The position numbers and the translations under genes were made by a program. Source: Alphaproteobacteria bacterium (GTDB lineage: Bacteria > Pseudomonadota > Alphaproteobacteria > JABAAW01). Taken from it: DNA of 64,000 bases. The notes beneath the pieces are model-generated. The model saw nothing but the letters and a program-made list of their open reading frames with translations. It had not been told where the DNA came from and did not search any database. How positions within the stretch are numbered: position 1 is the first letter of the stretch; every line of letters starts with the position of its first letter. Shown one piece after another: positions 1 through 64,000 of the stretch. The stretch spans positions 1,025,878 to 1,089,877 of the forward strand of contig CBDCGG010000002.1 of assembly GCA_965216605.1 (NCBI GenBank), read 5' to 3'.

Positions 1-940
1 CGTCGGCGACCGCCTGTCCGCTCATCGAGAGCGAATCGGTACGCATGTAGGTGATCGTTCCCGCCTCGTAGAGTTTTTGTGCGGCACGCATGGTGCGGGC
101 GGGCGAGAAACCGAGCTTGTTGGATGCCTCCTGCTGCAGCGTCGAGGTGATGAAGGGCGGCGAGGGATGCCGCTGCACACGCGAGGGTTTCACATCGGTT
201 GTGACATAACTACAGGCACTAACATGCTTTTTGATCGCCGCAGCCTTTTCCTTGCTGTCGATGGAGAGTTTGGAGAGTCGTTTCCCTTCGTACTTGACGA
301 GCTGTGCCAGCAGCGTGCCTTTGGGCGATTGCGCCTCGACCTGAACGCTCCAATACTCCTGAGCGACAAAGGCTTCGATCGCAGCCTGTCGCTCGCACAC
401 CATGCGCAAAGCTACCGATTGCACCCTTCCCGCCGAGCGTGCCCCCGGCAGCTTGCGCCACAGCAGCGGCGAGAGAGAAAAGCCAACAAGGTAATCTAAG
501 GCGCGTCGCGTTCGATAGGCATCGACCAAGTCTTCGTTCAACTGCGCACGCGCTTGCGTTAAGGCTTCGGTGATCGCGTCCTTTGTGATTTCGTGGAAGG
601 TGATGCGTGCAACATCGAGCTGCGCAAAGTTTTTACCCAAGCGTTCTTTCAGGATTTCGCGCAAGTGCCACGAGATCGCCTCGCCTTCGCGGTCGGGGTC
701 GGTCGCTAAATAGACGCGATCGACCTTCTCGACCGCTTTGAGTATCGGCGGCAATGCCTTCTGCGCGTTCTCCGTTTCCTGCCACAGCATGGCGAAGTCC
801 TTGTCCGTGTCGACCGAGCCCTTTTTGGCAGGCAAGTCGCGCACATGCCCGAAGCTGGCAAGCACGCGATAGCCCGCGCCCAAGTACTTGCTGACAGTCT
901 TCGCTTTGGCAGGCGACTCGACAATCACCAACGCGGACAT
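1..940 (-). CDS. topA: DNA topoisomerase I (5' part; runs off left edge)
   Basis: Manual translation from ATG at 940: MSALVIVESPAKAKTVSKYLG...GHVRDL...ATDPDREGEAI, the Toprim domain of type IA topoisomerases. Not in the ORF track because it is truncated. Confidence 0.95.
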   Translation of the reverse strand, partial: MSALVIVESPAKAKTVSKYLGAGYRVLASFGHVRDLPAKKGSVDTDKDFAMLWQETENAQKALPPILKAVEKVDRVYLATDPDREGEAISWHLREILKERLGKNFAQLDVARITFHEITKDAITEALTQARAQLNEDLVDAYRTRRALDYLVGFSLSPLLWRKLPGARSAGRVQSVALRMVCERQAAIEAFVAQEYWSVQVEAQSPKGTLLAQLVKYEGKRLSKLSIDSKEKAAAIKKHVSACSYVTTDVKPSRVQRHPSPPFITSTLQQEASNKLGFSPARTMRAAQKLYEAGTITYMRTDSLSMSGQAVAD

Positions 941-977
941 AAGACAAGGCTTGTGGGGTTAGGGAGGACTTGCGTGT

Positions 978-2930
978 TCAAGCGGCGATGAGCTCTTTGC
1001 GCGCTTGCACAAGTTCTTCCACGACCGAGGCATCGGCGAGCGTCGAGGTGTCGCCGATGTCGGTATATTCGTCTACGGCGACCTTGCGCAAGATGCGACG
1101 CATGATTTTTCCTGAGCGCGTTTTCGGCAGTGCCGGCGCCCATTGGATGGTGTCGGGAGCAGCGAAGGGGCCTATCTCTTTTCGCACGAGCGCGATCAAC
1201 TCCTGTCGCAAGGCATCGTTCGGCTCTTCCCCTGCGATCAGCGTCACATAGGCGTAGAGCCCTTCGCCTTTGCGTTCGTGCGGAAAGCCGATCACGGCGG
1301 CTTCGGCGACGCTTTTATGCAGCACGAGCGCGCTCTCCAACTCTGCCGTTCCCAGCCTGTGTCCCGACACATTGACGACATCGTCGGTTCTGCCCGTGAG
1401 CCAGTAGAATCCGTCCTCGTCGCGTCGTGCGCCGTCGCCGGTCGCGTAGAAACCTGCGAAGCTTTTGAAATAAGTATCGATGAAACGCGGATGGTCTTTG
1501 TAGACGGTGCGCATCTGCCCAGGCCAACTGCGCGCGATGCACAGGTTGCCTGAGGTAGCACCACTCAGCAGTGTACCTTGGTCGTCCAGCAGGACGGGCT
1601 CGATGCCGAACATCGGACGCGAGGCGGAACCGGGTTTCATCTTCGTCGCGCCGGGGATGGGCGCGATCATGGCGGCTCCCGTTTCCGTCTGCCACCAGGT
1701 ATCGATGATCGGACAGCGACTTTCGCCGACGACCTCGTAGTACCATCGCCAGGCTTCGGGGTTGATGGGCTCTCCTACGGTACCGAGCAGTTGTAGCGAC
1801 GAGCGACTAGTCGTGCGCACGAGGTCGTTGCCTGCTGCTGAGATGGCTCTGAGCGCAGTCGGCGCGGTGTAGAAGATGTTGACTTGGTATTTGTCGCAGA
1901 CTTGCCAAAAGCGGCTGAAGTCGGGGTAGTTCGGAACGCCCTCGAACATCACCGAGACCGCTCCGTTCGCCAGCGGAGCATAGACGATATAGCTGTGGCC
2001 GGTGACCCATCCAACATCCGCCGAGCACCAAAAAACATCTCCTTCGTGGTAATCGAAGACATACTTGTGCGTGAAGGTGGCATAGACGAGGTATCCTCCT
2101 GTAGTATGCAGGACACCTTTGGGTTTACCTGTAGAGCCAGAGGTATAGAGGATGAAGAGCGGATCTTCCGCGCTCATCTCTTCGGGAGGGCATTCGGCGG
2201 CAGCGTTGGCGAGGAGATCTTCGTAGTCGTGGTCTCTGCCCTCGTGCCAAGCGATCTTTGCGCGGGTTCTTCTGTAGACGATGACATTCTCTACGGTGGG
2301 ACATTGGGCGAGGGCTTTGTCCGTCGAGGCTTTGAGAGGAATCGTTTTGCCGCCGCGCAATCCTTCGTCGGCGGTGACGACGAGTTTCGCTGCGCAGTCT
2401 TGGATTCTGCCCGCGAGCGCTTCCGCGGAAAAGCCCGCGAAGACCACCGAGTGTACCGCTCCGATGCGTGCGCAGGCGAGCATGGCACAGGCGGCGGCGG
2501 GCACCATGGGCATGTAGATCGTAACGCGATCGCCTTTTTTGACACCAAGGCTTTTCATGGCGTTGGCGAGGCGGCACACCTCGTCGAGCAGGTCTTGGTA
2601 GGTGATCGTGCGCGAGGATTTGCCATCGTCGCTTTCCCACAGGAAGGCGGTTTGGCTCGCGCGTTGCGGCAGGTGTTTGTCCAGACAATTGGCGCAGACA
2701 TTCAGCGTGCCATCGTAGAACCATTTGATATGGAGATCTTTCGCATCGTAGGAGACATCTTTAACTTGCGTGAAGGGTTTCATCCATTGGACGAAGGTTG
2801 TCGCTTGTTCTTTCCAAAAGCCGTCGTTGTCTTCCAGCGAGCGGCGATAGAGGTCGCGGTATTGTTGCTCGTCCAAATGGGACTTGCGGGCGAAAGATTC
2901 GGGAACAGGATATTCGAGAGCTGCGGGCAT
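978..2930 (-). CDS. acs: Acetyl-CoA synthetase
   Basis: [14 protein letters not shown]-binding motif, [20 protein letters not shown]. Start taken at ATG 2930 after an AGGAGGGG RBS rather than the longer ORF start, which overlaps the tRNA. Confidence 0.95.
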
Positions 2931-3046
2931 GGATTCCCCTCCTAAATATAATTTTTTGGGGTGCAAAAATTCTGTGAAGGCGAGTCTAGTGGATTTTCGA
3001 TTTTTTGCAAGGGGTGTCTTGCGAGCTGTTAGGATGGGGGAGTATT

Positions 3047-3119
3047 GCGCTCGTAGCTCAGCGGATAGAGTATTGCCCTCCGAAGGCAAGGGTCGCAGGT
3101 TCGAATCCTGCCGAGCGCG
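3047..3119 (+). tRNA. tRNA-Arg(CCG)
   Basis: Acceptor GCGCTCG/CGAGCGC, anticodon arm TTGCC-CTCCGAA-GGCAA, T-loop GGTTCGAATCC; CCA not encoded. Confidence 0.95.
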
Positions 3120-3159
3120 TTCTTAACGACTTTCCACCTTTTCTGCTACACTCTCTCCC

Positions 3160-5844
3160 ATGCTCGCCCCCGCCCTCCTCAGCCTCTTCGGCTCTTCCAA
3201 CGAACGCTCCCTCAAAGCCTTCAAACCCCTCCTAACCCAAACTACCGCGCTCGCGCCCGACATACAAAAACTCTCCGACGCAGAAATTAAAGAAAGCATC
3301 CACAAACTCCAACGCCAACGCAAAGAAGGAACACCCCTCGATACCCTCCTCCCCCACACCTTCGCCCTCACCCGCGAAGCCGCAACGCGAACCCTCCAAC
3401 AAACACACTTCGATGTGCAAATCCTCGGCGGAATAACACTCCACAAAGGCAACATCGCCGAAATGAAAACAGGCGAAGGGAAAACACTCGTCGCAACGCT
3501 GCCCGCAGCCCTCAACGCCCTCGATAAAAAAGGCGTCCACATCGTCACCGTCAACGACTACCTCGCTAAACGAGACGCCGCGTGGATGGCGCGAGTCTTC
3601 AACGCACTCGGACTCTCAACAGGTTGCATCCACGCGGAGCTCTCCGACACCGAGCGACAACAACAATACAACGCCGATATCACATACGGAACAAACAACG
3701 AACTGGGTTTCGACTTCCTACGCGATAACCTCAAAATGCGCGTCGAAGATCAAGCGCAACGCGACTTCCACTACGCCATCGTCGACGAGGTCGACTCCAT
3801 CCTCATCGACGAAGCCCGAACGCCCCTCATCATCTCAGGTCCTGCACAACGCAATGTCGAAACCTACAGCCAAATCGATCGCCTCGTTTTAACGCTTACA
3901 CCCGAACACTACGAAAAAGACGAAAAACAACGAAGCATCTCGCTCACCGAAGAAGGCTCAGAGTTCTGCGAAAATCTCGTCTGCGAGAAAGGACTCGTCA
4001 CCGAAGGAACGCTCTATGATCTCCACAACATCAGCCTCGTCCACCAAATCACCCAAGCGCTAAAAGCACAACACCTCTTCCACAAAGATACCGACTACAT
4101 CGTCAAAGATCGCCAAGTCCTCATCATCGACGAATTCACAGGCAGAATCATGGATGGAAGACGCTATTCCGACGGACTGCATCAAGCCATCGAAGCCAAA
4201 GAAGCCGTGCCCGTGCAAAATGAAAACCAAACGCTTGCCTCCATCACCTTCCAAAACTATTTCCGAAACTACACAAAACTCGCCGGCATGACAGGTACCG
4301 CCATGACCGAAGCCTCCGAATTCTTCGAAATCTACGGACTGAACGTCGTCGCTATCGATACCCACAAACCCATGTGCCGCCAAGACGACAACGACGAAAT
4401 CTATCGCACGCGCGTCGAGCGCGACAAAGCCGTTGTGCGACAAATCCAACATTGCCATCAGACAAAGCAACCTGTTCTTATCGGAACTGTCTCGATCGAA
4501 AAATCCGAAGCCTTGTCGCAACAGCTGAAGAAGGCGCATGTCCCGCACCAAGTGCTGAACGCGCGCAGGCACGCGCAAGAAGCCCAAATCATCGAGCAGG
4601 CAGGGCGAGCGGGAGGTGTCACCATCGCCACCAACATGGCAGGACGCGGTACCGATATACAATTGGGCGGCAATCTTGATGCCATGCTCGCGCGATGCAA
4701 AAACGACGCTGCGCGAGAAAAAACGCTGCCTGAAATCCGCTCCAACGCCGAGCAAGTACGCAACGCAGGAGGGCTCTATATATTAGGCACAGAGCGACAC
4801 GAAAGCCGCCGCATCGACAATCAACTGCGAGGAAGGGCAGGGCGGCAGGGCGATCGGGGGCAATCGAAATTCTTCCTCAGCCTTGAAGACGATCTCATGC
4901 GCATCTTCGGCTCGAAAAGGCTGGACAACATGCTGCAAAAACTGGGCATCCGTCCTGAGGAAGCCATCTCGCATCCGTGGGTGAGCAAAGCCATCGAAAA
5001 GGCGCAGAAGAAAGTCGAAGAGCAAAACTTTGAAGTAAGAAAACAACTGCTCAAGTTCGACGATGTCACCAACGATCAACGCAAGATCGTATTCGCGCAA
5101 AGGCGAGCCTTTATGAACGAAGAAGAATCGCAAAGCGAGCTTGTCGAAGAGTTTCGCAAAGAGCTGCTCGACACGACGGTCGCGCGCGCCATCCCCGAAC
5201 GCGCCATGGCAGAGCAGTGGAACTTGCAGGGATTGCACGAAGAGGTTTTGCGCTTGTTCGCGCAAGACTTACCGATCGAGGCGTGGGCGAAAGAAGAGGG
5301 GGTTGCCGAAGAGGTTTTGAAAGAACGCATCGCCGATGCCGTGCGACGACGCACAGAGCAACAGAAAGCGCAAGTCTCGCAGCTCTTGATGCAGGAGGCT
5401 GAGCGCGCATTGCTGTTGCAAGTTCAAGACGCTCTGTGGAAGGAGCACTTGGGGCAGTTGGATCATTTACGACAGGGAATCGGATTGCGATCATACGGGC
5501 AGCAAGATCCTCTGAATGCCTATCGCAAGGAAGCCTTTAACCTCTTCGAGAGCATGCTGTGGTTGCTGAAGGAAAATGTTGTAGCCTTACTCTCGCGCCT
5601 GACCTTCGATATGGAGCGTCCTTCTCAAGGTCGGCAAAGGCGCAATGCTTCGCAAGACTCTAGACACGACTCTAATCAAGTCCTGCTGCAGCATAGGGGA
5701 GAGGGCAGAGGCGAGGCGCAGAGCAAAGGCGAGGGGGGAGACTCGACCTCGCCTGTTGTGAGGGGGGAGAAGGTGCGGCGCAATGCACCTTGTCCGTGCG
5801 GGTCGGGCAAGAAGTACAAGCATTGCCACGGACGCTTAACTTAG
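3160..5844 (+). CDS. secA: Preprotein translocase ATPase SecA
   Basis: EMKTGEGKT, DEVDSILIDEARTPLIISG, TNMAGRGTDI, C-terminal CPCGSGKKYKHCHG zinc finger. Confidence 0.98.
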   Translation: MLAPALLSLFGSSNERSLKAFKPLLTQTTALAPDIQKLSDAEIKESIHKLQRQRKEGTPLDTLLPHTFALTREAATRTLQQTHFDVQILGGITLHKGNIAEMKTGEGKTLVATLPAALNALDKKGVHIVTVNDYLAKRDAAWMARVFNALGLSTGCIHAELSDTERQQQYNADITYGTNNELGFDFLRDNLKMRVEDQAQRDFHYAIVDEVDSILIDEARTPLIISGPAQRNVETYSQIDRLVLTLTPEHYEKDEKQRSISLTEEGSEFCENLVCEKGLVTEGTLYDLHNISLVHQITQALKAQHLFHKDTDYIVKDRQVLIIDEFTGRIMDGRRYSDGLHQAIEAKEAVPVQNENQTLASITFQNYFRNYTKLAGMTGTAMTEASEFFEIYGLNVVAIDTHKPMCRQDDNDEIYRTRVERDKAVVRQIQHCHQTKQPVLIGTVSIEKSEALSQQLKKAHVPHQVLNARRHAQEAQIIEQAGRAGGVTIATNMAGRGTDIQLGGNLDAMLARCKNDAAREKTLPEIRSNAEQVRNAGGLYILGTERHESRRIDNQLRGRAGRQGDRGQSKFFLSLEDDLMRIFGSKRLDNMLQKLGIRPEEAISHPWVSKAIEKAQKKVEEQNFEVRKQLLKFDDVTNDQRKIVFAQRRAFMNEEESQSELVEEFRKELLDTTVARAIPERAMAEQWNLQGLHEEVLRLFAQDLPIEAWAKEEGVAEEVLKERIADAVRRRTEQQKAQVSQLLMQEAERALLLQVQDALWKEHLGQLDHLRQGIGLRSYGQQDPLNAYRKEAFNLFESMLWLLKENVVALLSRLTFDMERPSQGRQRRNASQDSRHDSNQVLLQHRGEGRGEAQSKGEGGDSTSPVVRGEKVRRNAPCPCGSGKKYKHCHGRLT

Positions 5845-5893
5845 AGATTGGGTTTGGCGCGCGGGCAAGGGAAAGGGTTAGGAGTAGCAGGCG

Positions 5894-6640
5894 ATGTTTT
5901 CTAGCAGAAAAAAGGAGAAGGTAAGAATCGATGATTCTTTTCGCTCAGTTAACTACGACGAGCGTGGGGTTCGTGTTTCTGCGTTAGTTTTTCATTATAC
6001 GGGGATGCGCTCCGAGGCTGCTGCTTTGGATAGGTTATGCGATGGGGAGTGCGAGAATCGTGTTTCGGCGCATTATGTAGTTTCTCAGGAGGGGGTTGTG
6101 TATGGGCTGGTCGATGAGCGGTATCGCGCTTGGCATGCGGGGGTAGGTTATTGGCGGGGGTGTCGAGATCTCAACGATTGTTCTATTGGGATTGAGGTTG
6201 TGAATCCTGGACATGAGTTTGGCTATTGTGAATTCCCTAGATGTCAGATGGAGGCGGTGTTGGGGTTATCTTTGGATATTGTTAGGCGGTATAGAATTTT
6301 GTCGCCGTGGATTTTGGGACACTCGGATATTTCGGTGGGTAGGAAGAGGGATCCTGGCGAGTTATTTGACTGGCGTTATTTAGCTGAGGGGGGGGTTGGT
6401 TTTTTTCCTAACAAGGCGACGGAGGAAGATAATAATAATGGAGTTAATGGTATAGAGAGGCGGATGGGTGTTTTGTTGGGGATGATGGGTTATGATTGTG
6501 GAGTTGGGGATGGAGTTGGATTGGGGGATTGTGTGGAGGCTTTTCAGCGGAGATGGCGTGTGGGGAGGGTAGATGGGGTTGTGGATGGGGAGTGTGTGGG
6601 GATTGCGGAGGGGGTGTTGCGGGGATGGGGTGAGTTATAG
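5894..6640 (+). CDS. N-acetylmuramoyl-L-alanine amidase (AmpD/AmiD family, with C-terminal peptidoglycan-binding-like region)
   Basis: VFHYTGM, VSAHYVV, RAWHAG, SIGIE, GHSDI...RKRDPG motifs. Confidence 0.9.
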   Translation: MFSSRKKEKVRIDDSFRSVNYDERGVRVSALVFHYTGMRSEAAALDRLCDGECENRVSAHYVVSQEGVVYGLVDERYRAWHAGVGYWRGCRDLNDCSIGIEVVNPGHEFGYCEFPRCQMEAVLGLSLDIVRRYRILSPWILGHSDISVGRKRDPGELFDWRYLAEGGVGFFPNKATEEDNNNGVNGIERRMGVLLGMMGYDCGVGDGVGLGDCVEAFQRRWRVGRVDGVVDGECVGIAEGVLRGWGEL

Positions 6641-6666
6641 TTTTTTATATTTTTATATGCATGGTA

Positions 6667-7180
6667 TGTCTGCCTTTGCTTGCTTGCTCATGGGCGCGCT
6701 CTTTTGATTAGGTAGCATACGCAAGACGAGCGAGCCGTAGGCGAAGTGAGTTTTGCGCATGGGGGGTGTGGGGGGACGAAGTTCCCCCGCAAAAGACCCC
6801 GCGTCAGCGGAGCGCACGAAGTGCGTATCTACGCGCGGGAGAATTTTCTACGCACTCGCGCGACGATCTAGCGCGAGATGCGTAGCCTCTTATTCAAAAG
6901 CGCATTGCGAAGCAATGCGCAAGCTGACTCGTAACGCGGTAGAGTGTGTCTGTTCTGCGTGGGCGTGTCTGCCTTTGCTCGCCTGCGCTTTATGAGGAGC
7001 GCGCATCGCAAAGGCAGACACGGGCTTTATCTACGCGCAAAGCGCGTAGCCTCTTGTTACCAAAGCGCGTTTCGCAGAAACGCGCAAGCTGACTCGTAAC
7101 ACGGTAGGGCGATGAGTTTGTTGCCTATCTGTTGCGCTCGTGCTCATGCTTTTTAATGGCACGCTCTCGCGCAACAGATG
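6667..7180. repeat. Modular palindromic repeat cluster L1 (forward orientation, pointing toward cargo)
   Basis: Blocks shared near-identically with 10613, 35142 and 44084: GTCTGCCTTTGC..GCAAAGGCAGAC; GACGAAGTTCCCCCGCAAAAGACCCCGCGTCAGCGGAGCGC; two copies of GCGTAGCCTCTTATTCAAAAGCGC-hairpin-AAGCTGACTCGTAAC; ATCTGTTGCGC..GCGCAACAGAT. Confidence 0.92.
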
Positions 7181-7193
7181 CATTTTAATTTTT

Positions 7194-8276
7194 TTAATTA
7201 TCAATTTTAACTTCTTTTATGTCCCAATTTTTAATTTTAAGTTTTGTTTGGTCATTAGTTGTATCAAGAACCTTATTCGCTCTTGATAAAAATTTTCCTT
7301 GATAATTTTCATTATCTTTAACTAAACGATAGAACGTATCCCAGTCGACTTCTTCACGCTCTTTGGCAGGAATCAAGATTTGACCTTCAGATGATTTTTT
7401 ACGGTCAAGGCGAATTACGCCAACGCCATGAAGGTTTGCTAGTCGGCGAAGTTCTTGGGAAGTTTCTTCGTCGCCAATCTTGCCAGTGGCAAGATAGGCA
7501 AAGTTTGCCCAAAAAGAATTGGCTACCGTTTGAAAAAACGATTGCCTTATATTACTTTGATTGATCTCATTTTTTACTTCAAATGACCAAAATTTAAATC
7601 GTTTGTAACCAAGCCCTCGCATAAGGCTTACAATTTCATTTCCCGAAAAATTTTCTTGCATATCTTGCAAACCAACCACGTCTGGATAACGCCATTTATT
7701 AAACCCAGCCACTTGACCTGTGTTGCCAGAATGAGGTATATGACGGCTGTATACTTTATATCCAGACGAGTGATACATATATTCTGCTAGCACAGGGTAA
7801 AGCTCTTTTTCAAGTTTCCTTTCTTGTTCTTCTATTTCTTTTCTTTCTTGTTCTTCTCTTCTTTGCTTTTCATTTTCTTGTTTTAATTTACCTTGCTCCC
7901 TCCTATTCTGTTCTCCCTTATCTTCTGCTTTTTTAATTGTAACTTCGGCATCAGTATAATAAAGAAATTTTTTCTTTTGACTGTCGCGCAAAGAAAATAG
8001 GCGAGGTCGTACAGTTGGATCAACTTGCAAGTCAGGATGTTTTTCCTTGAATTTATCAAAGGAATTGTTTGTTGATATTTCTCTCCTAATTTGATGAATC
8101 AAACCTTCATCATCAAAGTTTGATTTGGTTTTTTTTGCTTGTGCATATTTTGGATTATGAACGACAATACGATAAGCAATTGTCATCGCGTCCAGTTCAC
8201 TAGTCGCATCTTCCTTTTGCGCATCAAGAAGAACATTGTAAAACATATCTGCTAGAAGAGTTTGTTTTTTAGCCAT
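7194..8276 (-). CDS. AT-rich COG2958/HrgA-like putative restriction-type endonuclease with N-terminal HTH-like region
   Basis: NKWRYPDVVG...WSFEVKNEINQSNIRQSFFQTVANSFWANFAYL resembles the PD-(D/E)xK COG2958 family from memory; charged coiled-coil linker; much lower GC than the flanks. Confidence 0.7.
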   Translation of the reverse strand: MAKKQTLLADMFYNVLLDAQKEDATSELDAMTIAYRIVVHNPKYAQAKKTKSNFDDEGLIHQIRREISTNNSFDKFKEKHPDLQVDPTVRPRLFSLRDSQKKKFLYYTDAEVTIKKAEDKGEQNRREQGKLKQENEKQRREEQERKEIEEQERKLEKELYPVLAEYMYHSSGYKVYSRHIPHSGNTGQVAGFNKWRYPDVVGLQDMQENFSGNEIVSLMRGLGYKRFKFWSFEVKNEINQSNIRQSFFQTVANSFWANFAYLATGKIGDEETSQELRRLANLHGVGVIRLDRKKSSEGQILIPAKEREEVDWDTFYRLVKDNENYQGKFLSRANKVLDTTNDQTKLKIKNWDIKEVKIDN

Positions 8277-8316
8277 AATCGCATCCTTTCGTTAGGGTTG
8301 TTTTCGTGAAAGAAGC

Positions 8317-8345
8317 ATGCTAGCAAAGCAAAACAGCCTCGTCAA
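8317..8345 (-). promoter_or_regulatory. Sigma70-type promoter for the 7194-8276 gene
   Basis: TTGACG-N17-TAGCAT on the minus strand, followed by an AAAGGA RBS before ATG 8276. Confidence 0.6.
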
Positions 8346-8357
8346 TCTTTTTTACCG

Positions 8358-8590
8358 TATCTGTTGCGCTACATTATTGACGCACACGGCAAGCCGTGTG
8401 CTATGGTGCTCCGCTGACGCGTGGTCTTTTGCGGGGGAACTTCGTCTGCTCTAAGCTACGCTCGCTCGCTTTGCTCGCTCCGCCACTCGCCTCTCGCCTC
8501 GCTTTTTTACGAGGCGAGCAAGACGGCTCTTGCCCCATGCGCAAAACTCTCTTCGCCCAAAAATAATCTTAAGGCTCGCTCGTCTTGCGT
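8358..8590. repeat. Repeat cluster R1 (reverse orientation)
   Basis: Reverse complements of L-type blocks: GCACACGGCAAGCCGTGTGCTATGG..CCGCTGACGCGTGGTCTTTTGCGGGGGAACTTCGTC and CCCCATGCGCAAAACTC..GGCTCGCTCGTCTTGCGT. Confidence 0.88.
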
Positions 8591-8670
8591 TTTTCCATCA
8601 ATACAAAAACGCCCGTCAATTTCTTCTAGAAACCCCTTGACTCCCTCCTCCCCCCCTGCTATCCTGCCCC

Positions 8671-9106
8671 TGCAGGCGGTCGGGCGAACGCGTGCGTCCC
8701 TTAACTCCCTTAAGAAAGACGCACGAGGAAAGTCCGGGCTCCACGAAGCATTGATGCCGGATAACCCCCGGCGAGCAAGTCCACAAAACAAGCTTAGGGA
8801 AAGCGCCACAGAAAATATACCGCCTCAATCATAAGATAGATGCCTCGCGTATCCATCTTTGAAAAAGGTAAGGGTGAAATGGTGCGGTAAAAGCGCACCG
8901 CGCGTTCGGGTAACCAACGCGGCAAGGCAAGCCCCATCAGGAGCAAGACCACTCGACGCAACCTCCCCAAAAGAGGAAATTCGGCTTCGGATGCGTCGAA
9001 GGCAGTCGCAAGAGGTGGCGAGTAATCGCTACCCTAGATGAATGTTCGCCTCGCACAAGGACATCGCGTCCCGCGAAACAGAACCCGGCTTACTAGACCG
9101 CCTGCA
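8671..9106 (+). ncRNA. rnpB: RNase P RNA (bacterial type A)
   Basis: GAGGAAAGTCCGGGCTCC near 8726, GGTGCGGTAAAAGCGCACC, 3' ACAGAACCCGGCTTA; P1 ends TGCAGGCGGTC/GACCGCCTGCA pair. Confidence 0.95.
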
Positions 9107-9174
9107 ACCTCATCTTATCCCCACCCTCATAAACTCTCCTTGCACTTCTCTTCCGCCAACTCTATAGTAGACGC

Positions 9175-10485
9175 ATGTCCCAAGACTCCTCCCCCGAAGA
9201 CTCCGTTTCCCTGAAAGACGAGCGTAGCGGAAAAACTATCCGCCTGCCCGTGCACAACGGAACGCAAGGTGCACCCGTCGTAGATATCTCAAGACTGCAC
9301 GCAGAACTCGGATACTACACCTACGACCCAGGATACGGCGCAACAGGTAGCTGCTCCTCCGCCATTACCTTCATCGACGGCGACAAAGGCGTGCTCATGC
9401 ACCGCGGATACGAAATAGAAGAGCTCGCCTTCAAAAGCGACTACCTCGAAGTCTGCTACCTCCTGCTCAACGGCGAGCTCCCGAATAAAATCCAAAAAGA
9501 AGAATTCTGCCAAATCATCCGAAACCACACCATGCTGCACGACCAAATACAGTACTTCTTCCGAGGATTCCGAAGAGACGCACATCCCATGGCTATCATG
9601 GTCGCCGTCGTCGGAGCGCTCTCCGCCTTCTATCACGACTCGCTAGATATTCAAGACGCAGAACAACGCAAACTCGCCTCTATCCGAATGATCGCTAAAA
9701 TGCCAACCATCGCAGCGCAAGTCTACAAGTACACCATCGGACAACCCTTCGTCTCGCCGCGCAACGACTTGGGCTATGTAGAAAACTTTCTGAATATGAC
9801 CTTCTCCGTGCCTGCCGAAAACTACAAGGCAGATCCCACCGTCGTGCACGCCTTAGAGCAAATCTTTATCCTACACGCCGATCACGAGCAGAACGCATCT
9901 ACCTCGACAGTGCGATTGGCGGGCTCGTCGGGAGCCAATCCCTTTGCTTGTATTGCGGCGGGTATCTCCTCGTTGTGGGGACCAGCGCACGGAGGGGCGA
10001 ACGAAGCGGTGCTGAAGATGTTGGCAGACATGCAGGATACCTCGCGTATTCCTGAATTTCTCGCGCGAGCAAAGGACAAGGACGATCCCTTTCGCTTGAT
10101 GGGATTCGGGCATCGTGTCTACAAGAACTACGATCCTCGTGCTGCAGTGTTGCGAAAATGCACGGAGGGTGTTTTGCGCTCTATGGGCGTTGAGCGCGAG
10201 CCCTTGTTCGAGCGCGCGCGCGCTTTGGAGAAGATGGCTTTGGAGGACAAGTATTTTGTCGAGCGCAAGTTGTTTCCGAATGTTGATTTTTATTCGGGCA
10301 TTTTATTGCGTGCGATGGGTTTTCCGACAAGTATGTTTACGGTGTTGTTTGCTTTGGCGCGCACGGTGGGCTGGGTTGCGCAGTGGCGTGAGATGGTGGA
10401 AGATCCTTCGGCGCGTATTGGCAGACCGAGACAATTGTATTGTGGTAAGACGAAGCGTCCTTTTGTGGATTTGGAAAAAAGGTAG
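9175..10485 (+). CDS. gltA: Citrate synthase (type I)
   Basis: [49 protein letters not shown]. Confidence 0.97.
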
Positions 10486-10612
10486 ATTCTTTCAAGGTCT
10501 TGTATATTTCAATTGATGGAAATACCTCGCGCACATGGAACGCGCGGATAGTTTTTACGGATGCAGGGCATGCGCATGCGCTAATCTTTCGTTGATGCGT
10601 AGAAGTGTTGTT

Positions 10613-10897
10613 GCGGGGAGCGCGAGGGAGTAATCCCTCGCAAAAGACCCCGCGTCAGCGGAGCGCCATAGCACACGGCTTGCCGTGTGCGTCCATGATA
10701 TATTGGTGCGCTTTATCTACGCACGGGGGAATTTATCCCAACGCGCTCGCGGAACAGATATGCGCCTTCTACGCGCGTAGCGCGTAGCCTCGTATTCAAA
10801 AGCGCGAGGCTTTGCCTCGCGCAAGCTGACTCACAACATGGCACAGCGATTCTGTTTTCCTCGTCCTAGAGATAAAAAAATCGCGCGGAGCGCGTCG
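10613..10897. repeat. Repeat cluster L2 (forward)
   Basis: GCGGGGAGCGCGAGGGAGTAATCCCTCGCAAAAGACCCCGCGTCAGCGGAGCGCCATAGCACACGGCTTGCCGTGTGCGTCC matches 44138 onward; its inner end abuts the stop codon at 10898-10900. Confidence 0.92.
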
Positions 10898-11551
10898 TTA
10901 GGAAGTTTTAAAAGAATTGTAAAAACTATACCGATAGTAAATCTTACCCGTCTCATCCACTTTTTCAATGTTGTCCTCTTCTTCTCCTTTCTTATCTAAA
11001 ACCGTAGTGTTTAATTTTACCGAGCAAGACATTTCGGAAAAATATTGGCGCAAGGTGCTTTCTTCTTTGAAAAAAGAAAATTCCATTGCGTTAATACGCT
11101 TTCTAATTTTATCGTCTTTCAAACATTTTTCTATTTCGTTTCGAATTTCCCTTTCTTTTTCCGAATTTCCATAATGCGGAAGCAGGTATTCTCTTCCTTC
11201 TTCTCCCCCTTTTTCTTTTGCCAAAGATTCCTTCGCGAGTTTGAGAGCAAGAGGGCTTTGGTTTTTTTCAAATTTAAGGTGTTGCTTGAAACGACTAAGA
11301 ATATTTTTAGCTTGGTTGCCCTGATAGGAAATATTATATTTTTTTCGTAACTCATCGTTTTTGGCGCGACCGACATAAACAGCCTTCCCTGCATCCCAAA
11401 AAGAATAAATTCCGCCAGCTTTGATGATTTCGGGGTTGTTTTGTTTCGAATCCCAGTCCTCTATCTTGATGCGGTTGCGACACAATGCATCCATGTTTGT
11501 ATCTATGCTAGCTCGCGCTGTTTCGAATATATTTTTGATGAAATCGTCCAT
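10898..11551 (-). CDS. AT-rich GIY-YIG nuclease-like protein
   Basis: GGIYSFWDAGKAVYVGRAKN...ILSRFKQHL matches the GIY-x9-11-YVG plus downstream Arg/His pattern. Confidence 0.7.
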   Translation of the reverse strand: MDDFIKNIFETARASIDTNMDALCRNRIKIEDWDSKQNNPEIIKAGGIYSFWDAGKAVYVGRAKNDELRKKYNISYQGNQAKNILSRFKQHLKFEKNQSPLALKLAKESLAKEKGGEEGREYLLPHYGNSEKEREIRNEIEKCLKDDKIRKRINAMEFSFFKEESTLRQYFSEMSCSVKLNTTVLDKKGEEEDNIEKVDETGKIYYRYSFYNSFKTS

Positions 11552-11648
11552 TTTCTTGTCCCTATTTGCTGTTGAACCTTTTGCATCACATATTGTAGTG
11601 CAACTTGAAAAAAAAATATAATTTTTTTAGAGCAAGCATGAGCAGAGC

Positions 11649-11678
11649 CGCCGTACCATGTTACTAGTCAGCTTGCGA
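11649..11678. repeat. Short reverse-oriented repeat remnant R2
   Basis: CGCCGTACCATGTTACTAGTCAGCTTGCG is the reverse complement of the GCAAGCTGACTCGTAACATGGTACGGCG block. Confidence 0.75.
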
Positions 11679-11710
11679 GGGCGCGAAAAACACTCAACAT
11701 ACATAACCTT

Positions 11711-13393
11711 CTATGATTTCTTCTGCTGCGAGCGAAACAGCATGTAGCGATAGGAATCATCCAAAGCACGCAAGCTCGCTACAATAATGTTCGCAGAAAC
11801 ACCCACCGTCGTCCAACTCTCGCCGCCCTCGTTCATAAAATCAATCGAAACACGCGTCGTCGCCTCCGTGCCGCTCGATCCCTCGTCGGGCGGAATAATC
11901 CGTACATGATAATCTACTAAACGCAAACCCTCCAACGGCGGATATAACTCCGTCAATCCCTTGCGTAAAGCCTTATCCAAAGCATTAACAGGACCATGCT
12001 CGCTCACCGCCGCCGTCAATCGTTCGACACTCTCTCCCACCTTTTTCTCTCCCGCCTTTTTCTTGCTATCCGTCTCCTTGCTTTTAGCACGCAACGAGAC
12101 GATCGCCTCGGATTCGATCACCTCCTCGCCCAAAGCATTCCAACGCCGCTCGTCCATTACACGAAAACGATCGATCGTATAAAAATCAACAACATTTCCC
12201 CGAACGCGCAATGCTAATAGACTCAAACTCGCCTCCGAATCCTCGTAGCTGTAGCCCTCCGACTCGCGCTGCTTCACCTCTTCCAACAGACGATTCAACT
12301 GCCCGTCCGAAAACTCTCCTAACCCCAAGTCGCCCAAACGCATCTTCAAGTTCGCACGACCCGCCTGATCCGAAACTACAATTTTGCGACGATTGCCAAC
12401 CCTCTCAGGTGCTATATGCTCGTAGGCGCGCGTCTCGCGGGCAACCGCCGAGCCATGCAAGCCACCCTTGTGCGCAAACGCCGACACACCCACATAAGGC
12501 GACTCCGCACGAGGAACACGATTTAATCGATGATCTAACAAGCGCGACAAATCTACCAATCGAGTCAGAGATTGCTCCTCGACGCTTGTGCGCAACCCCA
12601 TCTTTAGCATGAGATTGGGGATGATGGCGATTAGGTCGGCGTTGCCGCAACGCTCGCCGATGCCGTTGAGCGTCCCCTGCACCTGATCCGCTCCCGCGCG
12701 TACCGCCGCTAGAGAGTTGGCAATCGCATTGCCCGTGTCGTTGTGCGCGTGAATGCCCAAATTTATTTTTTTGTTTATTTTTTCGTAGTTCACTAAACGC
12801 GCGCTCACCTCGCTGGTGATGCGCTCGACCTCGAAGGGTAGCGTGCCGCCGTTCGTGTCGCACAGCACCAGCGTTGAGGCTCCCCCTGCCGCCGCTGCCT
12901 CCAAGCAGGCGAGCGCGTAGGAAGAATCTAACTTGTAGCCGTCGAAAAAATGTTCGGCATCGAAAAAGCAGTTGCCCTCGCCCTTGCGCTTGACCGTCTC
13001 GGCGCACGAATCTTTGATCATGCGTAAGTTTTCTTCGCGTGCGATCTTCAACACCTCGTCTACTTGGAAGGCGGAGCTCTTGCCGACGAGGCAGGCGAGC
13101 GGACTCTTCGCCGAGAGAACTTGCGTCAGGCTGGGATCGTTGCCTGCGCTGCGCTCGGCGCGACAGGTCATGCCGAAGGCGACGAGCTTGGCATGCGCGA
13201 ATTGCGGCGGGTTTGCAAAAAATTTGCTGTCGGAAGGATTAGCCCCTGGCCAGCCGCCCTCGATATAATCGATGCCGAACTGATCGAGCGCGTTCGCCAA
13301 CACGCGCTTGTCGGCGAGCGAGAAGTCCACGCCTGAACTCTGCGCTCCGTCGCGCAAGGTCGTGTCGAACAGCGTGATGTGGCGTGCGCTCAT
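11711..13393 (-). CDS. cimA: Citramalate synthase / 2-isopropylmalate synthase family
   Basis: FDTTLRDGAQ, GIHAHND, NGIGERCGNADL, AFAHKGGLH; ATGA overlap with the cysS stop. Confidence 0.9.
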   Translation of the reverse strand: MSARHITLFDTTLRDGAQSSGVDFSLADKRVLANALDQFGIDYIEGGWPGANPSDSKFFANPPQFAHAKLVAFGMTCRAERSAGNDPSLTQVLSAKSPLACLVGKSSAFQVDEVLKIAREENLRMIKDSCAETVKRKGEGNCFFDAEHFFDGYKLDSSYALACLEAAAAGGASTLVLCDTNGGTLPFEVERITSEVSARLVNYEKINKKINLGIHAHNDTGNAIANSLAAVRAGADQVQGTLNGIGERCGNADLIAIIPNLMLKMGLRTSVEEQSLTRLVDLSRLLDHRLNRVPRAESPYVGVSAFAHKGGLHGSAVARETRAYEHIAPERVGNRRKIVVSDQAGRANLKMRLGDLGLGEFSDGQLNRLLEEVKQRESEGYSYEDSEASLSLLALRVRGNVVDFYTIDRFRVMDERRWNALGEEVIESEAIVSLRAKSKETDSKKKAGEKKVGESVERLTAAVSEHGPVNALDKALRKGLTELYPPLEGLRLVDYHVRIIPPDEGSSGTEATTRVSIDFMNEGGESWTTVGVSANIIVASLRALDDSYRYMLFRSQQKKS

Positions 13394-14847
13394 TCTGCCT
13401 CTTGCCTTCTCTTGTATGACGCTGTGATGTACCAGTGCGAGCCGTCGCACCCGTCTTTGATCTCGACACCTTGGCTTTCAAGTTCATGGCGAATTTTATC
13501 GGCCATGACAAAGTCGCCTATTTTACGCGCGGCTTCTCGCATTTCTACGCGCTCTTCGATCCACCTGCGAAATTTATCGGAGGGGTTGTGGTTTTCTCTG
13601 GCAGCAGCGAGTCGTTGTTCGTCTTGCAACAGCCCTAACAATCCGCTCGCTTTTTTGAGCGCGCGTACTGCGCGAGAATGTTTTGCGCCTTCCGACACCG
13701 AAATCCTGTCGGCGCATGAAAACAGGTGCGCCAAGGCGAGCGGCGTGTTCAAGTCGTTACAAAGATCGGCATCGACATCAAAATCGAGGTCGTAGGTTGG
13801 GGTATCGGAATCGTCCGATGTGTTTTCTTCTGCTGCTAGCGCGTAGAGGCGGTCGAGATTTTTTTCTGCCTCGCACAAGCGTTGTATCGAGAAATTCAAC
13901 GGATGACGATAGTGGGTGCGCAGGAGGGCGAGTCGAATCGCCTCGCCGCTGAAGCGTTTCAACAGGTCGCAGACAAGGTGGAAGTTTCCCAGCGACTTCG
14001 ACATTTTCTTGCCCTCGCACAATACATAGCCGTTATGCATCCAGTGCTTGACGAAAGGCTCATCGGGGTGCGCGGCGCAAGATTGAGCGATCTCGTTCTC
14101 GTGGTGAGGGAAGATTAAATCCTGCCCTCCGCCGTGTATATCGATCTTGCCGCCCAAGTAACGACGGCTCATCGCCGAGCATTCGATATGCCAGCCCGGT
14201 CTGCCGCGCGTGTTATTTACATTGCCCCATGGCGAATCCCAACCTTCTTCCTCCTTCGCCACAGGTTTCCATAGCACGAAGTCTCCCTCCTCGCGCCGAC
14301 AGGGCAGAGGGGCTACGCGCGCGCCGTCCAAGTTGCCCTCAATGCTGCCCGCGCTCAATGCCATACCCCCGCGCCCCGACAGCTTGCCGTAGCCTTGAAA
14401 ACTTTTCACTGAAAACAGAACATGCCCATCGTCGCTCTTGTAAGCACTGCCGTTTTCAAGCAGGCGTTCGATCATCGCGATCATCTCAGCGATATGCTCG
14501 GTTGCGCGCGGCTCTTCGTCAGGCTCGACGCAACCCAAGGCTTGCGCGTCGGCGTGAAACGATGTTGTCGTTTGTGCGGTGAGCAGCGAGGGCGCGATGC
14601 CTTCTTCACGCGCACGCGCCAAGATCTTGTCGTCGACATCGGTGATGTTGCGTACATAAACAAGCTTCTCGTAGTGCCGCCGCAACAATCTTGCTACGAG
14701 ATCGAAGACGACGAGCGAACGCGCGTTGCCCAAGTGGATGCAATCATAGACGGTCGGCCCGCACACATAGAGGCGTACGCAAGCCTTGTCGTAGGGACAA
14801 AATTGCTCGACATGCCCGGAAGCGGTGTTGAAAAGTTGAATCGACAT
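13390..14847 (-). CDS. cysS: Cysteinyl-tRNA synthetase
   Basis: YVCGPTVYD..HLGNAR, GRPGWHIECSAM, KMSKSLGN. Confidence 0.97.
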   Translation of the reverse strand: MSIQLFNTASGHVEQFCPYDKACVRLYVCGPTVYDCIHLGNARSLVVFDLVARLLRRHYEKLVYVRNITDVDDKILARAREEGIAPSLLTAQTTTSFHADAQALGCVEPDEEPRATEHIAEMIAMIERLLENGSAYKSDDGHVLFSVKSFQGYGKLSGRGGMALSAGSIEGNLDGARVAPLPCRREEGDFVLWKPVAKEEEGWDSPWGNVNNTRGRPGWHIECSAMSRRYLGGKIDIHGGGQDLIFPHHENEIAQSCAAHPDEPFVKHWMHNGYVLCEGKKMSKSLGNFHLVCDLLKRFSGEAIRLALLRTHYRHPLNFSIQRLCEAEKNLDRLYALAAEENTSDDSDTPTYDLDFDVDADLCNDLNTPLALAHLFSCADRISVSEGAKHSRAVRALKKASGLLGLLQDEQRLAAARENHNPSDKFRRWIEERVEMREAARKIGDFVMADKIRHELESQGVEIKDGCDGSHWYITASYKRRQEAE

Positions 14848-14878
14848 GGCTACAGGCAGGCATCGTGCGTGAAGTAGC

Positions 14879-15439
14879 TCAGAAGACTCGCGCGAGGACT
14901 TGGTCTTCCTTGACCTGCCCCTGTCGTTTTTCCAAGTAGCGTTGATGATACTCTTCGGCGCGCCAAAAGCGCGTTTTCGCTACTATTTCGGTGGCGATGG
15001 GCTGTCGGAAATGTTTCTGCGCCTCGCTACGCGAGCGTTCGGCTTTGCCGCGTTGCTCCTCGTCGAGGACAAAGATCGCCGAGCGATATTGTCGCCCGAC
15101 ATCGAATCCTTGGCGATCTTTTTGCGTGGGATCGTGGATCGTCCAAAAGACCTCCAGCAACGCCTCGAAGGTGAGTTTTTTGCGATCGAAGGCAAGCGCG
15201 CAAACCTCGGCGTGTCCCGTATCGCCTCGGCAGATGGTGCGGTAGGTGGGATCTTTTGTCTCGCCGCCCGTGTAGCCGACCTCGCTGCTCTCCACTCCCG
15301 CAACGCGCCGCAAGCGTGCCTCGATGCCCCAAAAACAACCCGCCGCTAAAATAGCGCGCTCCAACCCCGCAGCTCCCGCCGTTCCGTTGAGATCGCGCGG
15401 TGCTACGCCCGCTCCATTGCTTGCGTCAAAAAATGTCAT
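14879..15439 (-). CDS. msrA: Peptide methionine sulfoxide reductase A
   Basis: AAGCFWGIE, GYTGG, GHAEV, AEEYHQRY. Confidence 0.95.
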   Translation of the reverse strand: MTFFDASNGAGVAPRDLNGTAGAAGLERAILAAGCFWGIEARLRRVAGVESSEVGYTGGETKDPTYRTICRGDTGHAEVCALAFDRKKLTFEALLEVFWTIHDPTQKDRQGFDVGRQYRSAIFVLDEEQRGKAERSRSEAQKHFRQPIATEIVAKTRFWRAEEYHQRYLEKRQGQVKEDQVLARVF

Positions 15440-15585
15440 AGTTGCTCTTCACTCCGCGTTGTCTTGCGTTTGCGCTCGTGTTGCGTTTAAGCAAGGTTAT
15501 GTCGTAGATTCAAGTCCACACTCTAGTCCACACTCTAGCGAAAAACTCTCGACAAGGCAAAGAGAGGCAAACATGCCAAAAAATC

Positions 15586-16776
15586 ATGCAAAGTTTTGAA
15601 GAAACCTTCACAGGCGCCCTAGGCGAAACCCTGCACGGCAGGTTGGAACAACCAACAGGTCCCACCGTAGCATACGCGCTGTTCGCCCATTGCTTCACTT
15701 GTGGGAAGGACTCGATTGCCGCAACCCGCATCACGCGCGCGCTCGCCGAGAGGGGTATCGCTACATTGCGTTTTGATTTCACGGGGTTGGGCAACTCGGA
15801 CGGCGATTTCGCCAACACAAACTTTACAACTAATATAGCCGATCTGACAGCAGCGGTCGAGCATCTCAGCACGAAATATCGTCCGCCCAGCCTGTTGTTG
15901 GGACATTCGTTGGGGGGGGCTGCCGTCTTGTCGCTCGCCGCTAACTCTGCGCTGAAGTGTGCCGTCGCTACGCTGGGTGCACCCTTCGATCCCGCCCATG
16001 TCGTCCATCTGTTTGCGGGCGCGCGAGAGAAGATCGAACAAGACGGCGTCGCCGAAGTAAACTTGGGAGGACGACCTCTGCGTATCGGTAAAAGCTTCTT
16101 GGACGATTTGGACAAGGGAGACAAAATCTTGCAAAACTTCAAACAACCCCTGCTCGTCCTGCACGCGCCGCGCGATAAAATTGTCGGCATAGAGAATGCA
16201 GAAAAAATCTTTCGCGCCGCTCAACATCCGAAAAGCTTTGTCTCGCTCGACAGCGCAGATCATCTGCTTCTCAACAAGCACGATGCCGAGTATGCAGCAA
16301 AGGTTATCGCCGCGTGGGCATCACGCTACATGACGCAGGAAGCAGAAGGTATGGCGCAAGAAAGTCCTTCGGAAGTGTGCGTGCAAGAAAGTCTTCGCTC
16401 AGCCTTGGAACAGACGATCACGAGCGGACGGCATATGTTGATCGCCGACGAACCTCAACGCTTGGGCGGCTTCGATCGAGGACCTTCACCATTCGATTAT
16501 ATTCTCGTTGCGCTGGGTGCTTGCACGACGATCACCTTGCGCGTGTATGCGAAACGCAAGGCGATCCCTTTGCGGCGTGCGCAAGTTCGCTTGATGTTTG
16601 ACGGGCAAGGAGAAGGGCAAAAGCATCGTCTCAAACGCCTTGTGACACTGGAGGGAGACTTGGACGACGCACAGCGCAAGACCTTGTTGGAGATTGCTGA
16701 CAAATGTCCTGTGCATCGTGCTTACAGCAAGGGGATGGAGGTTGCGACCGAAGAGGTGCAGGGAGAGGGAAGTTAA
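15586..16776 (+). CDS. Bifunctional alpha/beta hydrolase / OsmC family protein
   Basis: FAHCFTCGKD, GHSLGG nucleophile motif, C-terminal ALGACTTITL...IADKCPVH OsmC motif. Confidence 0.88.
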   Translation: MQSFEETFTGALGETLHGRLEQPTGPTVAYALFAHCFTCGKDSIAATRITRALAERGIATLRFDFTGLGNSDGDFANTNFTTNIADLTAAVEHLSTKYRPPSLLLGHSLGGAAVLSLAANSALKCAVATLGAPFDPAHVVHLFAGAREKIEQDGVAEVNLGGRPLRIGKSFLDDLDKGDKILQNFKQPLLVLHAPRDKIVGIENAEKIFRAAQHPKSFVSLDSADHLLLNKHDAEYAAKVIAAWASRYMTQEAEGMAQESPSEVCVQESLRSALEQTITSGRHMLIADEPQRLGGFDRGPSPFDYILVALGACTTITLRVYAKRKAIPLRRAQVRLMFDGQGEGQKHRLKRLVTLEGDLDDAQRKTLLEIADKCPVHRAYSKGMEVATEEVQGEGS

Positions 16777-16802
16777 TTTTCTTGCGGGTTAGATAGTTTT
16801 TT

Positions 16803-16863
16803 TGTGGATAAGTAAGAAAAAAAAATAAAATCTATTGACAGCATGCGTTTTAAGGTTCATAAA
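16803..16863 (+). promoter_or_regulatory. Perfect DnaA box plus sigma70-like promoter upstream of the small basic protein
   Basis: TGTGGATAA at 16803-16811 (reverse complement of TTATCCACA), an A-tract, then TTGACA (16835)-N17-CATAAA. Confidence 0.55.
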
Positions 16864-16965
16864 GTCAGGTAGATAAGGCTTCGGACATGAGTTCGGGAGA
16901 CATGAGTTCTTGAATATTTGCTCGAAGACCTTATATACCATTATACAACATTAGAGGAATTTTTC

Positions 16966-17382
16966 ATGGCGAAAGATATCACAGCGTTAATACGCGCAGA
17001 AGAAGCGGTGATCTCCGCGAGCGAAAAACGCTTGAAGAAATTGCGAGCGATTGCTAAAGAACTTGCAGAATTGAGCCAAGGCTCTACCGCTGCTGCTCCC
17101 AAAAAACGCGGTCGCAAGAAAGGCTCGACGACAAAGACAACAAAGACAACAAAGAAAGCAAAGCGCGGCGCACCACGCGGCAAACGCACGGGTCCTACGC
17201 TCGCTGAAGAAATACTCAAAGTGGTGGGCGGCGGTGGCAGCCTCACCAGCGGAGATATCGTGCGCGAAGTGATCGATGTCAGAGCAGGAACAAAACCCCC
17301 TTCCGTCTATACAACGCTCAATAAGTTGAAAAAGGACGGACGGCTCTATCAAGAAGGCGGCTTCTGGTACAGCAATCCATAA
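16966..17382 (+). CDS. Small basic DNA-binding protein: coiled coil + Lys-rich linker + winged-helix-like C-terminus
   Basis: GAGGA RBS before ATG 16966; PKKRGRKK linker; TLAEEILKVV..LTSGDIVREV..SVYTTLNKLKKDGRLYQEGGFWY has a wHTH-like pattern. Confidence 0.7.
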   Translation: MAKDITALIRAEEAVISASEKRLKKLRAIAKELAELSQGSTAAAPKKRGRKKGSTTKTTKTTKKAKRGAPRGKRTGPTLAEEILKVVGGGGSLTSGDIVREVIDVRAGTKPPSVYTTLNKLKKDGRLYQEGGFWYSNP

Positions 17383-17486
17383 CCTCCTCGAAATCTTAAC
17401 CCCCGCCGAGCAAGGAGAGGGTAGCGACAAAAAAAAACGCTTCCCTTTCCACTCTGCCTTTCCACTCTGCCTCTGCTCTCTTTTTT

Positions 17487-18248
17487 TTAAAGGATCGCCG
17501 TGCGCGCTCCCATAATGGCAGAGCCTACGCGTACGTGGGTCGCGCCGTGCGTAATCGCCTCGGTATAGTCGGCGCTCATTCCCATGCTCAACTGCGAAAG
17601 CCCATGCTCGCGCGCAAGCTGTGCCAGCAAGGCGAAGTAAGGAGCAGGCATCTCATCGTGCGGAGGTAAGCACATCAAGCCCGCAATAGGAAGCGCGCAC
17701 TCCTCGCGGGCAAGGCGCAAGAAAGATTCTAACTCCTGCAACGCTACGCCCGCCTTCTGTCGCTCGCAGCCGATGTTGACCTGCACAAAACACGAAACAG
17801 ATTTGGACATCTTCGCCATCGCTTCCGCCAAAGCGTAGGCAAGGCGCGGACGATCGAGGCTGTGGATCACATCGAACAAACGCACGGCTTGCAAAGCCTT
17901 GTTGCTTTGCAACGCGCCCACGGCGTGCAAGCATAGGTCGGGATAGTCGTCTCTGACACCTTCCCATTTGTCGTGTGCCTCTTGCACGCGGTTCTCGCCG
18001 AAATGCCGATGTCCATGTTGATGTCCGTGTTGATGTCCGTGTTGATGTCTATGTCCTTCTCCCTGTTCTTGTCCATGCCCATGCGAGAGCAGAGGCTTTA
18101 TGCGTGCCAGAGGATGTGTTTTCGTGATCACGATCAGCTCGACCTCGTGGGTAGGCTGCGGACGATGCTCGGCAATCGTATTTTTTACCGCCTCGAAGCG
18201 TTGCAACAGAGGTTCGTCTTGCTCGGCGTGTGGTGATTTTACTTGCAT
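17487..18248 (-). CDS. yggS: PLP homeostasis protein, YggS family, with His-rich insertion
   Basis: FGENRVQE, GALQSNK, IHSLDR, VQVNIG, GLMCLPP, LSMGMSADY..AI..GATHVRVGSAIMG. Confidence 0.92.
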   Translation of the reverse strand: MQVKSPHAEQDEPLLQRFEAVKNTIAEHRPQPTHEVELIVITKTHPLARIKPLLSHGHGQEQGEGHRHQHGHQHGHQHGHRHFGENRVQEAHDKWEGVRDDYPDLCLHAVGALQSNKALQAVRLFDVIHSLDRPRLAYALAEAMAKMSKSVSCFVQVNIGCERQKAGVALQELESFLRLAREECALPIAGLMCLPPHDEMPAPYFALLAQLAREHGLSQLSMGMSADYTEAITHGATHVRVGSAIMGARTAIL

Positions 18249-18347
18249 ACCGTCAGCATACAGGCTAGAGTGGCGATGGCAAGAAGGGAGGAGAGCAGTT
18301 TCCTCCGCTGAAATGTTTCTGCAACACAAAAAACAAAGGAGCGAAAA

Positions 18348-19472
18348 ATGAAAAGACGCAACTTTTTAACTGCAGCCTCGGGTTTGATCGGTGCCGCGAT
18401 TGGCGGCGGTGCTGTTTGGCTTTCCAACCAAAGTAAAGACGGTATGGCAGGTCCTGCCGTCGCAACGGGCAAGCGCGAGCTGACGATGGTCATGACATGG
18501 CCGAAGAAGTTTCCCGGTCTCGGCACAGGGGCAGAGAGGCTTGCTGACTCGATCACAGCAGCAACCGACGGCAGACTGACGGTGAAACTCTACGCCGCGG
18601 GCGAGCTTGTGCCTGCTTTCGAATCCTTCGACGCGGTCTCGCAAGGTACCGCCGACATGATGCATGCCGCCTCCTACTATTGGGTCGGCAAGTCCCCGGG
18701 CTTTGCCTTCTTCACCGCCGTGCCCTTCGGGCTGACGGCGAACGAGCTCAATGCGTGGGTCGAATGGGGTGGTGGACAGGAGTTGTGGGATTCGCTTTCT
18801 GCCGACTTCAACATGAAATCGATCCTCGCCGGCAACACGGGCGTGCAGATGGGTGGATGGTTCCGCAAGGAGATGAACACCCTTGAAGACTTCAAAGGCG
18901 TGAAAATGCGGATCCCCGGATTGGCAGGCGCGGTTTTGGACAAGCTCGGTGGCTCGGCAGTAACCCTGCCCGGCGGCGAACTCTTCCAAGCGCTGCAGTC
19001 GGGAACGATCGACGCGACCGAATGGGTGGGACCGTGGAACGACCGTGCCATGGGCTTCTATAAGGTTGCCAAGTTCTACTACTACCCCGGTTTCCACGAA
19101 CCCGGAGCAGGGCTGGAGTGCGCCTTCAATTTGGAGACTTGGAACAGCTTCTCCGATGCCGACAGGGTGCTCTTGACCGGCTTGTGTCGTGCTGAGAACG
19201 ATCACATGCTGGCAGAATACAATGCCAAGAATGCCGCGGCGTTGGATGATCTGATCAAGAATGAAGGCGTGCAGCTCAAGCGATTCTCGTCCGAGATCTA
19301 CGCAGGGCTCGGAAAGGGTTGGCAAGAGGTGCTTGAAGAAAAAGTGCTTGCAGGCAACGATGCCAAAGCCAAAAAAATCGGCGAAGCCTTCCTCGCCTTC
19401 CGCAAGGAGGTCGCAGGATGGACAAAACTTTCCGAACAAGCCTATGTGGAAGAGCGGGAAAAATTGCTCTGA
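18348..19472 (+). CDS. TRAP transporter substrate-binding protein (DctP/TakP-like, Tat signal)
   Basis: MKRRNFL twin-arginine leader, WPKKFPGLG, KMRIPG, IDATEWVGP. Confidence 0.9.
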   Translation: MKRRNFLTAASGLIGAAIGGGAVWLSNQSKDGMAGPAVATGKRELTMVMTWPKKFPGLGTGAERLADSITAATDGRLTVKLYAAGELVPAFESFDAVSQGTADMMHAASYYWVGKSPGFAFFTAVPFGLTANELNAWVEWGGGQELWDSLSADFNMKSILAGNTGVQMGGWFRKEMNTLEDFKGVKMRIPGLAGAVLDKLGGSAVTLPGGELFQALQSGTIDATEWVGPWNDRAMGFYKVAKFYYYPGFHEPGAGLECAFNLETWNSFSDADRVLLTGLCRAENDHMLAEYNAKNAAALDDLIKNEGVQLKRFSSEIYAGLGKGWQEVLEEKVLAGNDAKAKKIGEAFLAFRKEVAGWTKLSEQAYVEEREKLL

Positions 19473-19575
19473 TCGACTTGGAATAAAATAAGACTGGCGG
19501 CGAGAGACCCTCGCCGCCAGTTTTAACAAGCAAGTTTGTTGGTCGCTTGACCGCTCTTACGAAGGACGCTTACAA

Positions 19576-20076
19576 GTGGAAAAATTGTTGCTCAAAGGCG
19601 AGGCGGTCAACCGCTGGCTCGGCAAGGTCGGGGCGGGGGCTGTGTTGCTGATCGTCTTCTTGCAATTCGTTATCGTCTTGGCGCGCTATATGTTCGGCTT
19701 CAATGTCATTTGGATGCAAGACATGGTCACCTACGGACACGCCTCCATCTTCATGTTGGGTGCCGCCTTTACCTTCGCCGACGATGGGCATGTGCGCATC
19801 GACATCCTCTACAACCGTTGGAGCAAAGGTCAGCAGGCGCGCGTCAATTTTTACGGCTCGCTGTTTTTGCTGCTACCCTTTTGCCTGCTTATGCTGTGGC
19901 TTGCCGTGCCTTATGTAGTCGAGTCGTGGCAGAATCTGGAAGGCTCGTTCCAAACGATGGGGTTGCAGTTCGTCTATCTGCTCAAAAGCCTTCTGATCGT
20001 CTTTCCCATAAGCCTGATGGTTCAAGGCGCGTTGTTGGCTTTTCGTGCCTATCTTGTTATGGAGCAGGATTCCTGA
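19576..20076 (+). CDS. TRAP transporter small permease (DctQ-like)
   Basis: Four TM helices, GHVRIDILY motif, position in the operon. Confidence 0.88.
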   Translation: MEKLLLKGEAVNRWLGKVGAGAVLLIVFLQFVIVLARYMFGFNVIWMQDMVTYGHASIFMLGAAFTFADDGHVRIDILYNRWSKGQQARVNFYGSLFLLLPFCLLMLWLAVPYVVESWQNLEGSFQTMGLQFVYLLKSLLIVFPISLMVQGALLAFRAYLVMEQDS

Positions 20077-20086
20077 CCTTTCCGTC

Positions 20087-21682
20087 ATGTTTGCGCTTAC
20101 CGATATTCTTTGCATTTTGATGCTTGTAACCTCGTTTGGGGCGTTGTTGCTGGGTTTTCCGGTGGCTTTCACGCTGGCGGGAGCAGGCGTTTTTTGGGGG
20201 TTGGTCGGCGTGCTGCTCGGCGTCTTCGACTTCGCCTTCCTTGGTGCCTTGCCGTCGCGGATCTACGGCAACAGCATGATCAATGTTATTCTGATCGCCG
20301 TCCCTCTGTTCGTCTTCATGGGCTTCATGCTGGAGCGATCGAAGGTCGCCGAAGAGATGTTGGAAACGATGGGGGGATTGTTCGGCTCTTTTCGTGGAGG
20401 GTTGGGCATCTCGGTAGCCCTAGTTGGCGGCTTGCTCGCCGCCTCGACGGGCATCGTCGGAGCGACGGTGGTGACGATGGGCTTGCTGTCGCTGCCCAGC
20501 ATGCTGAAGCATCGTTACTCCCCGCGCTTGGCTTGTGGCACGATCTGCGCTGCAGGAACTTTGGGACAGATTGTTCCTCCCTCGATCGTGCTGATTCTGT
20601 TGGGAGACCAAGTGTCGAACGCCTACATCGAGGCGCAGAGGAGCATGGGAAACTTTTCGCCTGAACCCATTTCCGTAGGCGATCTGTTCGCAGGCGCGCT
20701 ACTCCCCGGATTTTTGTTGGTCGGCTTGTACATTGCCTATATCGTTGGCTACGCTTTCTTCCGTCCTGAGGCGGCACCCGCCGTGCCGCGCTCGCAGTTG
20801 CGCGCGGTTTCGCCGATGCAGATTGCAACGGCAATTCTTCCTGCGATAGGGTTGATCCTGGCGGTGTTGGGATCCATCCTCTTCGGCTTTGCCACCTCGA
20901 CCGAGGCGGCGGCGGTCGGTGCCGTCGGAGGCTTGTTGCTCGGCGCCTTGAAGTGCGGCAACAACAAAACGACAACGCGCGTCCTCTACTTTGCCCTAGC
21001 AGCCTTTGTGCTGATGATCACGCTCACCTTCTTCTTCGACATGCGTATCGCGCGCGACAATGCGCCGCTCGTCGATCGCGTAGCCCTTGCGTTCGCTCTG
21101 TTATTAGGCTTTTTCGTCTTGGCATCGCTGGTCTATGCGGCGCGGGTGGTGCATCGCGCAAAAATTTTGACCGAGGTGATGCAGCGCACGATGCAGGTGT
21201 CGTCGATGGTCTTCGTGTTGCTGATTGGCGCGATGATGTTTTCCTTGGCTTTTCGCGCTTTGGGCGGCGACGAGATGGTCGAACAATTCCTGTTGAACTT
21301 GCCAGGAGGCTTTGTCGCGCAGTTGCTCGTCGTGATGTTGCTGATTTTCTTTTTGGGATTCTTTTTGGATTTCATTGAAATCATTTTCGTCGTAGTTCCC
21401 TTGACAGTACCAGTGTTGTTGTTGAGCGGGGTCAGCCCTGTGTGGTTGGGGGTTTTGATCGCGCTCAATTTGCAGACCTCGTTCATGACACCACCGTTTG
21501 GCTTTTCGCTGTTTTACTTGCGCGGGGTGGCGCCGAAGTCGGTGACAACAGGAGATATTTATCGTGGAGTTGCTCCGTTCATCGTCTTGCAGCTCGTCGG
21601 ATTGGCCTTGACGGCTTGCTTTCCGATCCTGACGGACTGGTTGCCGAATCTGCTCTATGGGTCGGACTACTCTCTGCGCTAA
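20087..21682 (+). CDS. TRAP transporter large permease (DctM-like)
   Basis: AASTGIVGATVV, GTLGQIVPPS, NLQTSFMTPPFG. Confidence 0.9.
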   Translation: MFALTDILCILMLVTSFGALLLGFPVAFTLAGAGVFWGLVGVLLGVFDFAFLGALPSRIYGNSMINVILIAVPLFVFMGFMLERSKVAEEMLETMGGLFGSFRGGLGISVALVGGLLAASTGIVGATVVTMGLLSLPSMLKHRYSPRLACGTICAAGTLGQIVPPSIVLILLGDQVSNAYIEAQRSMGNFSPEPISVGDLFAGALLPGFLLVGLYIAYIVGYAFFRPEAAPAVPRSQLRAVSPMQIATAILPAIGLILAVLGSILFGFATSTEAAAVGAVGGLLLGALKCGNNKTTTRVLYFALAAFVLMITLTFFFDMRIARDNAPLVDRVALAFALLLGFFVLASLVYAARVVHRAKILTEVMQRTMQVSSMVFVLLIGAMMFSLAFRALGGDEMVEQFLLNLPGGFVAQLLVVMLLIFFLGFFLDFIEIIFVVVPLTVPVLLLSGVSPVWLGVLIALNLQTSFMTPPFGFSLFYLRGVAPKSVTTGDIYRGVAPFIVLQLVGLALTACFPILTDWLPNLLYGSDYSLR

Positions 21683-22285
21683 GTCATTGCCAAGTCATTG
21701 CCAAGTCATTGCTAAGTCATTCGCGCCTTGTGCGCCGAGGCGTTAGAAGGAGGGGATAAAAAAGCAACTCCTTGCTTATCGTCTCCGCATCGCCCCCGCA
21801 TCACCTCCGAATCACCCCCGAATCACTTTGCCTTGCCTTGGCTTTGCTCGTCTCCGCATACAGCGATCCTCACAAAAAACGCTGAAATATCAAGAGGATG
21901 CTTCCCTCGCCGCTGATTTTTGCTGTGCCTTGCCATCTTCTAGCCTTTTTTAAAAGCAAGAGCTATATTTTTCCAAACAGGAATTTTTTCTCACTTTTCC
22001 CCACTTTTTTTTGTTTGCTCGAAAATATCTTGTTTGACCGCCCTGCCTAGATGATGCCTAGTCAACATTGTCGCTAGCCCGATTCGTCGAACACATCTGT
22101 CCTCAAGATGGCAGGCGCAGGAAGGCAGACAAAAACATTTTCTCCTATTTTGTTGAAAAGAAGCCCTTTTCGACCACGGCGGAGCATCGTCTGGATAACG
22201 CTTGTCCATAAACTTGTCCGTAAAAAGACACCCGCTACTAACACAACTTAACAAGAGACACGATGACGATACCAAGAATAACAGT

Positions 22286-23626
22286 ATGAGCGCGCACATG
22301 GACAACCAGTGGTCTAGGATGCGAGCCATCGTGCGGAGCGAAATCGGCGAATCGGCTTTCGACCGCTGGATCAAAATCTTGACGCTTTCGAGCTGGAACG
22401 GCAAAACCGTAACGATCCTCGCGCCGACGGCAGCGATCAGCTCTTGGGTGCGTCAAAACTATCGCCAGCGTCTGCAACAGCTTTGGCGCGATCTGAACCC
22501 CGATGTCGTCGAGATCGTCATCGCCTCGCCCAGCGAGCTCGATGCCGATGCGGAGGAGGAAGAAGAGAAATCAACTCTTTCTTTGACCCCGCCCTTTTCG
22601 GACAAACCCAATCAGGTGTGGCGTTTCGACAATTTCATCAAGGACGATTCAAACCGAGTCGCCTGCTCGGTTGCCCATTCGCTACCCGACACGCTGTCGC
22701 TGGATCACTCGCCGCTCTATATCTACGGCGGCGTCGGCTTGGGAAAGACGCACATCTTGCACGCGCTGGCAAACCACATCGAACAAACTCACCGATCGAC
22801 GCGCTACCTCCTTCTGACCGCAGAAAAGTTCGCACAAAGCTTTGTACAAGCCTTGAAGCAGCACTCGATCGAAGTTTTCAAGGCGCGTTGCCGCTCCGTA
22901 GATTTCTTGCTACTCGACGATGTCCACTTCCTATCAGGGCGCGACAAGACGCAGGAAGAGCTCATGCATACTTTGGATGCGCTACAGCTGGCGAACAAGC
23001 GAATCGCCTTGACGGCTGATTGTGCGCCAGGTGATTTGGAGTCGGTGCAACCGAGGGTGCGCTCTCTGTTTTCGGGAGGGTTGGTGTGTCGGGTCGAGAC
23101 ACCGTCGCTGGCGTTGCGGCGTGCTATCGTCGAGGAAAAGGTGAAGGGACCGAAGGGGCAGGCGGCGCGCATTCCCGACGAGATACTCGATTTCGTCGTG
23201 GAAAACATAACCGAATCCGTGCGCGTGCTAGAGGGCGCAATCAATCGCATCATCATCCATGCAACCTTGCGCGAGGGAATCATGACCCTCGACTTGGCGC
23301 GCGACTTGTTGAAGGATCTCTTCCATCGCACGCACAGGCGCATCACCATCGACGAGATTCAGCAGAAGGTCGCTGAGCACTACTCCTTGAAGTCGAGCGA
23401 GCTCAACTCAGAGCGACGTTCGCAGGACATTGCGCGTCCTCGACAGATTGCTATGTATTTGGCGAAAAGGTTGACGAATCGCTCCATGCCGGAGATCGGG
23501 CGCAAGTTCGGCGGACGCGACCATACCACCGTCATGCACGCCGTCAAGCGGGTGCAGGGTTTGCGCGAATCTGACGAGGGAGTTGGGCGGGATGTGCAGG
23601 CTTTGCAGCGCATGCTGGAAAACTGA
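22286..23626 (+). CDS. dnaA: Chromosomal replication initiator DnaA
   Basis: Walker A GGVGLGKTH, LLLDDVHFL, domain IV RPRQIAMYLAK..GGRDHTTVMHA. Start chosen at ATG 22286; the ORF is open from 22202. Confidence 0.96.
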   Translation: MSAHMDNQWSRMRAIVRSEIGESAFDRWIKILTLSSWNGKTVTILAPTAAISSWVRQNYRQRLQQLWRDLNPDVVEIVIASPSELDADAEEEEEKSTLSLTPPFSDKPNQVWRFDNFIKDDSNRVACSVAHSLPDTLSLDHSPLYIYGGVGLGKTHILHALANHIEQTHRSTRYLLLTAEKFAQSFVQALKQHSIEVFKARCRSVDFLLLDDVHFLSGRDKTQEELMHTLDALQLANKRIALTADCAPGDLESVQPRVRSLFSGGLVCRVETPSLALRRAIVEEKVKGPKGQAARIPDEILDFVVENITESVRVLEGAINRIIIHATLREGIMTLDLARDLLKDLFHRTHRRITIDEIQQKVAEHYSLKSSELNSERRSQDIARPRQIAMYLAKRLTNRSMPEIGRKFGGRDHTTVMHAVKRVQGLRESDEGVGRDVQALQRMLEN

Positions 23627-23680
23627 CCGCTTGCTTTCGCAAGCTCTCGTGCAAGATTTTATTGTAGAGAGGCGCTTAAG

Positions 23681-24577
23681 ATGACAGAGAGGATTGCTCT
23701 TCTGATCGCTTTGTCGGCGGCATTGTGTTGGGCAATGGGCGGCATGATCGCGATGAATGTCACGCGCAGAGTGGGCGCGATTGCTTTCAACCGTTGGCGG
23801 ATGATTGGGGTGTTCTGCTTGTTGGCGGCGGTTTGTCCGTGGCTATCTTTGGGAAACTATCCGACTATCGAGCAGGTTGTGTTGTTGTGTCTTTCGGGTG
23901 TAATAGGAATTTTCTTGGGGGACACTTTCTTGTTCGTTGCTTTGTCGAGGTTGGGACCTCGTCGTATATCGATGTTGTTTGCAGGCCACGCGCCTCTGAC
24001 CGCCTTATTGGGATTCTTCGTTTTGTCCGAGGTCTTGACTTGGACGCAGGTGGGGGGGGTGGGATTGGCTTTTTCGGGAATTCTCGTCGCGGTATTTTAC
24101 GGCAAGCGTGCCGACAAGATCGATCAGTGGGAGGAACTTCACGGTAGCTTGTTCGTCGCCATAGGGCTGGGGTTTTTGGCGGCGTTGGGGCATGCGTTGG
24201 GCGCGTTGTTTGCGCGTCCCGTGATGGAGGCGGGCGTTGATCCGCTACTGGCGACTTTGATACGTGTCGGTGTTTCGGTAGTGGGATATTTGTTGTTGTG
24301 GTTGTTGCCTTATCGAGAGCTACGGGCAAAGGAGGCTTTGGGGATTAGGGGGGTTGGCACAGTGTTGTTGAGTGGCTTTGTCGGAATGGTTTTGGGCGCG
24401 AGTTTGTATGTTTATGCTTTGGGGGGGGCGGAGGCGGGCATTGTTGCGACTTTGGGATCTATGAGTCCGGTATTAGTTTTGCCTTTTTTGTGGATACGTA
24501 ATGGCTATCCTCCGGCGCCGTTGGCGTGGGTCGGCGCGGCACTGGCGACGGCGGGGGCGGCGTTGATCTTTGCTTGA
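23681..24577 (+). CDS. DMT/EamA family transporter
   Basis: Ten hydrophobic segments in two repeats; SGVIGIFLGDTFLF..LGPRR motif. Confidence 0.85.
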   Translation: MTERIALLIALSAALCWAMGGMIAMNVTRRVGAIAFNRWRMIGVFCLLAAVCPWLSLGNYPTIEQVVLLCLSGVIGIFLGDTFLFVALSRLGPRRISMLFAGHAPLTALLGFFVLSEVLTWTQVGGVGLAFSGILVAVFYGKRADKIDQWEELHGSLFVAIGLGFLAALGHALGALFARPVMEAGVDPLLATLIRVGVSVVGYLLLWLLPYRELRAKEALGIRGVGTVLLSGFVGMVLGASLYVYALGGAEAGIVATLGSMSPVLVLPFLWIRNGYPPAPLAWVGAALATAGAALIFA

Positions 24578-24603
24578 GGTGAGTGTGCAACGGATAGCGG
24601 CAC

Positions 24604-24748
24604 TGTCCCAAAAAACGGGACTCGTATATTGACGAGTAAACGAACGCGCGCTACGCGCGTAGATTATTGCGGGGGAACTTCGTCTGCTCTAAGCTACGCT
24701 CGCTCGTCTTGCGTTTCCGTCAAAGCGCGAGTCCCGTTTTTTGGGACA
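24604..24748. mobile_element. 145-bp MITE-like element with perfect 21-bp terminal inverted repeats
   Basis: TGTCCCAAAAAACGGGACTCG (24604-24624) and its exact reverse complement (24728-24748); the interior shares GCGGGGGAACTTCGTCTGCTCTAAGCTACGCTCGCTCG with 8431 onward. Confidence 0.8.
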
Positions 24749-24754
24749 CTACCT

Positions 24755-25813
24755 CTACCTGTTTAAGTTCACAAAACCTACCGCCCGTCTAACCTCCTCC
24801 ATCATCCCCTCGCTCAACGCACGCGCACGCTCCCCACCTCTCCGCAATACCTCCCTCAAATATAACTCGTCACCGCGCAATCTCCGCATCTCCTCTCCTA
24901 AAGGAACAATCTTTTCTCCCAAAACCTCGATCAAAATATCCTTGAACTTCGCAAAACTCATCCCCCCAACATCCCCCAATGCATCCTCCACACTAACCCC
25001 ACGCAAAGCAGCATATATACCTAATAAATTCTTCGCCTCCAACCGCCCCTCCAAACCCGCCTCCTCGCTCGGTAAAACAGCCGAATCCGTCTTCGCCTTC
25101 CTAACCTTCAACGCTATATCGTCTAACCCGTCCGTCAAATCAATACGACCCATCGCAGAAGCCTCCGACTTCGACATCTTCGTAGAACCATCGCGCAACG
25201 ACATCACTCGCGCCCCCGAAGAAAATATTAACGGCTCAGGTAAGGGAAAAATATCTACTCCATAACTATAGTTAAACCGCTGCGCAATATCGCGCGTCAA
25301 CTCCAAATGTTGTTTCTGATCATCTCCAACAGGGACATGCGTTGCGCCATACAACAATATATCCGCCGCCATCAAAATAGGATACACATACAATCCAACG
25401 CTCGCTTGCTCTCGATCCTTGCCCGCCTTCTCCTTGAACTGCGTCATACGCGATAACCACCCCATCCGCGCTTGGCACGACAAAATCCATCCTAACTCGG
25501 TGTGATGCAGATTCGAAGACTGAACAAACAAGACCGAACGCTCCGTATCGATCCCACAAGCAAGCAACGCCGCCGCCATCGAAAGAGTCTGCTCGCGCAA
25601 CTTCTCTTGCGAGACCGTGATCGCATGACAATCTACCAAACAATAGAGCGTCCGCCGCGCACGCCCCTGCGTTGAAACCCAGTTCCTCACCGCTCCCAGA
25701 TAGTTGCCTAAGTGCAAACCCCCGCTAGGCTGAATGCCAGAGAAAATACAACCCAGCATCTCGCATGACTTGCTGCTCGAAGGATGGCGAGGAGTATCGG
25801 TAGCGTCCGTCAT
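24755..25813 (-). CDS. trpS: Tryptophanyl-tRNA synthetase
   Basis: FSGIQPSG.LHLGNYLGA, YPILMAADIL, VPVGDDQKQHLE, KMSKS; ATGA overlap with the murJ stop. Confidence 0.96.
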   Translation of the reverse strand: MTDATDTPRHPSSSKSCEMLGCIFSGIQPSGGLHLGNYLGAVRNWVSTQGRARRTLYCLVDCHAITVSQEKLREQTLSMAAALLACGIDTERSVLFVQSSNLHHTELGWILSCQARMGWLSRMTQFKEKAGKDREQASVGLYVYPILMAADILLYGATHVPVGDDQKQHLELTRDIAQRFNYSYGVDIFPLPEPLIFSSGARVMSLRDGSTKMSKSEASAMGRIDLTDGLDDIALKVRKAKTDSAVLPSEEAGLEGRLEAKNLLGIYAALRGVSVEDALGDVGGMSFAKFKDILIEVLGEKIVPLGEEMRRLRGDELYLREVLRRGGERARALSEGMMEEVRRAVGFVNLNR

Positions 25814-27471
25814 GCTTTCTTGCGGGAGAACCATTGTTTCAATTCTTGCGACGAGAAAATTCGTAATCCCGCAACGCTCAAGATATAGACGAAGACAGCC
25901 CCCGCAATCAAGAGTGCCAACATCAATCCTCTCTGCCACGCAAAAGCGAACTCAAAAACAAACCCATGAGATTGTGGCAGAACCTCCCTCACTGCCAGCA
26001 GGTAGGCTGCCAGCACCGTCGAGGCGATCGAAATTTTTATAAACCTCGTGAAGAAGTCGCGCTCGATGCGCCAATACCCCTTCGCCAACACGCCAGCAAG
26101 CGTTGCCCCCATGTTGCCCCAAGCGGCGATGGCGACGGCGAGCGCGATGCCTCTGTAGCCGAACAGCGGCGTGAGGCTTGCCGCCAGCAAAACATTCGCC
26201 AACAGCGAGAGGAAAGAAAGCGCAAGCACAAGGAGCGCCTGTTGGAAGGCGAAGAGAACGGCGAGCAACGGACGCAGCATCGTGAAGGCGGGCAACGCGC
26301 AGGCGAGAATAGCTAGCAGAGTAGCGGCGCGTGCGCTTGCCTCGGCAGAGAAGGCACCGTATTGGAATAGGGTTGCAACGATCGGGTGCGCGAGCAAGCC
26401 CAGCCCGAGCGCGCACGGTAGCGCGAGCGCGAGCAGCATAGCAAAGGCTTGGCTTTGCGTTCGCTGGAGTGTTTTGTGATCGCCTTCTGCGCGCAAGCGG
26501 GCGATCTCAGGCAGTAGCACGCTTGCCATGGCGACGGCGACGATGCCGATCGGCAGTTGCAGCAGGCGTTCGGCGTAGTAGAGAGACGCGATGACACCTG
26601 TCCCCATCTTGGAGGCGAAGTATTGGTTGACGAGAAAGGCTATTTGAACGAAGCCATGTCCGCCGAGCGCAGCGAGGAATAGCGTCAGAAAGGCTTGGCG
26701 GTCTTTGTGAATTTGTTGGCGGATTTGTTGGCGAACAGCTGTGGAGGCGGGGCGGCGCAGCAGGGGTTGTGCTCCGATGCGGCGGCAACCTCGATAAGCG
26801 AGCAGGCTTTGCACGATGCCGGCGGCAAGCAGGGCTGCAAGCAGCGTGAAGGCGAGCGTTTGCGGGTTGGCTTTCAGCAGGCTCGCGGGCAGCAGCACGG
26901 CGATGAGCGCGCCGTTGAGCACGAGCGGCATCGACGCGTAGAGGGCGAAGTATCCGTGCGCGCTGAGAACGGCGCACAGCAGGGCGGTCGTCGCAACGAG
27001 CGGCAGGTAGAAAATGGCGAGCCGCGACAGATCGACGGTCAGGCGAAAGGTCTCCTCGACGGCAAGGAACCCTTCCGCAAGCGTTGCCACAACCGAGGGC
27101 ATAAAGACCGCGAGCATAACAGAGAGCGTGAAGGTTACAACGAGCAGCGAGAGCAACAGCGAGCCACTAAGATACTGGTGTATTGGATTGTGAGTTTCTT
27201 CGGCTTGTGATTGCTGTCGTCGCTTTTGATAGACGGGGACAAGCGACGATGCAAGCGCACCATCCGCGAGCAGGTTACGAAAGAGGTGAGGAAATCTATA
27301 GGCGAATAGGAAGGCATCGGCGGTTGCCGTCGCACCGAGCGTGATGGCAAGCAAAATATCTCGCGCAAAGCCGAGCAGGCGGCTCAAGGCTGTCCACGAG
27401 GCGAAGACAGAGGCAGAGCGTAGAGGGGCAGCAGCAGGGTGAGGAGCAGGGGAAGGAGAAGGCGCGGGCAT
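25810..27471 (-). CDS. murJ: Lipid II flippase MurJ (MviN)
   Basis: SRLLGFARD, ADAF..AYRFPHLFR, YYAERLLQLPIG. Confidence 0.92.
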   Translation of the reverse strand: MPAPSPSPAPHPAAAPLRSASVFASWTALSRLLGFARDILLAITLGATATADAFLFAYRFPHLFRNLLADGALASSLVPVYQKRRQQSQAEETHNPIHQYLSGSLLLSLLVVTFTLSVMLAVFMPSVVATLAEGFLAVEETFRLTVDLSRLAIFYLPLVATTALLCAVLSAHGYFALYASMPLVLNGALIAVLLPASLLKANPQTLAFTLLAALLAAGIVQSLLAYRGCRRIGAQPLLRRPASTAVRQQIRQQIHKDRQAFLTLFLAALGGHGFVQIAFLVNQYFASKMGTGVIASLYYAERLLQLPIGIVAVAMASVLLPEIARLRAEGDHKTLQRTQSQAFAMLLALALPCALGLGLLAHPIVATLFQYGAFSAEASARAATLLAILACALPAFTMLRPLLAVLFAFQQALLVLALSFLSLLANVLLAASLTPLFGYRGIALAVAIAAWGNMGATLAGVLAKGYWRIERDFFTRFIKISIASTVLAAYLLAVREVLPQSHGFVFEFAFAWQRGLMLALLIAGAVFVYILSVAGLRIFSSQELKQWFSRKKA

Positions 27472-27503
27472 AGAGAGAACCTAGCACATGCTATGCTTTT
27501 TCC

Positions 27504-29627
27504 ATGTCCTCGCCGCGCCCGACCATTCTCAATCCTTTCTTCGTCTCGCTCTCGACGCTCAAGGGCGTCGGACCACAACGGCTGCTCGCCCTAGAAAAGC
27601 TCTGCTCCGAAAACCGAATTCTCAACCTGCTCGCCCACGCGCCCAAAAGACATCAGCCACGATACAAAATCCACAGCATCACCGATCTCCCAACGCCACA
27701 CGACATCCCTCCCCACATCGCCATCGTGCTGCGCATCACGCAACACATTCCTCCCGCAACACCCAAATTGCCCTACCGAATCCTCTGCGCCGACAAGAAC
27801 AACAACGCCATAGAACTGCTCTGGTTCCAAGCCAAAGCCGCCGCCATGCACGCTCGCTTGCCCGAAGGAGAAAAACGCACCCTCTGCGGAAGCCTGTCCG
27901 ACTACCAAGGCAAAGCGCAACTCGTCCATCCCGAACAGATCCTCCCCGAAGCCGCCTTCTCCGCTCTCCCCGAAAACGAACCCCAATGGCGACTGACACA
28001 CGGCATCACCCGATACACGCTCAAACAACTGCTGTTGCACGCGCTCGAGCGCGTTCCAACCCTGCCCGAATGGCAGCCCGAACAAACGCTGAGAGCCAAC
28101 GCATATCCATCCTTTCGCCAAGCGCTCTTCGAACTGCACACCGCCGAGGAAGAAAAAAGCTGTCGTGCGCACGCTCGACTCGCCTACGACGAACTCTTCG
28201 CCCATCACCTCGCCTTGGCGCTCGTCAAACGACACTGGGGGCAGAACAACAAACGAGCGACAAATGCCAATCCCGCCGCCGCAGAAGAAAAACTCGAAAC
28301 CTTTCACAACAACCTCCCCTTCTCGCCGACCGCAGCACAGCGGCGCGCCGTGCTCGAAATACGCAACGACCTAGAGGCAGAAGGGCGCATGCTGCGTCTG
28401 CTGCAAGGCGATGTCGGCAGCGGCAAAACATATGTCGCAGCATGCGCGCTCTTGTGCGCAACCGCCGAGCGCGGACAAGCCGTGCTGATGGTGCCCAGCG
28501 ACATACTCGCACGACAGCATGTCGCAACGCTACAGGCGTGGTTCTCGCCGATGGGAATCGAGGTGGCGTTGCTATGCGGCTCGCTCGCAAAAAAAGAGCG
28601 CGAAGAAAACCTGCAGCGTATCGCAAGCGGTGCGGCTTCGATCGTCGTCGGCACGCACGCGCTATTTCAAAAGGGAGTTCTCTATCGAGATTTGCGTCTT
28701 GCCGTCATCGACGAGCAGCATCGATTCGGCGTCTATCAGCGTGCGGCACTGCTATCTAAGTCTTCCTCGCCCGATGTCTTGGTCATGAGCGCGACACCCA
28801 TTCCTCGCACCTTGATGCTGTCAGTGTGGGGAGGAATCGCGCTCTCCCGCTTGGACGAGAAGCCCGCAGGCAGGAAACCCATCGAGACCAGAACAATCTC
28901 CCTACGACGCATCGAGGAAGTCTTGTCCGCCGTCGAGCGATGGCGTGCGGCGGGCGACAAAATATATTGGGTTTGTCCTGCCATCACAGAGAGCGAGCCA
29001 AGTAGCGATTCAGGCGTTGCCAGAGTTGTGTCGGTCGAGGAGCGCGTTCGTATTTTGCGATCTCGGTTTGCGTCGGACAGGGTTGTGTTTTTGCACTCGA
29101 AGCTTTCTTCCGACAGACGAGCGGAGGCTCTGCAGCGTTTTGTTGCGGGCGATGCGGACATTCTTGTTGCGACGACGATGATCGAGGTTGGAATCGACAT
29201 TCCTTCTGCCAGAGCGATCGTCATTGAGAATGCCGAGCATTTCGGATTGGCGCAGTTGCATCAGTTGCGCGGACGAGTGGGTCGTGACGGTGGGGCGGCT
29301 CGTTGTTTGTTGTTGTTTGACGGGGATGCGGGGGAGGAGGCTCGATCGAGGCTGTCGATTCTACGAGAGACGCAGGACGGCTTTCGCATTGCAGAGGAAG
29401 ATTGGCGATTGCGAGGTAGCGGCGATCCTCTGGGGGTGAGGCAGAGTGGCTTGCCGCAGTTTTTGTTTGTCGATTTTGCCGAGCATTACGGGATGGCGAA
29501 ATTTGCTGCGGAGCAGGCTCGTGTTTGTGTCGAGGACGATCCGTGGTTGCGCGGGCGGGAGGTCTTGCGATTGTTGCTGGCATTGTTCGAGCAGGGTGAG
29601 AGCTTGGAGATGGTCGAGGCAGCGTAA
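27504..29627 (+). CDS. recG: ATP-dependent DNA helicase RecG
   Basis: LLQGDVGSGKT, VIDEQHRFGV, MSATPIPRT, QLHQLRGRVGR, DGFRIAEED..LRGSGD. Confidence 0.96.
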   Translation: MSSPRPTILNPFFVSLSTLKGVGPQRLLALEKLCSENRILNLLAHAPKRHQPRYKIHSITDLPTPHDIPPHIAIVLRITQHIPPATPKLPYRILCADKNNNAIELLWFQAKAAAMHARLPEGEKRTLCGSLSDYQGKAQLVHPEQILPEAAFSALPENEPQWRLTHGITRYTLKQLLLHALERVPTLPEWQPEQTLRANAYPSFRQALFELHTAEEEKSCRAHARLAYDELFAHHLALALVKRHWGQNNKRATNANPAAAEEKLETFHNNLPFSPTAAQRRAVLEIRNDLEAEGRMLRLLQGDVGSGKTYVAACALLCATAERGQAVLMVPSDILARQHVATLQAWFSPMGIEVALLCGSLAKKEREENLQRIASGAASIVVGTHALFQKGVLYRDLRLAVIDEQHRFGVYQRAALLSKSSSPDVLVMSATPIPRTLMLSVWGGIALSRLDEKPAGRKPIETRTISLRRIEEVLSAVERWRAAGDKIYWVCPAITESEPSSDSGVARVVSVEERVRILRSRFASDRVVFLHSKLSSDRRAEALQRFVAGDADILVATTMIEVGIDIPSARAIVIENAEHFGLAQLHQLRGRVGRDGGAARCLLLFDGDAGEEARSRLSILRETQDGFRIAEEDWRLRGSGDPLGVRQSGLPQFLFVDFAEHYGMAKFAAEQARVCVEDDPWLRGREVLRLLLALFEQGESLEMVEAA

Positions 29628-29724
29628 GAAGAAGCAGGAAGGGTGGCATCGTTTGTTGTCTGTGGTTGTTGTTTGTTGTAGAGTCCGTCTCATGCAGAGC
29701 TTAGCTATGGACACCGGTGGAGAT

Positions 29725-30903
29725 ATGGTAGAAGAAGAAAGCCGTGTGCTGGAGTTCTCTTCATGTCGTGCTTTTTCGTCTGCCGACAGGGAGGCGATAC
29801 GGCGCTTCAACGCCTGCATCGACAAGAAGCAAATGATCTTGGAATACGACAAGACGGAATGCGACAAGAGTGCGGGCGGAATTTTGCGCGTTCTTTTGAA
29901 GGAGGTTGATCTGTACGAGGTGAGGCGTGTTGTGCAGGAGATTTCGCTACAACCCGCCTCTGCGACGGATGTTTTGCAGCGCGTCTTGAAAGAGGTGGAG
30001 GGTATCAAGAGTTACGGGATCAAGGGCAAGAAGCGTAAGTATGTGGGCTACAACAAGGAGCGAAAAGTGCAGGGTCGCGCTGCGAAGGTTGAAAAAAGAG
30101 GACAATATTTTTATGCACGCGACGCAAATTTTTCCAAAGAGAACAACACGCTGCCTGTGAAATATTGCAACAAGATCATTTGCGGGGACAGCGAAGGTAT
30201 TCTGAGGGGGTTAGAGGATAATTGCATCGATTTAATTTTTACCTCACCTCCGTATAACTTCGGACTTGAATATAAAAACGGTGAAGATGACAAAGCGTGG
30301 CAGGGTTATTTTGAAAAATTGTTTGCGGTCTTTGATGAGTGCATTCGTGTTTTGAAATATGGCGGCAGAATTGTTGTGAATGTTCAGCCGCTGTTTTCGG
30401 ATTATATTCCTAGTCATCATTTTATCAGCAATCATTTTTTGTCTAAGAAGATGATATGGAAGGGGGAGATATTGTGGGAGAAAAACAATTATAATTGCAA
30501 GTATACAGCTTGGGGTAGTTGGCGTTCTCCGAGCAACCCTTACTTAAAGTACACTTGGGAGTTTTTGGAGATATTTTGCAAGGGTGTGATGAAGAAAGAA
30601 GGCAAGCGTGAGGATAGCGATTTGACGGCGGATGAGTTTAAGAAATGGGTTTTGGGCAAGTGGTCAATAGCACCTGAGCGGGGGATGGTTGCGCATGGTC
30701 ATCCTGCGATGTTTCCTGAGGAGTTGGCTAGGCGTGTGATTAAGCTGTTCAGTTACAAGGGGGATGTTGTGTTGGATCCTTTTAACGGGGTTGGGACGAC
30801 TTGTGTGGCGGCGAAGAAGATCGAACGAAATTACTTGGGTATAGACATTGCGAGCGATTATTGCAAAAAAGCGAGCAAGCGTCTAGATGATGTGTTGCTA
30901 TGA
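29725..30903 (+). CDS. Beta-class N4-C/N6-A DNA methyltransferase with ~130-aa N-terminal extension
   Basis: IFTSPPY (motif IV) precedes HPAMFP and VLDPFNGVGTT (motif I); GGAG RBS before ATG 29725. Confidence 0.9.
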   Translation: MVEEESRVLEFSSCRAFSSADREAIRRFNACIDKKQMILEYDKTECDKSAGGILRVLLKEVDLYEVRRVVQEISLQPASATDVLQRVLKEVEGIKSYGIKGKKRKYVGYNKERKVQGRAAKVEKRGQYFYARDANFSKENNTLPVKYCNKIICGDSEGILRGLEDNCIDLIFTSPPYNFGLEYKNGEDDKAWQGYFEKLFAVFDECIRVLKYGGRIVVNVQPLFSDYIPSHHFISNHFLSKKMIWKGEILWEKNNYNCKYTAWGSWRSPSNPYLKYTWEFLEIFCKGVMKKEGKREDSDLTADEFKKWVLGKWSIAPERGMVAHGHPAMFPEELARRVIKLFSYKGDVVLDPFNGVGTTCVAAKKIERNYLGIDIASDYCKKASKRLDDVLL

Positions 30904-31583
30904 ACGATATAGACTCCCTTATTTTGTATTACGAGGAGAAGATGCAAGACTTGTTAGAGGAGGCATCGCCAGGTCAGATACGGGCAAAAAAAGGAGACTT
31001 GGTCACAATATTGGCACAAGGAGTAGTTCGCCTAGCATGGCATGAATTGAATTACAAAGAAGACGACATGACTTTTCGGTCGAGATACAAAGTTGAACTT
31101 AAGATTCAAGAAGAGTATATAAAAATGTTAGCCAAAGAAATTCAAATTGATATTAAAAAAAATTTTGAAAAATACAAATATAACCTTAAAATAGATGTTC
31201 CTGCTTTTCATAATAACGATCTGATCATTGCGATTGAATGCAAGGCTTTCGCTGAAAATGCCATGCTTAAAAGAATTCTTTTTGACGCTGAAATTGTCAG
31301 AATGAACTATCCTAATATAAAAAGTGTTTTGTTTCAATTGGAAAATCAAATGGGAGGGGATTACTCTGATATAAATAAACCGTTGCATCTTGGAAGTGGT
31401 CCCAGTCAAGCTTTGATGTCTTTCTTTCCCAAGGTAAAATTGCATGTTATCACATTGTTAGAAGGAGAAAGAAAAATTGATAAGCCTATCCATAAAAAAG
31501 AATACTATAAATCTTTGACAAAAAAATCGTTGGAGCGCGCTGTTGCCACGATGAAATTGATTATCAAGGATGCGTTGAATTAA
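30900..31583 (+). CDS. Putative type II restriction endonuclease
   Basis: ATGA-coupled to the MTase, AT-rich, IDVP...IAIECKA PD-(D/E)xK-like motif. Confidence 0.7.
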   Translation: MNDIDSLILYYEEKMQDLLEEASPGQIRAKKGDLVTILAQGVVRLAWHELNYKEDDMTFRSRYKVELKIQEEYIKMLAKEIQIDIKKNFEKYKYNLKIDVPAFHNNDLIIAIECKAFAENAMLKRILFDAEIVRMNYPNIKSVLFQLENQMGGDYSDINKPLHLGSGPSQALMSFFPKVKLHVITLLEGERKIDKPIHKKEYYKSLTKKSLERAVATMKLIIKDALN

Positions 31584-31597
31584 ATTTTAAAGGCTTA

Positions 31598-31652
31598 TAT
31601 CTGTTGCGCGAGCGCGTGCTTTTTAAAAAGCGCAAGCGAGAGCGCAACAGAC
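31598..31652. repeat. Solo 55-bp palindromic module (D-type)
   Basis: ATCTGTTGCGCGAGCGCGTGCTTTTTAAAAAGCGCAAGCGAGAGCGCAACAGAC; homologous copies at ~7127-7180 and ~37034-37084. Confidence 0.85.
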
Positions 31653-31672
31653 ATGCCATCTCATCCCGTTTT

Positions 31673-32674
31673 TCATACCTTCTCCGCCATCGCCGCCCTT
31701 CGTAACCGATCGTTCACAACCTCCCCCATCCCCTTCTCCGCTACCCTCGCAACCGCAATCCCATTATACCTCCCCTCGTCCAACGCTTGCAACATCATAT
31801 ACAAATTTCGCGCCGCCTCAACACAATCCCCCCCCATACTCAAATTCATATCCGCTCCCTCACAACAATCTCCGAATCCTAAAAATGCCTCCCCATCATC
31901 CAACCTCCCTAAAGCATTCAGCCGTAAAGGCAATCTCGGTGCATAGTGACGACCCAATAAACCCGGAGATAACTGAGAAGATAATATACCCTTATCTCCT
32001 GCCCCACCACGCAACAACTTCTCCCCTAATACAGCCTCCATCTCCGCAACCGAAACAGCTCCTAACCGTAAAACATATCCCTCATTCTCCATCTCACCCT
32101 TATCCTCCCCCATACCCATAAAAGAAATAACCGTAGACTCAATCCCCGTCTCGCAAACATCAACCGAATCCAAAACTAACGCAGGCTCATCTAATCCCGA
32201 AAAGGCAGAAACAACATGCTCCGCAGTCGTCGCACTCACACACCCAGAGCGATTCGCGCTCGGAGCAGCAATCGCTCCCCCAAACGCATCCAACAACGAC
32301 AACGCAACCCAATGCGAAGGAACACGCAACGCAACACTCCCCCTATCCGTCACAACACCACGAGGCGCAACACCATCGCCTCGATACGGAATAACTAATG
32401 TCAACCCCCCCGCCCAAAAATTCTGCGCAAGCAATCTAGCACGATGACACAATACTCCCCAACGCTCTGCCTCCTCCATACTCGAAACATGCACGATCAA
32501 CGGATTGCCGCGCGCTCGACCCTTCACACGATACAATCGTTCGACCGCCTCCTTGTTGGAAGCATCGCATCCTAATCCAAACACCGTTTCGGTCGGAAAA
32601 GCCACGAGCCTGCCGCGCGATAACAAAAGACCCGCCTCGCGCACAGAGGCATCGTTGGCAGAAGCAACCCTCAC
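31673..32674 (-). CDS. tsaC: Threonylcarbamoyl-AMP synthase (Sua5/TsaC)
   Basis: VAFPTETVFGLG, KGRARGNPLIVH, AAPSANRSG, PGLLGRHYAP. Confidence 0.93.
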   Translation of the reverse strand: MRVASANDASVREAGLLLSRGRLVAFPTETVFGLGCDASNKEAVERLYRVKGRARGNPLIVHVSSMEEAERWGVLCHRARLLAQNFWAGGLTLVIPYRGDGVAPRGVVTDRGSVALRVPSHWVALSLLDAFGGAIAAPSANRSGCVSATTAEHVVSAFSGLDEPALVLDSVDVCETGIESTVISFMGMGEDKGEMENEGYVLRLGAVSVAEMEAVLGEKLLRGGAGDKGILSSQLSPGLLGRHYAPRLPLRLNALGRLDDGEAFLGFGDCCEGADMNLSMGGDCVEAARNLYMMLQALDEGRYNGIAVARVAEKGMGEVVNDRLRRAAMAEKV

Positions 32675-34311
32675 CGCTTGTCCCCCTCGAATATATCGTC
32701 CTTCTCATCATCCGTCTCCTTCTGCGTTCTTTGCTCCGCCTCCTTGAAATCGTCTTTCGGCACACGAGAAAAAATCTCTACTGCAACGGCGCGCAACCCA
32801 CGCAGCAAAAAGAGATTTCCCTCGTTATTGCTGTTGTTATTTTTCTGCCTACCCTCCTGTGCGTTTGTGAAGGCGCGAGCGAGATTTCGCAAGAACGCCG
32901 TTGCCATCGTGCGAGGATTGCGATTGTCCATCAGCCACTGCTCGATGAGGGGTTCGGTACGAAGCCAAATATTGACGCGACTGTCCAAAAGTTTTCCTAC
33001 TCCTTCTCCTTGCAGCATGGATTTGTGTAGTAGTAATAACGAGGGTTGCGTTTCGATATCAAATTTGTCGCCGATACGAATCATGCCGAGCAGTAAGTCG
33101 GCGAAGGAGACTTCGTTTAAGTTAGATCTACTGAACAGGGGTTCTCCCACTGATCGACAAGCTAGCGTGAGACTTTCGATATCGACATGCGAGGCGGCGT
33201 AGCCTCCGTCTATATAGGCGCGGGCAACGCGAGCGTAGTCGCGTTTTATAAAGCCTTGCAGTATGTCGGCGAGTAGATGTCTAGTTGCCAAGTTGAGATG
33301 TCCCATGATGCCGAAGTCGACGGGTACCATGGTGCCGTCGGGTTCGACGAAGAGGTTGCCGGGGTGGATGTCGGCGTGGAAGAAGCCGTCGCGGAAGGTC
33401 TGCTTGAAGAAGACATGCGCCGAGCGTTCGAGTAGCGTCTCGCTGTCGATGCCGAGTTTATCGAGCGCCTTGCGATCGTCTATCCTGACTCCCTCGATCC
33501 ATTCTAGCGTGAGGACGCGGCGATTGGTACGACTCCAATCTATCCAGGGTACTCGAAAGCCTTTTTCGCCGTGCATGTTTTCTGCTAATTGTGATGCTGC
33601 TGCTGCTTCGCGTCTGAGGTCGACTTCAGCTTCTACCCAGCTTGTGTATCTGTCGACTATATTTTGGAAGCGCAGGGCTTTGAGGTGCGGATTGCGCCAT
33701 TCGGCTATGCGTATTACTGAGCGAGTGAGTGCTATTTCGCTTTGGAATTGTTGTTCGATATTGGGACGCAGTATTTTGACGGCGACATCTTTTCCTTCTT
33801 TTGTTTGTGCGCGATGCACTTGTGCTATCGAGGCGGCGGCGGAGGATTCTTCTGCGAAGGAGGTGTAGAGTTCGGATAGATTTTTGGAGAAGGCTTGTTC
33901 TATTTCTCGTTTGATAGTTTTGAAGGGTAGGGGAGGCAAGCGGTCTTGCAGTAGGGAGAGGGCTTGTGCGGTTTCTTCGCCGACGAGGTCGGGACGCACT
34001 GAGAGGGCTTGTCCGAGTTTGGCGTATCCTCCTCCTAGTTTTGCGATAGCTTTACGCAGGCGTTCGGCGCGTTGTTTTTTCGTGAGATTTTTGTTGGATA
34101 GGCGCAGTAGTTTTGCGAGGGGTTTCGGGAGCAATCCGATATCGGCGAGCGAGAAGAGCGCGCCTGTGCGCGTGAAGCAGAAGAGAAGTTTCCATAGGGC
34201 GTGGAGTTGTTTTAAGAATCCTACTTTTGTTCTCGCCTTTGTTTTTGGGTTTGTTTTTTTTTGTTTGGGGGGAGGGGTATATTTTGTTTTGGGGTATGTT
34301 TTTTTTATCAT
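32671..34311 (-). CDS. ubiB: Ubiquinone biosynthesis kinase-like protein UbiB
   Basis: KLGQALSVRPD, AAASIAQVH, DGFFHADIHPGN, DFGIMG; ATGA overlap with the ubiE stop. Confidence 0.93.
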   Translation of the reverse strand: MIKKTYPKTKYTPPPKQKKTNPKTKARTKVGFLKQLHALWKLLFCFTRTGALFSLADIGLLPKPLAKLLRLSNKNLTKKQRAERLRKAIAKLGGGYAKLGQALSVRPDLVGEETAQALSLLQDRLPPLPFKTIKREIEQAFSKNLSELYTSFAEESSAAASIAQVHRAQTKEGKDVAVKILRPNIEQQFQSEIALTRSVIRIAEWRNPHLKALRFQNIVDRYTSWVEAEVDLRREAAAASQLAENMHGEKGFRVPWIDWSRTNRRVLTLEWIEGVRIDDRKALDKLGIDSETLLERSAHVFFKQTFRDGFFHADIHPGNLFVEPDGTMVPVDFGIMGHLNLATRHLLADILQGFIKRDYARVARAYIDGGYAASHVDIESLTLACRSVGEPLFSRSNLNEVSFADLLLGMIRIGDKFDIETQPSLLLLHKSMLQGEGVGKLLDSRVNIWLRTEPLIEQWLMDNRNPRTMATAFLRNLARAFTNAQEGRQKNNNSNNEGNLFLLRGLRAVAVEIFSRVPKDDFKEAEQRTQKETDDEKDDIFEGDKR

Positions 34312-35079
34312 AGTTTCCATCCTTTGTGCAGGGCGGCGATTCCTGCGCCGAGGGGTTGGGTTGTGCATCGTGCGAAGCCTGCGTTTTTCATGGCGGTGTT
34401 GAGTTCTAGGGGAGTCATGAATCCTTGTATGCTTTCTGCTAGGTAGATGTAGCTATCTTCGGAGTTAGCGATATGCTTTCCTAGTTTGGGCAGGATTGTG
34501 TTGCACCATGTTTTGTAGAGGGGTTGGATTTGGGGGAGGGGTTTGGGTGCGAATTCTAGGACGAGTATTTTTCCTCCGAATTTCAGGCATCGGTACATTT
34601 CTTTTAGAGCTTTATGGATATGGGTTGTATTTCTGAGTCCCCAGGCGCAGGTTACTGAGTGGAAGTATTGGGAGGGGAGTTGTGAGTTTTCCATGTTATC
34701 TTGGAGGAAGGTTGTTTTATGGAGGAGATTTTTTTTTGTGGCTTTTTGTTTTCCTATATCGAGCATATTGGGGCTGAGGTCTGTTATTGTTGCGTGTTTT
34801 CCTCCTTGGCGGAGGAATTTTAGGGCGATATTGGCTGTACCTCCTGCGGCGTCCCAGAGGGATTCGTGGGGGAGTGGGGATAGGGATTGGATGAGGTAGT
34901 TTTGCCAGATTCTGTGGAGTCCGAGGCTCATGAGGTCGTTCATGAGGTTGTAATGGGGTGCTATATTATTGAAGAGGGATTGGATGCGGAGGGGTTTTTG
35001 GGATGGGGGTATGGATTGGGTACCGAAGGGGACGGAGTCGACATCGGAGTTGGAATCGGGCGTGGGTTTTTGGGGACAT
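34308..35079 (-). CDS. ubiE: Ubiquinone/menaquinone C-methyltransferase UbiE (apparent +1 frameshift right after the start)
   Basis: MNDLMSLGLHRIW, DAAGGTANIA, YLAESI. The frame is open upstream of 34943 (SVPFGTQ..IQSLFNNIAPHYNLMND) but has no in-frame start; ATG 35079 is one base out of frame. Confidence 0.88.
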
Positions 35080-35141
35080 GGGGGGATTGTATCATAGTTG
35101 GGTTTGTTTGTCTGGGATTGCTATGCATGGTTGGCTTTTGT

Positions 35142-35566
35142 GTGTCTGCCTTTGCTCGCCTGCGCTTTTTAAGAGGCGCGCCATCTTCATGGGACGCACA
35201 CGGCAAGCCGTGCGCTATGGCAAAGGCAGACACGGGCTTTTTGGATTAGGTAACATACGCAAGACGAGCGAGCCGTAGGCGAAGTGAGTTTTGCGCATGG
35301 GGGGTGTGGGGGGACGAAGTTCCCCCGCAAAAGACCCCGCGTCAGCGGAGCGCCATAGCGCACGGCTTGCCGTGTGCGTCCATGATATGTTGGTGCGCTT
35401 TCTACGCACTCGCGCGAAACCCGAGAAGGGTTACGCGCGTAGCGCGTAGCCTCTTATTCAAAAGCGCGTGGGGGGATAAATTTCCCTCGCAGAAACGCGC
35501 AATACTGACTCGTAACATGGTACGGTGATTCGAGTTTTCCTCGCCCTAGAGAAGAAAAGAACGCGC
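35142..35566. repeat. Repeat cluster L4 (forward)
   Basis: About 130 bp nearly identical to 6706-6816, plus the A- and C-type blocks. Confidence 0.93.
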
Positions 35567-35792
35567 AAAAAGCCTCTTGACACGGAGCAGCTTTTATGCG
35601 AAAAACACCATAGACACACAAAAAATCGCGCACAGCGCGACCCTCTTGACCGATAGGTAGCGATATGAACATTTTTTGGGCACACATCAGAGCTTTTTTT
35701 ATAGTAGACATAGCAGAAATCATATCCGACAAGGGCATGGATGGGCACTATCTTGCAAAGAAATCAGAAGAAAAATCGAAGCGTTTCGTCTT

Positions 35793-36790
35793 ATGAGTAA
35801 GAAAAAGCAGAGGAGCTATTTTTCAGATGCTTTGAATTTTATAAAAAACAATCTTGTGAAAGGCGGATTTGATAATAAAACTCGTATGAAATACTTGATG
35901 CGTTTTCTTAAAATAGCTAAACCTTCAATATTTTGCCCTAATATAGATTCTGTTCCTGATAAAGTGTGGAATTTGTATTTTCAAATAAAAAAGATGGCGG
36001 AGAAATTTATTAACGAATTGCGCGGCATTGATAAAATTAAAGAAGATGATTTTTTGAACATGTTAAGTCATAAAGAGCAAATAATTTTTATTGACGTTAT
36101 CAATGAAACTATGAATGCCTTGGATTTGTCAATATTTATGTTTCAAGATAAGTCTTTGGAATATGAAGAGCATACATATCAAACCCGTAGTGACCTTCGA
36201 AAATTAATTGCTAATAAAAACAAAATTGAAAAAATTATTGGCTCTACATTGCCAAAAGTAACAAAACAAGAAAATACTAATTTAAAGATATTTTCAAGAA
36301 CCTTTAGAAAGAAAGCGGCGCAGTACAGAAAAAATTCTCGGTTGTTTTTGCTTGGGGTGGTTATCCCTCTTGTCACTATTGTTTTCCTTGCGAAGTTTTC
36401 AAATTTTTTTGATTACAAGATAGAATTCCCTCCCCCCAAGGATGCTGACAGCACTGCTTTTTACATTTATTTTATATCAAAAATTTTGTTTTCTGGCAGG
36501 TTGTTGTTTGCAATAACAACTCTCACAGGATTTTTCTACTGCCTACGCTTTTATGCTGCCAATCAGCACAACGCTATTATTTGTGACCAGAGAGCCAACA
36601 CCCTAGAAGCCTTTGAACCATTGTACGAAAATGTAACACGAAAAGTGGTAAGGAGAGGTCTCTCGTTGTCCAGAAAGTTCTTCAATCTGCGACAGAGCAT
36701 CTGCCGACAGGGTTTACAAAACAACAAAGCGATAGCGGGGGAGGTGTTGACCTTTCTACTCTTGCCTCGCTTTTAAAGTTTAAAGATTGA
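35793..36790 (+). CDS. AT-rich uncharacterised membrane protein (2 TM, C-terminal NxHN..ICDQRANTL motif); frameshift near 36640
   Basis: The ORF track ends at 36776, but an alternative frame from ~36641 reads KSGKERSLVVQKVLQSATEHLPTGFTKQQS..KD* (stop 36790) and matches the paralog at 45500-45590. Confidence 0.7.
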
Positions 36791-36793
36791 AGG

Positions 36794-37123
36794 GCGCACT
36801 TCGTGCGATTCTTTTTGTCTCTAGGTGAGCAGAAAACAGAATCGCCGTACCATGTTACGAGTCAGCTTGCGCGTTTCTGCGAAACGCGCTTTTGAATAAG
36901 AGGCTACGCACTTCGTGCGTAGAAGGCGCTTACGCGCCCCGCTGACGCGTGGTCTTTTGCGAGGGATTACTCCCTCGCGCTCCCCGCGTGCTACGCACGC
37001 GATGTTTTGCGCCCGTCATCATACAAAGCTCGTCTGTTGCGCGAGCGCGTGCCATTAAAAAGCACAAGCGCGAACGCAACAGACAGACAAAGCCTCAAAA
37101 GCCAAGCAAGTAAAGGCAGACAC
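36794..37123. repeat. Repeat cluster R4 (reverse)
   Basis: Its reverse complement matches L2/L4/L5 blocks over ~220 bp (GTACCATGTTACGAGTCAGCTTGCGCG..TTTTGAATAAGAGGCTACGC..GCGAGGGATTACTCCCTCGC). Confidence 0.93.
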
Positions 37124-37264
37124 ACACACAAAACCCTCAAAAACTCCCGAAAATACAAACGGCATATCCTTTGCAACGCTATATTAAAACTCACATTCCC
37201 CTTGCAATCCTCCCCGTTTTGTGATTCCCTATAACCCACGACAACCCCTCCATCCCCCCTCCCA

Positions 37265-37570
37265 ATGTCTCCTCCTAATCCCTCCCCAATGCCAACACCC
37301 GAAACGCCAGTCGGAAGAAAAACCGGCATCGTATCACCCTGCATATCCATCTGCACCATCGACGAAATCACAGGACTCTGCAAAGGATGCCTCAGAACAA
37401 AAGCAGAAATAAAAACATGGCTCAAAGCAACAAGACCACAACAACTAGAAATCCTCGAAACACTCAAACTCCGTAAAAACTCCATCCGTAAAAATCAAGG
37501 CGCAAGACAAAGAAAAATCACTAAACGACAACTCCTCAAACAAAATCAAAAACTTCCATCTGATACATAA
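37265..37570 (+). CDS. DUF1289-like small Cys-rich protein
   Basis: SPCISICTID..GLCKGCLRT..EI..W. Confidence 0.8.
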   Translation: MSPPNPSPMPTPETPVGRKTGIVSPCISICTIDEITGLCKGCLRTKAEIKTWLKATRPQQLEILETLKLRKNSIRKNQGARQRKITKRQLLKQNQKLPSDT

Positions 37571-37610
37571 CTCTACAACACACCTCCCCCATTTTCCCCC
37601 TGTTTTCCCT

Positions 37611-39971
37611 ATGTCCACCTCCATACTAATCCCCATATCCGCAAACTCCCTAAACCTCATGAATTCCCCATCGAACCCCAAAAATAATTCTCAAGCGAAT
37701 TCTATCGCCATAGCACTCTGGCACTTCACGCAAAAAGAACGCCGAGCATCCCTCTTCATACCACTAGCTATCCTCTCTTCCCTAGCCCTCGTCTCCTACG
37801 CACCGCAAGACCCCTCGCTCAATACCGCAACCTTCGCCTCAGAAAATATACAAAACTGGCTAGGTAAAGCAGGAGCAATCCTCGCAGACCTCCTCATACA
37901 ATCCTTCGGAAAAGCCGCCTGGATCATATCCGCCATACTCCTAAGCCTCAGCATAAAATCTAATAAAACAACCCTCGCCCGTACAACTTGCCTCGCCCTG
38001 AGTATAACACTCGCCTCCATAACAGCCGCCCTCCTCATCCCCGAAGCAACAAACAACTATCCCGCTGGAGGAGGAGGAATCATAGGCGAAATCTTCCGAA
38101 ACGCAACATACACAAATAATCCAACCCTACAAAAAACAACCCTTCTTATAACCTCCCTCGCCTCCCTCCTCCTCTTCCTAGCCGCAACGCCTAACCTACC
38201 CAAAGCGACGCTCCGCGCTATCCAACACATCCCCAAAAGAATCCTCAATATAACAACACTCGTAAAACAAACAATACAAGCCCTCGCACAAACGCTCCGC
38301 AACGAACAACCCATCCTGTTGCGAACCCCCCTCGCAACACAATCTCCGCCACCTCAACAAGAACAACCCCCAACACAATCTCCCCAAGAAGAACCTCCCC
38401 AAGCAGCAGAACAAGAAATTCCCACATACCACCCTCTCGAACAACCCCTTGCCGAACACCCCCTTGCCGAACAAATTCCTGTCGAACAGGAACTCGTCTC
38501 ACCACCTCAAGAAGAGGACATCGCACACGCCTCCTCGTTATCCAGCTCTCGCTCCTCCTCCTTCCGCGCGCCGCCGCTCTCTCTGTTGAGCGAAGCAGGC
38601 GACAAAACCTCCAACCTCCCGACACAAGAAGAACTGGAGGACACCTCGCAGCGTCTAGAAAAAACACTCGCCGACTACGGCGTGCGCGGCAGCATCACCG
38701 ATATACAATGCGGTCCCGTCATCACGCTCTACACGCTAGAGCCCGCGCCCGGCGTTAAAGCCTCGCGCGTTGTCAGCCTCGCCGAAGATATCGCGCGCAC
38801 CATGCAACGCATCTCGGTGCGTATCGCCGTGATCCCCGGCAAGAACGGTATCGGTATCGAGTTGCCCAACAAACACCGCCAAACCGTCGTCTTGAAAGAA
38901 CTGCTGGAAGCCGCCTCGCCGACGCTCTTCCTGCCGCTCGCGTTGGGTAAATCCAGCGATGGCACGCCGCAAATCGCCGACCTCGCCGATATGCCTCACC
39001 TCCTCATCGCAGGAACAACGGGCGCAGGAAAGTCGGTAGGGCTCAACGCCATGATCCTCTCGCTGCTCTACAGACACGCGCCGCAAGATTGCCGTCTCAT
39101 ACTCATCGATCCCAAGATGCTGGAACTCGCCGCCTACCAAGATATTCCCCATCTGCTCGCCCCCGTCGTCACAGAGCCCGAAAAAGCCCTCGCCGCCCTG
39201 CGTTGGACAGTGCTAGAAATGGAACGTCGCTACCGAATGATGGCAGAACTCGGCGTACGCAATATCGAGGGCTATCGTAGAAAACTCCGCTTACAGAAAA
39301 ATTCTAACGCAGAAACAATGCCCTATATCGTCGTCATCATCGACGAGATGGCAGACCTCATGCTGACATCAGGACGCAACATCGAGGGTGTGTTGCAACG
39401 CCTCGCGCAAATGGCACGCGCCGCCGGCATCCATCTGATCGTCGCAACGCAACGCCCCTCGGTAGATGTGGTCACAGGCACGGTGAAAGCTAACTTTCCC
39501 ACGCGCCTGAGTTATCGCGTCGCCTCCAAGTTCGACAGTCGCACCATTCTCAACGAGCAGGGCGCAGAGACGCTGCTAGGCAGAGGCGACATGCTCTATA
39601 TGCCCGGCGGCAAGATCACGCGCATCCACGGCCCCTTCGTCGGCGAAGAGGAGGTCGAGGCGGTATGCAACTTCCTCAGGCAGCAGGCACCGCCCGACTA
39701 CAGAGAGGAGATATTAGAGGTCAAAACTAAGACCAATCTCGCGGCGACAGAGGGCAACGATCCGCTTTATAAGCAAGCCGTCGGAATCGTCGCCAAGCAT
39801 CAGCGTGCCTCCACGAGCTTTTTGCAGCGACAGTTGCAAATCGGCTACAACCGAGCCGCGAGAATTATCGAGCGCATGGAAGAAGAGGGTAAAATCTCGC
39901 TGGCAGATGCGACGGGCAAGCGGCGTGTGTTGCTACAAGCTGCTAGCGACGCAGATAACTTCGATGCGTGA
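37611..39971 (+). CDS. ftsK: DNA translocase FtsK
   Basis: N-terminal TM helices, PHLLIAGTTGAGKS, IDEMADLM, ATQRPSVDV, gamma domain LQRQLQIGYNRAARI. Confidence 0.96.
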   Translation: MSTSILIPISANSLNLMNSPSNPKNNSQANSIAIALWHFTQKERRASLFIPLAILSSLALVSYAPQDPSLNTATFASENIQNWLGKAGAILADLLIQSFGKAAWIISAILLSLSIKSNKTTLARTTCLALSITLASITAALLIPEATNNYPAGGGGIIGEIFRNATYTNNPTLQKTTLLITSLASLLLFLAATPNLPKATLRAIQHIPKRILNITTLVKQTIQALAQTLRNEQPILLRTPLATQSPPPQQEQPPTQSPQEEPPQAAEQEIPTYHPLEQPLAEHPLAEQIPVEQELVSPPQEEDIAHASSLSSSRSSSFRAPPLSLLSEAGDKTSNLPTQEELEDTSQRLEKTLADYGVRGSITDIQCGPVITLYTLEPAPGVKASRVVSLAEDIARTMQRISVRIAVIPGKNGIGIELPNKHRQTVVLKELLEAASPTLFLPLALGKSSDGTPQIADLADMPHLLIAGTTGAGKSVGLNAMILSLLYRHAPQDCRLILIDPKMLELAAYQDIPHLLAPVVTEPEKALAALRWTVLEMERRYRMMAELGVRNIEGYRRKLRLQKNSNAETMPYIVVIIDEMADLMLTSGRNIEGVLQRLAQMARAAGIHLIVATQRPSVDVVTGTVKANFPTRLSYRVASKFDSRTILNEQGAETLLGRGDMLYMPGGKITRIHGPFVGEEEVEAVCNFLRQQAPPDYREEILEVKTKTNLAATEGNDPLYKQAVGIVAKHQRASTSFLQRQLQIGYNRAARIIERMEEEGKISLADATGKRRVLLQAASDADNFDA

Positions 39972-39975
39972 GGAT

Positions 39976-40710
39976 ATGGCTGTGAGTGTTTTTCTTCGGA
40001 ATATTTTGCTTGAGAGAATTTTGCTTGGAAAAATTTCTCTTTGTCTTTTTTTGTGGTTCGGTTTGGCTTTTGTCGTTGCACCTGCTCTCGCTCAGGAAGA
40101 GGGCGAACAGCAGCAGGGCGAACAGCAGCAGGAGGTTGTTTGTTCTTTGAATAAGGAGGAGGTAGCAAATGCTTTCTTACGCGCGCAGGATTATTTGCGT
40201 CATCTGCCTGCCGTTCAGACGCGGTTTGTACAGTACGACGCTAAGGGAGTGAAGCATGAGGGATTGTTGCGATTGTCTCCTCCGTATCGGATGCGTTTGG
40301 ACTACGACGCGCCGTCGGGCTTGCGGCTGTATGTGAATACGCGCGAGGCGTTGCATGTTGACATGAAGCGCAAGTTTGTTCGGCAGTATCCTGTGCTTGC
40401 TCTGCCTGTGGTTAGAATGTTGCAGCGAATTTTTTCAGGCAAGGGCTCGAAGACTTTGCAAGCGACAAGGGTTTGTATGCTTGAGGGTGAGTATGAGGTT
40501 TTGCGGGTGAGGTTTCGCAAAAAAGCGACGCGGGGTTATGCGGAGTTATATTTTCGCAAGTTGCCGTATTTGTTTTTGGGCTGGGATTTGCATGACAGCG
40601 GTTCTGGGACGACGCAGATTCGTTTTCGGGGATTGGAGGTATTGGAGAATCCTAAAGTGACTACTTTTCGCTTTGAGGCTCCGTGGGTTGTGAAGCGCGA
40701 CGAGCGGTAG
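39976..40710 (+). CDS. lolA: LolA-like outer-membrane lipoprotein carrier
   Basis: Signal peptide, RFVQ...PYRMRLDY pattern, and the conserved position after ftsK; divergent. Confidence 0.65.
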   Translation: MAVSVFLRNILLERILLGKISLCLFLWFGLAFVVAPALAQEEGEQQQGEQQQEVVCSLNKEEVANAFLRAQDYLRHLPAVQTRFVQYDAKGVKHEGLLRLSPPYRMRLDYDAPSGLRLYVNTREALHVDMKRKFVRQYPVLALPVVRMLQRIFSGKGSKTLQATRVCMLEGEYEVLRVRFRKKATRGYAELYFRKLPYLFLGWDLHDSGSGTTQIRFRGLEVLENPKVTTFRFEAPWVVKRDER

Positions 40711-40715
40711 GGGGG

Positions 40716-50447: not shown

Positions 50448-51475
50448 GGCAGCTCTGCGTCTTTGAGCTGTTGCAAGAGCTGCTTGAGTTGCCGTTCGTC
50501 TAGCCATGCCTCGTTGCTGTTGCTGGCGTATTCGAAGTCCTCATCGACGCGCCGATACTCTTGCTGCGGGGGTTGCATAAGCGTCGGCGAGACGATTATG
50601 TAGCAGTTTTCACCCTCGAATGTGTCGCGCGCCTCCTCTTGCGGTACCAGCAGCTCGTGAATTTTTTCTCCCTCTCTCACCCCGACGATGTCGACCTTGG
50701 CTTGCGGAGCGGTCATCTTAATGATCACCTTGGCGAGATCGATGATTTTCATAGAAGGGATTTTAGGCACAAAAATTTCTCCACCCTGCATGCTCGCAAG
50801 GCTTGCGGAGACGAAGCGCACGCTTTGCTCCAAAGAGATCCAAAAGCGCGTCATGCGCTCGTCGGTGATGGTCAGCAGTCCCTTTTTCGCCTGCTCGCGG
50901 AACAAAGGCACAACGCTGCCGCGCGAGCCAAGCACATTGCCGTAGCGCACGACGGAAAAGCGCGTGCCGCGCTCGCCGGCAAGGTTGTTCGCAGCGACAA
51001 AGAGCTTGTCGGCGCAGAGCTTGGAGGCACCGTAGAGGTTGATCGGATTGACCGCCTTGTCCGTCGAAAGCGCAAGCACGCGCTCCACATTGCAATCGAG
51101 CGCAGCCTTGATGACATTCTCCGCTCCGATCACATTGGTCAGAATACACTCGATCGGGTTATATTCGGCGGCGGGTACCTGCTTCAGCGCGGCGGCGTGA
51201 ATCACAACATCGATGTTGCTGAACGCGCGCTTCAGGCGATCGTAGTCGCGCACATCGCCCAAGAAGAAACGCAACTCGGTGTGCGGAAACTCTTGGCGCA
51301 TGCACGATTGCTTGTACTCGTCGCGCGAGAAGACAACAAGCCTTTTAGGACCCCCTCCCGCAGACCCCTCCCCCGCAGTCCCCCCGCCCGCCAGCACCGA
51401 GCGCAAGAAGGCTCTGCCGAACGAGCCGCTACCGCCCGTGATCAAAACCTGTTTGTCGGCTAAAGAAAAGGTCAT
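50444..51475 (-). CDS. pseB: UDP-GlcNAc 4,6-dehydratase (inverting)
   Basis: ITGGSGSFG, FSRDEYKQ, AAALKQVPAAEYNP, YGNVLGSRGSV, TRFWI. Confidence 0.93.
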   Translation of the reverse strand: MTFSLADKQVLITGGSGSFGRAFLRSVLAGGGTAGEGSAGGGPKRLVVFSRDEYKQSCMRQEFPHTELRFFLGDVRDYDRLKRAFSNIDVVIHAAALKQVPAAEYNPIECILTNVIGAENVIKAALDCNVERVLALSTDKAVNPINLYGASKLCADKLFVAANNLAGERGTRFSVVRYGNVLGSRGSVVPLFREQAKKGLLTITDERMTRFWISLEQSVRFVSASLASMQGGEIFVPKIPSMKIIDLAKVIIKMTAPQAKVDIVGVREGEKIHELLVPQEEARDTFEGENCYIIVSPTLMQPPQQEYRRVDEDFEYASNSNEAWLDERQLKQLLQQLKDAELP

Positions 51476-52647
51476 GCGCGCGCTCGGTAGCAGGCGGTCA
51501 GTCTTGCTACCATGTGGTCGAAGGTGAGGCTTTGCAACGCGCGGTGCGAGAGCTGAAAAGCTTTTTTGGGCTGTGGAAAAAATTCTAGGTCGAGGCAAGA
51601 TTTCTGCAACACGCCCTGCATCCAGCCCATGTTGCGATAGGTGACCAAAATAGGCAAGCGCGCGTTGGCATACTCGCTCACCTTCAAAGGAAAGGCGAAG
51701 GTGTTTGTAAGGGTTTCTTCTCGCGGTAGCAGTCCGTAATCGAAGGCGCAGAGGGCTTGTTGCAACTGCTCGCTCGGTAAAAAACCCGTGTGCACAAGCG
51801 GGAGTTCGAGAGCTAGAATTTCCGCGTGGTGGCGACGAGGGACAAAAAAGAAAACGCTCACTTCCTTGTGCTTATGCGCAAATGCGAAGAGGGCAGGCTT
51901 GTTCTGCCAGCCGCTGAGCGTGCCTGCGAAGACGACGGCAGGGCGCGTCTTGTCGATACGCAGCTTCGTCTGCCATTGTTTCCGATAGCGCGCGTGCTGT
52001 TGTTCGGATAGGGCTTTGTCGAAGCCGCAGTGGACAAGGCATACCTTGCCATCAAAACGCGCTCGGTGCTCGCGCAAATAGGCGAGCGCGTTATACGAGA
52101 CGGTCTCGATCAAGTCTGTCCAGCGCGCAAGAAAGCGATGCTCCGCCCACGCAAGCCAGCGCGCGAGCAGTTTGGCAAGCACGCGCGAGCCGAGAACACG
52201 CTGGTATTCGGCGATCTCTTCGACAGGACCTTGCATGTCGTAGGAGATGCGCGCGTTGTTGTTTTTGACGATGCGTCCCAATCTATCGCCCCACAGAGAG
52301 AGCCATATCCCTGATACCAACACCCAGTCGGGTTGCGTTGTTGCCATGGCAGCCTTCAGTTTTTGCAACAAACGCGGCGATTGTCGTAACCATTCTTCTG
52401 TTGCGCCGACTTGAACGATGTCTAATGGTGCTTGTGTGCGCACCTTCGCGGTAATGCCTCCGAAGCGCAGGCAGAAGTATCTCACCTTCACTCCCTGTCT
52501 TTCTAAGGCTACGGTTTTCCCTCGCATGAGGCTTCGTGCGCCGTTCTCGCTGTACAGGTTGTGCGTCGTGATCACCAGCAACGTCAGGGGTTTGCCGCCT
52601 GTCGTGCGCGCGCGGTGCGTTTTCGTGTTCGTCTTTTTCTTTATCAT
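51472..52647 (-). CDS. Putative glycosyltransferase (GT-B-like)
   Basis: VVFAG..., DYGLLPRE...FPLKVSEYANARLPIL resembles GT4 C-terminal motifs; coupled to pseB. Confidence 0.6.
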   Translation of the reverse strand: MIKKKTNTKTHRARTTGGKPLTLLVITTHNLYSENGARSLMRGKTVALERQGVKVRYFCLRFGGITAKVRTQAPLDIVQVGATEEWLRQSPRLLQKLKAAMATTQPDWVLVSGIWLSLWGDRLGRIVKNNNARISYDMQGPVEEIAEYQRVLGSRVLAKLLARWLAWAEHRFLARWTDLIETVSYNALAYLREHRARFDGKVCLVHCGFDKALSEQQHARYRKQWQTKLRIDKTRPAVVFAGTLSGWQNKPALFAFAHKHKEVSVFFFVPRRHHAEILALELPLVHTGFLPSEQLQQALCAFDYGLLPREETLTNTFAFPLKVSEYANARLPILVTYRNMGWMQGVLQKSCLDLEFFPQPKKAFQLSHRALQSLTFDHMVARLTACYRARA

Positions 52648-53270
52648 GGGGTCTCTGTTCTGTAAGCGATGAGGGAGAGAAAGCGCAGGGGCAGGCGTTT
52701 GAGTTCGAGCGGTCCGTGCGGTGCGCTCGCCTCGAAGAACAGCGAGTCGCCGCGTTTGAGCAGAAACTCCTTGTCGCCGTGGCGGTAGAGAATCTCGCCG
52801 CTGAGGATATAGAGGAACTCGGTACCTGCGTGCTGGAAGACGGGGAAGGGTTGCGAATCTTCCGTCATGGTGATGAGGAAGGGTTCGACATGCAGATCGG
52901 CGTTCGAGACGGGGTGTCCGAGCAGGTTGTAGCCGTGTCCTGCTTTCGTGCCTCTTCGCTCGACGGGCAACCCCTTGCCCGCCTTGACATGCGAGACCTG
53001 CCACGCACGCTCGAAACGCTGGAAGAAGTGCGAGATAGGAACCGACAGCGCCGTGCTCAGTGCCTGTAGCGTGGAGAGCGACGGTGCCGTCGTGCCGTTC
53101 TCGATGCGCGAGAGCATGCTGGGGGAAAGACTCGCGCGTTCGGCGAGCGCGGTCGTCGTCAAGGCACGCTCGTTACGCATCGCGCGCACTTGTCTACCGA
53201 TGGCAGCCTCCAGCGCGCGCTCCTCGTTGCTGTGCGGTGCTTGCGAGAGGGAAGAGCCTTGCTTTACCAT
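52644..53270 (-). CDS. XRE-family HTH + cupin transcriptional regulator
   Basis: LAERASLSPSMLSRIENG..PSLSTL, FQHAGTEFLYIL, GDSLFFEASAPHG. Confidence 0.9.
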   Translation of the reverse strand: MVKQGSSLSQAPHSNEERALEAAIGRQVRAMRNERALTTTALAERASLSPSMLSRIENGTTAPSLSTLQALSTALSVPISHFFQRFERAWQVSHVKAGKGLPVERRGTKAGHGYNLLGHPVSNADLHVEPFLITMTEDSQPFPVFQHAGTEFLYILSGEILYRHGDKEFLLKRGDSLFFEASAPHGPLELKRLPLRFLSLIAYRTETP

Positions 53271-53325
53271 CCCTTTGCTCTGCCCTTTTGCACAAGGCTT
53301 GGCAGAAGTTTCTTTTTGGGCGAGG

Positions 53326-54075
53326 CTATGTGGCGGCATCGACGATAGCGAGTAGCTTTTCTGCGTCCAAGCTGGCGTTGCCGACAAGTACGCCGTCGGT
53401 CGCATCCAAAATTTCGGCGGCGTTCGCAGGGGCAACAGAGCCGCCGTAGAGGACGGATATCTTCGTGTGCACGGGGACGAGATTTTGTGTTTGCTCGAAA
53501 ATGGCGCGGCACACATCGACGATCTCGGCGGTGGCAGGCATCGTGCCGCTGCCGATAGCCCATACGGGCTCGTAGGCGACGATCAGGCGAGAAATTTGTT
53601 GCAGGGCTGGAGGTAGCGCGGCTATGGCACTCGTCAGTTGTCGTGTCAGATGACTCTGGCGTTGCGCGCGCTCGTCTTGTCGTTCGCCTATGCACAGCAC
53701 GGGCGTGAGATCGGCTTTCACGGCGGCGAGCAGTTGCAGGGCGATCGTCTCGTCGTCTTCTCCTTGCGCGCGCCGCTCGGCGTGTCCGACGAGGGTGAGG
53801 CTTGCTCCTGCGTCTTTGAGCATGGCAGCCGAGATGCTTCCTGTAAAACTGCCTGCGGGCTCAGCGTGGCAGCCTTGTCCGCCGAGCAGCACGGGAGGAT
53901 TTTTCGTTTCTACTACGATCGAGCAGAACTGCGCGAGCAAGGTCGCGGGCGGGCAGAGCGCGAGCTGTGCGATGGCGGCGCGTTCGACCGAGTAGCCGTT
54001 TGCGATGGTGCGGAAGGTTGTAGCGGCGCTTTTCAAGCCGTTCATCTTCCAGTTGCCGATGACGATCTTGCTCAT
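53326..54075 (-). CDS. tpiA: Triosephosphate isomerase
   Basis: GNWKMNG, VGHAERR, VAYEPVWAIG, LYGGSV, DGVLVG.ASL. Confidence 0.95.
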   Translation of the reverse strand: MSKIVIGNWKMNGLKSAATTFRTIANGYSVERAAIAQLALCPPATLLAQFCSIVVETKNPPVLLGGQGCHAEPAGSFTGSISAAMLKDAGASLTLVGHAERRAQGEDDETIALQLLAAVKADLTPVLCIGERQDERAQRQSHLTRQLTSAIAALPPALQQISRLIVAYEPVWAIGSGTMPATAEIVDVCRAIFEQTQNLVPVHTKISVLYGGSVAPANAAEILDATDGVLVGNASLDAEKLLAIVDAAT

Positions 54076-54138
54076 GCGCGGAGGGGGTGCGGGGTGGGGC
54101 AGAAGAGTGGGGCAGAAGAGTGGTACAGGAGAGTGGTG

Positions 54139-54210
54139 CAGGAGTGGAGGGATTCGAACCCACAGCCCCCGGTTTTGGAGACCGGTGCTCTACCGTTGAG
54201 CTACACTCCT
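54139..54210 (-). tRNA. tRNA-Trp(CCA)
   Basis: AGGAGTG/CACTCCT acceptor, CCGGT-CTCCAAA-ACCGG anticodon arm, GGTTCGAATCC. Confidence 0.95.
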
Positions 54211-54279
54211 ATCGTTCTGCTCGTTCTGCGGATAGGATACCAAAGTCATAAACATGGCGACAGGAGGGTGGTGCGAAAG

Positions 54280-54350
54280 AGCGGGTGATGGGGATCGAAC
54301 CCACACGACCAGCTTGGAAGGCTGGGACTCTACCATTGAGCTACACCCGC
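54280..54350 (-). tRNA. tRNA-Gly(TCC)
   Basis: GCGGGTG/CACCCGC acceptor, CCAGC-CTTCCAA-GCTGG anticodon arm. Confidence 0.95.
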
Positions 54351-54599
54351 ATTCAGCGATAACCGCGCCGCTTTCCCCTCATCGCAAGCGACTAGAAGGG
54401 GATTCGGAGAATAATTCTACGCCATAGGGCTTTTGTTGTAAAGGCTTTTCGCGTGCGAACGACGATGCACCTTGAAATAGAAAAAACTCTCTTGCTTCAC
54501 CTTGGAGGAAAGAGAGGGGAGCCTCACAATAGGAGCGAAGTTTTTAACACGAGTGGCGAGAGAGAGTTTTCGCTCGAACGATCGTGAGGAGGTTATGAG

Positions 54600-54911
54600 A
54601 TGGGTATTATCGGAGCAGTGGTAAAGGGTGTGACGGGTTATGCCGCGGCGCGTAGCAAAGAGCGTACAACAGCATTGGGCGGAGGGTTGTGCGTGGCTGC
54701 GCTGTATTTTCGTGTGATGCATCCTAAAGCGATGGATGAGATCATGTTTTACATCGTCTTTGGCTTGGGCGCTCTTGTGGCGTTACTGAAGACGGAGTTC
54801 ATGCGTGTTATGGCGGTTGCGATTGTCGATGCGATGAAGAGCAAGAAGAGCAAGAAGAGCAATAAGAGCAAGAAGAGCAAGAAGAGCAAGCCGCGCAAGA
54901 AGCGCAAGTGA
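54600..54911 (+). CDS. Small 2-TM protein with highly basic tail (holin-like)
   Basis: Two hydrophobic segments, KSKKSKKSNKSKK tail built from 9-bp repeats, GAGGAGG RBS, directly upstream of a peptidoglycan hydrolase. Confidence 0.5.
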   Translation: MGIIGAVVKGVTGYAAARSKERTTALGGGLCVAALYFRVMHPKAMDEIMFYIVFGLGALVALLKTEFMRVMAVAIVDAMKSKKSKKSNKSKKSKKSKPRKKRK

Positions 54912-54926
54912 GGGGGGGGTGATAGA

Positions 54927-55430
54927 ATGGCGGAGTATCTAACCGAGCATTTTTCGTTGCAGGAGATGGTAAGATCCTCCTTTGCGACGCGCAAGGGTTT
55001 GGACAATACGCCGACGGCTCGCCAGCGTGCGAATCTCGTTCGAACATGCGAGGTTTTGGAAGAGGTGCGCGCTTTGCTAGGCGGTCGGTTGTTGTTTGTT
55101 TCTAGCGGGTTGCGTAAGGGGAGGGTGAATGACTATCAGGGGGGTGCTCGTCGTTCGGCGCACAAGAGGGGATTGGCAGCGGATTTGGATAATTTGCCTG
55201 AGGGCAACTACGAGTCGTTTTTGCGGATAGCACCTTATGTCTTGCGGCGGGAGTTTCCTGTCGATCAGTTGATCGGGGAGTTCTTTTTGCCAGACGAGCC
55301 TCGCGGGGGGTGGATTCACATGGGGTTAGCGGATGGGCGGAAGGAGCCGAGGTATCAGATTTTGCGTGCAGAGAAGGTTGGGGGCAGGACGCGCTATCTT
55401 GTTTGGGATGAGCCGTGGCAGATGGTGTAG
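54927..55430 (+). CDS. Peptidase M15A family (phage-endolysin-like) protein
   Basis: LTEHFSLQEM..S, SSGLR..VN..GG..SAH..GLAAD, WIHMG zinc motifs. Confidence 0.85.
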   Translation: MAEYLTEHFSLQEMVRSSFATRKGLDNTPTARQRANLVRTCEVLEEVRALLGGRLLFVSSGLRKGRVNDYQGGARRSAHKRGLAADLDNLPEGNYESFLRIAPYVLRREFPVDQLIGEFFLPDEPRGGWIHMGLADGRKEPRYQILRAEKVGGRTRYLVWDEPWQMV

Positions 55431-55463
55431 GGAGTAATAAGGGGGGAGGGGGGAGGGGATAAA

Positions 55464-55545
55464 TGGAGGGAGTAGGATTCGAACCTACGTAGGCAGAGCC
55501 AACGGGTTTACAGCCCGTCTCCTTTAACCACTCGGACATCCCTCC
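55464..55545 (-). tRNA. tRNA-Tyr(GTA)
   Basis: GGAGGGA/TCCCTCC acceptor, ACGGG-CTGTAAA-CCCGT anticodon arm, long variable arm. Confidence 0.95.
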
Positions 55546-55585
55546 GATAGCCGTATTTTACGATGTATGAGGGGCGGAGGCAAGG

Positions 55586-55659
55586 GGGGAATTTATCCCC
55601 AAGGGGAATTTATCCCCCTCGCGCCCCCGCGTGCTACGCACGCGATGTTTTGCATCCGT
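55586..55659. repeat. Partial reverse repeat copy with tandem GGGGAATTTATCCCC palindromes
   Basis: CCCCGCGTGCTACGCACGCGATGTTTTGCATCCGT matches 45841-45875; the GGGGAATTTATCCC motif is also at ~10726 and, reversed, at ~35472. Confidence 0.8.
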
Positions 55660-55680
55660 GAAAATTGTCAGCGCACATGC

Positions 55681-56733
55681 CTACGCGTCAACCCTCTGCT
55701 CCTCATCCAACACAGCAAATACCCCCTCCAACACCTCCTCAATGCCCTCCCCCGTCACATTAGAAATCACAAAAACACCCCCCAAATTCCGCTCCCCCAA
55801 CACCTCCCCCAATGCCCCCCCGACCGCCTCGCGCAAGACCTCCGCCTCCCCAACATTCAACAAATCCGCCTTCGTTACAATAAAAAAACGACGCTTCTCC
55901 AATAACCCACAGCCATATCCCCCCAACTCATCCCCAATAATCCGAAAATCCTCCACTAACCCCGCAACAATATCCGATATATCTCCCCCAACCCGCGCCT
56001 CCGCTAACTGCAACAAAACTCGACACCGCTCCATATGTCCCAAGAAACGATGCCCCAATCCTAATCCCTCGCTCGCTCCCTCTATCAAGCCAGGCAAATC
56101 GGCAAAAACAGCCTCCCGATAACCCCGCAAAACAAACCCCAAGTGAGGACGCAAAGTCGTATAGGCATACTCCGCAACCTTCGTCTTCGATCGACTCACC
56201 GAACGCAATAACGAAGACTTCCCCGCATTCGGCAAACCCGCAAGTCCCACATCCGCCAAAACCTTCAATCGCAAAATCACACGCCTTGCCTCCCCCTCAC
56301 CGCCATCCTGCGACATGCGCGGCGACCGATGCGTCGAAGAACGAAAATGCGCGTTTCCATATCCACCCCGACCCCCGCGACACAACAAAACCTCCTCCCC
56401 CGCCTCCACAAGATCGGCAAGCAAGGCACCACTCGCCTCGTCAAAAACTTGCGTCCCCTGCGGCAGATCGAGCACAATATCCTCTCCTCCCTGTCCGCTC
56501 CGATTTTTTCCCTGTCCGCTGCCGCCGCGCGTAGCGAAAATCCGCCTCCGATAACGATAGTCCAAAAGCGTGTTCAAGCCCTCGACAGCACGCGCAGAAA
56601 TATGCCCTCCCCTGCCGCCGTTGCCGCCGTTCGGACCTCCGCGCGGTACAAACTTCTCGCGCAGAAACGAAATACAGCCGCCGCCGCCGTCACCCGCCTT
56701 GAGCTCTAGTTTGGCAAAATCATGAAACCGCAT
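55681..56733 (-). CDS. obgE: GTPase ObgE/CgtA
   Basis: GGPNGGNGGRGG, DVGLAGLPNAGKSS, YAYTTL.P.LG, ADLPGLIEGA. Confidence 0.96.
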   Translation of the reverse strand: MRFHDFAKLELKAGDGGGGCISFLREKFVPRGGPNGGNGGRGGHISARAVEGLNTLLDYRYRRRIFATRGGSGQGKNRSGQGGEDIVLDLPQGTQVFDEASGALLADLVEAGEEVLLCRGGRGGYGNAHFRSSTHRSPRMSQDGGEGEARRVILRLKVLADVGLAGLPNAGKSSLLRSVSRSKTKVAEYAYTTLRPHLGFVLRGYREAVFADLPGLIEGASEGLGLGHRFLGHMERCRVLLQLAEARVGGDISDIVAGLVEDFRIIGDELGGYGCGLLEKRRFFIVTKADLLNVGEAEVLREAVGGALGEVLGERNLGGVFVISNVTGEGIEEVLEGVFAVLDEEQRVDA

Positions 56734-56754
56734 CGCGCGGCTCGCTCAGCTAAG

Positions 56755-57069
56755 TCAAACGCTCGTCGTCGTTTGCTCGGTCGTAGGCGAGGGCTTTTTA
56801 GAGATAGCCTCAACGACACTTTCGGCGACAACATCGACCATCGATCGCGTGCGCCGCTTACGGAAAGAAACATGTCCCTCCTTCAAGGCAAAAAGCGTGT
56901 GATCCTTGCCAATGCCGACATGGGCGCCCGGATGAAACTTAGTGCCGCGCTGGCGCACGATGATCGTGCCAGGCAAGACCTTCTCGCCGCCGTAACGCTT
57001 CACGCCAAGCCTGCGTCCCGCAGAATCGCGTCCGTTGCGCGATGATCCCCCTGCTTTCTTATGCGCCAT
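56755..57069 (-). CDS. rpmA: 50S ribosomal protein L27
   Basis: [24 protein letters not shown]. Confidence 0.97.
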
Positions 57070-57161
57070 CGTTTTTCTCCTCGTTTTTCTCTGGGTGTTT
57101 CTTCTGGTGTTTTTCTGGTGTTTTTGCTGTTTCTTGTCCGTTGGAATCAAGCTTGTTGTCG

Positions 57162-57476
57162 TCAGCCTTGCGAGATATCCGTGATCTCTACACGCGTCAG
57201 ATACTGACGATGTCCGTTCTTGCGCCGCGAATGCTTGCGACGACGTTTTTTGAAGACAATCAACTTCTCGCCGCGATGCTGCGAGAGAACCTTGCCGCTC
57301 ACTCGCGCCTTCTCCAGCACAGCAGGATCGACAATCGTGTCCTTGTCCGCACCCAGCAGCAAAACGCGATCGAACACAACGCTCTCGCCTACCTCGGCAG
57401 GAAGCCGCTCAAGCGTGACATGCACGCCTTTCGCAACGCGATACTGCTTTCCTCCAGTTTCAACAACAGCAAACAT
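57162..57476 (-). CDS. rplU: 50S ribosomal protein L21
   Basis: [25 protein letters not shown]. Confidence 0.97.
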
Positions 57477-57715
57477 GACAAACAATACGCGAGAGAGTCC
57501 CAAAGTGAGAGAACAAAGACGCTTGAGAGTGATCTCAAAGCCATCCTCGCGCAAGCATAGCAAGCTTGCAACCTCGTTGGCAAGGATTTTTTCAAGAAGA
57601 GCATAAGAATGTCATTTGTCTTAAATTTAAGTTGCGTCTCGGCGGTTTTTGTGCAAGTATCATAGGGGGAGAGGGGTTGGAATCGACAATCGTGCTTTTT
57701 AGCGAGGTGACACCC

Positions 57716-58561
57716 ATGCAACAGATACAGGAGCAGACAGAATCGTCTGCAGCAACGGCGATGCCGTCTACAGATGCGTCGGATGCGTTGCAAGTGAGCG
57801 AGACGAGCGTGGCAGGTCTTTACGACTGGTTCCTCGGCATTTTCTCGTCAGAGCAAAGCGCAGACGCAAACGCCGCCGCAGGTCAGATCGAGGCGTTGAC
57901 AGGAACGGCAACAGTTCTTCGCAACGACGAGCAGAGACTCCTGCGTTTGGGCGACGACATCTACGCCGATGACACAATAGCAACAGGAGCAGACTCAAAA
58001 CTGACCATCGTCTTTATCGACGGCATGGAGTTTCGCTTGGGAGAAGACGCAAAGCTTTTAATCGACGATTTCGTCTTCGATCAGACGAACTCTACAGGAT
58101 TGCAGAGCTTGTCGGCGATCAAGGGAGCTTTCTCCTACGAGAGCGGCTTGCTCGCGGCAAACGATCCCTCGGCGGTGACGATCAAAACGCCATTAGGCAC
58201 ATTAGGCATTCGCGGAACAAAACTTATGGGTTTGGCAGACACTCCTGAGGGACAATGCATCATAACGCTGCTGGACGGACAGATCAAGGTCACAGGCGAC
58301 AAGGGGGGAAGTGCACTTTTGTCCGAGAAATTTGACACAGCCACGATGCGAATCGAATGGAGCCATGTCGGCATGAGCCAACACTCGAAAACAGAGACAG
58401 AGTCGACATTCAAAGATCTGCTCTTTGGCGGCGACGAGGGGGCGATGCAGTCTTTCTTCGACGAGGAGAAAAGCAGCTTCCGTCTGGAAGACAGCGACGC
58501 TTATTCAATCTACGGCGAGACAGCAGCGACAGAGTTCTTGGCGCCGCACCCCGAAGGCTAA
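57716..58561 (+). CDS. FecR-domain protein
   Basis: GDDIYADDTIATG..IVFIDG..LGEDAKLLIDDFVFD..IKTPLGTLGIRGT. Confidence 0.75.
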   Translation: MQQIQEQTESSAATAMPSTDASDALQVSETSVAGLYDWFLGIFSSEQSADANAAAGQIEALTGTATVLRNDEQRLLRLGDDIYADDTIATGADSKLTIVFIDGMEFRLGEDAKLLIDDFVFDQTNSTGLQSLSAIKGAFSYESGLLAANDPSAVTIKTPLGTLGIRGTKLMGLADTPEGQCIITLLDGQIKVTGDKGGSALLSEKFDTATMRIEWSHVGMSQHSKTETESTFKDLLFGGDEGAMQSFFDEEKSSFRLEDSDAYSIYGETAATEFLAPHPEG

Positions 58562-58729
58562 AAAATCTAAAACTAAAGGCTAGCAGCCTTCCTCCGCCAA
58601 CCTTCCTCCTCCTTTCGCTTTAACGCGCTTGGCTTTAACGCGCTTGCAAAGGCGCTTTGGCAGCCTATGATGTTTGCTTGGATATTTGCTTGGATATTTG
58701 CTTGGATATTTGCTTGGATGTTTGCTTGG

Positions 58730-59464
58730 TCAGGCTGCGGCTAGAATCGTCTCCAACTTCTCTACCGCCAAACGCTCCTCGATCTTCTCGACAACCGCAA
58801 CCTCGCGCGACAAACGCTCCAACGCCAACTGGTAATACTGCCGCTCGCTATACGAAGGGCTGGGTTGCTCCTCGCCGCGATACAACTCACGCACAACCTG
58901 CGCCAATCGAACGGGGTCGCCCGAACGAATCTTGTTGTCATACTCCTGCGCACGACGTCCCCACATCGTCTTGCGAATACGACGTTTCGTCTTCAAAGTG
59001 TCGTAGATGCCCTCCATCGCCTCTGGAGAACTCACGCTGCGCAATCCACAATTCTGATACTCGCAAGTCGGAACGCGAACAATCATACGCTCCTGCTCGA
59101 AACTGATCGCTATCATGTCCAAACGCGCGCCCGCAATCTCCTCCGCCTCGACACCGCGAACATAGCCAACGCCATGCGCAGGATGGACGAGGTAGTCACC
59201 CTGGGCAACCTTGTCAGTTTCAATCACGGCAGGTTCGACATTCTTGCCGTCAACATCTCCCTGATGCGGGGGTTGAGGCTTGTTGTTTGCTACAATCTTG
59301 AGCTTAGGCTTGATACTAGCCTTAATAGTAGCTTTGGGCTTCGCCTTGAATTTCGCTTTTTCTTCGCTAGCACTCTTCCGAGAGCTCGAGCGCAGCGTCG
59401 CAGCTCTGTCGCGCAGAGAGCCAAAAACGCTTCTTTTCGCCTTGGGTTGTTCTTTTAGCAGCAA
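58730..59464 (-). CDS. carD: CarD family RNA-polymerase-binding regulator (N-terminal extension may continue to 59747 across a frameshift)
   Basis: GDYLVHPAHGVG, MWGRRAQEY..KIRSGD..A.VVREL, SYSERQ.Y..AL.RL. Confidence 0.9.
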   Translation of the reverse strand: MLLKEQPKAKRSVFGSLRDRAATLRSSSRKSASEEKAKFKAKPKATIKASIKPKLKIVANNKPQPPHQGDVDGKNVEPAVIETDKVAQGDYLVHPAHGVGYVRGVEAEEIAGARLDMIAISFEQERMIVRVPTCEYQNCGLRSVSSPEAMEGIYDTLKTKRRIRKTMWGRRAQEYDNKIRSGDPVRLAQVVRELYRGEEQPSPSYSERQYYQLALERLSREVAVVEKIEERLAVEKLETILAAA

Positions 59465-59961
59465 CCTCTTTAGCAGCCTTTTGGGGTTGTTCTTGGGAGC
59501 GTATTTCTAGGTTGTCTTCTTTGTCGCTTTGCTTGCGATTCTTCTTGGCTGTTTTCTTGACAGTGCTCTTGATAGTTCTCTTGAAAGTCTTGGGCTTCGC
59601 ATCCTCCGCCCCTTGATCCAAAGTTGCCGACAAATTTACCGATTCCTGCTCCATCGATTCTTGCTTTACCGATTCCTGCTCCATCGATTTTATCGATTCT
59701 TGCGATTCTTGCTCCACCGCTTCTTGCTTCATCGATCTTTCCTCCATCGACTTTCCCCCGTTAAAAAAATGTCTGCGCAACGCCTTCCCCCAAGAATTCT
59801 CTAAAGCTCCCTTTAAAGCCCTCTTTCCGCCTGAAGCGTAGACTATACAAACGACACAAAAATTTCCCCCCACTTTTTCCCCGTGCCACAACTTCCCCTA
59901 AACGCTCTCTAATAGGAGAGACGCTTCCCCCGAGAAGTTCCTAACACTCTATCACAAAAAA

Positions 59962-61137
59962 TCAGACTTCGCAACACTCTGCAACAATTTTTTCGACAAA
60001 AGAGCAACTCTTCTCCAACTGCTCCTTCTCTAAAAACTCGTTCGCCTTGTGCGCCTGATCGATCGAGCCAGGACCGCACACGATCGAGGCAATGCCCGCG
60101 CGCTGATACTGCCCTGCCTCGGTCACATAGCCGGCATAGCGGTGCTGATTGTCTCCCGTTATCTTGCGCACCAAACGCTCGGCTTCGGAATCCACCTCTG
60201 GCTTCAGCGAGGCAACAGCCGCCTTAGAGCGTGTCTCGATCGAACAGCCCTCGTGCACCGCGCGCATCGCAGGCAGGATATGCTGTTGATGCCACTCCTC
60301 GAACGCCTTAGGCAAAGCTTGCTCGTCGTCCTCAGGCAGCGCTCGCAAGTCCCACAGAAAAGAGCACGACGGAGCAATGATATTCACCGCTGTCCCGCCC
60401 TTGATCACGCCCACATGCACGCTTGTCCAAGGTGGATCGAAACGATCGTCCTTGTGTTTTTGCTCTTGCTGTTGCATCTCGCCCAGTTTTGCGACGAGCT
60501 GCGCGGCTGCCATCACGGCGCTCACGCCTTGGCGAATGTCGGAGGAGTGTCCTGCGAATCCCTCTACCCGCGTCTCGAAGATAGCAATCGACTTGTGTCC
60601 TGAGATCGGCTTCATCATGCTGGGCTCTCCGACTACGACACAGCTGGGCGAGGGAGACTTCTCTTGCAACGCTCGGATTGCGTGCGGCGCGCCGAGGCAT
60701 CCTACTTCTTCGTCGTAGGTCAGCACCAAGTGGATCGGACGACGCAGCTCGGCTGCAACCATCGACGGCACAACGGCAAGCACGCTGGCGAGAAAGCCCT
60801 TCATATCGCAAGCGCCTCTGCCGTAGAGTTTTCCGTCTTTCTCGGTGAGGAGGAAGGGATCGGTGTCCCACGCCTGCTCTGACACGGGAACGACATCCGT
60901 ATGCCCGGAGAGAACAACGCCTCCTTCTTTCTGCGGGCCTATCGTTGCGATCAGATTGGCTTTTCCCTGCTGATCGGGCGAGGGCAGAATCTCGACGGCA
61001 ACGCCTGACTTTCGCAACTCTTCCGCAGCCCACTCGATGAGCGGCAGGTTCGAAGTGCTGGACACAGAGGGAAATGCGACAAGGCGCGCAAGAATCTCGG
61101 TGGCTCGTTCCAGCGTTTGCGGGGAGGTGCGCGACAT
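59962..61137 (-). CDS. argE: Acetylornithine deacetylase (M20)
   Basis: LSGHTDVVP, GRGACDMKG, DEEVGC, VGEPS, GPGSIDQAHKANE. Confidence 0.9.
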   Translation of the reverse strand: MSRTSPQTLERATEILARLVAFPSVSSTSNLPLIEWAAEELRKSGVAVEILPSPDQQGKANLIATIGPQKEGGVVLSGHTDVVPVSEQAWDTDPFLLTEKDGKLYGRGACDMKGFLASVLAVVPSMVAAELRRPIHLVLTYDEEVGCLGAPHAIRALQEKSPSPSCVVVGEPSMMKPISGHKSIAIFETRVEGFAGHSSDIRQGVSAVMAAAQLVAKLGEMQQQEQKHKDDRFDPPWTSVHVGVIKGGTAVNIIAPSCSFLWDLRALPEDDEQALPKAFEEWHQQHILPAMRAVHEGCSIETRSKAAVASLKPEVDSEAERLVRKITGDNQHRYAGYVTEAGQYQRAGIASIVCGPGSIDQAHKANEFLEKEQLEKSCSFVEKIVAECCEV

Positions 61138-61328
61138 GCCTCCATCATAGGGAGGCAACTGGAGCGATGCAACTAGCGTGGTGCGGAAAGAGCAACGCAC
61201 CGCTCGGCGGTAAGACCGAGCGATGCGTTTTTTTTTAGCTCTTCCTCCTGCTTCTTCCTCCTGCTCTGCTCGCTTTTGCAACTTGCTTTAGCGAGCGGAG
61301 GGGAGGGGGATAGGGGAGGGGTTAGGGG

Positions 61329-61865
61329 TTATGCGGCTTGCGCTTGTTTGACAGCGGAGGTTGGGAGTTTTGTGCTGCTGTCTTTTGTTAGCACGGGGAT
61401 TCGTTTGGGTTTGGCTTCTTCGGGGATATCGCGCAGGAGTTCGATATGGAGCAGTCCGTTTTCGAGCTGCGCTTTTTCTACTCGGACATGTTCGGCGAGG
61501 CTGAATTGTCTTGAGAAGGCTCTTTCTGCGATTCCTCGATGGAGGAAGTTCGACTCGTTGGTTGGGTCGTATTGGTTTTCGCTCTTGCTTTTTGCTTGCG
61601 AGATTTGTCCTTGTGGATTTGGAGCGATTTTGCCAGCGACTTTACCTTGTATAGTGAGCAGGTTTTGTTTGAGTTCCACTTCCAGGTCTTCGGGACGGAA
61701 TCCTGCTACTGCCATCGAGATTCGGTAGTTATTTTCGTTAATTTTCTCGATATTGTATGGGGGGTATGCGGAAGTAGGTGCTTCTGCCATTTCGTCGAAG
61801 AGTTGGAACAATCTGTCGAAGCCGACGGTTGTTCGGAAGAGTGGTGATAGATCGAATCGTGTCAT
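61329..61865 (-). CDS. ibpA: Small heat-shock protein (IbpA family)
   Basis: FDLSPLFRTTVGFDRL, YPPYNIE, HRGIAER.F.R.F.LA. Confidence 0.93.
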   Translation of the reverse strand: MTRFDLSPLFRTTVGFDRLFQLFDEMAEAPTSAYPPYNIEKINENNYRISMAVAGFRPEDLEVELKQNLLTIQGKVAGKIAPNPQGQISQAKSKSENQYDPTNESNFLHRGIAERAFSRQFSLAEHVRVEKAQLENGLLHIELLRDIPEEAKPKRIPVLTKDSSTKLPTSAVKQAQAA

Positions 61866-61992
61866 GGTATTTCTCCTTTGATGAAGCGAGAGGGTTTGTG
61901 TATTCTCGCGGAGTAGATTTTTTCGAGGCTTTGTGAGCCCTCGATACTTTCTACGATGCGAGAGGCAACGGCTGTTATTAGCCCGTTGCTTT
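61866..61992 (-). promoter_or_regulatory. ROSE-like RNA thermometer in the ibpA 5' UTR
   Basis: The last hairpin UCUCGCUU-CAUCA-AAGGAGA pairs UCGCU with the SD and leaves a bulged G; upstream hairpins GCAACGG/CCGTTGC and TCGAGG/CCTCGA. Confidence 0.6.
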
Positions 61993-61995
61993 GAT

Positions 61996-62026
61996 ATATG
62001 TGGGGAGGGGTAGGGGGGATGTCAAG
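61996..62026 (-). promoter_or_regulatory. Sigma32-like promoter of ibpA
   Basis: CTTGAC-N15-CCCCACATAT on the minus strand. Confidence 0.55.
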
Positions 62027-62130
62027 GGCGGCGGAGAATTTTTATTATTACCGAATTGCAGTAGATGGTACAAAGCATGCATTGACAAGGATAGAGGTAG
62101 GGCAAAGATTCACCTCACAAGGAATGTGCG

Positions 62131-63141
62131 ATGGCTTTGCCCTCTCCCACTGTCGTCGACCTGTTTTGCGGGGCGGGTTTGCTGAGCTATGGCTTCTGTT
62201 CTGCAGGGTTTCGCCCTGTGTTTGCTATAGATAGCAACGAAGACAGCATAGCAAGCTACAGAAGAAATGTCGGTCGATCAGCTTGCGTTGGCGATGTTCG
62301 GAGCATTCCAACGGGTTTGCGTTGTGAAGTTGTTGTGGCGGGACCTCCTTGTCAAGGCTTTAGTCTTCTGGGACAGCAAGATTCGCGGGATCCAAGAAAT
62401 CGTCTATGCTTGGTCGTACCTCTTTGGGCTCAGGAGACGCAGTGCAAGGTTGTTGTGGTAGAAAATGTCCCGCAGTTTGTTAAATCTTATCAATATGCGA
62501 CGATGGTAACAGAATTAAAAAATCAAGGTTTTGCAGTTAAATCTTGGATGCTTAACGCAGCGGACTTTGGCACGCCTCAAAACAGGAAAAGAAGTTTTAC
62601 CATTGCAAGCAAAATTGGTTTGCCAGAAATGCCTTTACAGAAAAAACAAAAAACTACTGTCAGAGAAGCGTTTAAAAATCTTCCTTCCCAGAACAGTGAC
62701 TCTATGCATATTTCCCCAGTGCCAAGCAATTTGGCGATGGCGCGCTTTAAAAATACGCCATGCGGAGGAGGCAAGGATGATATTATGAAAAACGCGCCTG
62801 ATATTTGCCTTGATTCGTGGTTTGAGCGAAGAGGACAAACAACGGATGTTTGGGGACGCATGCTTTGGGAAAAACCGTCAAATACGATAAGATGCTATTT
62901 TCAGAACCCGACTACGGGGCGTTATGTTCACCCCGAAGAAAACCGTGTAATTACTCTAAGAGAAGGGGCACGTTTGCAAGACATTCCTGACAGCTGGATT
63001 TTTCAAGGTAGACGAACTTCAGCGGTTAAGCAGATTGGCAACGGCGTTCCTATAAAGATAGGGAGAATTATTGGTAAAAATATACATAATATATTTAATA
63101 ATTATCAACGGAGCAATAAAATTATAGTGTCCAGCAATTAA
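62131..63141 (+). CDS. C5-cytosine DNA methyltransferase
   Basis: DLFCGAG, GPPCQGFS, VENV, QNRKR, TLREGARLQ, QIGNGVP; AT-rich 3' half. Confidence 0.93.
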   Translation: MALPSPTVVDLFCGAGLLSYGFCSAGFRPVFAIDSNEDSIASYRRNVGRSACVGDVRSIPTGLRCEVVVAGPPCQGFSLLGQQDSRDPRNRLCLVVPLWAQETQCKVVVVENVPQFVKSYQYATMVTELKNQGFAVKSWMLNAADFGTPQNRKRSFTIASKIGLPEMPLQKKQKTTVREAFKNLPSQNSDSMHISPVPSNLAMARFKNTPCGGGKDDIMKNAPDICLDSWFERRGQTTDVWGRMLWEKPSNTIRCYFQNPTTGRYVHPEENRVITLREGARLQDIPDSWIFQGRRTSAVKQIGNGVPIKIGRIIGKNIHNIFNNYQRSNKIIVSSN

Positions 63142-64000
63142 TAATAAATTTTTCGCAATTATTCCATAGTTTTTCTAAATCTTCAAGTAACGGCTCGTAA
63201 TAATTTGAATGCACCAAATAGTTTAATTTTTCTATTTCACAGATACTCTTGTTAGTCAGGTTTAAACCTTGCCTGATGCCGATTTCAACATTTGGCTTTT
63301 CTCCCCTATAGAATTTCATATGTTCAGTAACAGCATTGATTCTTTTGGGCAAGGAAAGACTTCCTCCATTCTTGTTTGTGTTTTTAATGTTGTTTTTACC
63401 CATGTAATACTCAACACTAATTTCTATAAATGTTCTTGCTAGCACAGCGGTAGCATTTCTTGCTTTTGTAGCATCAAGGGTGCTGGATTGAGAAAGCTCA
63501 TTGAATATTTGCCTCTCCCTATGTCTTTCGTCAGGCACAATATTGCCCACAGAACTTGGTATCCAAGATTTTCTGTTTAAAATATCCATTGGACTTTCAG
63601 AACCTAAAATCGACGGCACAAATTTTTGAAAATTTTCACTGCCAATTCCAAAATCCTCTACTAACATTTCTAGTATTTTCATGCATAATTTTTTTTCTTT
63701 GGGATTCATTTTTTTAATGATATAACCATATTCTCTTATAATATCACTTTTTTCTATAATTTCCTTAGCCTTTTTTTTGCGATATTGCCCGTTTGCGGTA
63801 AGTGCTTTTTTCATACGATCAGTAATTTCTTTTGAAAATGCTTCTGTTACAGGGTTTTCTTTTAACTCTGTCCTGTTGGTATTTATTAAATCCTTGAACT
63901 CTTGGTCTAGAACATCGGCTTTAACAATGCATTCCATATAACTATGAGCAAGATAATTTGTTACTCCAGTATGTAACCCTAGCAGAGATGGCCCCATTGC
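63122..64000 (-). CDS. AT-rich protein convergent with the MTase (3' part; runs off right edge), possibly GHKL-ATPase tail plus HEPN-like C-terminus
   Basis: IVKADVLD...DLINTNR segment resembles RM-associated GHKL ATPases; the C-terminal LNYLVHSNYYEP..LEKLWNN resembles HEPN-like domains. Both from memory. Confidence 0.5.
   Translation of the reverse strand, partial: AMGPSLLGLHTGVTNYLAHSYMECIVKADVLDQEFKDLINTNRTELKENPVTEAFSKEITDRMKKALTANGQYRKKKAKEIIEKSDIIREYGYIIKKMNPKEKKLCMKILEMLVEDFGIGSENFQKFVPSILGSESPMDILNRKSWIPSSVGNIVPDERHRERQIFNELSQSSTLDATKARNATAVLARTFIEISVEYYMGKNNIKNTNKNGGSLSLPKRINAVTEHMKFYRGEKPNVEIGIRQGLNLTNKSICEIEKLNYLVHSNYYEPLLEDLEKLWNNCEKFIINCWTL

Follow-up and report, generated by a model that had tools for sequence, protein, structure and literature searches.

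A saw-tooth of strand skew tied to hairpin-repeat junctions in an alphaproteobacterial chromosome

INTRODUCTION

Strand asymmetry is commonly used to infer replication and transcription history from sequence, and the GC skew of a replicon normally has two switches, with a leading strand rich in G+T. The window analysed here, a 64-kb stretch of the chromosome of an uncultured alphaproteobacterium, switches its skew far more often. A sequence-only reading placed the flips at the junctions of repeats and cargo with host genes and took them for the mark of single-stranded DNA (ssDNA) deamination. The questions raised by this locus are what the flips track and what kind of process could write them.

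RESULTS

Organization of the window. The contig that carries the window is 1.63 Mb long, and a relative with 96% SecA identity has a closed circle of 1.9 Mb. Core operons are arranged as blocks of 2 to 13 kb, and between the blocks lie hairpin-repeat clusters (REP/BIME-like mosaics), often with AT-rich defence cargo or next to genes for tRNA or RNase P; each of the window's five stable-RNA genes is at a block edge. The junction density is about 1 per 6 kb, from which we estimate a few hundred junctions per genome (about 250 sites). The features are as follows, with skews for the + strand and gene strands in parentheses.

2931..3159, junction acs(-) / tRNA-Arg(+) / secA(+): 4-fold skew +0.36 to -0.70, strong; repeat absent here, present in relative L088
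3160..6640, + strand, host block secA-amidase: 4-fold skew -0.74 to +0.93
6641..8474, junction element: hairpin-repeat arm 6641-7193, AT-rich cargo ORF 7194-8276(-), arm 8277-8474; unskewed throughout
8475..10612, + strand, host block RNase P RNA (8672-9109) and gltA: gltA skew -0.58 to +0.14; noncoding flanks C-rich (-0.45, -0.68), RNase P RNA itself without skew
10613..11677, junction element: repeat arm, cargo ORF 10898-11551(-), repeat arm
11678..24577, long host block leuA-like, cysS, msrA, hydrolase, YggS, dctPQM, dnaA, eamA: left end -0.40, right end +0.47
24578..24754, solo repeat junction eamA>/<trpS: 46-nt inverted arms and shared repeat module; 4-fold drop 1.09
24755..30903, blocks trpS-murJ(-) and recG-MTase(+): outer ends -0.85 and +0.84; weak flip without repeat at 27472-27503
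30904..31653, junction with type II REase cargo (30900-31583) and repeat 31600-31653
31654..35135, - strand, host block sua5-ubiB-ubiE with noncoding promoter flank (34944-35135, G83/C16): 4-fold skew -1.00 to +0.89
35136..37090, junction element: repeat arm, AT-rich cargo ORF 35676-36776(+), repeat arm; without skew
37091..40710, + strand, host block DUF1289-ftsK-lolA: 4-fold skew -0.90 to +0.38; flank 37091-37264 G17/C65
40711..40776, solo repeat junction lolA>/<hyp303, 66 bp: 4-fold drop 0.92
40777..44077, - strand, four-gene host block, the last gene a class II aldolase: 4-fold skew -0.47 to +0.76; flank 43906-44077 G76/C13
44078..45960, junction element: repeat arm 44078-44520, AT-rich cargo, repeat arm 45450-45960; without skew
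45961..55430, host block pse/neu-type sugar operon(-), tpiA, tRNA-Trp/Gly(-), hyp103-M15 peptidase(+): 4-fold skew -0.87 to +0.40
55431..55680, junction M15>/ tRNA-Tyr(-) and repeat /<obg: 4-fold drop 1.11
55681..62130, host block obg-L27-L21(-), fecR(+), carD(-), M20-hsp20(-): left end -0.69, right end +0.48; internal boundaries without flip
62131..64000, AT-rich defence cargo, C5 DNA methyltransferase(+) and PD-Lambda-5-like nuclease(-): without skew

The recG-MTase block is drawn to 30903 rather than 29650 because the methyltransferase beside recG (29893-30903) is conserved and skewed. Skew in the long block 11678..24577 is confined to its two ends, with four or five internal transcription-unit boundaries that show no flip, and the short + unit hyp103-M15 peptidase that ends block 45961..55430 is G-rich along its full length.

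Size and shape of the skew. The six hand counts in 60-bp lines on which the saw-tooth had been proposed are exact (6541-6600, G33/C3; 24361-24420, G21/C5; 24781-24840, G7/C34; 37201-37260, G5/C28; 43981-44040, G29/C3; 46021-46080, G4/C21). In 500-bp windows, GC skew has a standard deviation of 0.235, compared to 0.061 in shuffled sequence, and a maximum absolute value of 0.645, compared to 0.17. When sharp switches are scored by comparing 400 bp on the left with 400 bp on the right, there are 13 G-to-C drops (at 3120, 6780, 10630, 24680, 27480, 31650, 35320, 37120, 40790, 44080, 45970, 55610, and 59600) and a single C-to-G rise. A/T skew varies together with G/C skew, so that keto bases (G+T) are enriched on the strand as each block nears its right end. 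The drop at 59600 disappears at 4-fold degenerate sites and arises from low-complexity coding sequence in carD; the flip at 27480, between murJ and recG and without a repeat, is moderate at such sites (+0.07/+0.18 to -0.41), and the murJ skew lies chiefly at codon position 2.

At 4-fold degenerate sites the skew runs to extremes of -1.00 and +0.93, with a mean amplitude of 0.57, and the bias is present alike in synonymous, nonsynonymous, and noncoding sites. Protein composition is not the driver, since 4-fold sites reach these values and noncoding flanks are equally skewed; the amino acid compositions of SecA, FtsK, Sua5, and others are themselves shifted by the bias. That the pattern ignores the strand of the genes, as had been claimed, is partly automatic, because a profile running from C to G is its own reverse complement; what stands is that 5'-facing and 3'-facing gene ends are both affected. 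The bias begins exactly at the outer edge of an element and fades into host DNA on both sides over about 1 to 2 kb; skew peaks in the final 100 to 200 bp before the element and is near zero within its arms and cargo. The 3'-facing edges are stronger and sharper; the 5'-facing edges are weaker and longer, their skew being greatest upstream of promoters and as far as the element.

What the flips track. The flips fall precisely where hairpin-repeat clusters end, whether AT-rich defence cargo is present or not, and solo repeats without cargo have flanks almost as strongly skewed. At boundaries with repeats or cargo the 4-fold skew drops by 0.68 to 1.68, compared to -0.30 to +0.48 in 9 of the 10 transcription-unit boundaries that have neither (Fisher p=0.0011; Mann-Whitney p=0.0004). 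The association with repeat and cargo junctions thus withstood comparison with plain transcription-unit boundaries. The sole exception among the 10 is tRNA-Arg/secA, where L088 carries the junction-repeat module as an insert that aligns to the repeat family. Interior convergent 3' ends and divergent promoters in the window show no flip, and the interior 3' ends hyp154/YggS and fecR/carD show no G enrichment; positive skew along transcription, of the type associated with R-loops, is present at junction-facing 3' ends and absent at interior ones. A small baseline excess of C3 over G3 on the coding strand produces drops at repeat-free boundaries of +0.2 to +0.4 where genes diverge and of -0.1 to -0.3 where they converge. 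Asymmetry of the transcription type would keep a constant coding-strand sign within each unit and switch at unit boundaries generally; here the sign reverses inside secA, recG, ubiB, gltA, and operons, and switching at boundaries is not general. Nor is there one switch at an origin and one at a terminus, as replication would give, the window having 13 sharp drops and its relatives being alike.

Conservation in relatives. The saw-tooth is found again at the same syntenic junctions in L081, L082, L085, L087, and L088, despite a 4-fold identity of 0.61 to 0.66 (about 35% synonymous turnover) and cargo that is different or absent. In L087 (91% identical) the arms of 6641..8474 are kept and the cargo ORF is missing, L085 has GmrSD cargo at the site of junction 30904..31653, and the flip at M15/tRNA-Tyr/obg is kept in L081 and L082. 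In relatives with about 60% protein identity the pattern is weak, and where identity is 53% it is absent. Because it persists at syntenic junctions while 4-fold sites have diverged and cargo has changed or gone, the bias is maintained in several diverged lineages, ongoing and independent of the current cargo. The tRNA-Arg site is strongly skewed though it has no element now, a point that bears against the excision model considered below.

Junction repeats. The repeats are short imperfect palindromes, extragenic, in mosaic clusters and many copies, as REP/BIME elements are. Their arms are mosaics rather than simple terminal inverted repeats, since the modules lack mirror order (I1 compared to I8). 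Repeats and cargo are both unskewed. The best terminator-like hairpins are located in the repeat arms, and sigma-70-like sites between 34.5 and 46.5 kb number 21, compared to 9.9 ± 3 expected (about 2-fold), mostly within cargo. The 64-kb window holds no cognate RAYT/TnpA-REP gene.

Composition and substitution near junctions. The strand running 5' to 3' toward a junction is, as had been proposed, poor in C and A and rich in G and T: its 4-fold sites within 500 bp of the junction have G.45-.49, C.13, A.13, and T.24-.30, compared to G.32, C.35, A.17, and T.16 in block interiors. Substitutions polarised for this strand, which are small in count (tens of events) and accompanied by reversible-model rates that are mutually non-independent, give C loss ×1.47 (×1.83 leaving out the cysS outlier), C>T ×1.4-1.75, C>G ×2-3.2, and a weak rise in A>G (×1.2-1.6, with wide intervals). 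There is no rise in G>A or G>C, with T>C at ×0.46-0.54 and G>C at ×0.35, and C gain is about halved (×0.50, p=0.0045). The total synonymous rate is unchanged, with 4-fold identity of 0.647 ± 0.019 at edges and 0.647 in interiors, and polarised totals are 59.8 against 56.5-72.1 per 1000. A model that adds ssDNA deamination alone, fitted to the composition, requires about 1.4-fold synonymous change at edges and an identity of about 0.59.

The deamination signature therefore holds in part: the geometry, the C loss, and the strand-specific C>T excess near junctions (×1.5 in polarised substitutions) agree with it, and the unchanged rate, the halved C gain, and the weak A>G do not. The lost cytosines show no sequence-context preference of an APOBEC- or SsdA-like kind, the C/(C+T) odds being reduced to 0.33-0.57 of those in interiors whichever base lies 5' or 3'. 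Beyond composition there is no enrichment of G4 motifs (21 compared to 17.1 ± 7.5) or GGG runs (720 compared to 747 ± 28). A strand-specific fixation bias (S about 1.1-1.4), from selection or biased conversion, accounts for these rates just as well.

DISCUSSION

Our best guess, which we hold tentatively, is that one specific strand is repeatedly excised and resynthesised, starting from nicks or breaks at the junction elements. The element boundary would be nicked or broken by a nuclease, either structure-specific or transposase-like, or by cleavage of a hairpin or cruciform; the strand with its 5' end at the junction would be excised 5' to 3' and resynthesised, and the surviving 3'-ended strand, transiently single-stranded, would act as template. 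Lesions on this strand (deaminated or abasic C) would be fixed as C>T and C>G and those on the excised strand erased, with the outcome that the 3'-ended strand loses more C, gains less, and keeps a level total rate; the step would be sharp at the element end and then decay like an excision tract. The same fragile sites could be the entry points for repeats and defence cargo. Both flanks and both types of gene end are affected, with the geometry expected for 5' to 3' excision from the junction, and an unchanged rate with opposed shifts is better fitted by fixing lesions on one strand and erasing them on the other than by added damage. The decay length of about 1 kb is within the range of excision and resection tracts (RecJ/AddAB, long-patch repair). 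Against the excision model, halving the mutations of the excised strand is demanding, as each flank must be processed in a large fraction of generations at about 250 sites per genome, and the sharper 3'-facing and longer 5'-facing edges hint that transcription is involved. No nick, break, nuclease, or transposase behind such processing was seen, and none is encoded within the window. A stronger form, in which programmed strand-specific nicking and excision at hairpin-repeat junctions in nearly every generation both writes the saw-tooth and opens the sites to defence cargo, is doubtful; at its extreme, the blocks would be units with telomere-like, G/T-rich 3' ends.

A reading that we consider unlikely has R-loops or transcription converging on junctions, where the hairpin clusters would make polymerases (sense at 3'-facing edges, antisense at 5'-facing ones) pause or terminate. 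The non-template strand, 3' toward the junction, would be laid bare by R-loops trailing the polymerases and deaminated, and the template shielded by transcription-coupled repair, with G-richness reinforcing the R-loops. The sign is correct for the non-template strand and complementary mutation classes shift both up and down; the terminator-like hairpins in the arms, the stronger and sharper 3'-facing edges, which would be sense-driven, and the placement of all five stable-RNA genes also fit, and human gene 3' ends, with positive GC skew and R-loops, offer a precedent (PMC3787257). It is at odds, however, with the two interior 3' ends that lack G enrichment, with G runs and G4 motifs at compositional levels, and with a skew that climbs toward the junction instead of being uniform along units, and the 5'-facing peaks upstream of promoters would require strong antisense transcription through the promoters. 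Selection is a rather improbable source: the flanks would be kept so that RNA leaving the junctions has much C and A, little G and U, and no structure, and such RNA would form a long Rho-loading region shielding core operons from promoter-rich, AT-rich cargo and from tRNA or RNase P read-through, at many weakly selected sites as in codon bias. Rates that resemble a fixation bias (C>T up, T>C down, total unchanged), the doubled sigma-70-like sites in cargo, and a pattern that is symmetrical between the flanks and persists at hot spots irrespective of cargo all suit it, but its reach of 1 to 3 kb, the altered composition of SecA, FtsK, and Sua5, the all-or-none state at 4-fold sites (-1.00), and the lack of any motif-level signal do not. 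Moreover, outward RNA at 5'-facing edges is translated sense mRNA, where Rho cannot act, and skew is nearly as strong beside solo repeats that have no cargo.

The original proposal, that plain double-strand breaks and resection leave 3' tails to spontaneous deamination or that forks converge on the junctions, now seems improbable. Its geometry and keto enrichment fit and the predicted strand has more C>T and C>G, but the observed edge identity is about 3 SE from the predicted 0.59, and the halved C gain is not predicted. Converging forks would need an origin within every 2- to 13-kb block, and exposure during Okazaki-fragment synthesis should, by reasoning, give the opposite saw-tooth shape. 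The sequence carries no sign of the postulated breaks, linear ends, or converging forks. Ordinary causes (codon usage or protein composition, recent inversions, horizontally acquired islands, assembly artefact) have almost no chance of explaining the pattern: the coding-strand C3 baseline and the codon-position-2 skew of murJ are of this kind, but noncoding flanks are equally skewed, the sign reverses within genes and operons, the affected genes are syntenic core genes, and independent assemblies from several samples agree. They were rejected on the 4-fold profiles, the boundary test, the noncoding flanks, and the recurrence in relatives.

In this lineage, then, a third, unexplained process outweighs replication and transcription at the kilobase scale, one that is linked to REP-like repeats and defence-gene hot spots, drives synonymous sites to all-G or all-C, and reshapes the essential SecA, FtsK, Sua5, and Obg. 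If recurrent nicking or excision is the correct reading, the saw-tooth would be a natural record of chromosome processing sites, would tie fragile sites directly to the gain of genes, and could serve to tell mutation bias from fixation bias. In these genomes it would mislead skew-based origin finding, inference of gene inversions, and codon usage analyses.

We found no earlier description of this saw-tooth in the literature, and no flanking strand-skew gradient reported for REP/BIME elements or integration hot spots. Replication-associated GC and keto skew shares with it the excess of G over C and of T over A on one strand, synonymous sites included; here, however, the sign switches about 10 times within 64 kb, a span too short to give the fork direction, the amplitude is several-fold higher, and the gradient is anchored at repeat elements rather than stepping at ori/ter. 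The human N-domain, or factory-roof, skew between replication origins (Huvet, Arneodo, Thermes, and colleagues) is reportedly also a saw-tooth, with sharp jumps at set positions and gradual change between them, but the jumps here are opposite (downward), the scale is about 100 to 1000 times smaller, and the anchors are hairpin-repeat and mobile-element junctions, not origins. The vertebrate mitochondrial H-strand gradient, which follows time spent single-stranded, likewise has a graded gain of G+T and loss of C+A on one strand at 4-fold sites; here there is no excess substitution rate and each block has two opposed gradients. GC skew associated with R-loops at human gene 5' and 3' ends (Ginno et al. 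2013, PMC3787257) shares the positive non-template-strand skew toward transcript 3' ends, whereas in this window skew is negative at 5' ends, absent from interior 3' ends, and bound to junction elements, not transcription units. In their own make-up, the junctions resemble REP/BIME clusters and hot spots flanked by core genes, being mosaics of short imperfect extragenic palindromes in many copies, with variable accessory and defence genes at conserved sites.

Genomic setting and junction elements

The window is a segment of a bacterial chromosome on a 1,625,166-bp contig, and a relative with a 96% identical SecA, ERZ25071281 ctg49611_89x_c, is a closed circle of 1,902,689 bp. The window carries tRNA-Arg, -Trp, -Gly, and -Tyr genes along with the ordinary core genes acs, secA, an amidase gene, gltA, a leuA-like gene, cysS, msrA, dctPQM, dnaA, trpS, murJ, recG, sua5, ubiB, ubiE, ftsK, lolA, a pse/neu-type sugar operon, tpiA, obg, carD, and hsp20. 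In a genome scan, the nearest species-representative genomes, mostly of Acetobacteraceae- and Rhodospirillales-like alphaproteobacteria, reached FtsK identities of only 41-58%; a graded series of relatives is present among metagenome assemblies.

The junction elements between host blocks are mosaics of short imperfect palindromes. Modules flanking a cargo are each inverted, but their mirror order is absent (I1 versus I8; 44083-44401 versus 45787-45954), so the elements are closer to REP/BIME clusters than to simple transposon terminal repeats. The arms (the hairpin-repeat clusters) are BIME-like mosaics built from independent palindromic units, not two terminal inverted repeats forming one pair. 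With a GC content of 31-39%, the cargo is AT-rich, and it is largely defence-related, including a type II REase beside a conserved MTase, a C5-MTase with a PD-Lambda-5-like nuclease, and family-less ORFs; Pfam and PADLOC gave no match for the four arm-flanked AT-rich segments 7194-8276, 10898-11551, 35676-36776, and 44521-45449. At these sites or analogous ones, relatives have GmrSD, AbiJ, SacI-type, and other R-M genes. Cargo1 (the ORF at 7194-8276, minus strand) is missing from the 91%-identical relative L087, which retains the arms, and is thus a recent presence/absence polymorphism. Adjoining recG is a conserved, host-like, skewed N6/N4 MTase. In the window its partner is a type II REase (the two together at 29893-31583), and in relative L085 the type IV enzyme GmrSD (12602-15825); the methylase is fixed and the nuclease beside it has been swapped.

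Strength and shape of the skew

The six 60-bp hand counts of the sequence-only reading are all exact, and the SD of 500-bp GC skew is 0.235 in the window, compared to 0.061 in shuffles. There are 13 sharp G-to-C drops and one sharp rise. The same reading called the pattern independent of coding strand; this is partly automatic, since a C-to-G profile is its own reverse complement, but gene 5′ and 3′ ends that face junctions are indeed both affected.

Composition was taken at 4-fold degenerate sites on the strand running 5′ to 3′ toward the nearest block edge. Less than 500 bp from an edge, the frequencies are G.45-.49, C.13, A.13, and T.24-.30 (GC skew.57, TA skew.3-.4); beyond 3 kb they are G.32, C.35, A.17, and T.16. 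The most extreme 450-nt slices, on the plus strand, are found in sua5 (-1.00), the DUF1289 gene (-0.90), the CTP-transferase gene (-0.87), trpS (-0.85), the amidase gene (+0.93), and ubiE (+0.89). Codon positions 1 and 2 track the skew less strongly, and distortion is visible at protein termini, e.g., at the FtsK N terminus. Noncoding host flanks are skewed as much as coding sites:

34944-35135, noncoding host flank, G83/C16
37091-37264, noncoding host flank, G17/C65
43906-44077, noncoding host flank, G76/C13

The 4-fold-site and noncoding analyses rule out protein or codon composition as the cause. The skew is maximal in the last 100-200 bp beside an element and falls stepwise to zero inside it; neither the repeat arms (|skew| ≤ 0.09) nor the cargo is skewed, and the same holds for one stable-RNA gene:

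8672-9109, class A RNase P RNA

Skew switches coincide with repeats and cargo

Each transcription-unit or block boundary was scored by 4-fold sites over 600 bp per side. Boundaries with hairpin repeats and/or AT-rich cargo have drops of 0.68-1.68, exceeding 0.6 in eight of nine cases, the ninth being measurable on one side only. Those lacking both have drops of -0.30 to +0.48, in keeping with a small baseline coding-strand bias of C3>G3. The claim that switches lie at repeat/cargo junctions rather than operon boundaries is therefore borne out (Fisher p=0.0011, Mann-Whitney p=0.0004). The sole repeat-free boundary with a strong flip, acs|tRNA-Arg|secA (drop 1.07), is explained by relative L088, which has ~190 bp of the window's repeat family between tRNA-Arg and secA.

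At 4-fold sites, no flip was seen at the interior convergent 3′ ends hyp154|YggS and fecR|carD or at the divergent promoters msrA|hydrolase, YggS|dctP, and rplU|fecR. The short M15 unit is G-rich over its full length because it lies <1 kb from a junction, and the 5′ end of the rplU-rpmA-obg unit is not C-rich. Together these observations rule out transcription units as the cause.

The murJ|recG flip is modest. An apparent flip at 59600 arises from low-complexity carD coding sequence and is gone at 4-fold sites. The spurious drop is produced by 15-bp tandem units of the TTTACCGATTCCTGCTCCATCGATT family (59635-59752), upstream of carD or within an N-terminal extension; the frame and start of carD may differ from those of the 298-aa orthologue in relative L081. 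The plus-strand 4-fold skew rises sharply at the hyp379|degT boundary and then has an interior bump within degT (49131-50443; +0.65, +0.41, +0.26), a shape opposite to the usual saw-tooth. Relative L084 has an MTase/T5orf172 cargo between pseB and degT.

The saw-tooth persists in relatives

Five relatives have the saw-tooth at the same syntenic junctions (skew SD 0.17-0.26), with the same repeat families there and cargo that varies among genomes or is missing:

L081, Obg 83%
L082, Obg 79%
L085, RecG 83%
L087, SecA 96%
L088, SecA 88%

At 4-fold sites, the ~84% relatives share an identity of only 0.61-0.66 with the window, whatever the distance from edges. Retention of the saw-tooth despite this divergence and the changing cargo indicates that it is maintained by a continuing process that is not tied to the current cargo. 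In L084, a 60% relative, the saw-tooth is weaker (SD 0.148) and surrounds that genome's own cargo and a related hairpin family of its own; in L086, a 53% relative, the saw-tooth is absent (SD 0.118).

The L084 cargo is flanked by GC-rich palindromes (e.g., GGGGGGCTTAAGCCCCCC and GGGACTCGTCCC; 5023-5130, 6714-7930, 12885-12999, and 13762-13930), including a 201-bp tandem duplication; these palindromes are analogous to the window repeats yet distinct.

Substitutions near edges

A reversible rate matrix was fitted to 4-fold pairs, comparing edges (<700 bp) with interiors (at least 2 kb) on the edge-directed strand. Edge/interior rate ratios are raised for C>T (×1.75, 1.1-2.7), C>G (×3.2, 1.7-5.4), and A>G (×1.6, 0.95-2.7); the others are T>C ×0.46 (0.29-0.70), T>G ×0.55, G>A ×0.93, and G>C ×1.06. 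The total rate hardly differs between edges (0.54) and interiors (0.52). A damage-only model matching the edge composition needs C>T ×4.6 and predicts a total rate of 0.73-0.75 and an identity of 0.588-0.593; the observed identity is 0.647 ± 0.019, and a strand-specific fixation-bias model predicts 0.666. Hypermutation at edges is ruled out, as there is no extra divergence there.

Third-codon-position changes between the window and L087 were also polarised with L088 as the outgroup. Loss of C is ×1.47 near edges (p=0.07), or ×1.83 (p=0.02) without the aberrantly divergent cysS, and gain of C is ×0.50 (p=0.0045), or ×0.59 (p=0.07) without cysS, the reduced gain comprising T>C ×0.54, G>C ×0.35, and A>C 0 versus 8 events. 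Per 1000, edges have 59.8 changes in total, and interiors have 72.1, or 56.5 once cysS is left out. The 3′-ended strand thus loses C faster and gains it more slowly, and the overall rate is not accelerated: the C loss expected under the proposed ssDNA deamination is present, but the rise in total rate expected of added damage is absent.

C depletion is alike in all sequence contexts, and G-runs, G4 motifs, and oriented k-mers in the window occur at composition-predicted levels; a deaminase context preference, G4 motifs, and oriented k-mers of the Chi type were accordingly rejected, as nothing beyond composition was found. The CysS proteins (window 13390-14847, L087 19512-20954) are 77.6% identical and neighbouring genes 95-97%, which suggests recombination import or faster evolution of cysS alone.

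Candidate mechanisms

The asymmetry is of the familiar keto type, yet it fails defining features of several known kinds. The window lacks the two-switch pattern of replication skew, the constant sign along a unit of transcription skew, and the positive 5′ ends and G clusters of R-loop terminal skew. Human N-domains have skew jumps of opposite sign at megabase scale, so the window differs from them in both respects. Mitochondrial-type exposure gradients come with a rate excess, which the window lacks, and deaminase clusters have a context preference, whereas C depletion here is context-free. Full-text searches of the literature turned up no account of such a saw-tooth in bacteria.

Any mechanism must address a geometry in which, on either flank, the strand with its 3′ end facing the junction is keto-rich; the bias steps sharply where the element ends and decays over ~1-2 kb. 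In our top-ranked model, held tentatively, the element boundary would be nicked or broken repeatedly, and 5′-to-3′ excision and then resynthesis would start there. The 3′-ended strand would be exposed and used as template, so that its lesions would be fixed, and the other strand would be renewed, so that its lesions would be erased. We propose that this accounts for the sharp and symmetrical step, the lack of skew within the elements, their link to insertion hot spots, and rates that are redistributed but not accelerated. Very frequent processing is needed. Ranked next, and unlikely in our estimate, is transcription that runs inward and pauses at the hairpin clusters, together with R-loops and transcription-coupled repair: the stronger and sharper 3′-facing edges and the co-location of stable-RNA genes with junctions favor it, but it leaves the unskewed interior 3′ ends unexplained and requires strong antisense transcription across promoters. 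The fixation-bias-like rates would suit weak many-site selection for C/A-rich, unstructured outward RNA serving as Rho insulators around promoter-rich foreign DNA; this we consider more doubtful still. It does not fit the kilobase range, the amino-acid cost, or the translated 5′-facing edges. Ranked last, as improbable, is plain breakage and deamination, or converging forks, as the sequence-only reading had proposed.

Further candidates were rejected by reasoning. Okazaki-fragment exposure with priming fixed at the junctions would give steep rises and slow single-sign declines, opposite to the data; outward replication or transcription from the elements with canonical sign gives the wrong sign, as does incoming linear DNA with resected ends bearing the cargo; and base-specific biased gene conversion in heteroduplex yields GC bias and no skew.

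Additional sequence features

A 520-bp lower-GC spacer (GC ~0.46, local skew -0.21) precedes dnaA (22202-23626, plus strand; with the spacer, 21683-23626) and may be an origin region; any origin-type switch there is swamped by the local saw-tooth. The murJ|recG spacer of L085 (10262-10349) contains short tandem-like units (GAAGACTAGCAC/GAAGACTGGCAC...), and public gene calls there fuse upstream sequence into an 840-aa RecG and shorten murJ. A 9-bp tandem repeat, (GAAGAGCAA)n, occupies 54827-54916 at the 3′ end of a small ORF (54600-54911) that precedes the M15 peptidase gene.

What the first reader, a model, noticed from the sequence alone, without database searches (positions are those of the whole stretch)
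6814..55645. Repeat hairpins co-vary and carry cGNAg triloops on one strand only, the same strand that is C-depleted
Seen: after the constant TATTCAAAA the stem sequence changes while pairing is kept: GCGC-ATTGC-GAA-GCAAT-GCGC (6900), GCGC-GTTTC-GCA-GAAAC-GCGC (7065), GCGC-GAGGC-TTT-GCCTC-GCGC (10802). Left copies show GCAC-GAA-GTGC (6814), GCGC-GTA-GCGC (10773) and CGTGC-GTA-GCACG (~44125). Right copies show the reverse complements on the top strand (GCAC-TTC-GTGC at 36796 and 36908; CGTGC-TAC-GCACG at ~36987, ~45846, ~55630). Knowledge: d(GCGNAGC)-type mini-hairpins are exceptionally stable and nuclease-resistant in single-stranded DNA, and ssDNA hairpins are substrates for HUH transposases, integron integrases and single-strand origins. 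Inference: the element works as folded ssDNA on the strand that the skew independently marks as exposed.
Basis: partly seen in the sequence, partly recalled or inferred. Interest (0 to 1): 0.75.

Follow-up and report, generated by a model that had tools for sequence, protein, structure and literature searches.

The report
Mini-hairpin repeat arrays, strand-skewed flanks
An uncultured marine-type alphaproteobacterium carries hundreds of intergenic arrays of small GC-rich hairpins whose loops are the ultra-stable DNA "mini-hairpin" type on one defined strand, and the same strand of the neighbouring genes shows a steep deamination-like loss of C and A, which suggests these sites are repeatedly single-stranded.

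Summary
The repeats are mosaic arrays of perfect GC-rich hairpins in intergenic DNA, sampled here over 623 kb (window plus loci, mostly from a sister genome).

- **Co-variation:** for the hairpin after TATTCAAAA, 95% of cells pair against 79% in shuffles (0/500).
- **Loop bias:** in the element's own orientation, C(GNA)G and C(GNNA)G loops number 608 copies against 9 reverse complements. As distinct sequences that is 71 against 6 (p = 3e-15). G and A are fixed and N is free.
- **No wobble asymmetry:** stems are almost always perfect.
- **Arrangement:** arrays sit equally on both chromosomal strands, as inward-facing pairs, either empty or enclosing AT-rich defence-type cassettes.
- **Flank skew:** the outer flank of 96% of 158 arrays is G>C and T>A on the GNA strand. 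Skew is +0.45 at the array and reaches 0 by about 1.5 kb. Third codon positions show +0.6 whichever way the gene points.
- **Phylogeny:** syntenic relatives without arrays lack this sawtooth.

Best reading: a REP/BIME/REPIN-like family that acts as folded single-stranded DNA at sites of recurrent breaks or gaps. No HUH transposase was found. An RNA terminator role on the opposite strand remains possible and could not be tested.

The parts
6668..7178 (+). Hairpin array, GNA loops on the top strand. It is the left arm of a pair around the cassette at 7194-8276.
   Evidence: Oriented k-mer track. Hairpins at 6813, 6900, 7031 and 7065. Sequence read.
7194..8276 (-). AT-rich cassette gene (GC 0.36), an HrgA/COG2958-family protein linked to restriction systems.
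   Evidence: No Pfam or PADLOC hit. Homologues named HrgA occur patchily across phyla. In the sister genome the orthologous site holds only repeats, and the gene lies elsewhere (L058).
8370..8596 (-). Right arm of the same pair (short array). RNase P RNA follows at 8672-9109.
   Evidence: Inverted repeats I4-I6 and I16. K-mer blocks. Rfam.
10549..10895 (+). Left arm with hairpins CTACGCGC-GTA-GCGCGTAG, GCGCGAGGC-TTT-GCCTCGCGC and CGCGC-GGA-GCGCG.
10898..11551 (-). AT-rich cassette gene, GIY-YIG-like nuclease by a chain of homology.
   Evidence: It is 97% identical to L045 6014-6710 while the flanks are 92% identical. A relative of the L045 protein (53% identical) hits Pfam GIY-YIG. The window protein itself has no Pfam hit.
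11623..11677 (-). Short right arm (inner tail module only).
   Evidence: (D14, I24).
24604..24753 (.). Small empty pair (+ arm 24604-24648, - arm 24649-24753). The skew flips from +0.38 to -0.58 across it.
29446..31583 (+). Low-GC type II restriction-modification cassette (N6/N4 methylase plus restriction enzyme). A long-hairpin repeat module bounds it on the right at 31590-31650.
   Evidence: The skew switches from + to - at 31600.
35144..35552 (+). Left arm of the pair around the cassette at 35676-36776.
35676..36776 (+). AT-rich orphan cassette gene (GC 0.30-0.36, predicted membrane segments). It is only 76-79% identical to the sister genome, against 92% for the flanks.
36793..37085 (-). 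Right arm. On the bottom strand it carries five C(GNA/GNNA)G hairpins. On the top strand three hairpins are followed by T-tracts.
40725..40778 (+). Truncated single arm. The skew still flips on both sides (+0.32 to -0.50).
   Evidence: The sister genome has a longer array at this site.
44018..44478 (+). Left arm made of two units.
44479..45638 (.). AT-rich spacer (GC 0.35) with no long ORF. A consensus-like TTGACA-N17-TATAAA lies at its left end.
45639..45970 (-). Right arm.
   Evidence: Inverted repeat I1 is 93% complementary.
55589..55659 (-). Short array beside tRNA-Tyr. The sister genome has about 1.1 kb of arrays at the same site.
5200..6667 (+). Example of a skewed outer flank: the 3' end of the amidase gene, top strand G>C (+0.17 rising to +0.56).
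33600..35143 (+). Skewed outer flank covering the 5' part of the bottom-strand ubiE gene (34308-34943) and the 5' end of the gene next to it (32671-34368). Top strand skew is +0.27 to +0.44.
37086..39000 (-). Skewed outer flank (5' part of ftsK on the top strand). Top strand skew is -0.52 to -0.29, so the bottom strand is G-rich.
42000..44017 (+). Skewed outer flank: genes on the bottom strand, top strand skew up to +0.59.
45971..47600 (-). Skewed outer flank: genes on the bottom strand, top strand skew -0.62 to -0.33.
   Evidence: The same gradient is present at the orthologous site in three further relatives.

Best explanation
**What it is.** These are a lineage-specific family of REP/BIME/REPIN-like mosaic extragenic palindromes that work at the DNA level.
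- Each arm is a string of hairpin slots. In each slot the stem sequence can be swapped while pairing stays perfect.
- On one strand the loop is the C-GNA-G or C-GNNA-G DNA mini-hairpin.
- Arms face each other in pairs. Pairs are either empty (0-70 nt between the arms) or hold an AT-rich, horizontally moving defence-type cassette.

**How it likely works (inferred).**
- The centre of a pair is a site of recurrent breakage or gapping, for example palindrome cleavage or a replication block.
- The strand whose 3' end points to the centre is left single-stranded from the array outward for up to about 1.5 kb.
- On that strand the arrays fold into exonuclease-resistant mini-hairpins, which may cap the 3' end or act as a Chi-like boundary.
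- The exposed flank accumulates C-to-T and A-to-G changes.
- The homologous arms let cassettes be exchanged between pairs by recombination.

**Status.** Shown: the anatomy, the loop polarity, the co-variation, the paired arrangement, the cassette content, the skew gradient and its polarity, and the co-occurrence across genomes. Inferred: single-strandedness, breakage and the protective role.
For: - **Loop polarity:** 608 against 9 copies, 71 against 6 distinct sequences. In one slot the stem is constant while the loop is GTA 56, GCA 7, GAA 10, GGA 4, AAA 2, so G and A are fixed and N is free.
- **Loop type:** GNNA loops include GTCA and GATA. These fit the DNA motif GCGNNAGC and not RNA GNRA. 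TTC loops are not stable (PMC13037366).
- **Stems:** 1336 perfect against 63 with one mismatch. G.T against A.C is 25 to 14 by copies and 12 to 12 by distinct sequence.
- **Pairing of arms:** 61 convergent pairs, 34 of them with 62 nt or less between the arms, against 26 divergent pairs of which only 3 are close. Empty pairs have a defined non-palindromic centre.
- **Cassettes:** HrgA, GIY-YIG, HNH, T5orf172, GmrSD/HEC-05, MT-A70 and a type II R-M system.
- **Cassette history differs from flank history:** 97% or 76-79% identity against 92% for the flanks, and a different cassette at an orthologous site.
- **Skew profile:** +0.43 to +0.48 in the first 300 nt, 0 by about 1.5 kb, T>A as well, n = 163.
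- **Independence from gene direction:** third-position skew is +0.63 and +0.59 for the two directions, with composition G .46, C .10, A .10, T .33.
- **One-sidedness:** the inner side averages -0.07.
- **Controls:** across 50 pairs the left-minus-right skew is +0.75. At 154 array-free gene boundaries it is about 0.
- **Two-sided switch at single arms:** some one-arm sites still flip on both sides, which fits a site-centred process.
- **Phylogeny:** arrays and gradient are both present at the orthologous site in three further genomes. Both are absent from three more distant syntenic relatives, which show only a uniform replichore skew.
Against: - Nothing here observes single-stranded DNA, breaks or folding.
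- About 11 single arms have a one-sided skew only. That fits a polymerase-block or gap model better than a central break.
- Polarised substitutions at one locus (81 changes near the array) did not show a C-to-T excess. The test is weak and biased by parsimony.
- Within the arrays the linkers are A-rich, so they do not carry the flank signature.
- T-tracts follow the hairpins mainly on the opposite strand (128 against 14 with 6 or more T in 9), as in intrinsic terminators.
- The dispersal mechanism is unknown. No transposase was found, but only about 30% of the sister genome was sampled.
Confidence: 0.5

Rival explanations
1. **RNA-level insulators.** The arms are stacks of intrinsic terminators for transcripts that leave the centre of a pair. 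This shields housekeeping genes from read-through out of foreign cassettes, and it terminates convergent genes at empty pairs. On this reading the hairpins matter as RNA on the strand opposite to the GNA loops.
For: - On the TNC strand 442 of 1329 hairpins have 5 or more T in the next 9 nt, and 128 have 6 or more. On the GNA strand the figures are 211 and 14.
- Three terminator-like sites lie in series in arm 36793-37085.
- Arrays are strictly intergenic. 87 of 142 adjacent genes point toward the array.
Against: - It does not explain why G and A of the loops are fixed on the other strand, nor the GTCA and GATA loops.
- There is no G.U tolerance in the stems.
- Arrays also lie upstream of genes (55 of 142).
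- It gives no reason for a skew gradient that is independent of gene direction.
- No Rfam family matches.
Confidence: 0.2
2. **Orientation-specific insertion into pre-existing single-stranded DNA.** The arrays are passive, non-autonomous mobile DNA, REPIN/MITE-like, moved by an unseen HUH/RAYT-type or other enzyme. They insert into single-stranded DNA in a fixed orientation. The skew and the exposure are caused by something else at these sites, and the arrays only report it.
For: - GTAG-tagged palindrome (CTACGCGC-GNA-GCGCGTAG), dimers, clusters and complementary stem changes are typical of REP families (PMC3733652).
- Array content differs greatly between orthologous sites of genomes that differ by 8-10%.
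- Two skew switches in the window carry no recognised array, at about 27500 and about 3100.
Against: - No Y1/HUH transposase was found by tblastn in 623 kb, although the queries were recalled from memory.
- Syntenic relatives without arrays show no sawtooth at all. The 'something else' would therefore have to be just as lineage-specific.
- Array-free gene boundaries in the same genomes show no switch.
Confidence: 0.15
3. **Neutral by-product of repair.** Repeated fold-back priming or template switching at breaks creates nested perfect palindromes. GNA loops dominate because they are the most stable minimal fold-backs on the 3' tail. On this view neither the stems nor the loops are selected, and 'co-variation' is templated copying or swapping of hairpin alleles.
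For: - Stems are almost always perfect.
- Chimeric hairpins whose two halves come from different variants occur as singletons.
- An orthologous hairpin was swapped between two abundant alleles in the two genomes.
- Small hairpins are nested inside or beside larger ones, with short duplications.
Against: - The same modules, with non-palindromic linkers conserved to the base, recur at more than 100 sites and in at least five genomes. That requires dispersal, not local origin.
- The A of the loop is kept on a strand where A is otherwise being lost.
Confidence: 0.1

Closest known systems
REP / BIME / REPIN-RAYT systems, including the GTAG-tagged REP super-family (PMC3733652, PMC3116915, PMC3479197)
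   Same: - Short GC-rich extragenic palindromes in hundreds of copies.
- Complementary stem changes.
- Head-to-head dimers with 20-100 bp spacers.
- Mosaic clusters, with DNA sometimes inserted between the dimer partners.
- A GTAG tetranucleotide at one end of one hairpin.
- Rapid turnover between strains.
   Different: - Arms are strings of up to about 8 different hairpin slots joined by conserved linkers.
- Loops are GNA/GNNA rather than the TY or CMA types reported for REPs.
- GTAG is paired with CTAC inside the stem.
- No RAYT was found in the sample.
- Pairs often hold defence cassettes.
- Flanks carry a strong strand-specific compositional gradient. I did not find this described for REPs in two literature searches.
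DNA mini-hairpins d(GCGNAGC)/d(GCGNNAGC) at single-strand origins (phage G4, ssiA) (PMC13037366)
   Same: The loop and closing pair have identical form. The effect is strand-specific, because the complementary TNC loop is not stable. The hairpins resist exonucleases and are reported not to bind SSB.
   Different: Known natural examples are single hairpins in phage or plasmid single-strand origins and in promoters. Here there are hundreds of chromosomal copies in arrays, and no link to priming has been shown.
Integron attC sites and gene cassettes
   Same: Recombination-type sites defined by structure more than by sequence. They are active as one folded DNA strand and sit next to short, AT-rich accessory genes that are often promoterless.
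   Different: There are no tandem cassette arrays, no intI gene was seen, and there are no R/L boxes or extrahelical bases. Here the repeats are inverted around single cassettes scattered along the chromosome.
Palindrome-induced breaks in E. coli (SbcCD cleavage, RecBCD resection to Chi, RecA loading distal to Chi) (PMC6061781, PMC8386832; mechanism from my own knowledge)
   Same: Long inverted repeats with short spacers. The predicted single strand is the one whose 3' end points to the palindrome, it starts at a boundary, and it decays over kilobases on both sides.
   Different: The E. coli system is an engineered palindrome, and no evolutionary compositional footprint is reported. Whether this lineage has SbcCD or AddAB was not tested.
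Heavy-strand deamination gradient of vertebrate mitochondrial DNA (e.g. PMC4182315; my own knowledge)
   Same: Loss of C and A with gain of T and G on one strand. The effect is strongest at silent sites and is graded by the time spent single-stranded.
   Different: In mitochondria it is one gradient per genome, set by strand-displacement replication. Here there are hundreds of local, mirror-symmetric gradients of about 1.5 kb in a bacterial chromosome.

Membership tests
REP / REPIN-RAYT | High-copy, short (20-40 bp), GC-rich imperfect palindromes confined to extragenic DNA | tested here: met
   106 core copies and 241 array blocks in 623 kb, all between genes.
REP / REPIN-RAYT | Conserved GTAG (or CGTC) tetranucleotide at one end of the palindrome | tested here: inconclusive
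   One slot reads CTACGCGC-GNA-GCGCGTAG followed by CCTCTT. Here GTAG is base-paired inside the stem, and the other slots lack it.
REP / REPIN-RAYT | Inverted dimers (REPINs) with a short spacer | tested here: met
   61 convergent pairs, 34 with 62 nt or less between the arms, and a defined centre.
REP / REPIN-RAYT | A cognate single-copy RAYT (Y1/HUH) gene flanked by the repeats | tested here: inconclusive
   No tblastn hit below E = 0.2 in the window plus 71 loci. The queries were written from memory, and only about 30% of the sister genome and 4% of this genome were searched.
BIME (mosaic elements) | Clusters that combine palindromic units with other conserved short motifs in a regular order | tested here: met
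   Ordered slots joined by conserved linkers (TATTCAAAA, AAGCTGACTCG, GCAAAAGAC and others).
DNA mini-hairpin motif | C-G closing pair with a GNA or GNNA loop on a G-C stem | tested here: met
   608 copies and 71 distinct sequences. G and A are fixed and N is free. The motif definition comes from PMC13037366.
DNA mini-hairpin motif | Extraordinary thermal and nuclease stability of that strand only | not testable with these tools
   Nearest-neighbour folding gives -106 against -103 kcal/mol for the two strands. These parameters do not include the special loop stability.
Integron attC | Imperfect palindrome with R''/L''-L'/R' boxes and extrahelical bases, in tandem cassettes next to intI | tested here: not met
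   Stems are perfect. The repeats are inverted around single cassettes scattered in the chromosome. No integrase appears among the annotated cassette or flanking genes.
IS200/IS605-type single-strand transposon ends | Subterminal hairpins flanking a tnpA (Y1) gene, with orientation tied to the lagging-strand template | tested here: not met
   No tnpA was found, and the cassettes are unrelated genes. Both orientations occur within a few kb, so orientation is not tied to one replichore strand.
Rho-independent terminators | GC-rich hairpin followed directly by a U-tract on the transcribed strand | tested here: inconclusive
   Met on the strand opposite to the GNA loops for a subset of slots. No RNA data exist to show that termination happens there.

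The most novel reading that the evidence does not exclude
Hundreds of chromosomal sites in this lineage are made single-stranded again and again, either by a programme or unavoidably, around paired mini-hairpin arrays. The arrays may act as break or gap sites, strand-end caps and homology arms for swapping defence cassettes. The resulting mitochondria-like deamination gradients are strong enough to reshape the codon and amino-acid content of neighbouring housekeeping genes. To my knowledge no such local, repeat-centred mutational landscape has been described in bacteria.
Probability: 0.4. Interest if true: 0.9.

Novelty: new variant of a known kind. Interest (0 to 1): 0.8.

Why it matters
- It would be natural, genome-scale evidence that the DNA mini-hairpin, so far a biophysical curiosity known from a few phage and plasmid origins, is used or tolerated hundreds of times in a chromosome, on a defined strand.
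- It would link REP-like repeats to a measurable mutational footprint. The function and spread of REPs have been argued over for about forty years, and this makes the question testable, because the skew gives a read-out of which strand is exposed, where, and how far.
- It would show that small repeats can drive protein evolution of their neighbours and mark landing pads for defence genes.
- Practical point: the A- and C-poor strands have few stop codons, so ORF callers over-extend or invent genes next to the arrays.

Tried and rejected
- **RNA evidence.** Two run searches gave only runs of unknown type kept as contigs. Depth over the repeats simply reflects copy number. A third search restricted to RNA libraries found none.
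- **Rfam.** Only RNase P and tRNAs matched; nothing matched in the arrays.
- **HUH/RAYT and IS608 TnpA.** tblastn gave no hit. This is weak because the queries came from memory and coverage was partial.
- **JGI metagenome scans.** Both a flanking protein and the core motif returned nothing.
- **Polarised substitution spectrum.** A five-genome alignment next to one array gave 81 changes near and 164 far. There was no C-to-T excess, and A-to-G against T-to-C was 9 to 5. I judged this inconclusive: the outgroups are 20% diverged, and parsimony inflates common-to-rare changes.
- **Wobble asymmetry as an RNA test.** None was found.
- **Folding energies of the two strands.** They are the same, as expected for palindromes.
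- **Transcription as the cause of the skew.** Rejected, because the polarity follows the array and not the gene.
- **Replication direction as the cause.** Rejected, because both sides of each site are skewed in mirror image and both orientations alternate within kilobases.
- **Rolling-circle or nick-and-displace models.** Rejected, because they expose the strand with its 5' end at the site, which is the opposite of what is seen (reasoning from polarity).
- **C-terminal extension by stop-codon loss in the cytidylyltransferase.** Not supported. The extra 64 residues are N-terminal and probably an over-called start.

Full report
**Where the window comes from**

The window is part of the chromosome of an uncultured alphaproteobacterium. 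Its citrate synthase is about 70% identical to those of Rhodospirillales-type genera. A scan of one genome per species with the repeat core found 70 stretches in a single 1.9 Mb MAG chromosome (OZ244186.1) and one small contig of a second MAG. That chromosome is syntenic with the window at 88-93% identity, so it is a sister species and not the same genome. All statistics below use the window plus these 71 loci, 623 kb in total.

**Observation check**

TATTCAAAA occurs 7 times against 0.68 expected.
- The repeats are not single hairpins. They are ordered arrays of hairpin 'slots' joined by conserved, non-palindromic linkers.
- In the slot after TATTCAAAA, 208 copies fall into 28 distinct sequences with at least eight different inner stems. 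On 25 of them, 95.1% of cells pair against 78.8% in shuffles, and 38 cells are changed on both sides against 14.9. Both values were reached by 0 of 500 shuffles, and slid controls collapse to 15-58%.
- Other slots behave the same way.
- Much of this variation is swapping between a limited set of hairpin alleles. One orthologous hairpin is CGCGTGC-GTA-GCACGCG in the window and GCGCACGC-GAA-GCGTGCGC in the sister genome, and both alleles are abundant. Rare chimeras of two alleles also exist.

**Loops**

- I oriented every array with k-mers that co-occur with the asymmetric core.
- Perfect-stem hairpins inside arrays carry C(GNA)G 462 times (GTA 180, GAA 141, GCA 128, GGA 13) and C(GNNA)G 146 times (GTCA, GTAA, GATA, GCAA). 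A(GTAA)T adds 67 more.
- The reverse complements occur 9 times.
- As distinct sequences the counts are 71 against 6 (p = 3e-15). Outside the arrays they are 18 against 15 of 1195.
- With one constant stem (CTACGCGC/GCGCGTAG) the loop is GTA 56, GCA 7, GAA 6, GGA 4 and AAA 2. So G and A are held while N is free, as expected for a sheared G.A pair.
- The published motif for extraordinarily stable, exonuclease-resistant DNA mini-hairpins is GCGNAGC or GCGNNAGC with any N. TTC or TTTT loops do not give this stability (PMC13037366).
- GTCA and GATA fit this DNA motif but not the RNA GNRA rule.
- Other loops do occur (TTT 86, CTTG 78 and CAAG 32, ATTTA and TAAAT), so the rule is strong but not absolute.

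**DNA or RNA**

- Stems are perfect in 1336 cases and carry one mismatch in 63. G.T against A.C is 25 to 14 by copy and 12 to 12 by distinct sequence. There is no sign of the G.U tolerance typical of RNA helices.
- Standard folding energies cannot separate the strands: -106 against -103 kcal/mol, z about -6.6 for both.
- Against a pure DNA reading, T-rich tails follow the hairpins mainly on the strand opposite to the GNA loops. With 6 or more T in 9 nt the counts are 128 against 14. A simple scan calls three terminator-like sites in series in arm 36793-37085.
- No RNA data could be found. The terminator reading therefore stays open as a second, possibly coexisting, role.

**Arrangement**

- Arrays lie 93 to 88 on the two chromosomal strands. 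'One strand only' is therefore true only locally.
- They are organised as inward-facing pairs. There are 61 convergent neighbours, 34 of them within 62 nt. There are 26 divergent neighbours, and all but 3 are separated by ordinary genes of normal GC.
- Empty pairs have a defined, non-palindromic centre of about 26-70 nt between the inverted AAGCTGACTCG and CGAGTCAGCTT.
- About two dozen pairs enclose 0.25-2.7 kb, mostly with GC of 0.29-0.44.
- In the window the enclosed genes are an HrgA/COG2958 protein, a GIY-YIG-like protein, an orphan membrane protein, a spacer with no ORF, and a type II restriction-modification pair bounded by a repeat remnant.
- In the loci they include GmrSD/HEC-05, HNH, T5orf172, MT-A70, DUF559, Sel1 and RTX proteins.
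- Cassette history differs from flank history. One cassette with its arms is 97% identical between the two genomes where the flanks are 92%. Another is 76-79%. A third site has the cassette in one genome and only repeats in the other, with the gene elsewhere.
- Array content at orthologous sites differs by up to 1.1 kb.

**The skew**

- The arrays themselves are barely skewed (+0.05). Their outer flanks are strongly skewed.
- On the strand that carries the GNA loops, GC skew is +0.43 to +0.48 in the first 300 nt, +0.2 at 700-800 nt and 0 by about 1.5 kb. AT skew runs in parallel at -0.2. The profile rests on 163 flanks.
- Of 158 arrays, 95.6% have a positive outer flank, with a mean of +0.40. 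The inner side averages -0.07.
- The polarity follows the array and not the gene. Third-codon-position skew is +0.63 when the gene runs toward the array and +0.59 when it runs away. Third-position composition is G .46, C .10, A .10, T .33 on the GNA strand.
- Across 50 pairs the left-minus-right skew is +0.75, and 84% exceed 0.5. At 154 gene boundaries more than 1.5 kb from any array it is about 0, and 2.6% exceed 0.5.
- The window shows the resulting sawtooth directly.
- Loss of C and A with gain of T and G, strongest at silent sites and graded with distance, is the established signature of cytosine and adenine deamination in DNA that spends time single-stranded. This is known from bacterial replichores and from the mitochondrial heavy strand (background knowledge; PMC2031905 and PMC4182315 appeared).

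**Phylogenetic test**

- At the orthologous site next to the cytidylyltransferase gene, three further relatives (76-81% protein identity) have the same array, the same orientation, an AT-rich insert where the contig reaches that far (two of the three), and the same gradient up to +0.65.
- Three more distant relatives have no arrays. They are 81, 76 and 70% identical in citrate synthase. The first two keep SecA or the amidase next to gltA. In about 20 kb each has only two such hairpins and no sawtooth, just a uniform replichore-type skew or none.
- Arrays and gradient therefore appear together.

**Mechanism**

- The exposed strand on each side is the one whose 3' end points to the centre of the pair.
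- That polarity excludes transcription, because it is independent of gene direction. It excludes replication direction, because the mirror image appears on both sides and orientations alternate. It excludes nick-and-displace or rolling-circle models, because they expose the opposite strand.
- The polarity is what 5'-to-3' resection from a break at the centre would leave. It is also what a post-Chi 3' tail starting at the array would look like.
- It also fits gaps left on the 5' side of a template hairpin block.
- Some single arms still show a two-sided switch. That favours a site-centred break. About 11 single arms are one-sided, which favours the block model. I cannot separate the two models with these tools.
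- In either case the GNA hairpins sit on the exposed strand, where their known exonuclease resistance would matter.
- The convergent, homologous arms would also allow cassettes to be copied between pairs by ordinary recombination. That fits the cassette histories.
- All of this section is inference.

**Comparison with known systems**

- The family is closest to REP/BIME/REPIN elements. It shares with them extragenic GC-rich palindromes, complementary stem changes, head-to-head dimers, clusters, DNA inserted between dimer partners and a GTAG tag (PMC3733652).
- It differs in the multi-slot arms, the GNA/GNNA loops, the paired GTAG, the defence cassettes and the skewed flanks.
- No RAYT was found, but that test is inconclusive.
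- It is not an integron and not an IS200/IS605 element.
- I file it as a new variant of a known kind. The repeat-centred deamination gradient is the part that may be new.
- Two literature searches for such a link returned nothing relevant. That is weak evidence of absence.

Noticed in passing
window 29446-31583 and 62131-63997: Two low-GC defence islets. The first is a type II methylase plus restriction enzyme, bounded on the right by a repeat remnant at 31590-31650. The second, at the window's end, is a C5-cytosine methylase plus a PD-Lambda-5-like protein.
   Followed up: partly
window 10706-11677 versus L045 5824-6739: The GIY-YIG-like cassette with both arms is about 97% identical between the two genomes, while the flanking housekeeping genes are about 92% identical. 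This suggests recent exchange or homogenisation of the whole arm-cassette-arm unit.
   Followed up: partly
outer 600-nt flanks of all arrays (96 kb); e.g. window 43850-44080 and 6380-6640: G-quadruplex-type motifs (four runs of 3 or more G) occur 64 times on the GNA strand and 0 times on the opposite strand of the flanks. This may be a by-product of the skew, but it could itself stall polymerases.
   Followed up: partly
e.g. window 55580-55615; L032 near 7950; L053 near 1325: A 15-17 nt hairpin, GGGGAATTTATCCCC (variant GGGGAGTTCATCCCC), appears at different places inside or beside other modules. It is often repeated in tandem and flanked by a repeated AAG, as if it inserts or duplicates on its own.
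   Followed up: no
window 27471-27504 and about 3100-3200: Two + to - skew switches have no recognisable array. One lies between divergent genes at 27.5 kb. The other is one-sided and lies after tRNA-Arg. They may be sites that lost their array, or they may point to another cause.
   Followed up: partly
window 44033-44509, 45471-45929, 36991-37485; 45986-46888: The stop-poor, skewed or repeat DNA produces long spurious ORFs across the arrays. It also probably over-extends a start: the first 64 residues of the cytidylyltransferase ORF do not align with homologues.
   Followed up: partly
window 44479-45638: An AT-rich insert between two arms has no ORF longer than 88 aa. It carries a near-consensus TTGACA-N17-TATAAA at its left edge. 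It may be a decayed cassette or a non-coding transcript.
   Followed up: no
window 54827-54916 and 59635-59752: Two tandem repeats unrelated to the hairpin arrays. One has a 9-nt period, (GAAGAGCAA)n, upstream of the M15 peptidase gene. The other has a 15-nt period inside an ORF.
   Followed up: no
window 8672-9109: The RNase P RNA gene lies directly beside a minus-oriented arm. Its region shows a weaker skew than protein-coding flanks, as expected for a constrained RNA.
   Followed up: no
runs X1, X2, X10, X11 laid on window 34000-38000: Contig word depth over the arrays is 300 to 100,000 times that of unique DNA. In X11 unique depth is near zero. This suggests that a related, more abundant species with the same repeats dominates that sample.
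   Followed up: no
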